Below are positions 1 to 64,000 of a stretch of DNA of 64,000 bases, piece by piece; position 1 is the stretch's first letter, and the number at the start of each line of letters is the position of its first letter. The notes under the pieces were generated by a model that saw only the letters and a program-made list of their open reading frames with translations, was not told the origin of the DNA and did no database searches. The translations under genes and the position numbers were made by a program. Source of the DNA: Diadema antillarum (lineage: Eukaryota). The DNA lies in assembly GCF_040938485.1 (NCBI RefSeq), contig NW_027270913.1, forward strand, positions 2,046,001 to 2,110,000, read 5' to 3'.

Positions 1-223
1 AGTTGTCCAGCCCTTGCGCGTGGCAGCCGCCGTTCTCGATGACATCTTCCGGTTTTCTTCGAGAGCGTCTCAAGGTGGGCGTAGTACCAGGAGATGGGAT
101 GTAGTCTGATTTTGTTGTGGGTAACGGGGACGGCAGGACCGGCTGTTTAAAGTCGCCGCTCTTACTCCTGCTGGCCTGAGAGTCTTCAACTCCGGAAAGC
201 GATTCATTACCCCGGATGAACAT
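1..223 (-). CDS. Partial ORF running off the left edge; probable N-terminal cytoplasmic tail of another SLC35G-like paralogue
   Basis: ATG at 223 opens a stop-free frame to position 1 (MFIRGNESLSGVEDSQASRSKSGDFKQPVLPSPLPTTKSDYIPSPGTTPTLRRSRRKPEDVIENGGCHAQGLDN). GC is higher than the flank and a T-rich tract plus CTGCAG acceptor lies 10 nt upstream. It is on the same strand as the cluster and ends in GLDN, like the GLDNEAF motif of paralogue C2. No TM domain is visible inside the window. Confidence 0.5.
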   Translation of the reverse strand, partial: MFIRGNESLSGVEDSQASRSKSGDFKQPVLPSPLPTTKSDYIPSPGTTPTLRRSRRKPEDVIENGGCHAQGLDN

Positions 224-904
224 ACTTTATCTCCTGCAGACAACGATAACGACAATAAGACAGATCATAGTCAATGACATGCGTTTTGTCTTTAGTCAAT
301 TTGTATCTGATGATAACACAAGCAAACATAAATTATATAATGAGACATCAAAAATCACAGTAAAGCTTGAAGTAGAGGATTTTGCATTTAAGGAATCCAG
401 TCGATAAACTCTGTGCTGCGTTTATTTGATTTTCACTTTTGATTTATTTCGGTGACTTTTGTTGTTGTTTTTTGGAGAAGAAGAAGAATACAATGTACAA
501 ACGAAAAGAGAGCAAATACACAGCTTATGGTGAAATGACATTCTCTGAGGAAAATCATATTTAACAAACGAATTCAATTAATAGTTAAAATACAAAATGC
601 AACAGAACGTTGAATTTTCTTTTACATGACATCTTACAATCACCATACTTTAATAATGATTCTTGATGAGGTGACAGCCGTTTCATGAAAAAAGGGGTCG
701 CAAGTGCGGGGGGGGGGGGGGAGGGAGGAATCACGAATAGTTTGATTTGATTCTACTTACTAATGAAATATGATTATGCTCAAAGGGATCATAAATAACC
801 ATAGCTCTACATTTCTGTTATAAGTATTTGTACTACATTATATTTCAATACATACTTTTATAACTATGAATATCATTAATATCATGAATATCAATAGCAA
901 TATC

Positions 905-1640
905 TATTTATCATCATTAACTGTACCTTTCTTTCAAAAGGTTTTAAAAGGAGTGAGAATTACTTCAGATGATTAGGAAGAGCATTCCATACGTCAGATC
1001 CACAGTGTCTTTAGGACTTGTGAGCTAACAGAATTCTCGGTTTATCGACATGATCTAAATGAATGTTATTGCAGGTACAGATTGGATATTAATGAACTTT
1101 TTAATTTTGTTAAAGCATGAGGTAGCAGAATCTTTGTACACTTCAACATAAATCTTACCGTTTGAAAATCATTGATATCATCTAATCTGATCATGTGAAT
1201 CGGTTAAATAAAGGATCAATGTATTTTAAAGGTAGAATTCATACAGCCTTCTTCTTGTACAATTAAATCGTTTTAATTTGGATTTAACACAATTTACCCA
1301 TATGTAAGATTACAGATAAAGTATGTGAGGTAGGGTTACAGTAGAGTGTTAAGGCATTAAACGAATTTTTGAGACAGAAGTGTTTTATCCTATTGCATGG
1401 AATTCAAATTCCTTCAGCCAATTTTGAAGATATATTAGCTGTATGATAATTCCACCTTAAATAATTGTCAATCATTACTCCTAATTTTTATCTAAAAATG
1501 AATTTTCAATCTTTATTATCATAATCAATTTGCTGATTGACATTGGAGTGTGCAGTTTTTATGCATCATTAAATTTACCAATATTTAGCGATAGTTTATT
1601 ACATTTCAACAAATTTGCCAACCAAGACATGCAAGATTTT
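905..1640 (-). mobile_element. Degraded CR1/L2-group LINE ORF2 3' fragment
   Basis: Broken frames give NKLSLNIGK, LGVMIDNYLRWNYHTANISSKL, KKAV*I..IDPLFNRF, and KPRILLAHKS*RHCGSDVWNALPNHLK. These are colinear with the C-terminus of the LINE ORF2 at 38887-40443, with many stops and frameshifts. Confidence 0.8.
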
Positions 1641-4019
1641 GTTACAATTCAGTACATTTTTTTTTCAGTCTCGAAACGTTGCTAAACCTTGCCTTTAAAC
1701 ATTACCCAACATTACCTAATGAAGGCCATCAACAGTGAAACAGACTTCGGGGCCAATCCCGATGTACACTTCCTATCGCAGATTACTTACTGTCATCTTA
1801 TCATAGTGTTAAGATTACAAAGAATCCCTGATTACTAGTCTCTACTCAGCGACACAGCCTTTGACCAGGGAGATGTTACATAGTGGAAGCAATTTGTGCA
1901 AATTTATGCGTAGGTTGGCTAGCATTTCACTGGCTTTGATGTCCCATGCTCCAATCCACTCCTCCATTGAGATTGGATGTGGAGACCAATGAAGTGGTTC
2001 TTGATGATCAAAAAAATATATATAAGTCGTATTGAAGAGAAAAATTAAATGTTTAAATCCTGTATGGAATATGATGGAGATGATATCGATGAAAAAAATA
2101 TACATCTTCAATCTCATTTTTACAAATGCCCCAGGACTAAAGAAAAATAACTACAAAACAAGAATATTAGTAGCCTCTCAACAACAAAAAAAGAAAGAAA
2201 GAAAAAAGGTATACATTTAACCATCGTGAGAACAATTGTGCGCAAACTTGATCGCCAGGTTTTAACACTTGAATATCATTTCTTTTTAAATTAAGTAATT
2301 GTCTAATGTGATGTCGACGCACTTAGTCAGACAGTAACATTTTACATCCAAAGAAGTACATTTTTAAATTTTTTTATCCTGTCCTTTACATATTAATATT
2401 TGCTACCGAAAATATTACGAGACTATAAATATATGAACTGCTGCTCGCTATAGATTTGTCGTGATTCGGGAATGATGCATATTTGAACAGAAGGGATCTG
2501 TTTTATCAATGCAATGTATTGTCACCTGCGATTTAAAGCTGATAATCTCCGCGACAAAAAGGAGAATAGAGAGATTCTGGTTTCTTCTCCTCCGATTACA
2601 TTTTCCTCCATTGACATATTGACCATTGACGTATACTGCTATCCATACTTTTATTCATAAAAAAATAACAGCTATTTGAATACTCTGGAATAAGACTGAA
2701 TGTATGTTTGAACGAAAATCAAATCTCAACAAAACCCTATGCATCGACTTTTTCCTTACAGCACCAAGTCCCGAGGCTAGTTGCTGTAAAAATGATCATC
2801 CTGCCGTCATTAAACTCCCACCTCAAAATGTCACTTTGTGTCTGACACTGGAAAAAGACTGGAAGGAACTTACGAAATTTGTTAAGTCTTCACTTGATCG
2901 CGGACAGAACTCTATAAAGCTTTACAAAGTTGAAAGAGAGAAGCAAGAATTCAAATCGTGTCAAATGTGTGCCAATTTAAGAAAAAAAAACGTTTTAGAA
3001 TTATTGTTTTAGAATTTGTTTTGAAAATGCAACTGCAACTGCACACAAGCAATTACGTATCAACATCAGCAAGGATCAGAGGGCTAATGACATAATAGAA
3101 ATTGTTTTTTTTTCACTTGTCTCACGATGGATTATAAAACTACATCATAAAGAACAAATCACAGAAATATGGTTTCTGAGTGAATGGGTTGATTATTCAA
3201 AGGTTATAGGACCATGGTTGTCTCCATCTTCAAACTGTCTCCGTGTGTTTTTATATTCTTCAATTGGTAGGGCAAATATCGCCCTGAATTGTGCAGTGAA
3301 TGTCAACATACAACTTAAACATCACAGAACTTCACAAATACCGCTGAATAATTCTGTCTGCGGAATCAAGTGTACATTCAGTCAACTTCGTGTTTAAAGT
3401 AAACGCTTTCGCTCATTGTCGATGCAGCACATGTTCAGAAGGAATTGCCATTAGGCCCTACTGGATGACAACATCAATTCGAAAAAAAAAAAGTTCCGCG
3501 AAAGAAACTGTACATTTACAGCTGCTGCTTACCACACGGTTCACCTGTTTATAAGGTATATACTCTGACATGGGATATGCTGGGTCAATGCGATATGATA
3601 ATCAAATTGATCCCATTTAAGAAAAGGCATGTTAGTGACCATTACTTTATGTTTATTTGCAGCGATATCATAAGTATTGAGGTTTTTTGTTAGTTGCTAT
3701 GATATCATGTTTTCTTATGTTTTATAAGCCTATAACTGATGGAACCGAACATACAACTGCAGATGTGATTCCAGCAGTGTTCACTATCTGCAAGATTTGA
3801 CAATTCCTATTCTCAGAATACTAAAAAGATTCGAAGATTCAAGGTTTGATTCAAACATTGATAGAACACGACTAGGTTAATTCTTATTTCATACTACATG
3901 CAAAGGTATCATGCCTACATGTTTTAAAAGAGTTATAGATGTAATATTAAAACATTGCGCGCAAATCTTGTTTCGATTGAATTTTCAACGAATTGTTCAT
4001 TGGTGTGTATATCTCTACC

Positions 4020-4170
4020 TATCTCTTTCTTCTTTTTCAACCTTCTTATGTACAATTATGACTATGATGTATGCTATTCTTTTCATAATTACGTCCCTCT
4101 GCGCCTCAGAATAGGATACTAGATCGAAGGCGCATTACAAATGCTGTACTTATTATTATTATTATTATTA
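4020..4170 (+). mobile_element. Probable LINE/SINE 3' end with (ATT)n tail
   Basis: GCGCCTCAG...GGCGCATTACAAATGCTGTACTT followed by (ATT)n resembles the typical L2/CR1-type 3' terminus. Confidence 0.45.
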
Positions 4171-4541
4171 AATAACAAAGTAGGCCATATTTTATTCAGT
4201 AGGTCCTATGAATGTGGCTCGAATTGTCCGCGCATTTAAAAGATCCTAAAACCGTAGTGTGATTACTATAACCTTAGAACATCACATAACATTTCCGTCA
4301 TTTTTGACATAGACTAAAAAAAAATACGGCCGGAAAAGGGGTGTGGGTGGAAAATCATTCAAATATCCATCTGTGCAACTATAGAGCTTATATACCTTTC
4401 GCATATAGACAGGAAATTTCGTGTTTTTCACTTTTGGGAATATGTTCAAAGAGGAAATGACAGGGAATGAATAAAGCAATTACTTGTTGTTGTTTTTTAT
4501 GTTCTGTTATATGTTGGCAGATGTAATGATAAAAGAGTCAG

Positions 4542-4709
4542 GGGCCCTGTTTCATAAAGTTGTTCGTAAAGTTACGAACGACTTACGAACGACTGGTGAT
4601 CAGTTCTTATGTGCTAGCTTGTCAGAATTTCAATAATTCAGCACAAGAACTGATCACCAGTCGGTCGTAAGTCGTTCGTAACTTTAGGAACAGCTTTTTG
4701 AAACATCCC
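4542..4709. mobile_element. Short palindromic MITE, Harbinger-like, CAG target-site duplication
   Basis: Long inverted arms (GGGCCCTGTTTCATAAAGTTGTTCGTAAAGTTACGAACGACTTACGAACGACTGGTGATCAGTTCTT and its imperfect reverse complement). CAG at 4539-4541 and 4710-4712. Confidence 0.75.
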
Positions 4710-6900
4710 CAGGGAGTGGTATCTCTGAGGAAGAGGAAGTGAAGAAGAAATATAAAAAGATAAAGAGCTATTGCGTAAGAGATTAGCTTATGAAACCACT
4801 GGCAACATTCCTAGTTTTGTAAATCAACATCATTACACGTCGGGCTTGCACCTCATGAGCCTGAACACGTGCTTTGTCTTTATTTTCAAACCAAATTAAA
4901 ATATTCATATTTGTCAAGAGGAATCATTAGCCACAATTAGGTAACGAGCATAATATACACAACATTTCATGAAATCGAAAGGAAGTACGTAACAGCCATA
5001 ATTCTGCAATAACATTGTAATATATTCTATAATACTAGTAGTATAATAAGCTAAATAATTGTGTCGATTTATGATCTCCTGAACATCACATTTTTCATGT
5101 TTATCTAAATACGTCACAATGCATTCTATAATTTTTCTGCTGTTTTTCTGACTTTACGCTTACAAAAAAAACTCTCAAAGTAAGAATGTGTAGATAATAT
5201 CATCTGACAATCACTGCTGAAGTACTAATTTGACTAACAAAAAAAAAGCAATAACATTGGAATGTATTCATATCTTCCCTCAGACTGTGTATAATTTCCA
5301 TATTTCCATGTTCCTGTTCAAATCAAATTAAATCAAAATTAAGAAAAGGCATTGCACGGAAACAGACAAAATATAGGGGTAGCTAGGCCAGTGGATTCCA
5401 TTGTCTTTTGTTTATTATATTAGTTCAGTTCAGTTCATTTATTTTCATTCTCATTTTTTCCAACAAAACATAACACAGAATAAATCAGGAATTATATCAT
5501 ATGCATTATGTACATTAGAATGTGCGAATCGAAAATTAACAAATAGAGGTATACATATCGGCAAAATACTAAATTATGTTTGAAGGGGGAAAAGGAGAAC
5601 TGAGAGGTTCACTACGAAAAAAAAGCAATGCTTGTATATTGTGAACCACTCAAGTGTTTCTTTAGAATTACTTACTGTAATTACAAATACTTAACACGAA
5701 AATGATCAATTAATTGATTAATCAATTAACACGAGAATAATTAATCAAAATGAAATAATTATTAGTATACTCTACCAGTAATTGGCAGCTTATGTCACTG
5801 GCAGAATCATGGTTTGGAAGTTGTTTTTTTGTGTGTGCGTACGTGAACATATCCAATTCATCTGAAAAACATAGTATAAAAAATTGAAATATAACACATG
5901 TTTTAAAATTTTAAAGTCATATAATTGATGATAAGGGCATTATGACCTGAACCAAGTCAATTTTTCTCAATTTACAACACAATTTTTGTAATCTAGTTAA
6001 TTCAATTTAGCAAATTAAACGACGTAAAGACTTGATTGATAACAGCGTAGACATAATGTTTAAAGTCTTATAAAACGACTCACCCAACGTTCAAAGACGG
6101 TACAGATGAGCTAGAATCTGGCTTTCGATATAAAGACACCGATTCCACCTATGCCCACCTGCCAACTGTTATATACTGACAACAACAACGCGGAATATCA
6201 TCTTGGTTTTCAAATTTATGTGTTAATGAAACGACTTACCTTTTGTTGATATCAGACAACATTAACAAATTAATACTGCGTCAATCCACAATGATAAAGT
6301 CAATGCTTTGTAGTTTCTCCTTACCGTGCTGCAAGCGACGTCAAAAGAATGGGATTGGAAATAAAATGATCCACACAGTTCCTACGTCGCTTTAGACGCA
6401 ACACATCAGCTGCTTTTCAACAAGAGTGATGGTCTCCCCTCACTATAAAGCTGTCTTTTTCAAGTAGTACGGAGAACACTTTCACACTCTGTACACTCAT
6501 TAACAATCGCGTGTGTGTTGTCCACCTTTACAGCGAGATGAAAATAAGTTATGACCATTGTAGCGGAATGGCTACTGTCACACACACGAAGCCAGATGAC
6601 ATGAAGGGACACTTAAATCTGACGGACTGTCATTGTGTATCTAACTGATTGAACTTTGCACTCCCGTTAGCTTTGGTTCATCCAGTGCCTCGTGCACTAA
6701 CACGCTTTCATGATAGATATCATGTTTCTGTTTTTAATGTTGTTTTGTCAATTTTTATTGTCTGTAACTCACTTGTTCATATTGTCTCTCACTATACGAG
6801 ACATTTCAATTCTACAATTTCAGTTTATAGAGAAAATGTCATTGGAGCGTGTGAAAATGTGAGTGGACAAGCTTCTATGTATGGTTGCATGTGTGTGCGT

Positions 6901-6905
<5 letters not shown>

Positions 6906-6971
<66 letters not shown>
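6906..6971. repeat. (TG)n microsatellite
   Basis: Uninterrupted TG run of about 33 units. Confidence 0.98.
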
Positions 6972-6973
<2 letters not shown>

Positions 6974-7635
6974 GCATACTGGGTAGATATCCCTAAGATA
7001 AGAGATATCACGAAGTTTGATGTAACACAATATCAACTAACATGGGACTCACTTTGGACAATAAGACATGACCACTTAATCATCCAGCCAGGTAGAATGA
7101 ACAACCCGGGTTTGCTTGGGATAGGATGAAAGGTCGTCTTTGGATTGCTTCTACACACATGCAGTGACTCAGGTCTTTTTGAACTCGAGGGACCAAAAAA
7201 AAAACAGCAACAACAACAACAAAACACTTCCGGAGTCTGAAACGCTGCTATAAGAAGTAGTACTATACAACAAGGCCTTCCGTTTGCAGCGAACATCACG
7301 TTATCAAAAAAGAAGGGGAAAAAAAAAAAGAATGACGAGTGGTTATTGATCATGCTTTCATCTTCTACTGCATTTGACATTTTTCTCATTGTCGCTTTTT
7401 GCTGGCACCAGCATGTAGACCAAGCCGACATTGACTGTGCATGCTTTTCCTGCGACATATCCAACGTCTCTCAAAGGTGTATATCAAACGTAAAATGACG
7501 CTGCATACAGGTCTCATGTATGTTAGTCAGGAAGCAAGCCTTAGTGGTAGGGCGAAAACTTAGCATATTGCAGTGCGAATTGTCACTGCATAAATTATGA
7601 CATGCAGCAAGAAAAGATAAAAGATGTACCGTTAA

Positions 7636-8021
7636 AGGGGTAGTATAGTATTGGTGGAGATGAGAAATGGACTTTTAACTTTTTGCGATATATCAAGAAA
7701 CCACTTGTTAAAATAGTCCAGAGCATATGCCATTCTAAAGGGGAATTCAAAGTTTATTTGATGAAAATCGGTTTTGGAATGGCCGAGACATCTAAAAACA
7801 AAGTAAAACAAAGCAGTCGGAATAAAAGATGGGTCCCAGCTTTTATTAGTATTACTCTGTTTTGGGTGTCTAAGCCATTTACAAACCAATTTTCATCAAA
7901 TAAACGTTGAATTTTTATTGGAATTACATGCTCCTTTATATTTTCATAAGAGGTTTCTCGTAACCTCACCCCAAAATGTTATAGGCTTGATGTTAGGTAT
8001 CCATAAAAACTATACGATCCT
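7636..8021. mobile_element. Kolobok-like MITE, diverged copy
   Basis: TTAA|AGGGGTAGTATAG at the left end and degenerate CTATACGATCCT at the right end. The internal sequence is similar to the 10995-11378 copy. Confidence 0.7.
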
Positions 8022-8196
8022 TTTTTTTTTTCCTCTGGAGGCGTACACACACAGTCAGTTATAAATTATTGCATCGTACTGTATCACATGCACTGTTTTT
8101 TTTTTCTTCTTCTTTTGTGATGGTAATTTTGGTTTTGCATTGTCTTAATGTTATTTTGTTTTTTAGTCTTTTTGTGCGCTCAGAAACACCAGTATA

Positions 8197-8374
8197 NNNN
8201 NNNNNNNNNNNNNNNNNNNNNNNNNNNNNNNNNNNNNNNNNNNNNNNNNNNNNNNNNNNNNNNNNNNNNNNNNNNNNNNNNNNNNNNNNNNNNNNNNNNN
8301 NNNNNNNNNNNNNNNNNNNNNNNNNNNNNNNNNNNNNNNNNNNNNNNNNNNNNNNNNNNNNNNNNNNNNNNNNN
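8197..8374. other. Assembly gap (178 N)
   Basis: Run of N. Confidence 1.
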
Positions 8375-8461
8375 TAACGAGGAAACACTTAATACAAGCC
8401 CCACCTGTACTTTTCCATTTTATGGAGGCAAGGGCCTAAACAAATTGAGCTGAGATCTAAC

Positions 8462-10180
8462 GGGGGCATCCCACGAGACCGACACCCACGAGTCATACGG
8501 TCCTCGAGACCGACATCAATAATAGGTCCATGAGTCACACAGCCCACGAGTTATACGGCTCAGGAGTCATACAGCCCATGAGTTCGACACTACGCACAAC
8601 AGGCTCATGAGAGCGACACCAAGCAAACATAGCCCACGAGACCGACACTAAGCAATAAAGGCTCATGAGACCGACACTAAGCAAAGAAAGCCCACGAGGC
8701 CGACAATAAGCTAAAAAGGCTCACGAGACCGACACTAAGCAAAGGAAGCCCACGGGACCGACAGTAGGCAAAGAAGGCCCCCGAGACCGACAGGATAAAC
8801 AGCGCCATCTACATGTCAATCACCTGTGCAGGGTGTTCCATGAACGGAAAAATAACATACTGGCGGGTGTAATTTCGTAACGCTATCAACTGAAGGATGG
8901 TGACCATTTACATAATTATTAACGTCATCAAATATGTATTTCTACATACTTCTGGGGAGGGGGGGGGGGACAAGTGTGTCAGGGAGCGACATTGTTATCA
9001 AGTAGAAAAATTGAATTGTATTCTTCATGCCACCGCTCCCTCCCCCTCCCCAAAAAATAGAAGAATTAGTATTCTTCACCCCCCCCCAAAAAAAAAGAGA
9101 CAAAAACACAAATGAATTTAACAGAGGACAATAACGATGTATGAATTAATATTAGAGCATTGATAATGCCATCGTGCTATTTTTTAAAGGCTTTCCCAAT
9201 TTTTAGCTAGAAGATGGACAGGATATAATTTTTACCTATTCTCTTTCCCGATTCACTAGTTACTTATTCTATTTTAGATTTTCTACCCTCCTGCTTGGAA
9301 GTTTTGCAGTAAGATCTATTTGTAATTTTCTCTGTAACTGTAATGTAATGCTACTAATTAAAACGTTTTATATCGCAGGGACTCACCTCAATTTGTGGCT
9401 TGTGTTATTCTCCTCCAAACAGTACATTTTTTTTCGTGAAATACAATAGCTGTTTTCAATGATGCATCTAATTTTTCCCGAATCCCTTACGCTACCTTAA
9501 TAGACGATTACGTTATTTTTTTATTTCTAATTAATACTAATTCAACACCCTCGCAGGTTTACTATGGAAAGATCTGTTACACACTTTTACTGTACTTTGT
9601 TCATTTTTTTTCACAAACAAACACCCATGCAAACACAATTAAAGATCCTGATCATTTCAGGGGGGGGGGGGGGGGGCAACTGATGGGGTTACACCCTGCC
9701 GGAGATGGCAACTCTTCTTTTCCATCTCTCATATCTGCCTATGCTATTATCAGGACATCCCATACAATTTATTGGTCTATAGGTGGCGCTGTTCATCCTG
9801 TCGGTCTCGTGGGCCTTCTTTGCTTAGTGTCGGTCTCGTGAACCTCTTTTGCGTAATGTCGGTCTCGTGAGCCTTGTATGCGTAGCGTCGGTCTCGTGGA
9901 CCTTTTAAGTGTAGTGTCGGTCTCGTGGGCTTGGTTTGCTTACTGTCGGTCTCGTGAGCCTTTTGTGCGTAGTGTCGGTCTCGTGAGTCGTATAACTCCT
10001 GGGCTTATTTTACTTGATGTCGAACTCGTGGGCTTTATTTACTTAGTGTCGAACTCGTGGGCTGTATAACTGGTGGGCTGTATGACTTGTGAGCTGTATG
10101 ACTCGTGGGCTGTATGACTTGTGAGCTGTATAACTTGTGGGATGTATGACTCGTGGGTGTCGGTCTCGTGACGTGCACCC
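8462..10180. mobile_element. Foldback-like non-autonomous element with long modular inverted repeats
   Basis: Left arm (about 8462-8812) and right arm (about 9779-10180) are inverted arrays of roughly 29-30 nt units (CACGAGACCGACACTAAGCAAAGAAAGCC) and roughly 15 nt units (CACGAGTCATACAGCC). Termini are GGG..CCC, the core is about 970 bp and non-coding, and no clean TSD is seen. Confidence 0.8.
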
Positions 10181-10994
10181 TTTTTATTACCCACACGCTG
10201 TACTTTAGAAACAGTTCAAACGCTCTTAGCTATTGCCTCGGCCGTGGTAGACTGCTCCGGCGGTACCTTGTGTGGATAATTTTTAATAATGCCCTCACTG
10301 ATCTGTAGAATTTACTTTGTGTAATAGAAGATTATGCTTTTCAGAAGTCGATCAATAGGCCAGCTTGCCTAATGACGTCAGAGGGGATTAATCGAACTTG
10401 AGTAATTGATGTTTTGCTGCGGTATTTTCGATTTTTAAGTGAGAGTACCCCCACACCATCGACACAGAAATCAAACTGCCGGGTTATATTTTGTCCTTGT
10501 ACCAATTACAGTGGATGCTCAGTTAATGCATACCCGATTTGTAAAGTCACAAAAGTTCTTGGAATATTGCACACTTCGATCAACAGTTACAAATTTGTAT
10601 TTCAGTTTTCGTCAAATTCGTGTGCTGTTCTTTGTATCAATCCATGATATCACGCTATATGATAACGAACTGATACAGGGAATTTCGCGTAACTCCATTA
10701 CATTTATACATATACATATATATAAATTCATACGTATATCCACATAAAGATAATAAAGGCAGCACAGGTCTACACAATAGCAATGATACCACATGAACAG
10801 TGCATAATCTCGAGTACACTTTAATAGGCTGTTTCACGATAATTGCAATGATCCCTCAAGATGCATTTCATTACCCGTACAAGCCGAAGGCTTCGGTAAA
10901 ATAGAATTAATTATGTATCAGGGTTGATTTGGCAGTTATAGAGTTTCTAGTTTTTAGAGTGGTACAGCTTGGCAGGGTCTAGTGCTGACATTAA

Positions 10995-11378
10995 AGGGTG
11001 TGTACAGTTCTGGTCGAGGTGAGGATTTAGCTTTTAACGTTTTGCGAGATATTCAGAAACCACTCTATGACATGTCAAAGAGCATGCAGTTCTAAGGGGT
11101 ATCAAAAGTTTATTCTATGAAAATCGGTTTTGAAATGGCTGAGATATCCAAAAAACAAGGTAAAACGAAGAGATCCTAATAAAGTTGTGGCATGTCGCCT
11201 TTTATTATTATCATTTTTTTTGATATCTCAGCCATTTGAAAACCAATTTTCATCAAATAAACGTTAAATCCTTCTTAAGATTACATGCTCTTTCATATTT
11301 CATAAGAGGCTTTTCATTACCTCACTTAGGAATGTTCAAAACATAAACCCCCACCTCAACCAGTACTGTACAGTCCCT
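10995..11378. mobile_element. Kolobok-like MITE (384 bp), TTAA TSD
   Basis: TTAA|AGGGTGTGTACAGTTCTGGTCGAGGTG ... CACCTCAACCAGTACTGTACAGTCCCT|TTAA. AG..CT termini with a TTAA duplication fit Kolobok. Confidence 0.85.
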
Positions 11379-13371
11379 TTAAGACCGTCGATTTTCAATG
11401 CAGCCAAAACATGATTATAGTGTATGAACATGCACTCTGACGACTCTGAGTGTTTTATTGACACTTGAACGCGAATGAAATAAAACCTGCGTCGCCTACT
11501 CATGGTGACGGTGCATGGACTTTCAACTCTATGATAAACAGCACAATCTCGTTAACGTGTCATAATTGACAGAGCGTATTTGCCAAACGGGTGTAATTGT
11601 TTCTGATTAAACAATTTCCATTTTTATTTATGCCTTGTTCTCCACGTCTTTATGTTTTAATGCCAATTAGCGGAAGCTTATGGAGCCATTACTTTATCAT
11701 CGCGAATTGTATCAGTCAAGTTTGTTTTCTTTTACGCTTGGCAGGTCGCTTATAAGTTTCTACACACTAATCCACAATTTCTATGTACTCAAACAATACG
11801 TACATTGCATGGATATGTCATCAAGTGTAGGGCTATACGTGCCCTCTCGATAGAGTGTTTGGATATCATTTTCTTTTTGTAACGCAGAATCATATAGAAC
11901 ACATGTACGCGGTCAGATTTGAAAGCAAGATTTCTCATTGGGACATGATATTCAAATTTTTTCTAATTTCATGTTTTTTTTTCTGATTATTTCTGACTAT
12001 AAGAATGACAAAATCGTGTCAAATTCCTCTTGTTTGAGAAATTCAAACAAGCAAGTCAGTGTCGATGCTAATCATGATGCTCACAGGACCTTTGTTGTCC
12101 AAAACGCATGGTACCCTCAACATCACTTATGTGGCGAAACGAATATCTTTTTGTTGTCGTTGTTCTCCTTTTTTTTTTGTCAGATTAACTAGATGCGCCC
12201 TCCAAAACAAAAACAAACGCAAAAACAAACCTTCCAAGCCAATTTTCTGCTTTTGACCTCATCTGTCAATCATTGCTAAGGTACTGGTAAAATTAACAAA
12301 AGACATTGGAATGCACCTTCCCTGAGACCGAACATAGCTTGCACGTTCCCCTGCAATGTCTTTTGTTAAGGATATTAGTACTTTAGCAATGATTCACAGA
12401 TGAGATCACGAAACAGAATACTGGTTTTTGAAGGGTTTGTTTGAGGGCGTATATCCAAGTAATCTAAAGAAAAATAGTATAAAAATATTATGAAATAATA
12501 TATGTAACGTACGTAGAAATTTGTCTCGCAACATAAGTGATGTTGAAGATATCAAGAATCAACACAAATCACAACATGCACTTACATCACATAGGCCCGT
12601 TGATTTCTATTCATTCAACATGTATATATATTACATCCCTAATTCATTACACCATTTAACTACATTATATCCGCTTTCGATGACTGCTTTCAGGCAGAGA
12701 CTATACAGTGATGGCTGCAAGTTCGTGGTGACTTTAATATGGCGCGAAAATCGTACACTTACATTTGTATGAACAACTGCGAGCAGGACAAGGTAGCAAA
12801 CTGACGTGTCATTTGTAATTAGTGCACCAGTTGGAATAACATATCTTTCTCTACAAATAGGAATAAATACCAGACCTCTTAGATCGCACTGGCCATGTCT
12901 ACGTACAGGATATGATAACGCAATACGTTGAGAGTTACTGCATGCCTACAAAACATCTTCCCCAGCATAGGTTTTTAAGGATCCCTTGTCGAAGAAATGT
13001 AGGCAAGATTACTTCCGTGTTTGCCATTGTCGTGATCGTGTTGCGTGAACATTGACCATCGTTACCATGCTTCTCTATAATGTGATACGATGTCTGTAAA
13101 CAAAACCTGCATTGTTTTCCTAATCTTTGTTGTGAATATTTAGAAAATGAAATCTAAATCTATGCAACATAAGTCAAAACCAACACATGAGATTACGATT
13201 ACCAATCGTAGACCTATTTGGTCGTTTCACGTGAGGTAATTAGAATCGTTTCACGTTGATGTTGAAATGGCACTATCTCAATGTGCGTCAACACGACTGC
13301 CGTGACTTCGTACATGGTTGTACGAGTATCTCTTTATTCATAAGGCAGGAATATGAGTTATGAATTTGAAC

Positions 13372-14718
13372 CTAGAGTTCCTGCGTTGTCTCAATAGATT
13401 GTGTATCGTTCGGAATGCTGAAGTTGTTGTTAGATTGCTTATCATCTTCTTGATTCCGAAGCCGTCTTTTCTCCGTCCACCATTGCCCTGCTGTCAAGCC
13501 AACGAGACTGCCGACGATTATGAATGCTCCAGATATAGTAAAACCATTCGGGACCGTACCGAATATGAGAAAGTCGAGTATGAAGGTGAAGAAGACATCG
13601 GTTGTCCTGATCAAGGAAACGGTAGTAGCCGTCTCATACCTCATGGAGATGACGAAGGTAACTTGGGATGCGAAGGAGAATAGGGAATTGCAGATTAGAA
13701 AGATTCGGCTCCTCCCACAAGGCGGAATTACCCAGTCTCCCAGCCCTGTGGTCATGGATCCACTGACCGTTATCCCTACGATGCAGAGGGTGACCAACTG
13801 GACCAGTGGGTGAACTCGGTAAGCCGCTATCTTCCGAAGAGAAATGTAGATCGTCCCTATGAGGACAGCGCTGATGAGACAGAAGGTCGGTCCGAGAAAG
13901 GAGGACGATGACTCTTCGCCGCCGAAGAGGAATGGTGGTTGGATGACTAGGAACACTCCGCCAATCGTCGTCAGGGAGAAGATCACGTCAAAGACGGTGC
14001 ACGCGTCGCTGAGGAGGACACAGCTGAACAACCCCGTGAAGATTGGCGCACTGTAGAGAATGGCCTTGGCGCTGGCTACTGGCATAACCTGATACGCGAA
14101 GAACACCAGGCAAGTCACCGTGGATCCTATGACAGACCTTAAAACAATTAGAACCCACGCCTCCTTTGGGTACTGGAATGATGCTTTCTGCAAAGTAAGT
14201 AGCGGTATGGAGAACAACAACTGCATGTACATTTGATTGAACACTATCTGATTCGAGCTGACTGACTCTCCTACAAGAACAACCAACATACTACAGATCG
14301 ACAACATCATTGTTGAAAACAGAGCGTAAATCTTGCCTTTCAGCCGACTCGGACAGCAAAAAGTCCCTAGATATTTGGTCCTATTGTTTGATGTCAGAGA
14401 ACTGCTCTCTGACGGAGCTGTCTCTTCTTTCAAATTCAAAAATTCTCTGTCCTTGCAGCTCTCTTCTGGGTGGGTCGTCATAATATTAGTCACTGGGTCA
14501 TTATGGTCGTCGCTGGTGGTGTCATAACCCTTGTTGACGAAAGCATTACTATTATAGCTACTGCCTTCATCAATGCCTTTCATTGTGTATGAATCGAAAA
14601 GGCGTGTATTGCCGGAGTCCTCAAGTGTTTGCGAAGATGTCGATCGTGAAGATTTGGAATCTGTTCCGCAATCTCGACTACTTTCTTGATAAAATCTGCT
14701 TTCCGGGACTGGATCCAT
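13372..14718 (-). CDS. SLC35G1: SLC35G1-like EamA/DMT transporter, clade A copy 1 (448 aa from first ATG)
   Basis: About 10 hydrophobic segments in two EamA repeats, with motifs LRSVIGS, YSAPIFT, QPPFLFG, WVIPPCG and DVFFTFILD..FGTVP. The ORF track start at 14820 is a GTG; the first ATG is at 14718, preceded by a T-rich acceptor (AG at 14747-14748). Confidence 0.92.
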   Translation of the reverse strand: MDPVPESRFYQESSRDCGTDSKSSRSTSSQTLEDSGNTRLFDSYTMKGIDEGSSYNSNAFVNKGYDTTSDDHNDPVTNIMTTHPEESCKDREFLNLKEETAPSESSSLTSNNRTKYLGTFCCPSRLKGKIYALFSTMMLSICSMLVVLVGESVSSNQIVFNQMYMQLLFSIPLLTLQKASFQYPKEAWVLIVLRSVIGSTVTCLVFFAYQVMPVASAKAILYSAPIFTGLFSCVLLSDACTVFDVIFSLTTIGGVFLVIQPPFLFGGEESSSSFLGPTFCLISAVLIGTIYISLRKIAAYRVHPLVQLVTLCIVGITVSGSMTTGLGDWVIPPCGRSRIFLICNSLFSFASQVTFVISMRYETATTVSLIRTTDVFFTFILDFLIFGTVPNGFTISGAFIIVGSLVGLTAGQWWTEKRRLRNQEDDKQSNNNFSIPNDTQSIETTQEL

Positions 14719-14928
14719 GATTTCGGAATCTGCATAAGCTGTCCAGCTATGGATGACAGAGCAAACATAAGCAAAGTAATAAAATAAAACATAAATTCTA
14801 CCTAAGGGAGTATGAGTCACATAATGAATATAAAGGAAAGTGTAGGTGATTGCGATTAGTAGATGGTATTGGTTCTCACTTTCATACTGAAAGTTGATTT
14901 ACCGTCACTGAAGGATGTACTATGTTCT

Positions 14929-14930
<2 letters not shown>

Positions 14931-14970
<40 letters not shown>

Positions 14971-14971
14971 A
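14931..14971. repeat. (CA)n microsatellite
   Basis: CA run upstream of A1, absent at the A2 equivalent. Confidence 0.95.
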
Positions 14972-17900
14972 AATACAAAACCCATGTTCTAATTGGATTT
15001 CAGACTATGCCTTCCCCGACATGGTGAAATTGCGGCGCTTAAGAGAATGTATGTACCTTAGCAAATTTTCTGTCATTCACCTTGATGTGTGAGGATATTC
15101 TCAACAGGACACTAAGCAACAAGGGCTGTATCAACGGTGTTTCCGTAACAACGGAGGTTACCGTTTGTAATTGTGTGTCTTATGTCCTATTGGAGAAAGA
15201 GTTCGTTTCAACGAAAGTGCAGTACAAAACGATAAAACGTTAACATTCAAACACAAGATATTTTTTTTTCTTTCCATTTTAGGCAATTGTCTAAACAGAA
15301 ATAGCGTTTAATCGGCTATCAACCCAGTAGGTTATTACAGTCATTATCATTATTGTTACGCATGAGTGAACACAGCTGTTTTTGTCTTCCAAAGCAGAAA
15401 AACAAAAATTGCAGAAATTAACATTTTTTTTTATTCATTTGCAAATGCCCTTCACGATAGCATTGATAAGAAAGACTTGTTTAACATAATTAGAGACATG
15501 AGCGAAAAGTAAAAATGAGTTTTTGTTCCCTTGTATATCCTGATATTCTCATACAAAAACAAAGTAGGAAACTAAAGGGGAAAATGAGAGGTTTTCTTTT
15601 TGTAAACTGACACTCAATTGAGATATAGGGAGTAAGCCGCAAAGGTGATAAAATGGAAAGAATTTCTGTATTTCATTTCTTTTAATTTCATAGGAATGTT
15701 AGAATTCATGAGAACCAAATACAATATTCAAGTTTCTTAACTTGAAATAATATTCCAAGTTTCTACAATCTGTTTTTTTGATATTGCTTCTTCTTTGATG
15801 TCTTTTGATATTTGTTTATTGCCTTTATTTATCTTTGGGGGCTACAGAGACATTATAGAGATCAGAGGGTGATTTTTTTGCAAATTGATTTATGTTTCTT
15901 ATTGTGTTAAATTTGTCTTTTGTTCAGAAAATATGTACGAATGAGAAATTGTCCATTTTTGCAATTTTTACTTTTGTGCCTTGGACCAGAAAAACGCTGG
16001 TGTGCACTCATCCATAAATTTTCCATTTTAATGATCTACCAGGTTAATAGCCAATAAAATTACCTTTAAAATGATGTATAAAACATTAATATCTAGCCAG
16101 ATTTCTATGAGAAACATGAGCTTGAAAAAGTGTTTGTTTTCTTTCTTTTGCTGAGTGTACGTACGTATATTCAAAACACGATGACGTTTTGCAGCAAGGA
16201 ATAATCAAGATCTCCTAGCCTCATTGTGTAAAATGTTATTCTGTCCCACAAGACATTGAATGACTTCAAACCTATCCCAATTGCGTTTCGAACCCTATTC
16301 ATGTTTCCTCAAGTCATTTCAAATTTTATGGTATCGAAATGACGACCGACATCACATAACCGCAGCTGTAACACAGAGAGAAAGCGAGGGGGGAGGGGGA
16401 GTGTTCGACTAACAACACATGACAACTGTTATAATACCATGTGTTAATGAAGAATTTAGACAGCTGCTTGGTCAGTGGTGAACTTATCCAAACCGTCACG
16501 ACCAGACAGACAGATGCATATTACCAAAACAAACAACTGACAGCTGACTGGAATTTGTAAAAGAATACTTTTGGCTTGTGTTTAAGTTGACTTAGAAGTA
16601 TAAGACAACAACCTACAAAAGGATGGCGAAAGTTTCATAACGATGAGACGTAAGATAAAGATAAAGATCTTATAGTTTTTTTCACAATTTCACCAAACTC
16701 TGATTCGATCTACTACCACTCTGCAGCTTACAGGATGTAAAAATTTCATATCACAAATTACTTTTCTTGTCCTATGTCCGATTTTCATTAATCCTCTTTT
16801 CGTACGTTCGATTTGATTTTACTTCCTCACCGCAACTGAACTTTCTAGAGCAATATTGTACTTTCCCACCAACTAATTGTACTGCATACATGTGCCATAA
16901 AAACTTACCTACAATATCAACGGCGCTGGCAACAAGTTGTCACATCAATGTACGTTTGAATGCGTCTCAATTGATGTTTGATAATCGACGTCTAATAGGC
17001 TTATCTCGAACACACGAGGACTCTTCGCCATACAGCGAATCGTTCACAAAGGTTGACAAATACGAAAACGTAACGTCAGGCCCCTTTTGTATAATTTCAG
17101 ACGTAAGATTGTGAGTAGTCAACCATGATCCCCATCAAGTATTCAAAAGCATTACTCATCGAAACATCAGCTCTTATCAAGCTTCTGTTTCATCTAATAT
17201 CTGCATTAATAATTGATCCAATGCGTTCGTTACTGTTTAACCCATCCGGTCGGTACTACAGAACTTTGAAAGTCACAAATATCTCAAATTGACATGAAAG
17301 GTCTTGTTTAACGATCAAACTGTTCATACATTCATTCATTGATAATGATACAAATACTGTAACTCGTTATTTAGGTATATATTAAGGATGATTTCTTTTT
17401 CTCAAACAATTTGTGTTAGTAAATTGATTAAGTACTCGTATTCGAGATTTTGATAAGAGACACCATTCAAGAAAAATCTGGAAACAAAATAGTGAAATAC
17501 TTTTTGTTTACCACGTTTTAATACTGTGACGACACAAGCTGCTGTTTTCCCATCTAAAAAGACTATAGCTAACCAATATAATCATTCAATTCAATTCAAT
17601 TCAGTTATTTTCATTTATATTTTTCCACAAAATATAACCCAGATGATGATGCGATTTTTCTTTAATGTGGATAAATTGTATGATAGCTCAATACGTTCCA
17701 TTCAATTTGGAGGTATTTATGTGTCATTGCAATGTATTTACCCTTTGGGATACGATTTTGAAAGTTTTCACCAAGTAAACCATTCTAATAATAATAATAA
17801 TAATACCATCACACACACACACATACGCACGCACACAAAACAACAACAGATCAAAAAAATGTTTAAAACGTGTGTCTTCATTATTCACTATGCATTGTGC

Positions 17901-18213
17901 CTATAATACATTATGGTATGCACAAACGGAGATAGAACACGACACTGATCGAGATTACCAATTCTCGTTGCCAAGTTGTCCGGTCTGCGGATCTACGCAG
18001 TTAAGTAAACATAAAACGAAGTGATGCTGCATGTTCCAAAACCTTTACCTATAGAATTTTTAACTCAGATGTAGTCAACTGCTTACAACGGACATAAGGT
18101 TAGAAAATATTGTTGAGACAATTGTATATTGTATTCTCTCAGCTTGAGAACCCTGACGCCTATAGAATCGGCCTTTTGCAGTCTCTGTTATACGGAAATG
18201 ATAAGCCTCAGAT

Positions 18214-20644
18214 CAACGGCGTAGCCAGGATTTCATCTTAGGGGGGGCGGTTAGTCTGCGAGGGAGCGAAGCGACCGAGCCCGAGCGAGCGGAGCGAGCG
18301 AGGGGGGGGGGAGATTGTGGGAGGGGTGTGTCCCCCCTCCCACGGTAGGAACTTTTTGCATTTTGATGTTGTAAATGGTGCAATTTGATGCATGTTTTTG
18401 CGCATTTTATCGACGTGAAACAGTCCCACTTGTTTAAGGTAGCAGTTTATTTTGATGTAGATTATTATTGAACAATTTGCCTATAAAATGGTATAATTTA
18501 GATAAACATCTTGTATTAATTCTTTTCACTAAATATCATGAACGCGACTGAACCCGAGCAAACGGAGCGAGCGAGGGAGGAGGGGAGGGTGTGGGAGGGG
18601 GTGTCCCCCCTCCCACGGTAGGAACTTTTTGCATTTTGATGTTGTAAATGGTGCAAATTGATGCATGTTTTTGCGCGTTTTATCGACGTGAAACAGTCCC
18701 ACTTGTTAAAGGTAGCAGTTTATTTTGATGTAGATTATTATTGAACAATTGCCTATAAAATGGTATAATTTAGATAAACATCTTGTATTAATTCTTTTCA
18801 CTAAATATCATGAACGCGATTGAACCCGAGCGAGCGGAGCGAGCGAGGGGGGAGGGGAGGGTGTGGGAGTGGGGTGTCCCCCCTCCCACTGTAGGAACTT
18901 TTTGCATTTTGATGTTGCAAATGGTGCAATTTGATGCATGTTTTTGCGCGTTTTATCGACGTGAAACAGTCCCACTTGTTTAAGGTAGCAGTTTATTTTG
19001 ATGTAGATTATTATTGAACAATTTGCCTATAAAATGGTATAATTTAGATAAACATCTTGTATTAATCCTTTTCACTGCATATCATGAACGCGATTGAACC
19101 CGAGCAAGCGGAGCGAGCGAGGGGGGGGGGGGGGGAGGGGAGGGTGTGGAAGGGGGGTGTCCCCCCTCCCACTGTAAGAACTTTTTGCATTTTGATTTTG
19201 CAAATGGTTCAATTTGATGCATGTTTTTGCGCGTTTTATTGACGTGAAACAGTCCCACTTGTTTAAGGTAGCAGTTTATTTTGATGTAGATTATTATTGA
19301 ACAATTTGCCTATAAAATAGTATAATTTAGATAAACATCTTGTATTAATTCTTTTCACTAAATATCATGAACGCGATTGAACCCGAGCGAGCGGAGCGAG
19401 CGAGGGGGGAGGGGAGGGTGTGGGAGGGGGGTGTCCCCCCTCCCACGGTAAGAACTTTTTGCATTTTGATGTTGCAAATGGTGCAATTTGATGCATGTTT
19501 TTGCGCGTTTTATCGACGTGAAACAGTCCCACTTGTTTAAGGTAGCAGTATATTTTAGTGTAGATTATTATTGAACAATTTGCCTATAAAATGGTATAAT
19601 TTAGATAAACATCTTGTATTAATTCTTTTCACTGAATATCATGAACGCGATTGAACCCGAGCGAGCTTAGCTAGCGAGGGGAGAGGGGAGGGTGTGCCCC
19701 CCTCCCACGGTAAGAACTTTTTGCATTTTGATTTTGCAAATGGTGCAATTTGATGCATGTTTTTGCGCGTTTTATCGACGTGAAACATTCCTACTTGTTT
19801 AAGGTAGCAGTATATTTTAGTGTAGATTATTATTGAACAATTTGCCTTTAAAATGGCATAATTTAAATACATTTCTAGTATTAATTCTTTTCACTGAATA
19901 TTATGAACGCGACTGAACCCGAGCGAGCGGAGCGAGCGAAGGGGAGGGGAGGGTGTGGGAGGGGGGCGTCCCCCCTCCTATGGTAAGAAATTTTTGCATT
20001 TTGATGTTTTAAATGGTGCAATTTGATGCATGTTTTTGCGTGTTTCAACGAGGTGAGGGGGGAGGGGCGGGCGAGCAGGGAGAGGGCGTGGGCGAGTGTT
20101 ATCTCCACCCTTCCCTTCCGATGGAGCTTTTGCCTTTTTAAGGTTGAAATTGAGATATCTCGTATACGCATGAATCAACATTTGGGAAATCACAAAAAAA
20201 CTGATGGGGGGGGGGGGGACTGAGGGAGGAAAGGGTCGATTTAAAGGGGAAATTCCCCTTATACATGAGGGAACCTTGAGTTTTCGGAATATAAGTGATA
20301 AGTCTTGTGCACTCAGAATTATTCATGATTTTTTGTAAATCTAAAAAGTGTACTTAGTATAGGGAAAGAGGCACAGAGGGGGAGGGTTTGGGAGGGGATA
20401 CCCCCTTACAAGCACGAGAGATTTTGCATATTTTGAATTGAAATTCAACGATCTGGTGCACACTTTTAGTGAAATATTCAAAAAAAATATCTTATTTCAT
20501 GAAAGGTTGCAAAGGAGACCCGCTTCATGTGCATGCATACAGTATACACGCATTTTTTTTCCGCCTCCCAAATCCCCGGTCCAAATCTTAGGGGGGGCGA
20601 CCGCCCCCATCGCCCCCCCCCCCCCCCCCCTGGCTACGCCAGTG
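18214..20644. mobile_element. hAT-like non-autonomous element (2431 bp) with 8-bp TSD and internal satellite
   Basis: TIR CAACGGCGTAGCCAGG / CACTGGCGTAGCCAGG. TSD CCTCAGAT at 18206-18213 and 20645-20652. The empty site AAGCCTCAGATACAGAT is seen at about 35330. Confidence 0.92.
18270..20045. repeat. About 6.5 tandem copies of a roughly 273-bp unit inside the hAT-like element
   Basis: CCGAGC unit marker at 18281, 18554, 18826, 19100, 19383, 19657 and 19919. Confidence 0.95.
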
Positions 20645-21786
20645 CCTCAGATACAGATAACTGTAAAGGCGAGAAAACTCTGCCATCCTGCTGTTGCGTA
20701 TTATTAATAAAAGCATCTTTGACAAGAATTCTTTCGAATCAGTTGAAACTTGTGTACATCGGTAAATATCTTTTGAAGATAAAATAATCCTCATATCTCA
20801 ATATCTTTCTGACACCTAAATAAGGTTAAACCACAGGTTCCGACTTACTCTCCTAAGGCCATTACATGGCATGACATGACATTGCATTACATTACGTTTT
20901 CCACATCATAATGACGTACATAATGATTACGTACATACGTTACGTACATCATTACAGCTCAACACACACCTCATTTTCTGTACGCCCTCTATCTGCTCAT
21001 TCAGAGATGTCAGATTTATAATATACGTTTTATTTCATGTTATGTTGTAACATCACCTGGGGCCATTTTCCCAGTTAATCTCTGCTTATTAAGATGGTTC
21101 TTGCATGTCTAAACATCTTCTCGAAATCTTTTGATACTCGAAGTGTATGCTCTGTTATTGTACCTTCAGTATGACATTGCTATATTGCTTTACTTTATAC
21201 GGTTTTCTTATAATTATGTTACATACATATATTGACGGACATGATTCTTGTGATCATGCCGACACTTTGTTAAATTGTTTTTTTTTTTGTATTGTAAATG
21301 AAATGCAGAAATAAAGATGAATTAAAGTGGACGGAAATTTTGCATGAGGTTTCGTAAAAAGCAGTATCAAAACAATTGATTAAATCCGTTCGAAATTGAA
21401 CGGATTTTTTGTTTTGTTTTTGTTTGTTTGTTCGTTTGTTTAAATACATATCATAAAATGACGTGACTATAAAAGTCCGTCAGACGGTTCAACTGCCTTA
21501 CTGATTTTAACAAATAAAATCGAAAATTTAGTATGTTAGTTAGTTTTTGATTGTACAATTTAGTTGTATAATGTGATTTGTCATATGATTATGTAAAATG
21601 AATTATCTGTTTCTTAAGCATTATCACTAGAGATGTATCACGTTGTAGTATCATTATGCTTATGATGAGCACCCTATGAAGGAAAGGGGGCTGTTTTGAC
21701 CCATCTCGAGCTTGCACTGTGTGAATATATTGTAAAAATAGGTTTTTGGTAAACTTAAGAACTGTTCATTGTTATAGGTTTATTAA

Positions 21787-21981
21787 AGGTTCTCTGACAT
21801 ACAAATGCATGTTGATTTGTGCTGATTTATGGTACCCTCAACACCACTTTTGCGGTGAAAAGAATACATAGAAACATTCCATCAATACTTTAACTAATTT
21901 TCTTCTATTTTCCTTCAGATTACTTGGATACAAGTCCTTCCAAACCAATATTCCTTTGTACTTTAGTATGTCAGAGAACCT
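21787..21981. mobile_element. Kolobok-like MITE (195 bp), TTAA/TTAG junctions
   Basis: TIR AGGTTCTCTGACATAC / GTATGTCAGAGAACCT. Absent from the other X copies; the X2 empty site reads GGTATTAGCCATGG at about 41073. Confidence 0.85.
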
Positions 21982-23010
21982 TTAGCCATGGATGCCATGG
22001 ATACCATGGAAGAACATACCTATCATGTAAATAGATCTGAAATTGGCCATGAGCCATTACAAATTCTATAACTCATTACATGTCAAAGTTCAGTAATGTT
22101 TGATGATTTACCTTCGATTTACGATCTGAAGTATATCATATTCAAAACTGTACATTCTTCGTATATGATTTCACTGTAATTGTGTTGTTTTGTTTGGCCA
22201 ACTAAATGCTACCTCTAATCATAAAAATCACATCTGCGGAACAAGATCGAGTAGAACGTTTATCTAAATATCTATTTTCTTTATACTGAATCATATTGTC
22301 AATCATTCGCGAGTCTTCCCCCCCCCCAGCTTACTCAGTATCTTCAGTCACTCTGCACGATAACAATCGTCAGATTGTAGCTCTGTACAGGAGGGAAAGA
22401 GGAATCCATTTGGAGGTAAGATGTCTTGAATCATTGGAATTAACATAAATGATATGACATGAAAGGAAATATCATTATATAAAGTGGTACACAAAATAGT
22501 AATATATCAAATATTCATTATAAAACTGTACATCGAACTGGAAAAAAAAAAACACCAGACAAACACATTCTTTCTCATGCATAGGAAATATGTACAAGAT
22601 AAAGGATGCAAGATAGTTACTAAAGACAGTGCTGTATCTGTTAATATTTCGAAATATCAGCGAAGTGAAGGAATTGCCGAGTTTCACAAATATCTCCAGA
22701 ACATGTTAAAATTGCCCTTGTAAAGAAAACCATTACGAGGGCGAAGATGAATTTCAAACAGTTTCCATTGCGGTATTTTACTTCTTCGCAAACACATTAG
22801 GCTGTCTCTGGCAACTCTAGAACCTGTCGTGGCTCTGATCATTGCTGTAATTAGTGGAAAGGACATGGGTCAATGTCAGAACAGCATCATTAATAAATAC
22901 TACCAGATTCCTTTTATGTTCCTTCACCTATATTTGCTCGTGAATGTGAAGCTTCATGACCTCGGCGAAACACATGATTGAACATTTTCTTCGTATAATT
23001 ACCCCCCTCA

Positions 23011-23044
23011 AAACAAACAAACAAACAAACAAACAAACAAACAA
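23011..23044. repeat. (AAAC)n microsatellite
   Basis: About 8 AAAC units. Confidence 0.95.
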
Positions 23045-23069
23045 AGAAGGAGAAGCAGCAAGTAAAGAT

Positions 23070-23327
23070 TTAAGATACAACACGCAAGCAGCCTTTAAAA
23101 TTACCATTCGAACACGAAGGTGATGCAGTACTGGATGGAATTTCTTTTTTGACGGAAGCCGTCATATGATCTCTTCTCCTATGTAACCCCTCAACGGAAT
23201 TAGCAGACGATACTGATGAAGTCACCTTGTCATTGACGTTTGTTTCTCTGTCCTCATCAAAAAGGATCTCGTAGCCAAAATTGTCCATTCCAAGGCTTTC
23301 ATCTCGATCAGACGTTTGGGTAGGTTT
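23070..23327 (-). pseudogene. Relic of a B-slot gene truncated at the A-unit duplication junction
   Basis: Open frame KPTQTSDRDESLGMDNFGYEILFDEDRE...KGCLRVVS*, starting at the junction. The adjacent GTAAAGATTTAAGAT segment matches the 3' flank of B1 and psi-B2. Confidence 0.45.
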
Positions 23328-25030
23328 TTAATGCCAATTAGCGGAAGGTTATGGAGCCATTACTTTATCATCGCGAATTGTATCAGTCAAGTTTGTTTTC
23401 TTTCACGCTTGGCAGTTCGCTTATAAGTTTCTACTCACTCATCCACAATTTCCATGTACTCAAACAATACGTACATTGCATGGATATGTCAGCAAGTGTA
23501 GGTCTATACATGCCCTCTCGATAGAGTGTTTGAATATCATTTTTTTTTTTTTGTACACGCAGAATCATTTAGAACACATGTATACGGTCAAATTTGAAAG
23601 CAAGATTTCTCATTGGGCCGTGATATTCAAATTTTCTTTAATTTCATCTGTTTTTCTGATTGTTTCTGACTATAAGAATGACAAAATCGAGTCAAATTCC
23701 TCTTGTTTGAGAAACTAAAATAAGAAAATCAATGTCGATGCTAATCAGGATGCTTAAAGGACCTTTGTTGTCCAAAATGCACTGTTGACCTGTGTAGATT
23801 CAGGGTACCCTCAACATCACTTAATTGGCGAAACGAATATCTTTTTGTTGTCGTTGTTCTCCTTTTTTGTCAGATTACTTATACACGCCCTCCAAAACAA
23901 AAACAAAAACGAACCTTCCAAACCTTCTGCTTTTGACCTCATCTGTCAATCATTGCTAAGGTACAGGTAAAATTAACAAAAGACATTGGAATGCACCTTC
24001 CCCGAGACCGAACATAACTTGCATGTTCCCCTGCAATGTCTTTTGTTAAGCATATTAATACTTTAGCAATGATTCACAGATGAGATCACGAAACAGAATA
24101 CAGATTTTTGAAGGGTTTGTTTGAGGGCGTATATCCAAGTAATCTAAACAAAAACAGTAGAAAAATATTATAAAATAATATAATTATGTAACGTATACGT
24201 AGAAAAATTCGTTTCGCAACATAAGTGATGTTGAAGATATCAAGAATCAACACAAATCACAACATGCACTTACATTACATAGGCCCGTTAATTTCTATTT
24301 ATTCAACATGAGCATATTACATTCCTAATTCAGTACACCATTAAACTACAGTTATCCTGTTTTGATGACTTCTTTTAGGCAGAGACTATACAGTGAGGGC
24401 TGCAAGATCGTGGCGACTTTAATATGGCGCGAAAACCGTACACTTACGAACAACTGGGAGCAGGAAAAGCAGCAAACTGACGTGTCACTTGTAATTAGTG
24501 CACCAGTTGGAATGACATCATATCTTTCTCTACAAATAGGAATTAATACCAGACCTCTTAGATCGCCCTGGCCACGTCTGCATACAGGATATGATAACTC
24601 AATACGTTCAGAATTATTGCATGCCTATAAAGCATCTTCTCCCGCATAGATTTTTAAGGATCCGTAGTCGAAGAAAGGTAAGATTACGCCCATTGTCGTG
24701 ATTGTATTGCGTGAACATTGACCATGTCGTTACATGCTTCTCAGTAATGTGATACGATGTCTGTAAACAAAACTTGCATTGTTTTCCAAATCTTTGTTGA
24801 AAATATTTTCGAAATGAAACAAATAATATGCAACATAAGTCAAGGCCAGCACATGGGACTGCCCTATTATAAATCGTAGACCTAAATTCAGTCATTTCAT
24901 AAGAAGTAATTAGAACTGTTTCACGTTGATGTTGTAAAGGCATTATCGCAATGTGCTGTGATTTTTACACATGGTTGTAAGAACATCTCTTTCTTCAGAT
25001 AAGGAAGGAGTATGGGTTATGAATTTGAAC

Positions 25031-26380
25031 CTACAATTTCTGCGTTGTCTCAACAGACTGTGCATCGTTCGGAATGCTGCAGCTGTTGTTAGAGTGCTTA
25101 TCATCTTCTTGATTCCGAAGCCGTCTTTTCTCCGTCCACCATTGCCCTGCTGTCAAGCCAACGAGACTGCCGACGATTATGAATGCTCCAGATATAGTAA
25201 AACCATTTGGGACCGTACCGAATATGAGAAAGTCGAGTATGAAGGTGAAGAAGACATCGGTTGTCCTGATCAAGGAAACGGTAGTAGCCGTCTCATACCT
25301 CATGGAGATGACGAAGGTAACTTGGAATGCGAAGGAGAATAGGGCATTGCAGATTAGAAAGATTCGGCTCCTCCCACAAGGGGGAATTACCCAGTCTCCC
25401 AGCCCTGTGGTCATGGATCCACTGACCATCATCCCTACGATGCAGAGGGTGACCAACTGGACCAGTGGGTGAACTCGGTAAGCTGCTATCTTCCGAAGAG
25501 AAACATAGATCGTCCCTATAAGGACAGCGCTGATGAGACAGAGGGTCGGTCCGAGAAAGGAGGACGATGACTCTTCCCCGCCGAAGAGGAATGGTGGTTG
25601 GATGACGAGGAACACTCCGCCAATCGTCGTTAGGGAGAAGATCACGTCAAAGATAGTGCACGCGTCGCTGAGGAGGACACAGCTGAACAACCCCGTGAAG
25701 ATTGGCGCACTGTAAGTAATGGCCTTGGCGCTGGCCACTGGCATAATCTGGTAAGCAAAGAACACTAAGCAATTCACCGTGGATCCTATGACAGACCTTA
25801 AAATAATTAGAAACCACGCCTCCCTCGGGTACTTGAATGAGGCTTTCTGCCACGTGAGTAGCGGTATGGAGAACAGCAACTGCATGTACATTTGATTGAA
25901 CACTATCTGATTCGAACTGACTGACTCTCCTATAAGAACAACCAACGTACTACAGATCGACAACATAATTGTTGAAAACAGAGCGTAAATTTTGCCTTTC
26001 AGCCGAATCTGAGAGCAAGAAGTTCCTAAATATTTGCTTCTATTGTTTGATGCCAGAGAACTGATCTCTGACGGAGCTGTCTCTTCTTTCACATTCAAAA
26101 ACTCTCTGTCCTTGCTGCTGTCTTCTGGATGGGTCGTCATAATATTAGTCACTGGGTCATTATGGCCTTCGCTGGCGGTTTCATAACCCTGGTTGACGAA
26201 AGCATTACTATTAAAGCCACTGCCTTCATCTGTGCCTTTCGCTGTGTGTGAATCGTAATGGCGTGTATTGCCGGAGTCCTCAAGTGTTTGAGAGGAAGTC
26301 GATCGCAAAGATTCGGAACTTGTTCCGCCATCTCGATTTATTTCTTGATGAGATCTGCTTTCCCGGACTGGATCCATCAT
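25031..26380 (-). CDS. SLC35G1: SLC35G1-like EamA/DMT transporter, clade A copy 2 (449 aa from first ATG)
   Basis: Intact paralogue of A1, colinear without indels from MDPV onward. The ORF track start at 26404 is TTG; the ATG ATG is at 26380/26377, with an acceptor at 26406-26407. Confidence 0.92.
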   Translation of the reverse strand: MMDPVRESRSHQEINRDGGTSSESLRSTSSQTLEDSGNTRHYDSHTAKGTDEGSGFNSNAFVNQGYETASEGHNDPVTNIMTTHPEDSSKDREFLNVKEETAPSEISSLASNNRSKYLGTSCSQIRLKGKIYALFSTIMLSICSTLVVLIGESVSSNQIVFNQMYMQLLFSIPLLTWQKASFKYPREAWFLIILRSVIGSTVNCLVFFAYQIMPVASAKAITYSAPIFTGLFSCVLLSDACTIFDVIFSLTTIGGVFLVIQPPFLFGGEESSSSFLGPTLCLISAVLIGTIYVSLRKIAAYRVHPLVQLVTLCIVGMMVSGSMTTGLGDWVIPPCGRSRIFLICNALFSFAFQVTFVISMRYETATTVSLIRTTDVFFTFILDFLIFGTVPNGFTISGAFIIVGSLVGLTAGQWWTEKRRLRNQEDDKHSNNSCSIPNDAQSVETTQKL

Positions 26381-26989
26381 TTCAGAATCTGCATAGGCTG
26401 CCAAGCTAAGAATGACAGAGCAATCACAAGCAAAGTAATGAATAAAACATAATTTCTGCCTAAGGAAGTATGAATCACAAGAATATAGATGTAAGTGTAG
26501 GTGAATGCGATTAGGAGGTGGTATTGATTAGCAAATTTCACATCATTTGTATACTGAAAGTCAATTTAACGTAACTGCTAGGTGTACCAATAGTACTACA
26601 TTGTTTGTATGATCAAAGGACACTAAAACCAAACACCGTGTTTTAATTAAATTTCAGCCATTGCCTTCTCCGACACGGTGCACGCACGACGCTCAAGATT
26701 GTTATAAACAAGTTTTCCGTCATTCACTTTGATGTCCGAGGACATTCTCAACAGGACACTAAGTAACAAGGGCTGTATCAACGGTGTCTCCGTAACAACA
26801 GAGGTTACCCCTTTGTAATTGTACATTTTTTTCCCATTGGCGAAAATGTTCGTTTTGATAAATAATATACCATACAAAACGAAAAAAAACGTTGGCATTC
26901 AAACACAAGTTATATTTTTCTTTTTAATGTAAGACAAAAATATCTAACTAGAAATGTTTTTATTTTCAAAAAGATTTGTGATCATCACA

Positions 26990-27420
26990 AAATTGACGTT
27001 CTAAAGCACAATTTGACATTCGAAATTCGGAAGACTGTACAAATTGTGTCCTCCGTTTTATATAGGAGTACTTAGACTGTTAAGGATATATCAGAATACA
27101 TTTTGCAGAAGGTATTTCCATTGGGGGAAGGTTTCGAATCTATTTAATAACGAGTGAACATGTAATGTTAGCAAGTTTGTCGTCGAAGATAATTCTTGCC
27201 TCAAAGTATGTTGTTAGTGTTCAATAGTTAAATGCTTCAATTGTCTTTATTTTCAAAAGCATAAAAGCAGGTATATAATTAATTATACAGGCACCTTCAC
27301 CTTACGGTCCATTTGCTCTCAGCACTGTTTTGCGCAAACAGATATTTCTTTGGAGCTGTAGGTGTTAAGTTGTTTTGAAATGTGTATACGAAGGAAATTG
27401 TGTTCTAGGCTTATTGTAGA
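26990..27420 (-). mobile_element. Old LINE ORF2 3' remnant
   Basis: Degraded frame IPAFMLLKIKTIEAFNY...IRNLPPMEIPSAKC...KYSYIKRR resembles the CR1/L2-group C-terminus. Absent in the A1 copy. Confidence 0.45.
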
Positions 27421-27429
27421 TTACAAAAT

Positions 27430-27745
27430 TAACATACAAAAATTTATATCGTCGCTTGGGTGACAAGACGTTGAATCTCCAATTCTGGCGAAAGTGATAT
27501 TTTTTTTTTGGATTAATGGTGAGATGATCATTTTAGTGACATTCTGCCCAAATCCTAGCTGTCTTACCCCCAAAATGAAGCCACCATGCATGTCAAAAGA
27601 AAAGGCTATCCCATTTGAAATTGTGCTTTGGCTGCCACTTTTTTGTTTTTGTTTTTGTTTTTTTGTCTTTGCTCTCCTGAACATTTGACACTTTTGAGTT
27701 ACGAGGTCTTGTCGCCAAAGCGACGATGTAAACATATATATTAGA
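27430..27745. mobile_element. MITE-like insert with inverted subterminal repeats
   Basis: ATATCGTCGCTTGGGTGACAAGAC (about 27446) versus GTCTTGTCGCCAAAGCGACGATGT (about 27707); termini not resolved. Confidence 0.5.
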
Positions 27746-28990
27746 CACTATTAAACACTTAGCCAAAAAAAAAAGAAGGTTAACACCTTTGCCATTACAT
27801 ATTTCTCATAGAAGATTTTGGTACAAAAAAAAAATCATTTAGTCAAATACCACATTAAAGGTTATTCAATTGGCTATCAACCCAGTAGGTTATTATAATG
27901 ATCAGTACTGATAATGATTAACATTATTGTTACGCATGAGTGAACACAGTCGGGTTTTTTTGTCTTTAGAGGTATAAAAGCAAAAATTGCAGAAATTGAT
28001 ATTTTGTCATTCATTTGCGAATGCCCTTCAAGATAGCATTGATAAAAAAAGGTCAATTTAACATAATGACAGACATGAGCGAAAAACAAAAATTAGTTTT
28101 TGTTCCTTTGTATATCTTGATATTCTCAAACAAAAACAAAGTAAGAAACTAAAGGGAAAAATGAGATTTTTTGGTAACCTCACATTTAATTGACAAAGGG
28201 ACTAAGCCGCAAAGGTGATAAAATGGAAAGAATTTCTGAATTTCATTCTTTTAATTTAGGAATTTTCGAATTCATGAGAACTTTATACCATTTTCAATTT
28301 CCTTACTTCAAATAACATTCCTCATTTCTAAATTTTTCTAAATATTGCCTCTTCTTTGATATCATTTGATTTTTTTTTTGCCTTCCTATATCTTTGGAGA
28401 CTACAAAGATATTATGGGGATCAGAGAGTGATTTTTTTCAAATCAATGTATGTTTGTTATTGTTTTGTTTCTTACTATTAAATGGAAGAGCACATATGCA
28501 TGAATGAGAACTTGTCCATTTTCGCCATTTTTACTGTTGTGCCTTCGACGCATGTGTGCACTCATGCATTCAGTTTCTCTTTTTAATGACCCACCAGGTT
28601 GATAGCAAATTGAATTACCTTTAACATGGTATATGAAGCATTAATATTTAACCAAATTTCTACGATAAACAAGAGCTTGAAAAAGTGTTTGCTTTCTCTC
28701 TTTTGGTAGTTGTTTCTTTCGTCTTCTTCTTTTTTCTTTTTTTTTGCTGAGTGTATGTACGTATTACACAGAACACGATTACGTTTTGCAGCAAGGAGCA
28801 ATCGAGATCTCCTAGCCTCATGGTGTAAAATGCTATTCTGTCCCACAAGACGGCATTAAATGAATTCAAACCCATCCCAATGACATTTCGAACCCTAGGG
28901 TCGAACATTATTCATGTTCCCTGAAGTCATATCATTCATGGTATCGAAAGACGACCGACATCACACAACCGCAGCTGTAACAGACATGAC

Positions 28991-29022
<32 letters not shown>

Positions 29023-29447
29023 GGGGGGGGAGGGGGAGGTGTTCGACTAACAGCACATGACAACTGTTATAAAATCATGTCTTAATGAAGAATTCTCAGG
29101 ACGTTTGTATGCGAAATTTATGCAGCTGCTTGGTCAGTTGTGAACGTATTTAAACTATCACAACCAGACAGACAGATGCATGTCACCAAAACAAACAACC
29201 GACATTTGACAGTAATTTGTTAAAGAGTACTTTTGGCTTGTATTTATAAGTTGACTGTGTAACGCAAACAAAAAAAGGATGGCGAAAGTTTTACTAGCGA
29301 TTGAGACATTTAGATTAATATTCAGATTAAGATTTTGAAGTTTTCCACAATTTCACGAAACTCTATTACCACTCTGCAGCTTCCAGGATGTCATACTTGT
29401 TTTTTATCACAATATGATTTTCTTGTCCTTTGTCCGGTTATCATTAA

Positions 29448-30499
29448 AGCCCCCGTTCCACTATGCCGTTCTCGCTACGATTTGACAATTTTCTCAGGTC
29501 GGGAAGGATCGGGTAAAACCTGAGCCGATCTGGACACAGTACGATGTTAGAACGCTCTAAGTACGCTGCAGTTACGACTACCAAGTGCTTGCTACGCTCT
29601 TACTACATGATCGGGAATGAGACATTACGATCTCTGCCGCTGCCGGTACGCTTTAGAACGATGTAGCTACGCTGTCAGTGCGATGTTGCCGATGTTATCC
29701 GATCGATGCACGCTGTATCTACGCTCTGAACTATCTATACGATCTTATCACGCTGTTACCCCGTTCAGAGAGGTGAAAAGTGCCCGATGTGCCCCGATGT
29801 ACCCCGATTCGACTGTCGGTCTGCAGTCAGTCAACTTACGAGCATGCAGAACCGAAGAAATATACTGCGGACCTCGAAGAGGCTCCTCAACTCACGGTTC
29901 TTTTGCAGCAATGCATTGTATAAACAAAGACGTGCTGATTTTTCCAAGGATTTTTCTTGATATCCTTGCTTTTATAGTCCGTCTTCCTCCAGTTGTAAAT
30001 GATTTCATATTCTTCAAAATTCTGCTATGTCCTCTTCCTCCTCTTTCAGCATCACTTGCAGTCTCTCTTTCTTCGCCTTTTGGGTAGCTTCTTCGCTGCT
30101 TTCTTCTCTTCTTTTCATTCATCTCCTCTTCTTCGAAAATTACAGCTAAATTCACTTCCCGTTCTTGTGCCGATGTTACTACGCTCAGAAAGACCTTGTT
30201 ACGCTCATCCGCGCTGCGTTTACGCCGTCACTACGCTCTCCCCGCTGCGTTTACGCTGTCACTACGCTCTCCCCGCTTGCCGTACGATTAAAAATATGTC
30301 AATTTTGATCGGGGAGATCGGGAAGAGATTTTGAACCGGTTCAAAATTTCTTCCCGATCTGTAAAAATGCCCGCTCCAACCCTGACCTCGACACGCTGCT
30401 ACTACGATGCTTCCGATCCCCGTACGCTTTTGCCGCTCTCTCCCGATCTGCTAGATCGGGACAGATCGGGGTCCAAATCGTGATAGTGGAACGGGGGCT
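29448..30499. mobile_element. PIF/Harbinger-like non-autonomous element (1052 bp), TAA TSD, with MADF/Myb-SANT-like remnant
   Basis: Perfect 16-bp TIR AGCCCCCGTTCCACTA. TAA at 29445-29447 and 30500-30502. The empty site TCATTAATCCTC is at about 16785. A minus-strand broken frame reads LKEEEEDIAEF/EEYEIIYNWRKTDYKSKDIKKNPWK (about 29940-30050). Confidence 0.88.
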
Positions 30500-31053
30500 T
30501 AACCCTCGAACGTTCGATTTGGTTTTACTTCCTCGCGCAACTGAACTTTCTAGGCCGATATTGCACTCTCCCACCAACTAACTGCACAGCATACATGTGT
30601 CATAAAATTCACGATCTTGTTATGATTGTGAACTTACCTACAATATCAACTGCACTGGCAACAGGTTGTCACATCAGTGTACGTTTGAATGTGTCTCACT
30701 TGATGTTTGATAATCGACGTCTGATGGGCTTATCTCGAACAAACGAGGACCTTCGCCATACAGCTAATCGTTCATAAAGGTTGACAAATAGGAAAACGTA
30801 ACGCCAGGCCCCTTTTGTATAACGCAGACCTAAGATTGTGCATAGTCAATCATCTTCTGTTCAGAAGCATTACTCATTAAAACATCAGCTCTTATCAAGC
30901 TTCTGTTTCATTTAATATCTGCATTAATAATTGGTGCAATGTGTTCGTTACTGTTTAACCCAGCCGGTCGGTAATAACAGAACTTTGAACATCGCTCAGG
31001 GTCGATTTGCGCGCTTCATGTTGAATCTGCCTCTATCATTCGCTCTTTATCTC

Positions 31054-31207
31054 NNNNNNNNNNNNNNNNNNNNNNNNNNNNNNNNNNNNNNNNNNNNNNN
31101 NNNNNNNNNNNNNNNNNNNNNNNNNNNNNNNNNNNNNNNNNNNNNNNNNNNNNNNNNNNNNNNNNNNNNNNNNNNNNNNNNNNNNNNNNNNNNNNNNNNN
31201 NNNNNNN
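31054..31207. other. Assembly gap (154 N)
   Basis: Run of N. Confidence 1.
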
Positions 31208-32350
31208 TTTGATTTCAAAACGGGTTGCGTGCCACTTTCAAGGATCTGAAAGGAAGTCCATATCAGATAGAGTAATACAAACTTTCCAGTAATACCTCAC
31301 TGGTTATGTAACCAGAAATATTATTCTTGATATTACCATTGAAGGTTTATCACATACAATCATGTCTGCATTGCCTTCTTATCTTAACAGTTTTAATCGC
31401 AAATATCTCAAATTAACATGAATGGACTTGTTTTACGATCAAACTGTTCATACACTCATTCATTGATAATGATACAAAGACTTTAATTCGTCATGTAGGT
31501 ATAATGATAGTAATACTAATGATGCTTTCTTTTTCTCAAACAATTTGTGTTAGTAAATTAAGCACCTGTATTCGAGATTTTTAGGAGTGACACCGTTAAA
31601 AAAAAATAAATCTAGAAACAAAATGTGAAATACGTTTGGTTCACTGCATTTTAACCAATATATTGCGGCCTCCTGCCTCATTATGTCTACTTAAAAAATC
31701 TCCCTCGGAGAAAAGCCATGTTAAACCCCGTGACGTGCACTGAGGTCACCTGTCTAAAGCGATCAGCGGCTGCCAATCTTGTATCCGGTGGTGGATTTTC
31801 ACCTGTATATAGCGGCCACGGACCCAAAGACAGCCGAAGTCGATCCGAAAATTAAAGTGTACCATTGCTATGGAAATCAAATTTGTGGAGAGCAAGGATA
31901 CAAAAAAAAAAAGCCATAATTCACCTGTGATAGCCCCTGAAAGTATACATATTGTTGCGATAATTCAGATCATAACTCTATAACAATTTGGCACTTCCGC
32001 GCGTTAAAGTTCTGTTCCGTAAGCGCCGGTACCCCATACTGATGTGGGCGCATTCTAGCTATATTAATATGTTTTGAAGATTCCATGTTATATTACTGCT
32101 GCATTGGCTGGAGACAGAAAATTTCAGATGATGAAATTATATTATGAAAAAGATGATAAAGCTTTGATAATCTTCAGAAATTGCAAGGGTATTTTCAAGT
32201 GGAAGTGATTGAGTTCAAAATTTTTATAGTATACACAAACATTATGCTGAAAAGGTCAGTGAACCATCAATTTAAGATATTGAATCAAAAAATTTCACGC
32301 GCTACAATAATTCTGTCCCAATAATCTTTACTTACACACACACACACACA

Positions 32351-32390
<40 letters not shown>

Positions 32391-32881
32391 CACACCATCG
32401 TGTATCGTCTTATCCGTGTGTATGCGTCCTTGTGTATTGACATGTGCTAGACTGTGATGGGCATGCGGATGCCACTGTGGATACGTGTTTACTGTCTGCA
32501 TAATTTTTAATTTCCATATTGGTTGGAGTAAAGGAACCATGATTTTTTTCTTTTATACTCATTCATTGGTACAGATTGATTAAAACATACTTATACAATG
32601 GTGACGTACGAACATTTTTTTTTTCATAATTTGCTTTCTGTAGTATCAGTCCAGTAATATTTGTATCTGATGTTTTGTTAAGTAAATCTGTGCAATAACA
32701 ATTTGGCAGGGTTTTCTTGTGAAGTATATCATGGAGGTTGTTGTGTAATATTCATATTTGTATATTATTGTATTATATGTCGTAATATTTTTGTGCAATA
32801 TATTAACATTAAATGATGCAATTTCTTATGTGGATTTTTATATAATAGCTGAATATGTTCTATTTAATTTCGAGGTATTAA

Positions 32882-34814
32882 AGGGACTGTACAGCGCTGG
32901 TTGAGGTGAGGATTCAGGTTTATAACATTCCTAAGTGAGATAATGAGAAAATTCTTATGAAATATGAAAGAGCATGTAATTTCAAGAATGATTCAACGTT
33001 AATTTGATGAAAATTGGTTTTCAAATGGCTTAGATATCCCCCCCCCAAAAAAAAAAGAAAATTGTGATAATATAGGTTTTCCCGGTCAATTTCATATTTT
33101 TGTCACTCAAATTCATTAATGTGCATTCAAATTCACGCAGCGCACGCACGCGAAAATATTCGGGCATTCAAATTCAGAATCCGAGCGTTCAATTTCATTT
33201 ATGGGCGTTCTATTTCGTTTTCGTGAAATCAAATTCACTATTGGGCATTCAATTTCAAAATGCGAGCACCGACTTTCCTACTCGTGCATTCAAATTCATG
33301 CGATAGTCACGTGATAGTCCCAATGAGCTTGTTTGGAGCGTTCAAATTCATTTTTAGGCGATCAAGTTCCTACTTCGTGCAATCAATTTAACGAGGAAAA
33401 TGGAGTAGACTTTTAAGAAAGGGAAAAGGGCCAACACAATCAATAAAGGCTTGCATATAGTGTAATTATGGTTGTTTACAGGTTCTACATTGTTCTCTGC
33501 TCATGTATTCTTTATTTTTCATCTCAATAAGTTTCAAATTGCAATGTCCAATCAGCCATCAGCAGTGCATCCAAACAACACAACGACTAGTAATCATATC
33601 TCTTGGTGATACTGCATGCTGACAACGCCCCAACACCAACCACGTAATCATGATAATGACAATTCATCAATTTAAAGACAAACTGACACACAATGATCTC
33701 ACATAATCCCGCAAAAGTAAATCAATAGGACAGCAATACACAGCAAACAACACGTATAAAATGTTAAAGTATCAGTTTCAATATAGTCGAATTTTTTTTT
33801 CCTCGAAAGTGTCAACCAACCCTCTGTATTATGCTCGTCTGTAGGCATATACAGTGCCTAATTTTTGCTTGTTTGTTTCGTTTTCCATCAAACAAGATGG
33901 CTGGATAACCCATATTCAGCTGCAAAAGGTGGTCTTCCATATATTATGGGGTCCAGTTTGATGTTCTGCTCTTTGCGATGAATAAATGAAGTGGGATCTT
34001 TTACGTGCATGAGTTGTGACTCTCTTACACGTGGGACCTCCATTTTATGTCCAATCCGAGGGACATGTGCCTGTATATTCCTATTTGCTAAGTGCGAGTT
34101 CAAAATCGTCAATGAACAGGTGGACCTCTACTGCAAAATAGATAATCATCATAAATCCCAATATATTCAGAGCCAAATGAGAAACACATGCATACACGAC
34201 CCCAAACTAACTAAATTCAGGACTTCTTTTAAATTGAATGCAGTTATTTGGAACATGGTTGCCTATTCACGAATTTGAATGACCGACGAGATTCCGTCGC
34301 CAGCTTGACATGAATTTGACTGCTCATTGATGAAATGCGTGCTCCTCTCTTAAATTTGAATGCTCCGATAGTGAATTTGAATGTTCCGATAGTTAATTTG
34401 AATGCTCCGATAGTGAATTTGAATGCTCCGACAGTGAATTTGAATGCTCGGATAGTGAATTCGAATGACCGGATTTTGAATTTGATTGCTGATTCAGTGC
34501 TGCGAGAGTGGAATGCGTGAAATCGAATGCTCGGAATAGGAACTTGAATGACAAAAGTATGAAATTGACCGGGAAAACCTAATAACAAGCGACAGGCCAC
34601 GAATTTTATTAGGATCTCTTTGTTTCACCTTGTTTTTGGATATCTCAGCCATTTCAAAACCGATTTTCATCAAATAAACTTTCGATTCCCATAGAATTGC
34701 TTGCTCTTTGATATCTCATAGAGTGGTTTCTGAATATCTCATAGAGTGGTTTCTGAATATCTCGCAAAACGTTAAAAGCTAAATACTCACCTCAACTAGA
34801 ACGGTACAGTCCCT
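32882..34814. mobile_element. Kolobok-like MITE hosting a nested element; TTAA/TTAG junctions
   Basis: TTAA|AGGGACTGTACAGCGCTGGTTGAGGTG ... CACCTCAACTAGAACGGTACAGTCCCT|TTAG. The host halves match the 10995-11378 family. Absent from the other X copies. Confidence 0.85.
33073..34581. mobile_element. Nested non-autonomous DNA transposon (Academ-like with ATA TSD, or Tc1/mariner-like with TA TSD)
   Basis: TIR TAGGTTTTCCCGGTCAATTTCATA / TATGAAATTGACCGGGAAAACCTA. Subterminal GCATTCAAATTC repeats on both sides in inverted orientation, and a 21-bp tandem (GAATTTGAATGCTCCGATAGT)-like array at about 34350-34490. Confidence 0.8.
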
Positions 34815-36435
34815 TTAGATGTCATTGCAATGTATTCTATCCTTCGGGTTACGACTCTGAAAGTTTTCACAAAATAAATCATTGTAATAATAATAATAAT
34901 AACAATAATAATAATCATAATAATAATAACAATAATAATAATAAGAAGAAGAAGAAGAAGAACACCATTTACACGCACACACAACAACAACAGATAAAGC
35001 ATCATTATGTCTTCATTATTCAATGTTATGTATTGTATCTATCAATGTCTATAATACATCATGGTATCACACAAACGGAGATAAAGCACGACACTTATCG
35101 AGATTAGCAATTCTCGTTGCCATGTTGTCCGGTCTGCGGATCTGCGCAGTTAAGTAAATATAAAACGAAGTGATACTGCATGTTCCAAAACTCAGATGTA
35201 GTCAACTGCTTACCACGGACAAGAGGTAAGAAAATATTGTTGAAAGAATCCTAAATTGTATTCTCTCCGCTTGAGAACCATAACGCCTATAGAATCAGCC
35301 TTTTCCAGTCTCTGTCGTCAGGAAATGATAAGCCTCAGATACAGATAACAGTAAAGGCGAGAAAACTCTGCCATGCTGTTGCGTATTAATCATAAAAGCA
35401 TCTTCCACAAGAATTCTTTCTCATAATTTGAAACTTGTTGCATCGTTAAATATCTTTAGAAGAAGAAAGAAGAAAAAACATCCTCATATCTCAATATTTT
35501 CCATGCATGTAAAAAAGCTTTAACCATATGTTCCGACTTACTCTCCTTAGGCCATTATATAGGCATGACATGACATAACTTTACATTTACATTTTGTTTT
35601 CCACATCACAATGACGTACGTAATATGTACTTCTGCAAATCAACATCATTACAGCACAACACACACCTCACTTTCTGCACGTCCTCGGCACTGCTGCTCA
35701 TTCAGATATGTCAAATTTCCTCAAATCAGATGTACGCTTTATTTTATTTAATGTTGTAACATATTCACCTTGGGCCATTCCCTTGTCAATCACTGATTAT
35801 CACGATTGTTCCTTGCATGTCTAATAATATCTTCTCGAAATCTTTTAGTACTCGAACTGTTTACTCTGTCAATACCTTCAGTATGACATTATATTATTCC
35901 CTCGGTTTTCCCTACAATTGAGCTACATACATGTATATTTACGGATGTGATTCATGGTGTGATCATGCCGACATGGACTTTTTTTTTAAATCTTGTTTTT
36001 TCTGTATTGTAAATGAAACGCAGAAATAAGAATGGATTAAACTGGACGGAAATATGGCTTGAGGTCTCGTAAATATAGTATCAAGATGATTGAAAATATC
36101 GAACATGAACGGATATTTTTTTTTTGGTTTTGTTTGCTTGTTTGTTTTAATACATAATTATTATAAAATGAGGTGAACATAGTCTCTTATGGACGGTTCG
36201 ACTGCCCTACTGATTTTAACAAATAAAATCGATAATTTAATATGTTAGTTTTTTATTATACAATTTAGTTGTATAATGTGATTTGTCATATGATTATGTA
36301 AAATAAGATTACCTGTTTCTTTAAGCCTAAGCATTGTCGCTGTAGATGTATCATGTTGAAGTATCATTTCATGCTTATGGTGAGCACCCTATGAAGGGAA
36401 GGGGGCTGTTTTGAGCCAACTCGAGCGGACACCGT

Positions 36436-36518
36436 GTGAATATGTTGTGAATGTGTTGTTGTGAATGTTGTGAATGTTGTGAATGTTGTGAATGTTGTGA
36501 ATGTTGTGAATATGTTGT
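36436..36518. repeat. GTGAATGTT 9-mer array at the LINE 5' junction
   Basis: Five perfect copies at 36461-36505 plus flanking variants; single copy at the homologous site in X1, X3 and X4. Confidence 0.9.
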
Positions 36519-39500
36519 TATCCGACCCCAATTTCAATCCGTACATACTGTTACAGTCGTTAGCAATGCGGAGGCCCATCCATTATGTACTGTTTAACGC
36601 ATGTCCGCATTTCTCCTGTCAACTGCCGAAGTGATGGTGCTTCAGTTTATTCAGCGCATTGCAACCAAATATTTATTTTTTTTTCTTTTTCCTCTACTGA
36701 TGTAATATATTGTCAAGGTATGGTGCACATTGGGGTGCATTGTGGGGTCGGCGTGGTTGGCTGTCGGGCCCCCTTCCACTCCCTTCATATGGTATAAAAC
36801 CATGTGGAGGGGGGGGGGGGTCCGGTGGTTGACCGTGTTGGCCCTGCGGTGTGCTCCGGAGTGTCACTAACCCTTAATATGTTAAGTGTAGGCCTCTTCA
36901 CAGGTCAACAGACAACCGGTGATTCATTTTACAAACTACTACAAGTGACGCTTTGTATGTTGGACTAGACACCTGCACTACATCGAAAACGGAAACTTTA
37001 GAAAATGTCAATGGTTGGTATGCATGCGGTGTAATTGCGAAAGCAATTATTACACAGGATGATCTGAAATAACCGCATTTCAACGTTTCACACCCCTTAT
37101 CAAAGAGCTCCATTTGTGTGTTACAGGTGAACCAGATTTTATGTTCTATTCTTATGATAGTAAATCCAGTGCAGGAGTTTTGGTAGAGTTTGCATTGAGG
37201 ACTCAATGAGGCGAATAATAGTTAAATGTGCATTTATACGCAGATTTATAGCTAAGTTCCCCTGTTTGTTTGTTGTTGTTTTTTATGACTACTAGTAGTA
37301 ACGTAATTATGTTGACTCTGGCTCTAAGTATTTCGTTTCAATTACTCCTTTATAGTTTGTTACAGCACACCACGCACCGATGCACCTCATCGTATACACC
37401 CCGTGCATACGATATGCACTGCACTCCACGTTGCACCACGATATGCAGTTATCACATAATGTCACTCATTGTAAATGAATTTTGATTTTGGAATAGATGA
37501 CCAACAGCTAGTGAACCACACAAGCCAATACTTCACTATCAACGAATTTAACAGTCAATTTCCTTTCAATACCGCAAATCAGATTTGTGCTAATTTCAGT
37601 TTAATTCATTTTAATATAAGAAGTTTAAATAAAGATTTTGAAATATTTGAATTATTTTTAAGTTCCCTCAATGATTTCCCATTTTCCGTCATAGGAGTTA
37701 CCGAGACATGGTTGCACACCAATTCCCCGGACCTATTTGGCATTGAAAATTACAATTTTATTCGTAATGATAGAAAGTATGGCAAAGGAGGTGGGGTTGC
37801 CATGTACGTCAATAATCAAATTGAATTTAAAATTCGAACTGATTTGTGTATTCAGGAAGCAGAAAGTTTATTTAATGAAATCCTAAATGAAAATGAAAAA
37901 AATATTATAGTTGGTACTATTTACCGTCCTCCACAAAATGACATTCAATCTTTTTTTGATAACTTCGACCATTGTGTTAATGAAATCTTTGGAGAGAGAA
38001 AATCCATTTTCTTGATGGGAGATTACAATATAGATTTATTGGAACCTACCCATTTCCACGACATATTATTTTCCAATTCAATGCATCCCCACATCAATAA
38101 ACCTACCAGAATAAATAACACCACACATAGCAAAACATTAATAGATAACATAATGTCTAACGTAATAACGGAAACCTGTACGAACGGCATTATTTACTCA
38201 GATATATCCGATCACCTACCAATTTTTATGATAAATGATAAATCTGTAACAACCCCAATACGTCACCAACCCAAACAATATTTGAAAATGCATAGAAATG
38301 TAACGCCACATAATATTGATTCATTGAATCAAGATTTATTTGAAGAACAATGGAATGACGTCTTTGAACTCCAAGATGTTAATTCTTCTTATGAAATTTT
38401 CTTACAAAAATTATTAGATTATTGTGATAAGCACATTCCTTTAACTCCCAAAAGAAAAGGAAGGAAAAAAGCTCGGCAACCCTGGATTACTCAAGGCCTT
38501 ATACGTTCCATTCTCACTCGAAACCGTCTTTATAAAATATCTTTGAGAAAACCTACTCCTGAAAATGTGAAAAGGTATAAAACATATAGAAATAAATTAA
38601 CTACCTTGATTCGAGTCTCACGTAAATCATATATTTCAAATAAACTCGAATCTAATAAGGATGATAAAAGTGCTCTTTGGCGGACTGTTAATGAAATACT
38701 CAAAAAGAAACCTACGGAATGTCCTGACAGCATTACTCATAACGATAATGTTATTACCAATCCTGACCAAATTGCAAATATTTTTAACAATTTTTTGTTA
38801 ATGTTGGTCCTTCTTTAGCAGCATCTATTCCTGCAAATGATGCAAAGAATTATAAAGATTATTTATTTGAAAGTAATCAAAATTCTTTGTTTTTTACTCC
38901 AATTAATGAATCGGAAATTATTGATACTGTTCGATTTTTGAAATGTAGTAAATCCTGTGGGTCTGATAATTTAAGTGTGAATTTGTTGAAAAAAATAATT
39001 TACCCCCTAGCAGCCCCTCTCACCCATATATTCAATCTATCCCTACTCAACGGAAATTATCCAGACTCCTTCAAAACGGCCAAAGTTATCCCCATTCATA
39101 AAAGAGAAGATCCCTTAATGGTGAAAAATTATAGACCCATTTCATTGTTACCTGCAATATCAAAAATTTTAGAAAAAGTAGTTTACAAGCGTCTCCACTC
39201 GTTCATGATTGAAAATGAAATATTAAATGCGAATCAGTTTGGTTTTCGGAAAGGATTTTCTACCGATTATGCTATAATTAAATCTGTTGATAATATTATT
39301 GATGCGCTTTCTAAAAAGGAGCACATAATTGGAGTTTTTATGGACCTTAGTAAAGCGTTTGACACTATTGATCATGATATTTTACTTGAAAAATTATATA
39401 ACTATGGTGTGAGAGGGATTACTCTGTCGTGGTTCAGAAGTTATCTAAGTCATCGAAAACAATATGTTGTATTTAAATTCACTCACTCAACATATTCAAA

Positions 39501-41030
39501 CGTGTCATGCGGTGTCCCTCAGGGATCTATCCTTGGGCCCCTACTCTTTTTGATTTATATCAATGATATTATCAACTCCTCTCCTCGTTTAAATTTCATC
39601 TTATTTGCAGACGACACCAATGTTTTTTATTCCCACAAGGACATTGTAACACTGGTTGACACATTAAATACGGAATTAAGCAACATCTCGAAGTGGTTTA
39701 GAAGTAATAAGCTTTCATTGAATATTGATAAGACATGTTTTATACACTTTCATACGTTGCAATCCCAACCCACCCTTCCTCAAAGTATTTTTATTGATGA
39801 TATAAACATTGCTGAGAAACATTCAACCAAGTTCCTAGGAGTAACCCTAGATAGCAATCTAACTTGGAATACTCATGTTCAGAATATTACAACAGCAATA
39901 TCTAAAGTAACTGGTGTTTTAAGAAGAATAAAATATTTAATTAATGATCAAACTTTAATTATGTTATACAACACTTTATTTTTACCATATGTAATGTACT
40001 GTAATATTGTATGGGGCAACAGTAGCAAAACAAAATTGAACACAATTTTTCTTCTCCAGAAAAAGGCTCTTCGTATATGCACACATTCACATTTTTTGGC
40101 TCACACTGACCCCATATTCTATCGCCTAAAAACTTTGAAGGCCCATGATATACATTTATACCTAACTGCCATATTTATGTATAAACACACTCGAAATGCA
40201 TTACCATTTTTTCATAATACCCTAGTAACCAATGACCATATTCACTCATACCCTACCCGTCGTTCCCATGATTTTCACTTAAGTAATCCGAAGCTTTTAC
40301 TTGCTCAAAAGTCGATTAGACATCAAGGTCCGGATACATGGAACACTCTTCCTGAGGAGTTGAAACAGTGTGCCTCCTTGTTTTCATTTAAAGCAAACTT
40401 AAAGAAGTACATTTTATTACAGTATATTTCAAATATGAACTAAAAACAAATAAATTATATAAACCTGTAACTAATGTTGGTCTCCTGATAGCAACAGCGC
40501 ATATCGTCCCCTCTTTCAGTAAACCAATTTCACTATTCTAAATTCCAGCCTATCTGCTATTGTGCACCCTCAAGCACCTGCACACACATTCACCACCACC
40601 ACCATTGCACACCAGAGTTTATTTTCCCCTGCTACCTTCGCAGCAGAATTTATATTGTTACGAATTTAGTACGTCCTTATCTTTTCCTCGGGCCGGCCAT
40701 CTTTTCAAGCAATGCTTATAATGGCGGCCCTCTGCATAATCGTTTCTTAACTATAAATGTTATTCTTATCACTGCTGCATAGACATGCATACTGTATATT
40801 AAATTTCTTTCATATCGTTGTTTATGCAAGTCAAAAGACTGTGTTAAATTTACTTTACATATGTCCTACGTGTTCATGATTATGTACTTAGTATGTATCT
40901 TGGTTCATGCAAGTCAAACGACTTTGCGTTTAATTTACTTTGTATATTTCCTGCATTTTCATGATTATGTAACTTATGTATATTGATTTGCAGAAAATAA
41001 AGTATCTATCAAACAAACAAACAAACAAAA
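36519..41030 (+). mobile_element. CR1/L2-group LINE (Crack/Daphne-like), about 4.5 kb, with (AAAC)n/A tail
   Basis: Interrupts block X relative to the empty site GTGAATATATTGT|AAAAATAGGTTTTT at about 21720-21745. Contains EN and RT coding sequence, AATAAA at about 40994, and an AAAC repeat tail. Confidence 0.9.
37475..40443 (+). CDS. LINE ORF2 (apurinic endonuclease + reverse transcriptase), split by one frameshift at about 38791-38796
   Basis: EN motifs GVTETW, GGGVAMY, IYRPP, GDYNID and SDHLPI. RT motifs YRPISLLP, DLSKAFD, GVPQGSILGPLLF and FADDT. Adding one T to the T6 run joins the two track ORFs into 989 aa. Confidence 0.92.
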
Positions 41031-41801
41031 AAAATAGGTTTTTGTTAAGCTGAAGAACTGTTCATAGTTAAAGGTATTAGCCATGGATGCCATGGAATAT
41101 CATATCTATCATTTAGACAGATCTGAAATTTGTCATGAAATTTCACAAATTCTATAATTCGTTACATGTCAAACTTCGGTAATGTTTGATTTACCTTCGA
41201 TTCACGATCTGAAGTATATCATATTCAAAAATGTACATTCTTCGTATATATATTTCACTGTAATTGTGTTGTTGTTGTTTGGCCAACTAAATGCCACCTC
41301 TAATCTTAAAAATCGCATCTGGAACAATCGAGTAATGGAGAACCAATACCTAGATATTATTCTCTCTACAAAATCACATTTTCAATCATTCGCAAGGCTT
41401 TCTCCTCATTATCTTTGATAATTCTTCACGATGATAACCTCGCAATTGTAGCTCTTTACAGAATTCGAAAGAGGAATTAATTTGAAGGTAAGATGTCATC
41501 GGAATTGATATTGAAATTGGTATGGCATTAGAGAAACCATCTTTATAAAATGATAGACAAATAGTGATATATCAAATATTCATAGTAAGATTGTACATCG
41601 AACAGAGAAAGGAACCACATTCTTTCGCATACATAGATTGAACTCTGACGTATACAACATATGTCAGAGTTACTAGAGACAGTGTTGCATCTGCTAATAT
41701 TTCTAGATATCTGCGAAGTGAAGAAATGTCGAGTTTCACAAACTCCTCTACAGAAGATTTGACAATTTTCCTTGTGAATATAGAAAAGCATTGCCATTTA
41801 A

Positions 41802-42030
41802 AGGTATACTGTTTCCCATTTGGAGCAGTGATTTTAAAAATGTTCGAGATAACACATTTGATGCATATGTGAAGGTCAGTTGTATCACAAAACATCCTAC
41901 CATGTAACAATTTTGTAATAAAGCCTAAAATATAAGGAGATGTCACTATTTTTCTCAATAAACCATAACTGTAGACGGTTTAGTTTAGAAACATTTTATC
42001 ATAACTATTGTCCACATTTTGTATATTCAA
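41802..42030. mobile_element. Partial Kolobok-like repeat; second partial copy at about 44455-44690
   Basis: TTAA|AGGTATACTGTTT start; strong similarity to 44455-44690 (GGAGCAGTGATTT...AACCATAACTGTAGACGGTTTAGTTTAGAAACAT). Confidence 0.6.
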
Positions 42031-42504
42031 TATTATCTAACATTAATAAATATCAGCGACGTGAAGGGATTGAAGAGTTTCACAAATATCCGCATAACAT
42101 TTTACAATTTCCCTTGTAAAGATACGGGGATAAAGATGGATTTCAACAATTTCCATTGTGGTGTTTCGCTTTCACGCAAAGACTTTAGGGTGTCTCAGGC
42201 AACTCTAGAACCTGTCGCGCCTCTGGACGTTTCTGTGAGTAGTGGAAATGATAGGGGTCAATTTCAGAACAGTATCATTAATAAAATACTACCGAATTCC
42301 TGTTGCTTCGACTACTTTGGTTTGCTCATGAATGTCAAGCCTTATGACCTCGGCGAAACATATGACTGAAAATTTTCTTCGTATAACAAAATTCCAAAAG
42401 AAACGAAGAAGAAAACCAAGAAGAAGGTAAAGATCTAAAGCCGTGTGCTCAGGACATTACTGGAATTTTACCTACACCTCGAAAGGAATCAAGAAGAACA
42501 ATGA

Positions 42505-43734
42505 TTAAATACCAGTGTCTTCTGAAACGATACTGCTACATCCGTCATCATTCTGACAACTCAGTTCTTCGCTGTCATCTTCATCCGTTTTCTTCCTTGT
42601 GACAAACCATTGTTTTCCTACAATTCCTACAAAGCTCGCTATGATAAGCACAGTTCCTAACAGCGTTACCCAGTTCGGAACGACACCGAAGAACACAAAT
42701 TCTAGCACAAATGAAAACAGGACGTCGCTTGAGTGATAGAGAGACACATTGGGGGCCCTCTCGTACTTCAGGGCGAGATAGATGAGTATTTGGGAGAAAA
42801 AGTTGATGAGGCCGTTAGCAATTAGTGCAAAGCGATCCAGCCCACATTTAGGAAGAGTCCACTGGTTTGGGAAGGACGTAAAGAGGGCAGTGAAACCGGT
42901 AGCGGTCAGAGAATATATGGTCAGCATTCCTAGAGACGAGATACCCATGGAGGCAAGTTTTCGCTGGAGGATGAGAATGATCGCGGAGAGAAAGGCTGAA
43001 ATCAAGCAAATGATTGCACCAAGGACGCTGGAGCTGGATGCTGAAGTCACCGAATCGAGAGCATCGAAAAGGAACGGGGGCTGCGCTACCAGCATGACAC
43101 CCGTTAGGGTCACCAGTCCGAGGACGACATCGAGGAAGGAGCATGCCTCTTTGAGAAGCAACCAGCTGAGGAGGCCAGCGAAGATAGGACAGCTGTACAT
43201 GATGGCTTTCGCGTTGGCCACCGGCATGAGGGTGTATGCGATGAAGACAAGTGAAGTGTTCAGAGACCCGAGGATGGAGCGTAAAAGCAGGAGGGCATAC
43301 CCTTGTCGAGTATAATTGAAAGATAGCTGCTTCCAAGCAGCGATTGGAAGACAAACTACAAGCTGCATCATCATCCGGGTGAAGGCAACCTCGTTAGGGC
43401 TAATGTAGACTGTCAAATGTCGCACGGACATCGCTGCAAGCGAAATGATGGCGGCCGAAGTCAGAGTATACCAAACACCTTTCCAACTCAACACCACCTC
43501 CCAGCAGTTCGATATTGCCCCTCTGCTAACTGCCTTTTCTGCCTCCACTTCTTTTTCCGACGTACTTGGCATTTGTTCATTTTCATGAACGCGTATTCCT
43601 CTGTCGTTACAACAAAATGCATTCCTACTAAAGTCACATGATTCAGCACCGTTTCCAGTTTCGATTTTCTCTCGCAAACTGTCATCATCCTGCTCACTCT
43701 GTCGTTTCGCACTTGCACAGTTGTTGTCAGCCAT
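42505..43734 (-). CDS. SLC35G1: SLC35G1-like EamA/DMT transporter, clade B copy 1 (409 aa)
   Basis: ATG start, intact. Motifs LRSILGS, ANAKAIMYSCP, LLKE, QPPFLF, WTLPKCGLDR, ALKYERA and FGVVPNW. Confidence 0.93.
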   Translation of the reverse strand: MADNNCASAKRQSEQDDDSLREKIETGNGAESCDFSRNAFCCNDRGIRVHENEQMPSTSEKEVEAEKAVSRGAISNCWEVVLSWKGVWYTLTSAAIISLAAMSVRHLTVYISPNEVAFTRMMMQLVVCLPIAAWKQLSFNYTRQGYALLLLRSILGSLNTSLVFIAYTLMPVANAKAIMYSCPIFAGLLSWLLLKEACSFLDVVLGLVTLTGVMLVAQPPFLFDALDSVTSASSSSVLGAIICLISAFLSAIILILQRKLASMGISSLGMLTIYSLTATGFTALFTSFPNQWTLPKCGLDRFALIANGLINFFSQILIYLALKYERAPNVSLYHSSDVLFSFVLEFVFFGVVPNWVTLLGTVLIIASFVGIVGKQWFVTRKKTDEDDSEELSCQNDDGCSSIVSEDTGI

Positions 43735-44123
43735 TTTGAGGATGGTTTCTCAGTCTGAGAAATATATCCTACGATTTGCAGCGCACTCATACCGTTCGAC
43801 ATGAATGTGAATCAGAAGTTTGTAGAGTCCAGTTTCATTGCCCTGATGACGTAACTCCTTGCCTTTGGTCGAGGTTTTAGATAATGTATTTGTCTTCTTT
43901 ATTAGTTGCGATTGCCAAAAGATGGGCAAGACAGGTTCGGTCCAAAGTTCTGCATGATGTCTGAGATGTCCTGTGCAATGTCACGAGACTTGATATGACA
44001 TAACATTGCCAGTTCTCTCTTCTCTCTTTCTTCTGCATATTCGTCGTCTTTATCACCATCCTTCTTCCCCCAATTGGAGGTAGCGACGGAAATTTGGAGC
44101 GTAAGCACAATTTGCTAGTATAC

Positions 44124-44160
44124 CTTAACATTGAATTTGTATCCCGCGTTTCGCCAGAAA
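44124..44160 (-). other. Predicted 37-nt 5'UTR mini-exon of B1
   Basis: CTAATCTAATTTACAG acceptor and AAG|GTATAC donor. Both are conserved around the homologous 32-nt segment at 55938-55969; a downstream acceptor TTTCTCAG lies 20 nt before the ATG. Confidence 0.55.
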
Positions 44161-45354
44161 CTGTAAATTAGATTAGATTAGAGCAGTAAAGCATTGTTTA
44201 CTAATGGAGTGTTATCTAGTGTAATACACTGTCATTACGGAATAGCATCTTGTATAATGACGTATACAAGTGATGTACATTGTATAAGACCATACAAACA
44301 CAACGTGGGCACTAAAAGTGGTTGCGGTTGAATTTCATACAAGATACCCAACAGCAAAACTGAATGTTCCTCTTAAATGAGCCTTATCTGGTATATCTTT
44401 GGTGGGTGCTTACGAATTTCTCCGTTATAGATTTCATTCGAACTCTCTGATGTAAAGTACTGTTTACCATTGGGAGCAGTGATTTCAAAAATGTTAAAGA
44501 TAACTTATTTGATGCCTATGTGTAGGTCAGTTGCATCACAAAAATCCTACCATCTGTGACCATGTAAAAAAAAATTGCAATAAAGTCTAAAACATAAAGA
44601 GATATCGTTATTTTTTCTCAAGAAACCATAACTGTAGACGGTTTAGTTTAGAAACATATTTATTATAAGTATTGTTCACATTCTGTATATCAAAACAATA
44701 ATCAAAATTAATCATACTGATTCAAATTTTTCCATTGGTTGTTTCTATCCCTAATTCATATTTTAGAACTGCTTTAGGCACTTAAGTTGGGTTTCTGTTT
44801 CATCTGCAAATGGTAAAGTATGCTCTTAACCTGGCGTACCTTATATTTCAACATCAATAACAAAGAAAAAAACACAGAATGAGTAATTTTCCATTACACT
44901 TTAGATGGAGAACCAAGGAATTGGCCTAGGACAAGCTCTATCTTTGACAGTCATATATCCTTGTGCTTAAGTCACTATAGTTCCGAAAGATGGAGATAAC
45001 TTCATAGATTTAGCCACTTTTACCTTGCTATTAAGTATCATCTTGATCGCTGCTGCGGCCAGTATTTGTATTAAGAATTCAGGCATGTTTTTTTTTTTTT
45101 TTTGCCAAGCTGTTTACCCTTTTACACCGTCAACACAATCTCAAATCAGACGCACATTAAACATCTCACGCACTGTCCGTTGTGGAAATGGGTTCTTCAT
45201 GCAGTCAAGTTTTTCTTTTCTTCACTTTTAAATTGCAAAACATAAAAAAGGACTCGAGCTCAAACTTAAGAGCTTATGATTATCATGATGATATTGTCCG
45301 AGGGTGCCCCCTTGTATTACCACTATTTCGCAAGCACCCTGCCATAATAATTAT

Positions 45355-45790
45355 AGTAATAACAATAAGAAGATGAAGAAGAAGAAGAAGAAGAAGAAGA
45401 ACAACAACAACAACAACAGTAACGTCTTATTTATCCAGGTTACCCTGTCCAATGTTACCACTGCTCCGCCAGAGGGCCCTGCCATTATTCTTACCCTAGC
45501 GTTGCAAGGTACCCATTTATACACCTTGGTCGAGAGGGACATGGTGGGTAAAAACATCTTGTCCAAGGGAAATAGAACTCGGGTCCTCCGATTGGGAGTC
45601 CACTATGCCACAGCGCCCCCTCACTGTAGCGTTGCCATATACCCATTTTTCATCTTGGTCGAGAGGGGGCATGGTTGGTTTAAACAAAAAAATCTTGTCC
45701 AAGGACGTAAGTGCTGGACTAGATGCGAACTCGGTTCCTTCGTTTGGGAGTTAGGAGTCTTATCCACATGCCACAGTGCCCACACTATTC
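45355..45790 (-). mobile_element. tRNA-derived SINE, dimeric/duplicated, 3' of C1
   Basis: A-box-like TGGCATGTGG, B-box-like GAGTTCGCATC, central GTCCTTGGACAAG and CTCTCGACCAAGGTGTATAAATGGGTACC motifs (present twice), and a simple-repeat tail. Confidence 0.75.
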
Positions 45791-45910
45791 AGTTAGAGGA
45801 TTATAAATTAAACAAAATTATGTAGATAGTATACTAACACAGCATGAAAAATAATGAACAAGCACACTGCCACAACGTTGGGGCTCTTGCATGTGGCAAA
45901 AACAAATATA

Positions 45911-47116
45911 TTACATTTGCATATTGCTTGAGCTCACACCACTCTCACTTGCGGCGACGCTACACTTGTCCGATTTGTCGTCAGAAAGCATCTTTTTTGT
46001 GGGAGGTGACTTTTTTCCAGTAATGCCAATGAACCCTGTCACAATCAAAGCAGTTCCTACAATTGTGATGTAATTGGGGACGGTACCAAAAAGAAAGTAT
46101 TCAAAGACAAACGCAAACATGACGTCGCTCGAATGGATTAACGACACGTTCGCAGCCCGCTGAGATTTTAGGGCTATGAAGACTAAAACCTGTGAGAGGA
46201 AATTGCAAATGCCGTTCAATATGATTGAGATGCGATCCAAGCCGCATCCAGGGAGAGACCATTGGTTGGTAGAGGAAGTCACTACTGCGGTGAAGCACAC
46301 GCCGAATGAAGAGTAGAGGGTGAGCATGACCATGGGGGTCATGCCGTACAAGCCGAGTTTCCGCAAGATGATGATGATGACGGAGTTTAAGAAGGCTGCC
46401 AAGAGACTTAGCAAGGCGCCCAGGACGCTGGAACTTGACTCAGAATCCTCATGCTCCGAGAGGTCAAAAAGGAAAGTGGGCTGCGCCACCAGAAACACTC
46501 CTGTTAGCATAACCAGGCCTAAGACGGCGTCCAGAATCGAAAACTTCTCCTTTAAGAGCAGCCAACCTAAGAGACCAGTGAACAAGGGACTGCAGTATTG
46601 TATCGCCTTCGCGTTGGCCACAGGCATGATTTGGTACGTGTAGAAAACGACAATTGTGTTGGTGGACCCGAGGATGGAGCGCAAGAGTAGGACGATGTAA
46701 GCCGCTCGTGAATATTTGAAGGATGGTCTTTGAAATACTATGATAGGAACACAAATTATAAGCTGGATGGCAAAGCGGGTGAAAGATATCTCATTTGCTG
46801 ACACTGATCCCTCCAGCTGCTTGACGGTCATGCCAGAAAAGGCTATGACGAGGGCTGACAAGACAGTAAACCAGATGCCCCTTTGCTTCAACAGCATGTC
46901 CTTACGTTGTAGCGATTTGTCATTCTGTTGCAGTGCACTGGTGGTGTTCTGTGTGTCTAATTCGTGAGTAGCTGTATCGCCTTCGAACGCTTTATTGTCC
47001 GAGCCAGCTCCTGCCCCACCACTACAAGATCGCCGATGAAGGCCTAGTACACTGTTCATGTCGGGATCAGTCCAATCTTCCAGCGTCTCCTGCCCACTAT
47101 TTAGACTTTCAGCCAT
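45911..47116 (-). CDS. SLC35G1: SLC35G1-like EamA/DMT transporter, clade C copy 1 (401 aa)
   Basis: ATG start, intact. Motifs NEISFTRF, LRSILGS, ANAKAIQYCSP, LLKEKF, WSLPGCGLDR and FGTVPN. Confidence 0.93.
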   Translation of the reverse strand: MAESLNSGQETLEDWTDPDMNSVLGLHRRSCSGGAGAGSDNKAFEGDTATHELDTQNTTSALQQNDKSLQRKDMLLKQRGIWFTVLSALVIAFSGMTVKQLEGSVSANEISFTRFAIQLIICVPIIVFQRPSFKYSRAAYIVLLLRSILGSTNTIVVFYTYQIMPVANAKAIQYCSPLFTGLLGWLLLKEKFSILDAVLGLVMLTGVFLVAQPTFLFDLSEHEDSESSSSVLGALLSLLAAFLNSVIIIILRKLGLYGMTPMVMLTLYSSFGVCFTAVVTSSTNQWSLPGCGLDRISIILNGICNFLSQVLVFIALKSQRAANVSLIHSSDVMFAFVFEYFLFGTVPNYITIVGTALIVTGFIGITGKKSPPTKKMLSDDKSDKCSVAASESGVSSSNMQM

Positions 47117-47321
47117 CGTGTCCGGGATCGTTAATTAACAATGACCCTCTACAGTAAAGATACAGATTTGAAATTCTAAACTCTTTCGCGACATGATCAG
47201 TTCTGGCTGAATCTGATGACCCTGAATAATCCTATCGTAATGGAGACTTTGAAGCCCATCACTTACGCTATTGCCACATGACATCAACAACACACTCATT
47301 CTTGAACTTTGCTCATCAGTT

Positions 47322-47353
47322 TGACGCTGATAACATTGAGGCTACTATAAATA
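47322..47353 (-). promoter_or_regulatory. Candidate core promoter of C1 (TATA-like TATTTATA + TCA initiator)
   Basis: TATTTATA at 47353-47346 with TCA(+1) 31 nt downstream at 47322, followed by a GTAAGT donor at 47266 and an acceptor at 47149-47150. All are conserved upstream of C2 (58712-58719; GTATGT donor at 58632). Confidence 0.5.
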
Positions 47354-47984
47354 GTCTACAGAATGGATTCAAGAAGTACGAAAAATTATAATGCCCATTA
47401 ACACTATTGAACTAAAGGACAATGGGTTACGGATATCTCATTACAAGCCTTTGTTTTTCTTGTGTGTGTGTGTGTGTGCCCATTCTACTTCGTGTCGTGT
47501 CGGTTTAAGTTACACGGATTCTTTATAGACCGTTATTGAATTGAATTGAAATGAATTACTGAAACTGCACCAATCTTACTCTCGAAACCAAACTCATTGG
47601 GGAAGTTCCAGTACGTTTATTTTCATCTTTGACTTTACATTAATGTCATATCACAAGAAAAAATAAACGAGCACGATACGAAATATGATATTGTAGTGGA
47701 TCGCATCTCCCTTTGTGCGAAATTTACCAAGAGTATTGCAAAGAATTTGGACTCTCGTCTTCATGACTTAATCCCAGCCAAGAGAATGGGGTGTCATGGA
47801 CGCTATTTGCAATACAATAGCCAATTCACTGAGCTGAAATGCGGAACAGAGCGATCTAGAAATAGCCCATCCCATTTGTGATAAGATTATTCAACAGTAA
47901 TCAATGAATAGTGTCAATGGATCGTGGGTACTGTGCCCTGTCTGTGTAATGTCTGTATAATCGCATTTTTAAGTGGGTTATTAA

Positions 47985-48686
47985 AGGAGACCTTCTGATG
48001 ATTTTTACATTATGAACAACTATGATTTGGTTATTAAGGTTACAGAGTTTCAGAAGTTAGAGTGATTGAGATGAGGAATAAGAATATTTTCAAAATTCAT
48101 AGTAAATCACAATCACCGACAATAAACAAGGATGATTACATGGCAGCCTAACTATAAGAATGCATTATTAGGTGCTCAACGAAGCAGAACAAAAAACGAA
48201 AGCATGTATGAATTCTACACGTTAACTTATCAAACACGTGGTATTGCAGTTGTATTACATTTCTACATTTCAGAAATAATTATATGAGGCTGTCTGTTCA
48301 GTGTAACATTTTGGGGTTTTCAGAGCATAGAATTTTGTGCTCAAGGACCACAATAGATTCCACAAATATGGGAGCTGTTGAATTGAGGGGGTCGGTGCAA
48401 TGTAGTGCTAACCCTCACAATAGTCATTTTGAGATAATAGCTGTTAAATTTTTGGAAAGTCCATACATCGTACATTAATAAAACATGAATGCATGCATTT
48501 TTTACCATCTTATTGGTGGCGGAATTCAAATGTGATATTTTCACGGAGGTTAGAATGAAGGATAAGGATTATGAAAATGCATGTAACTCAATTTTGGCAA
48601 AAGTGTGGGTTAGCACTACATTGCAACGACCCCCTCAATTATGTAATCCAAGTGGTCAAATTATGAAAATTGTCTGGAATGCCCCT
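47985..48686. mobile_element. Old Kolobok-like element shared with the C2 unit (59565-60108)
   Basis: TTAA|AGGAGACC start and degenerate ATGCCCCT|TTTA end in both duplicates; predates the BC duplication. Confidence 0.5.
48385..48636. mobile_element. Sola-like MITE (252 bp), AATT TSD
   Basis: AATT|GAGGGGGTCGGTGCAATGTAGTGCTAACCC ... GGGTTAGCACTACATTGCAACGACCCCCTC|AATT. The empty site AGCTGTTGATTTATGT is at about 60051. Confidence 0.8.
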
Positions 48687-49682
48687 TTTATGGAGACACG
48701 ACTCTCTGTTTTCTTATCGCTTGGTACGATATCGTGACGCGAGAGCCTCTCCAAATCAATTTGCATGGTATGCTGCCATCACTCGGCAGACCATGGCCAG
48801 CTTTATACCCTTATGGTTATACAGAGAAGAGAAAGGTGTGAAAATCCAACTTTAAAGGGCTGCATTTCATAATTGTCAGCTATCGAGCGCGTAATGTTAG
48901 TTGTGAAGTAAAGGTAACTCTTCTTCTTTCCATTGATAGATGTTATGCATGACTGAGAACATGGACTTTAAAGAAGACGATGACAATTTGCACTTTTTCC
49001 AGGTAATGAGTGTCATCGTGAAGGAACAATGACTGTCTTACTGAATGCATGAGATCTGTCAATGGAAGTGGTCAAATTAACAGGCCAGCCTGACGACTGC
49101 AGGATTGTGTTTACAATGTATGGTCCCATAATCTCCAAAATGCCACGTTGTCGATAACTTGGTCACTTTCACAAAGGCTAACCCATCATCCACTTTTCTC
49201 TCTTCATATTCAAGACATGGTTTATCGCTGCGAGGTATGTGATGAATATGAACAGAGAAAATGGACTTTTGGGGGTTGTGGGGTTGGTCTTTGCGGGAGT
49301 GACCAAGTAATCGAACTAGTGTCCATGTCCAAGGTTATGGACCATAAAATGTCAGTCTAGAGAAACCTAAACACAAACCTGAACACAAACCTGCATTCGT
49401 ACGGGCCGCAGTGTTTATGTTTGCACTACCATTGACAGATCTCATCCAATCAGTGAGACTTTCATTGTTCATTAATGTGACACTCAAATGTGGAATTTAT
49501 CATTGTTGTCTCAAAAGTTAATGCGCTCAGTCATACATGACATCTGTCAACATAATTTGGTATCAATGGAAGAGGCCAGTGGAGTATTCCTACTTCTTTC
49601 CTCTCAACCAACATTGCACAGTACCGGAGCGCGTGACGCGTTTGTAACAACTGGTTGAGTGCGCTTTGCTAGTGTAGACATT

Positions 49683-50182
49683 AGGCGTTTTCACATCAAC
49701 CCGATACAAATCCAAGCTCGAGATATTTTTCGCGATTCCGAATTAGCGCGCTATTTCATTTCTTATTCACATCAGCCCGAAGAGAATTAATTTAAATTAT
49801 TTTTTTTTCGAGCTAATTCGACAGCTGAGCATGTGCAAACAGCATCAGTAATGTGTGCACTTTCAAAAATTTCTCATGCTTTGTGTGCAGTTTGCCTCGA
49901 TCGATCGGGTCACACACGCTAGGCATGATGGGATGCATCGCGCTAATTCCTTGACGCGTTTTCACATTATCAAATAGCGCGCTAGTTCGCCAATTATCCC
50001 GCTATTTCAGAAATTTCCAGAGTTGGACTCGAGAAATTTTCTCGACCAGGTACAACAGATACAATCAGCCCGCTAATTTGTGTTCACATTATCAAATAGC
50101 GCGCTATTTCGTGATCGGGTTAATTTCCCAAGTCAGAAAATAGCGCGCTATTTCGAAATATCGGGCTGATGTGAAAACGCCT
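49683..50182. mobile_element. Harbinger-like MITE (500 bp), 3-bp ATT TSD
   Basis: TIR AGGCGTTTTCACATCA(A/G)CCCGAT; ATT at 49680-49682 and 50183-50185; repeated internal palindrome AATAGCGCGCTATT. Confidence 0.78.
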
Positions 50183-50644
50183 ATTGTGACGTCAGTGACC
50201 GAGCAGTTATGCTTTCTCTGTAATGACCCATACATAGAATAACACGCCGTGTTGTTGTGACTTTTCGCTGCTCACTTTTTTTCCACGGCTGTGCATACAT
50301 GTTAGAAAGGAAATCGAGAGCACACACGTGATTCATTTCAGCGCTTCTAATAGGCTACATTATTGAACCCATTTTATAAAAATGTATTTCAACTTTTATG
50401 TGATTGTGATAAGTATATGAGAACGTGTTTGATTGTGCCGCATTTTTGTTTTGAGACTAACCCACCTGCATAACCCCTAAAATACTGACAATTCTACGCG
50501 CTCGTTCTGCTATTCTTGAGATGGTATACAAGACATTTGATTTACGTTAGTCAAGATTTGCTGGAGTTGTTATGAACAGGACATACTATAACCATCCGAT
50601 AGTCAAATAAGATAACTAATAGCGGTCACAGATCCAACGAAAAC

Positions 50645-51121
50645 CATGGAACCATGGAAATCAAATTTGTGTAAAGCTGGAATACACAAAAATCAGCCAT
50701 AATTCACTTGTGATAGCCCCTGAAAACATATTTCGGTGAATTAGATCATATCTCTATAGCATTTAGTATTTTGGCATTTGTTTTTGCTCCATAAGCGCCG
50801 GTACTGATGTGGACGTGTTTTAAACTATATGGGTATATCTTAAACATTAGGTATATGTTAAAATTCCCTGTTTGATTACTGCTGGTGAGGCTGAAAGCAG
50901 AAAATTTCAGATGATGAATGAGTATGATGAAAAAGACGATAAAGCCTTGATAATTACCAGAAATTGGAAAGGCATTTCCAAGTGAAGTATTTCTTTATAG
51001 AGTTCAAAATCGTTTAGTATACACAAACATTATGTAGAAAAGTAGGCGAACCATAGGCCTAACATATTGATTTCAAAAAATAGATTTCACGTGTTACAAT
51101 AATTTTGTCCCAATAATCTTT

Positions 51122-51179
<58 letters not shown>

Positions 51180-54100
51180 GCACACAATCGTGTATCGTCT
51201 TTTCCATAATGTATGCGTGCATGTGTCTTGACATGTGCTAGACTGTGGACATGCGGATGCCGGTGTGGATACGTGATAAAGTTTGAATGATTTTTAATTT
51301 TAACACGAGTTGGAGTAAAGGAATCATTTTTTAATACTAATTCCTTGGTACAGATTGATTGAAGCCTATACTTATACAGTGGTGATATACACAAGAATAT
51401 TTTCTTTTCGTATTTCCTTTCTATGGTATTGGTTCAGTGATATTTATTTCTGATGCTTTCTTAAGTAAATCTGTAGCATATTATTTGGCAAGTTTGTATT
51501 AAGTGTATCATGAATGATGTTGAGTAATATTCATACTCGTCATAGAGTATATAGGTAGGTGAAGTATGACGTGTGGTTAAACATTTTTGTGTGCAATATA
51601 TTCATATTTAATGATGAGATTTCCTATGTGGATTTTTGTATGATAGCGCAGTGTGTTCTATTTAATTTTGAGGTATTTGTATGTCATTGCGATGTATTTT
51701 ACCCTTCGGGCTACGATTTTGTAAGTTTTCACCAAATAAACCACTCTAGCAATAATAATAACAATAAAACAACATACACACACACACACTCACAACATCT
51801 ACAACAACAACAACAACAGATACAATTTTTCTTTAAATGTATGTCTTCATTATTCATTGTATGCATTATACCTACAATACATCATGGTATCACACAAACG
51901 GAGATACAGAATACGACACTGATAGAGAATAGCAATTCCCGTTGTCCAGTCTGCGCATCTACGTTAAGTAAACATAAAATCTTGCACAGAAACAATAAAA
52001 AGAAATGGTAATGCATGATGTTACAAAACCTCTACTAAGAATCTTTTGTTCAGGTGTAGTCAACAGTTTACCAGGGACAAGAGGTATTGTTGACAGACTG
52101 CTGAATTGTATTCTCTCAGCTTGATAACCATGACCCCCTTTTGCAGTCTCTGTTACGAGGAAATGATAAGCCTCAGGTGCAGATGAAAGTAAAATTCTGC
52201 CATGTTGTTGCGTATTAATCACAAAAGCATCTTTGACAAGAATTATTTCGCAGACGTTGAAACTTGTGTACATCGTATTATCTTTTGAAGATAAAAAAAT
52301 CCTCATATCTGGCTGGAATGCTCTCCAGGGAGTGGAGGGTGAGCTCTGTCAGTGCTGGCGAGAAATAAGGTATCCAGACACTGGGTTAATAATAGCATTA
52401 ATATGAGCTTTGAGCACTCTACAGAGTGGATTTGGCGCAATACAAATTCATATTTTTATCATTATTGTTATTATTTTTTTGACACCTTGATAAGGATAAA
52501 CCACAGGTTCCGACTTACTTTCCTAAGACCATTTCATGGCATGACATGATATGGCATAACATTTCGTTTTCCACATCATAATGACGTACATAGTAAGTAC
52601 TTCTGCAAATCCACAGCATTGCAGCACAACACACACCTCACTCTTCTGCACACCCTCTGCACTGTGCTCCATCAGAGATGTCATACTTAAAATGTACGTT
52701 TTCATTTCATATTGTTGTAACACCACCTGGGGCCATTTTCATTATTATAGTCAATCTCTACTTATTAACATAGTTCCTTGTACGTCTAAATATCTTCTCG
52801 AAATCGTTTAATACACGAAGTGATTGCTCTGTCAATATACCATCAATATGACAATGCTATATATTTTTACATTAAACGGTTTTCCTATACAGTGCAACAT
52901 TTATGTATATTGACGTATATAACTCATGTGATTATGCCTACACTTTGCAAAATGTTGTCTTTCTGTATATTTTAAATGAAATGGAAAAATAAAAATGGAT
53001 TAAACTGGACGGAAATGTTGCATGAGGTCTCGTACACAAAGCAAAACAAAACAAAGCAATACAGTAGAAAGATAATTTATTGAATCCGTTCGAATGTTCG
53101 AACGGATTAGTTTGTCTGTTCTGACTAGTTTGTCTGCACATTATAAAATGACCCGACAATAGTTTGGTAGTCAAGAGCCTTACTGATTTTAACAAATAAA
53201 TCGAAAATTGAGTGTGTTAGTTTTTGATTATACAATTTGCCTGTACAATGTGATTTGCCATATGATTATGTAAAATGAATTACCTGTTTCGTAAGAATTG
53301 TGTCTTAGATGTATCATGTTGCATTGTCTTTTATGCTTATGATGAGCACCCTATGGAAGGAAGGGGAGACTGTCTTGAATACACTCGAGCGGGCCTGTGT
53401 GAATATGTACTAGAATATGTTTTTGTTAAACTGAAGAATTGTTCAGTGTTGTAGGTCTAATAACCATGGATGTCATAGAAGCACATATTTATCCATATTC
53501 ATCTATGTGGATAGATCTGAAATTGGCAATGAAACATTACAAATTCTATAACCCGAGACATATCAAAAGTTCGGTTATGTTTGATGATTTACCTTTGATT
53601 TACCATCTGAATGATGTTATATTCAAAACTGCACATTCTTCGTATATAATTTTACTGTCATTGTGCTGTTTTTGTTTTTGGCCAAACTAAATGCTACTTC
53701 TAATCTCAATAATCACATCTGGAACAAGATTTAGTAAAGAACCAATGGCAATGCCTAATTATCTATTCTTTCTACTGAATCACATTTTCAATCATTCGAG
53801 AGTCTTTTTCCTCATTATCTTCAATCACTTTACACGATAATAAGCTTACGATTGTAGCTCTCTGCAGCAGGGAAAGAAGAATTTATTTGAAGGTAAGATG
53901 TCATCGGAATTAACACTAAAATTGGTATGACAGGAAAGAAACCGTTTTAACAAAATTGTACACAAAATAGTGATATATCAAACATTCAGAGTAAGATTGT
54001 ATATCGAACAGGTAAAGAAATTACATTCTCTCGTATACATACATAAATATATACAGCATAAATGATGCAAGAGTTGCTACAGACTGTGTTGTATCTGTTA

Positions 54101-54560
54101 ATATTTCTAGATATCAGCGAAGTGAAGGAATTGCCGAGTTTCACAAATATCTACAGAACATATTACAATTTTCCTTGTAAAGAAAACCACTGCCATATAA
54201 GATCTCTCACTACGAGAACGAAGATGGATTTCAACAATTTCCATTGTGGTGTTTCGCTTCTTTGCAAAGACATTAGGCTGACTTTGGCAACTCTAGAACC
54301 TATCGTGCCTCTGGTCATTTCTGTGAGTAGTGGAAAGGACAGGGCTCAATCTCAGAACAATATCATTAATAAAATACTGCCAAATTCCTGTTCTTTCGCC
54401 TACATTTGCCGTCTTGAATGCGAAGCTTTATGACCTCGGGAAAACACATGATTGATGTTTTTTTTTTTTCGTTTAACGGTATAACGAAATTCCAAAAGAA
54501 ACGAAGAAGAAGAAGGTAAAGATTTAAGATGAAACACACAAAAAGTGTGCGCACGAAGTT
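50645..54560. repeat. Shared non-coding block X, copy 3 (least interrupted)
   Basis: Colinear with X1, X2 and X4. Confidence 0.88.
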
Positions 54561-54606
54561 ATTGGAATTTTACCTACACCTCGAAAGAAATCAAGAATAA
54601 AAATGA

Positions 54607-55536
54607 TTAAATATCAATGTCCTCTAAAATAATACAACTACATCCGTCAACATTCTCACAATTCAGTTCTTCGTTTTCATCCTCATCCGTTTTCTTCTGT
54701 GTAATAAGCCACTGTTTTCTTACAATTCCTACAAAGCTCGCTATGATAAGCACAGTTCCTAACAGCATTATCCAGTTCGGAACGACACCGAAGAACACAA
54801 ATTCTATCACAAATGAAAACAGGACGTCGCTGGCGTGATAGAGAGACACATTGAGGGCCCTCTCGTACTTCAGGGCGAGATAGATGAGTATTTGGGAGAA
54901 AAAAAAAATGATGAGGCCGTTAGCAATTAGTGCGAAGCGATCCAGCCCACAAATAGGAAGAGTCCACTGGTTTGGGACGGACGTGGAGAAGGCAGCGAAA
55001 TCGGTAGCGGTCAGAGAATATTATGGTCAGCATTCCTAGAGACGAAATACCCAAGGAGGCAAGTTTTCGCTGTAGGACGAGAATGATCGCGGGGAAAAAC
55101 ACGGAAAATAAGCAAAGGATTGCACCAAGGACGCTGGAGCTGAAAGCCGAAGTCATCGAATCGAGAGCATCGAAGAGAAACGGGGCTAGGGTGGGCTACC
55201 AGATTGAATGACACCCGGACATGACACACCCAATCGGTGCAAGCGAAATAATGGCGGTCAAAGTCTATAGTGTGTACCAAACACCTTTCCACCTCCCAAT
55301 GGCCAACAGGTCCATATTGTCCGTCAGTTAATCTTTTCTGCTTCCATTTCTTTTTCCGACATACTTGGCATTTGTTCATCTTCACGAACACGTATGCCTC
55401 TGTCATTAAAACCCAATTCATTCCTAAGCTGAAGTCACATGATTCAGCATTGTTTCCAGTTTCGATTTTTCTCTCGCAAAATGTCACCATTCTGCTCAAT
55501 CTGTCGTTTCGCACTTGCGCATGTGTTGTCAGCCAT
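54607..55536 (-). pseudogene. SLC35G1-like clade B copy 2, pseudogene
   Basis: Starts MADNTCASAKRQ like B1. It has a +2 frameshift at about 55427, in-frame stops, a 323-nt deletion equivalent to B1 43104-43426, and a further +1 insertion at about 55021. The C-terminal 80 codons are still open. Confidence 0.92.
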
Positions 55537-56749
55537 TTTGAAGATGGTTTCTCAGTCGTTTAGTCTGAAAAAATGTATCCTACTATTTGCAACACACCCA
55601 TACCGTTCGACATGATTTTAAATCAGAAGTTTGTAGAGTCCAGTTTCATTGCCATGATGACGTTACTCCTTGCCTTTGGTCGAGGCCTTAGATAATGTAT
55701 CTGTCTTCTTTATTAGTTGCGATTGCCAGAAGATGGGCAAGACAGGTTCGGTCCAAAATCTTGCATGATGTTTGAGATGTCCTGTGCAATGTCACTAGAC
55801 TTGATATGAAAGAACACTGCCAGTTCTCTCTTCTCTCTTTCTTCTGCTTCTTCGTCGTGTTTGTCATCATCATCATTGTTCACCCAATCGGGGGTAGCGA
55901 CGGAAATTTGGAGCCTACGCAAAAGTTGCTAGTATACCTTAACAGTTATATCCCGTCTTTCGACAGAAACTGAAATTTAGATTAGATTACAGCAGTAAAG
56001 CATTGCTTACTAATGGAGTGTTATCTAAAGTACTACCTTGTAATTGCGAAATAACACCTGAGACCCTGTGATGTACACGACTACAAACAAAACATGGGCA
56101 CTAAAAGTGGTTGCGGTTGCTTTTGATACGAGATAGCCAATTGCAAAAATGAATGATCATAACTGAAGTGAATGAATGATCATAGCCGTAACTGGTATCA
56201 ATCTTTGGTTGTTGCTTGCGAATATTCTCCAGCATACATTTCATTCGAACGCTCTGATAGTAGCCTACCTCATATTTGAACTTCAACAACAAAGAGGAAA
56301 AAACAGACAGAATAGGTGCTTTTTTTTTTCTTCACACTTTAGATGGAGAACCGAAGAACTGGCCTACGACAAGCTCCATCTCTGACGGTCATATATACCT
56401 GTGCTTTAATCTCTATCGCTTCCGAAAGATAGAAATGAGCTCGTCGATGTAGCCGCTTTAACGTAGGTAAATTGATCATTTTGATAGATATTTCATATAT
56501 ATTAGTACTGGGATATCGATGCTGCAATAAGGAGGTACATTAAGAATGCAGACATTTTTCCCGAGTTGTTTACCTTTTTACATCCACAACACCACTTCAA
56601 ATCCGCACATACCAAGCAAAACATCTCAGGCACTGTCCTTTATCGGAATCGGACCTTCGTGCATCCACATACTTCTTTTTTTTTCACGTGTTTTTAAATC
56701 GCGAAACGTAAAGGGAACAACAATGTCTAGAGTTCAGACTTTAACGCTT

Positions 56750-57105
56750 ATTGTTATTATTATCATTATTATTATCATTATCATTATTATTATTATTGTT
56801 GTTATTATTATTATTATCATTATCATTATTATCATTATATTGTTTTTTTCTATCCAGGGTGCCCCCCCCCCCCCCCTCCCCATGTTACCACTGTTTTGCA
56901 AGAGGGTCCTGCCATTATTATTACTCTGGCGTTGTAATGTACCCATTAGTTTATGCACCTGGGTCGAGAGGGACATGGTAAAAAATGATAATAATAATGA
57001 TAATAAGAAAAGAAAAAAATCTTGTCCAATGACGTAAGTGCTGGACTAGATACGAAGTCTGGTACTTCATTTGGGAGTTTGGAGTCTAATCCTTTATGCC
57101 ACAGT
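56750..57105 (-). mobile_element. tRNA-derived SINE, single copy, 3' of C2
   Basis: Homologous to 45355-45790 (GTCATTGGACAAG, CTCTCGACCCAGGTG, AATGGGTAC), with an (ATT/ATC)n tail. Confidence 0.7.
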
Positions 57106-57225
57106 ACACGCACTATGAAGTTTTGTGATTATAAATTGAACAAAATTGTGTATACAATAAGAGAAAAGAATGAAAAAGCCACTACCACAACCTTTTGGCT
57201 CTTGCATGTGGCAAAAACAAATATA

Positions 57226-58437
57226 TTACATTTGCATATTGCTTGTGCTCACACCACTCTCACTTGTGGCGACACTACACTTGTCAGATTTCTCGTCAGG
57301 AAGCCTCTTTTCTGAGGGTGACGACGTTTTTCCAGTAATGCCAATGAACCCTGTCACAATCAAAGCAGTTCCTATAATTGTGATGTAATTGGGGACGGTC
57401 CCAAAAAGAAAGTATTCAAAGATAAAGGCAAACATGACGTCGCTCGAATGGATTAACGACACGTTCGCAGCCCGCTGAGATTTGAGGGCTACGAAGATGA
57501 AAACCTGCGAGAGGAAATTGCAAATGCCGTTCAATAAGATTGAGATGCGATCCAAGCCGCATCCAGGGAGGGACCATTGGTTGGTGGCGGAAGTCACTAC
57601 TGCCGTGAAGCACATGCCGAATGAGGAGTAGAGGGTAAGCATGACCATTGGGGTTATGCCGTACAAGCCGAGTTTCCGCAAGATGATGATGGTGACAGAG
57701 TGTAAGAAGGCTACCAGGAGACTAAGCAAGGCGCCCAGGACGCTGGAACTTGACTCAGAATCCTCCTCCTCCGGGAGGCCAAAAAGGAAAGTGGGCTGCG
57801 CCACCAGAAACACTCCTGTTAGCATCACCAGGCCTAGGACGGCGTCCAGAATCGAAAACTTCTCCTTCAGGAGCAGCCAACCCAAGAGACCGGTGAAAAC
57901 GGGACTGCAGTATTGTATCGCCTTCGCGTTGGCCACAGGCATGATTTGGTACGTGTAGAACATGATCATTGTGTTGGCTGATCCCACTATGGCGCGCAAG
58001 AGTAACAGGAAGTAAGCCGCTCGTGAATATTTGAAGGATGGTCGTTGAAAGACAGTGATAGGAACACAAATTATAAGCTGGATGGCAAAGCGGGTGAAAG
58101 ATATCTCATTTGCTGACACTGATCCCTCCAGCTGCTTGACGGTCATGCCAGAAAAGGCTATGACGAGGGCTGACAAGACAGTAAACCAGATGCCCCTTTG
58201 CTTCAACAGCATGTCCTTACGTTGTTGCGATTTGTTATTCTGTTGCAGCGCACTTTTGGTGCTCCTTGTGTCTGCATGCGTATCCCGAGAAGCTGTGTCG
58301 CCTTCAAACGCTTCATTGTCCAAGCCAGTTCCTGCCGGACCACCACAAGATCGCCGTCGAGGGCCTAGAGCACTGTTCATGTCGGGATCAGTCCAATCTC
58401 CCAGCGGCTCCTGTCCACCATGCAGAGTTTCAGCCAT
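57226..58437 (-). CDS. SLC35G1: SLC35G1-like EamA/DMT transporter, clade C copy 2 (403 aa)
   Basis: ATG start; intact paralogue of C1 with the same motifs. Confidence 0.93.
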   Translation of the reverse strand: MAETLHGGQEPLGDWTDPDMNSALGPRRRSCGGPAGTGLDNEAFEGDTASRDTHADTRSTKSALQQNNKSQQRKDMLLKQRGIWFTVLSALVIAFSGMTVKQLEGSVSANEISFTRFAIQLIICVPITVFQRPSFKYSRAAYFLLLLRAIVGSANTMIMFYTYQIMPVANAKAIQYCSPVFTGLLGWLLLKEKFSILDAVLGLVMLTGVFLVAQPTFLFGLPEEEDSESSSSVLGALLSLLVAFLHSVTIIILRKLGLYGITPMVMLTLYSSFGMCFTAVVTSATNQWSLPGCGLDRISILLNGICNFLSQVFIFVALKSQRAANVSLIHSSDVMFAFIFEYFLFGTVPNYITIIGTALIVTGFIGITGKTSSPSEKRLPDEKSDKCSVATSESGVSTSNMQM

Positions 58438-59960
58438 CGTATCTTAGTTATCCTTATACCTCTGTATTAAGATTTCTCCTGTTCCACGTCATTTAACATG
58501 CGCACCTACGGTCTGCATATCATGACAGACTTGAAATGCTTTAACCTTTTCTGCGACATAATCAGTACTGGCTGAATTCCGATGACCCTTAAAAATCCCA
58601 TCATAATGGAGACTTTGAAACCCATCACATACGCTATTGCCACATGACACCACCAGCTCACTCATTCTTGAACTTTGCTTATCAGTTTGACGCTGATAGC
58701 ATTGAGACTGCTATAAATATTCTTCAGACTGAATGGATTCAAGAAGTATACGAAGAATTATAATCCCCATTCGAACTAGAAGACAAAGATGCGAAGGGTT
58801 ACGGGTATCTCATAGCCGGTCTTTGTTTTTCTTTTCTCTTTGTTTGTTTGTTCGTTTGTTTTTGGTTCCCATTGATTTGCGTAAAAACTGAGGCAAGTGT
58901 GGCTGTTTGATATCTATATGATCACCTCCATTGCAAGTCTTTTTAAATATCTATTTTTCATTTCGCTTAACCCATTCCATACGGGAACCTGGTGACCTGT
59001 GTATTAAAGTCTTAGGGAATTTCATAATTCAGTACGAAACGGGTTAAATGATTTTGGACAAATGTGTTTAAACGTGATAAGTTATACGTCTACTCAAACT
59101 AATTTTCCTATGTGTTATGAATTGAATTGAATTACTGAAACTGCACCAGTCTTGCTCTCGAAACTCACTGGGGCAGTTCCAGTAGTTTATTTTCATATTT
59201 TACTTCACATTGATTTAATGCATACAAAGCAAGAAAATATGAACAAACAAGATACAAAATAATTATAATAAACAGTGGATCGCATCTCCCTATTACGTGT
59301 GATATTTGTCCAGGACATTGTAAAAGGGACTCTCGCCTTCATGACTTAATTAATCCCAGCCAAGAGAATGACTTGCCATGGGCGTCTTTTGCAAAACAGT
59401 AACGAATTCACAGAGCTGAGATGGAGAACAGAACGATCTAGAAATAGCCCATCCCATTTATAATATTAAGATTATTCAACAGTAATCAATGAATAATATC
59501 ATGCTTTGGGGGTACTGTTCCCTGTCTGTGTAATGTTGGTATAACCTCATTTTTAAAGTGCATTAGGAGACCTCCGGATGATTTTCAGACTTTGACACAT
59601 GAACAACTATGAACGGGTTACCGGTTTCAGAGTTTCAGAAGATATAGCGATTTGGATGAGGAATAAGAATGTTTTAAAAATTCACAATGAACAAAGATGA
59701 CTGCATGACAGCCTAACAATAAGAATATATGAGTAGGGACTCAAGGAAGCAGAACAAAAGAAGAAAGCATGCATGAATTCCACAAAGGTCAAGTTATTAA
59801 GCACGTGGGTAGGCCCTATTGTAATATTATTGTATTAGATTTCTACATTTCAGAAATACATGAGGCTGTATGTAATCATCCCTGTTCAGTGTAACATTTG
59901 GGGGTTTTTGTAGAGTATAGATTTCTCTGCTCAAAGACCACAATAGATTCTACAAATCTG

Positions 59961-60045
59961 TATATGAAGAGCTTGCTTCCAAAAGGCGCTAAATCCATTG
60001 TAAAACGATGGATTTAGCGCATTTCGAAAGCAAGCTCTTCATATA
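59961..60045. mobile_element. 85-bp fully palindromic mini-MITE with TA ends
   Basis: TATATGAAGAGCTTGCTT..GCGCTAAATCCAT / ATGGATTTAGCGC..AAGCAAGCTCTTCATATA; absent from the C1-unit homolog at about 48365. Confidence 0.75.
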
Positions 60046-61975
60046 AAAGAAGCTGTTGATTTATGTCCTCCATGAGATAAAATCACGAAAATTATCTGAA
60101 ATGCCCCTTTTATGGAGACACGACTTCTTGTTTTATAAGCGCTAGGTACGATATCGTGACGCGTGACCCTCTGAAAATCAACTTGCATGGTAGGCTGCCA
60201 TCACTCGGCTGACCATTGCCAGCTTCATGCCCTTATAGTTAAACGGAGGGGGGAAAAATGCAACGGCTACGATTTCATAGTTGTCAGCTATCGAGAGGGC
60301 AATGATAGTTGTGAAGAAAGGGGAACTCTTCCTCTTTCCAATGGTACTTATGTTAACAAATGTTATGCATGACTGAGCACACGAACTTTAAAAAAAAATT
60401 AAAATGACAAATTGCACTTTTTCCAAGTTTGAGTGCTATCGTGAAGGAACTGTCGTACTGAATGGATGGGATCTGTCAAGGAAAGTGATCAAATTAACAG
60501 GCCAGCCCGACGACTGCAGGGTTGTGTTTACAATGTATAATGGTCCATAATCTTCAACATGACCACGTTGTCGATAACTTGGTCACTTTCACAAAGGCTA
60601 ACCCATTAAACGCTTGAATAGACCCTGTACTTCAGAGCCCCTTTTCTTAGTTCACACTTTTCCAGAGTGTGTGCTTTCTTTCCAGTACTAGTATTTATGT
60701 AGGTTAAGGGATTCCATTTGAATTGAGTCATACATCATTTTAAAGCTAGAGTCTGCTCTTTCAGAATCTGCCCTTAAGTGAAAATCCATGTCTGGGGACT
60801 TTTCGTTGGTTTTGTGGTGCAGGGTCACATATGGACTTTACATGCAACTTGCAGCGTTTCTCAACATTGCAATTATCTTCATTAAAGCCGACATCACACA
60901 CGCACACACAAACACACACAAACACACACACACACACACAAACACACACGCACACACATTATCGTGTATCGTCTCTCCCACTTGTATGCGTGCATGTGTC
61001 TTGACATGTGCTAGACAGTCAAGGTGGACATGCGGATGCCGGTGTGGATACGTGATGATGTTTGCATGATTTTTTCTTTTTAATATTAATTCCTTGGTGC
61101 AGATTGATTGAAACATACTCATGCAGTGGTGATATACGAATATCTCTTCTTTCATATTTGCTTTTTATAGTATCGGTCCAGTGATATGTGTTTATGATGT
61201 TTTTTTAAAGTAAATATGTAGAATATAATTTGACAGGATTTTGTGGTAAGTATATTATGAAGGATGTTGTGTAATATTCATACTCGTGTACTATAAGTAA
61301 AATACGTGGTAATATTTTTGTGCAATATGTTCACATTAAATGATGGGATTTCTTAAGTGGAATTTTGTACGATAGCTCAATGTGTTCTATTCAATTTTGG
61401 AGATATTATTTACATGTCATTGCAATGCATTTTACTCTTCAGGCTACGATTTTGCAAGTTTACACCAAATAAACCATTCTAATAATAATAATGATAATAG
61501 CATCACACACACACACAATACAGAACACGACACAGACAGAGAATAGCAATTCCCGTCGTCCAGTCTGCTGATCTAAACATAAAATCTGTCACAGAAACAA
61601 TAAAAGGAAATGGTAATGCATGATGTTACAAAACCTTGACTAAGATTCTTTAGCTCAGATGTAGTCAACTATATTTACCACGGACAAGAGGTAAGAAAAT
61701 ATTGTTGACAGAATCCTAAATTGTACTCTCTCAGCTTGAGAACCATGACGCCTATAGAATCAGCCTTTCGCAGTCTCTGTTATAAGGAAATGATAAGCCT
61801 CAGATATAGATAACAGTAAAATGTTTCCATGTTGTTGCATATGAATCATACAAACACCTTTGACAAGAATTTTTTCGCATACAGTAAGTTGAAACTTGTA
61901 TACATCGGTAAATATCTTTTGAAGATAAAACAATTCTCATATCTCAATATCTTTCTGACACCTTAATGAACTTAA

Positions 61976-62329
61976 AGGGGATGGCTAGTAACTAATCAGT
62001 GGGAATCGGTGGGAATGCTGGGGAATGATTGTTCCAATCATTGTGGGATTCATTTTATAGTACATTATATATCTATTGTGTGAAACTTATTTGACTCAGA
62101 ATGGGTTCCTACTCAAGTAATGTGCAGTTTAATGTTTCCAGGTTAGCATGCCTCTACAATGACGGGGCATTAAACTGCACATTAATTGAATACAAGACCG
62201 TTTTAAACCAAATAATTTTCACACAACAATTGATATATAATGTACTCTTAAATGAATCCCACAAGAATTGGAACAATCATCCTCCAGCATTCCCACTGAT
62301 TCCCACTGCTCAGTTACTAGCCATCCACT
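61976..62329. mobile_element. Kolobok-like palindromic MITE (354 bp), TTAA TSD
   Basis: TTAA|AGGGGATGGCTAGTAACT ... AGTTACTAGCCATCCACT|TTAA with arms of about 170 bp. The empty site GGTTAAACCACAGG is at about 20824. Confidence 0.88.
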
Positions 62330-62384
62330 TTAAACCACAGGTTCCGACTTACTCTCTTTGGGCCATTACATGGCATGACATGAT

Positions 62385-62630
62385 ATGACATTACATTACA
62401 TTACAATACATGTCTCCTGTCTCATCACATTACATTATATCTCATTACATTACATTACATTACATTACATTACATTACATTACATTACATTACATTACAT
62501 TACATTACATTACATCTCATTACATTACATTACATTACTTTACATAATATCACATTAGATTACAACACATTGCGTTACATTACATCACATTACTTTACAT
62601 CATATTACACTAAATCACATCCTATTACGT
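62385..62630. repeat. (CATTA)n pentanucleotide array
   Basis: Long perfect core at about 62445-62515 with degenerate flanks; only 2-3 units at the homologous X1 site (about 20880). Confidence 0.92.
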
Positions 62631-64000
62631 TATGTTTTCCACATCATAACGACATACTAATATAGGCTAAACCTACGTCAGCATCAGTACAGCACAACAC
62701 ACATGTCACTTTTCTGCACGCCCTCTGCACTGCTGCTCATTCAGAGATGTCAGATTAAAAACGTACGTTTTATTTTATTCAATGTTGTAACATCACCTTG
62801 GTGCCATTTTCCTAGTAAATCTTTGCTTATTACGATGGTTCATTGTATCTATAATAATATCTTCTCGAATTTTTTTTTAGTGCTCGAGGTGTTTACGGCA
62901 CTTTGTTAAATGTTGTTTTTCTGTACTGTAAATGAAATGCAGAAATAAAAATGGATTAAACTGGACGGAAATGTTGCACGAGGTCTCGTAAAAAAACAAA
63001 CAAACCACCAAGCCAGTAGCAAGATAATTGATCCAATCTTTTCGAATGAGAACAGATGTGTTTCTTTTTATGCATGTCATAAAATCACTTAACTATATAG
63101 TCTGTAAAATCGACAGCCTTATTGATTTTAACAAATAGATAACAAAATTGATTACAAAAATTGAATATGTTAGCTTTTTTATAATACAATTTGCTTGTAT
63201 AAAATGATTTGTCATAATTATGATTATGTGAAATCATGTGCTTAAATTGAGCGCCGTATAGAGGGAAGGGGGCCTGTTTCGAATACACTCGAGCTGGCCT
63301 GTGATGAATACGTTATAGAATATGTTTTTGTTAAACTGAAGAATTGTTCCTTGTTATAGGTCTAATAACCAGGAATGCCATAGAAGCACATATCTATCAT
63401 GAAGACAGATCTGAAATTGGCCATGGAACATTACAAATTCTATAACCCGATAGATGTCAAAGTTCGGTAATGTTTGATGATTTACCTTTGCGTGATTCAC
63501 GATCTGAATCATATCATATTCAAAATCGCACATTTTTCGTATATAATTTTACTGTAATTGTGTTGTCTTATTTGGCCAACTAAATGCTACTTCTAACCTT
63601 AATAATCACACCTGGGACAAGATCGAGTAATGGAGAACCAATACCTAAGTATCTTTTCCTTCTATTGATTCGCATTTTCAATCATTCGCGAGTCTTTCTC
63701 CTCATTATCTTCAATCACTCTACACGATAAAAAGCTTGTGATCGTAGCTCCGTGTTGTAGGGACAGAGGAATCCATTTGAAGGTAAAATGTCTTGAATCA
63801 TTGGAAACGACATAAAAATTGGTGCGACATAAAATAAAACATTTTATAATTCACAAAATGGAGATATATCAAACATTCATAGTAGCATTATACATGGAAC
63901 AGGAAAAGAAACCACATTGTTTCGCATACATATAAAATATGTAAGACATAAATGACGCAAGAGTTACTCCAGACAGTGTTGTATCTGTTAATATTTCTAG

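What the first reader, a model, noticed from the sequence alone, without database searches (positions are those of the whole stretch)
1..64000. Birth-and-death array of SLC35G-like transporters built from a two-gene cassette
Seen: the order is [..A1][X1-relic-A2][X2-B1-C1][X3-psiB2-C2][X4-...]. All genes are on the minus strand with single-exon CDSs, and block X always lies 3' of a B-slot gene and 5' of an A/C-slot gene. Inference: an ancestral roughly 12-kb cassette with two already diverged transporters was amplified by unequal crossover. The B slot was lost twice (relic, psi-B2) while the A/C slot stayed intact in every copy, which suggests asymmetric selection. Established: vertebrates have few SLC35G genes, and invertebrate substrates are essentially uncharacterised. 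A three-clade expansion could serve lineage-specific export or detoxification of small metabolites, but this function is speculative.
Basis: partly seen in the sequence, partly recalled or inferred. Interest (0 to 1): 0.8.

Follow-up and report, generated by a model that had tools for sequence, protein, structure and literature searches.

The report
Sea-urchin SLC35G-like transporter tandem array
This stretch of the Diadema antillarum (long-spined sea urchin) genome holds a real but ordinary tandem array of SLC35G1-like membrane transporter genes, built by overlapping segmental duplications of an older gene cluster and not by amplification of one two-gene cassette as first proposed.

Summary
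The window is D. antillarum contig JBFRCO010000025.1. It holds five intact, single-exon, minus-strand EamA/DMT genes: A1, A2, B1, C1 and C2. It also holds one broken B copy (psiB2) and four copies of a ~3.9-kb non-coding block X, with a ~12-kb period. The allelic haplotig and the D. setosum chromosome show the same order, so the array is not an assembly artefact.

Three parts of the interpretation fail.
- **No B relic.** None was found next to A2 in three genome copies.
- **A is not the counterpart of C.** B and C are sisters (97/97). A sits in another old clade, and an A+C clade is rejected (AU p=6e-8).
- **B was not lost twice.** All four psiB copies in the two species share one ~310-bp deletion, so B died once and the dead copy was duplicated along with C.

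Best model: the ancestral order was C-B-X-A. [C-B-X] was duplicated twice and [X-A] once, all before the two Diadema species split. Nothing has changed in the array since. Beyond the window's end lie psiB3 and an intact C3.

Intact genes have dN/dS of 0.3-0.5. The C1 model has a DMT transporter fold. The substrate is unknown and no RNA data were found. This is an ordinary lineage-specific array of low interest.

The parts
13372..14820 (-). A1, an intact SLC35G1-like (EamA x2) gene. The likely start is the ATG at 14718 (448 aa); RefSeq models an internal ATG (403 aa).
25031..26404 (-). A2, intact paralogue of A1 (87% aa; dN/dS 0.48).
42505..43734 (-). B1, the only intact B copy in the array (409 aa). 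Its D. setosum orthologue is 93% identical.
45911..47116 (-). C1, intact (401 aa). The AlphaFold model has mean pLDDT 82 and a DMT transporter fold.
57226..58437 (-). C2, intact (403 aa), 86% identical to C1; dN/dS 0.44.
54610..55536 (-). psiB2, a B pseudogene. It lacks ~310 bp (B1 CDS nt ~321-630, aa ~107-210) and has a frameshift. The same deletion occurs in psiB3 and in both D. setosum psiB copies.
17646..23087 (.). X1, between A2 and A1. It lacks the first ~1 kb of X and carries a 273-bp satellite at 18280-20056. Its homology stops ~70 bp short of where a B stop codon would lie.
31870..42433 (.). X2, between B1 and A2. It is interrupted by a ~1.9-kb inverted-repeat element (32880-34818) and a 4.6-kb LINE (36466-41032).
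50654..54541 (.). X3, between psiB2 and C1. This is the least interrupted X copy (~3.9 kb) and has no Pfam-recognisable ORF.
60895..64000 (.). X4, cut by the window end. On the same contig it is followed by psiB3 and an intact C3.
11655..17521 (.). A1 unit (the gene plus its flanks), paralogous to 23326-31654.
23326..31654 (.). A2 unit. It contains the N run 31054-31207 in its 5' flank.
23088..23325 (.). A 238-bp junction filler between X1 and the A2 unit. This is the place of the claimed 'relic'. It has no significant similarity to any family member.
36466..41032 (+). Non-LTR retrotransposon with endonuclease and RT ORFs in two frames. It is absent at this site on the allelic haplotig.

Best explanation
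The window shows part of an older same-strand cluster of SLC35G1-like DMT transporter genes in Diadema. The cluster was enlarged by three overlapping tandem segmental duplications. In gene direction the ancestral order was C-B-X-A, where X is simply the ~3.9-kb intergenic DNA between B and A. First, [C-B-X] was duplicated. Next, the upstream B copy was disabled by a ~310-bp out-of-frame deletion. Then [C-psiB-X] was duplicated again. Separately, [X-A] was duplicated, with one breakpoint ~70 bp 3' of the B stop codon and 238 bp of filler DNA at the junction. The result is C3-psiB3-X4-C2-psiB2-X3-C1-B1-X2-A2-X1-A1. All of these events predate the D. antillarum / D. setosum split, and the array has kept the same composition since. 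The six intact genes encode 10-helix DMT-fold carriers under moderate purifying selection. By analogy with human SLC35G1, a chloride-sensitive citrate exporter, they most likely move small organic anions or metabolites across a membrane. The order and content of the array are shown. The duplication order is inferred. The mechanism (unequal crossover vs end-joining), the substrate and expression are not shown.
For: Repeat units and X copies come from self-BLASTN. Homology runs unbroken from the X end into B in both BC units: 42038-43103 matches 54099-55217. X1 homology stops at 23087, which corresponds to 54541. In the X tree, each window X pairs with the D. setosum X at the same position (100/100, 99/97 and 97/95). 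The array order is the same on the allelic haplotig, in D. setosum and beyond the window end. In the protein tree B+C are sisters and A lies in another clade, and the AU test rejects A+C. The psiB copies share one deletion and form one clade. dN/dS is 0.29-0.51 for all intact copies. Paralogue dS is 0.12-0.16 and orthologue dS 0.115-0.154. Non-coding K2P between units is 0.10-0.29. Each protein has two EamA domains. The C1 model matches SLC35B1, LicB, TPT, CST, YddG and Vrg4 with TMt 0.65-0.81. The nearest named Atlas clusters are chordate SLC35G1. SLC35G1 citrate export is reported in PMC11542916. The assembly retains both haplotypes (PMC13511894).
Against: The X tree is a three-way split, so the order of the [C-B-X] and [X-A] duplications is unresolved. 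Coding-region dS between paralogues is no larger than between species, and C-gene relationships are muddled. Gene conversion may therefore blur the dating. No RNA run was found and the laid runs were DNA contigs only, so expression of every copy is unproven. Whether A-clade genes exist outside Diadematidae is unknown: the one non-Diadema member has no source name. The substrate is inferred purely by analogy, at ~30% identity or less to other animals' homologues.
Confidence: 0.8

Rival explanations
1. One ancestral ~12-kb cassette [X - B - (A/C)] was amplified by unequal crossover. A is the diverged positional counterpart of C, and the B slot decayed independently twice (the relic next to A2, and psiB2).
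For: X lies 5' of both A-type and C-type genes, with a ~12-kb period. C and A copies are all intact while two of three B copies are dead.
Against: B+C form a clade at 97/97 and A lies in a separate clade at 100/99. The AU test rejects A+C with p=6e-8. There is no A-C flank homology. No relic was found in three genome copies. X copies are 72-80% identical in DNA while A and C coding regions have no DNA-level match. All psiB copies share one deletion.
Confidence: 0.03
2. X is a mobile or otherwise dispersed repeat that landed independently between the genes. On this view the apparent cassette periodicity is a coincidence.
For: X contains embedded repeats: a satellite, an inverted-repeat element, a LINE, and short high-copy elements at 41694-42087.
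Against: X has no transposon-like ORF. Its homology continues without a break into the neighbouring B gene. Outside the short embedded repeats, the X2 tail has contig depth no higher than the adjacent genes (depth from contigs is only indicative). No X match occurs in ~70 kb of non-array DNA: window 1-11000, L002, L004 and the upstream parts of L009 and L003. X copies are positional orthologues between species.
Confidence: 0.05
3. The repeats are an assembly artefact, for example haplotypes stitched in tandem in a highly heterozygous genome.
For: The deposited assembly retains both haplotypes: 1.75 Gb against a ~703-Mb haploid estimate, with 84% duplicated BUSCOs (PMC13511894).
Against: Units differ by 10-29% in non-coding DNA, far above the 2.5% heterozygosity. 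The allelic contig carries the same order at 95-99.7% identity. The D. setosum chromosome-level assembly has the same array, with positional orthology.
Confidence: 0.02

Closest known systems
Human SLC35G1 (TMEM20), a chloride-sensitive citrate exporter of the intestinal basolateral membrane (PMC11542916)
   Same: Both have two EamA repeats and a DMT fold. RefSeq names the Diadema orthologues 'SLC35G1-like'. The nearest named Atlas clusters are chordate SLC35G1.
   Different: Homologues in other animals are only ~25-31% identical. Orthology to vertebrate SLC35G1 was not tested with labelled sequences. The urchin proteins have long, low-confidence N-terminal tails (~75-150 aa). Their substrate and membrane are unknown.
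Solved DMT-superfamily transporters: SLC35B1, CMP-sialic acid transporter, Vrg4, triose-phosphate translocator, YddG, LicB
   Same: The C1 model aligns over ~300 columns with TMt 0.65-0.81 and probability 1.0. It has the same inverted-repeat helical bundle.
   Different: Sequence identity is 9-17%. There is no evidence of nucleotide-sugar binding. The match shows a shared fold, not subfamily membership.
Birth-and-death tandem gene arrays made by segmental duplication, as in many lineage-specific gene family expansions in sea urchins
   Same: Paralogues lie in the same orientation in ~12-kb units. Intergenic DNA is shared between units. A pseudogene is carried along with its intact neighbour.
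   Different: There has been no copy-number turnover since before the D. antillarum / D. setosum split: both have 3 C, 1 B, 2 psiB and 2 A in the same order. Only one death event is demonstrable.

Membership tests
DMT superfamily / EamA (PF00892) | Two tandem EamA repeats above Pfam's gathering score | tested here: met
   All five ORFs score 69-108 bits against a cutoff of 28.2, with two stretches each.
DMT superfamily / EamA (PF00892) | Ten-helix DMT fold | tested here: met
   The C1 AlphaFold model has pLDDT 82 and pTM 0.77. Its top 39 PDB matches are all DMT transporters.
SLC35G subfamily | Groups with vertebrate SLC35G proteins to the exclusion of other SLC35/EamA subfamilies | tested here: inconclusive
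   Support comes from source names and language-model neighbours (score 0.98). No tree was built with labelled vertebrate SLC35G and other SLC35 sequences.
SLC35G subfamily | Citrate / organic-anion export activity | not testable with these tools
   The activity is known only for human SLC35G1 (PMC11542916).
   See the tree. The AU test gives dlnL 91.4, p=6e-8.
   Searches give noise-level scores only.
Birth-and-death tandem array | Tandem same-strand paralogues with pseudogenised members | tested here: met
Birth-and-death tandem array | Copy-number turnover between related species | tested here: not met
   Composition and order are identical in D. setosum and D. antillarum.

The most novel reading that the evidence does not exclude
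Diadematid urchins have kept three C, two A and one B copies of an SLC35G1-like carrier intact and in a fixed order since before the Diadema species split, under purifying selection. This could reflect a lineage-specific need for high-capacity or tissue-partitioned export of a small organic anion such as citrate, for example in calcite spine mineralisation or chemical defence, and not neutral duplication.
Probability: 0.08. Interest if true: 0.45.

Novelty: new member of a known kind. Interest (0 to 1): 0.2.

Why it matters
The finding matters mainly as a correction. The array is real, but its history is three overlapping tandem duplications of an old C-B-X-A cluster, with one pseudogenisation that was then copied. 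The evidence does not support the claim of repeated, asymmetric loss of one slot. For sea-urchin biology it documents an undescribed SLC35G1-like cluster that is conserved between D. antillarum and D. setosum. A full-text search for SLC35G with 'sea urchin' found one unrelated paper. The cluster holds at least six intact genes in the array, with more paralogues nearby. It could be a starting point for substrate assays in a family whose only characterised animal member exports citrate. It opens no long-standing question.

Tried and rejected
- **B relic between X1 and A2.** I searched with TBLASTN (word 2, E<50), word-7 BLASTN, Smith-Waterman against shuffles at DNA and protein level, and two profile HMMs on six-frame pieces. 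All gave noise. The best was one z~3.6 local protein score against the distant B paralogue P0017 among ten comparisons, which I judged not significant.
- **Same search in other genomes.** The D. setosum and haplotig loci also gave nothing.
- **A-vs-C flank homology.** None was found apart from a low-complexity stretch.
- **RNA evidence.** No RNA holder was found. The four laid runs were DNA contigs, which cannot show expression or copy number.
- **Pfam on X and intergenic ORFs.** Nothing was found.
- **tRNA scan for a SINE origin of the high-copy repeat at 45437-45830.** It found no tRNA genes.
- **Crude hydropathy count.** It gave only 7-8 peaks, so I replaced it with the structure model.
- **dN/dS for the psiB2 N-terminal piece.** This failed on an in-frame stop. 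The C-terminal pieces gave 0.67 and 0.32, which is not decisive.
- **Haplotig as independent evidence.** I first treated contig JBFRCO010000132.1 as an independent assembly. It is the other haplotype in the same assembly.
Full report
**What is in the window**

The 64-kb window holds five long minus-strand ORFs: A1 13372-14820, A2 25031-26404, B1 42505-43734, C1 45911-47116 and C2 57226-58437. Each has two EamA (PF00892) stretches well above Pfam's cutoff.

TBLASTN of these proteins against the window gives the following identities:

| Pair | Protein identity |
|---|---|
| A1/A2 | 87% |
| C1/C2 | 86% |
| B vs C | 45-50% |
| A vs B | 38% |
| A vs C | 34-36% |

TBLASTN also finds a broken B copy, psiB2, at 54610-55536. 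It is 80-83% identical to B1, with a frameshift and a missing middle.

Two plus-strand ORFs at 37475-38818 and 38887-40443 encode the endonuclease and reverse transcriptase of a LINE.

**N runs**

There are two N runs, 8197-8374 and 31054-31207. Both lie in intergenic DNA, 5 kb 3' of A1 and 4.65 kb 5' of A2, so no reading frame depends on them. Their flanks are collinear on the allelic contig, 178 bp and 113 bp apart. The assembly paper reports a total gap length of zero (PMC13511894), so they are probably deliberate masks. I did not read or fill their letters.

**Source**

Protein look-ups show that the window's own proteins sit on a 3,430,391-bp contig. That contig is D. antillarum GCA_040938485.1 JBFRCO010000025.1.

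A second contig of the same assembly, JBFRCO010000132.1, carries the same locus at 95-99.7% DNA identity. The assembly paper states that this 1.75-Gb assembly retains both haplotypes of one individual, so this second contig is the allelic haplotig.

D. setosum chromosome OZ188202.1 carries the orthologous locus at roughly 82-91% identity.

**Repeat architecture**

Self-BLASTN confirms the repeat structure:
- **A units:** 11655-17521 matches 23326-31654, a period of 11.7 kb.
- **BC units:** 41033-49186 matches 53414-60606, a period of 12.1 kb.
- **Block X:** four copies of a ~3.9-kb non-coding block, 72-80% identical to one another: X1 17646-23087, X2 31870-42433, X3 50654-54541 and X4 60895-64000.

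X1 lacks the first ~1 kb of X and carries a 273-bp satellite. X2 is split by a 1.9-kb inverted-repeat element and by the LINE.

In both BC units the homology runs without a break from the end of X into the 3' end of B. In X1 it stops at 23087, about 70 bp short of where a B stop codon would lie. After 238 bp of unrelated DNA, the A2 unit begins at 23326.

**The 'relic'**

Nothing between 23088 and 25030 resembles any family member. I tested this with:
- TBLASTN with E up to 50;
- word-7 BLASTN;
- Smith-Waterman against shuffled controls, on DNA and protein;
- two profile HMMs over all six-frame pieces.

The best candidate is an 85-codon open frame at 23073-23327, with HMM E=3.9. The same HMM finds no extra hit between the two A copies in D. 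setosum or on the haplotig.

**Is A the counterpart of C?**

I built an ML tree (LG+C20, 44 proteins) from these sequences:
- the window copies;
- the D. setosum copies translated from the fetched loci;
- other Diadema paralogues;
- Strongylocentrotus and Lytechinus genes;
- more distant representatives from the exhaustive search.

The tree shows:
- B and C form a clade (97/97). It lies inside a 17-member clade (100/99) that also holds the camarodont urchin genes.
- A sits in a separate 9-member clade (100/99) with three other Diadema paralogues. Two of these lie 24-30 kb downstream of A1 on the haplotig.
- Forcing A and C into one clade costs 91.4 log-likelihood units, AU p=6e-8.

At DNA level, A and C coding regions have no detectable match, and B and C match only weakly (67-70% over ~350 bp). 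X copies, by contrast, are 72-80% identical. The X duplications are therefore much younger than the A / B / C gene splits. Outside X, A flanks and C flanks share no homology.

**How many times did B die?**

The contig continues beyond the window. It carries psiB3 and then a full-length intact C3 of 403 codons. Upstream of C3, the DNA is collinear with the region upstream of the first C gene in D. setosum, so the array ends there in both species.

| Species | Array in gene direction |
|---|---|
| D. antillarum | C3-psiB3-X4-C2-psiB2-X3-C1-B1-X2-A2-X1-A1 |
| D. setosum | C404-psiB-X-C401-psiB-X-C403-B-X-A-X-A |

The D. setosum order comes.

All four psiB copies lack the same ~310 bp (B1 CDS nt ~321-630). 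They form a clade (88/97) separate from the intact B1 and its D. setosum orthologue (97/97). B was therefore inactivated once, and the dead copy was then duplicated together with its C neighbour. 'Asymmetric selection' rests on one event.

**Timing**

In a tree of X copies, each window X pairs with the D. setosum X at the same position (100/100, 99/97 and 97/95). All duplications therefore predate the species split, and the array has not changed in composition since.

The distances are as follows:

| Measure | Value |
|---|---|
| Non-coding K2P between units | 0.10-0.29 |
| Paralogue dS | 0.12-0.16 |
| Orthologue dS | 0.115-0.154 |

Together with the poorly resolved relationships among C genes, the similar dS values hint at some gene conversion.

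All intact copies have pairwise dN/dS of 0.29-0.51. That is moderate purifying selection.

**Best model**

The ancestral order was C-B-X-A, with X being ordinary intergenic DNA. The events were:
- duplication of [C-B-X];
- a deletion that killed the upstream B copy;
- a second duplication of [C-psiB-X];
- a separate duplication of [X-A], whose breakpoint lies just 3' of B.

Unequal crossover between existing copies is plausible for the later steps, but it is not demonstrated.

**Rivals**

- **X as a dispersed transposon: unlikely.** X has no recognisable ORF and its homology is continuous with the neighbouring gene. No X copy appears in ~70 kb of non-array DNA that I examined. Contig depth over the X2 tail is no higher than over the genes, apart from short embedded high-copy repeats (indicative only). 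X copies are also positional orthologues between species.
- **Assembly artefact: excluded.** Both haplotigs and D. setosum show the same array.

**Function**

The AlphaFold model of C1 (pLDDT 82, pTM 0.77) matches solved DMT transporters over ~300 columns with TMt 0.65-0.81. These are SLC35B1, LicB, the triose-phosphate translocator, the CMP-sialic acid transporter, YddG and Vrg4.

RefSeq names the orthologues SLC35G1-like, and the nearest named Atlas clusters are chordate SLC35G1. Human SLC35G1 is a chloride-sensitive citrate exporter (PMC11542916).

It is reasonable to infer that the urchin proteins carry small organic anions or metabolites, but this is untested. No RNA run was found, and the laid runs were DNA contigs.

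**Verdict**

The evolutionary story is simpler and different from the one proposed, and the biology is that of an ordinary, stable, lineage-specific tandem array of annotated SLC35G1-like genes.

Noticed in passing
window 36466-41032: A 4.6-kb non-LTR retrotransposon sits inside X2, with endonuclease and RT ORFs in two different frames. It is absent at the same site on the allelic haplotig, where L005 16080/16081 joins window 41030 to 36448. This points to a heterozygous, recent insertion.
   Followed up: partly
window 32880-34818, also 10986-11399: A ~1.9-kb element has inverted terminal arms (32879-33255 vs 34817-34395). About 1.5 kb of it is missing on the haplotig. Related inverted pieces lie 3' of the A1 unit.
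   Followed up: no
window 18280-20056: A 273-bp satellite, 6.5 copies at 92% match, is inserted in X1. It is present on both haplotigs.
   Followed up: partly
window 41694-42087, 44452-44845, 45437-45830: These are short interspersed repeats. In DNA contig sets of two organisms their summed depth is 10^4-10^5, against ~10-100 for neighbouring DNA. ARAGORN finds no tRNA gene here.
   Followed up: partly
window 8197-8374 and 31054-31207: The assembly paper reports zero gaps for GCA_040938485.1, so these N runs look like masks added by the scan. The first equals the 178-bp flank spacing on the haplotig. The letters were not read.
   Followed up: partly
window 8459-8811 and 9780-10183: Inverted copies of a 29/58-bp tandem repeat lie just beside the first N run. 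They look like a foldback element.
   Followed up: no
L004 5280-6716 and 9758-11176; L002 9800-11008 (D. antillarum haplotig): More intact SLC35G1-like paralogues lie near the array. Two A-clade genes sit 24-30 kb downstream of A1 on the same strand. A B-like gene (78-85% identical to B1) sits ~100 kb away in the opposite orientation. A further A-clade paralogue (P0035, 451 aa) lies elsewhere on the window's contig.
   Followed up: partly
window 17270/17271: The haplotig carries ~425 bp here that the window lacks. The extra piece resembles the A2-unit flank at 30506-31051, so this is an indel polymorphism in the A1 unit.
   Followed up: no
L005 2214-2802 (haplotig psiB2): The allelic psiB2 has additional frame breaks compared with the window's copy, as expected for a neutrally decaying pseudogene.
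   Followed up: no
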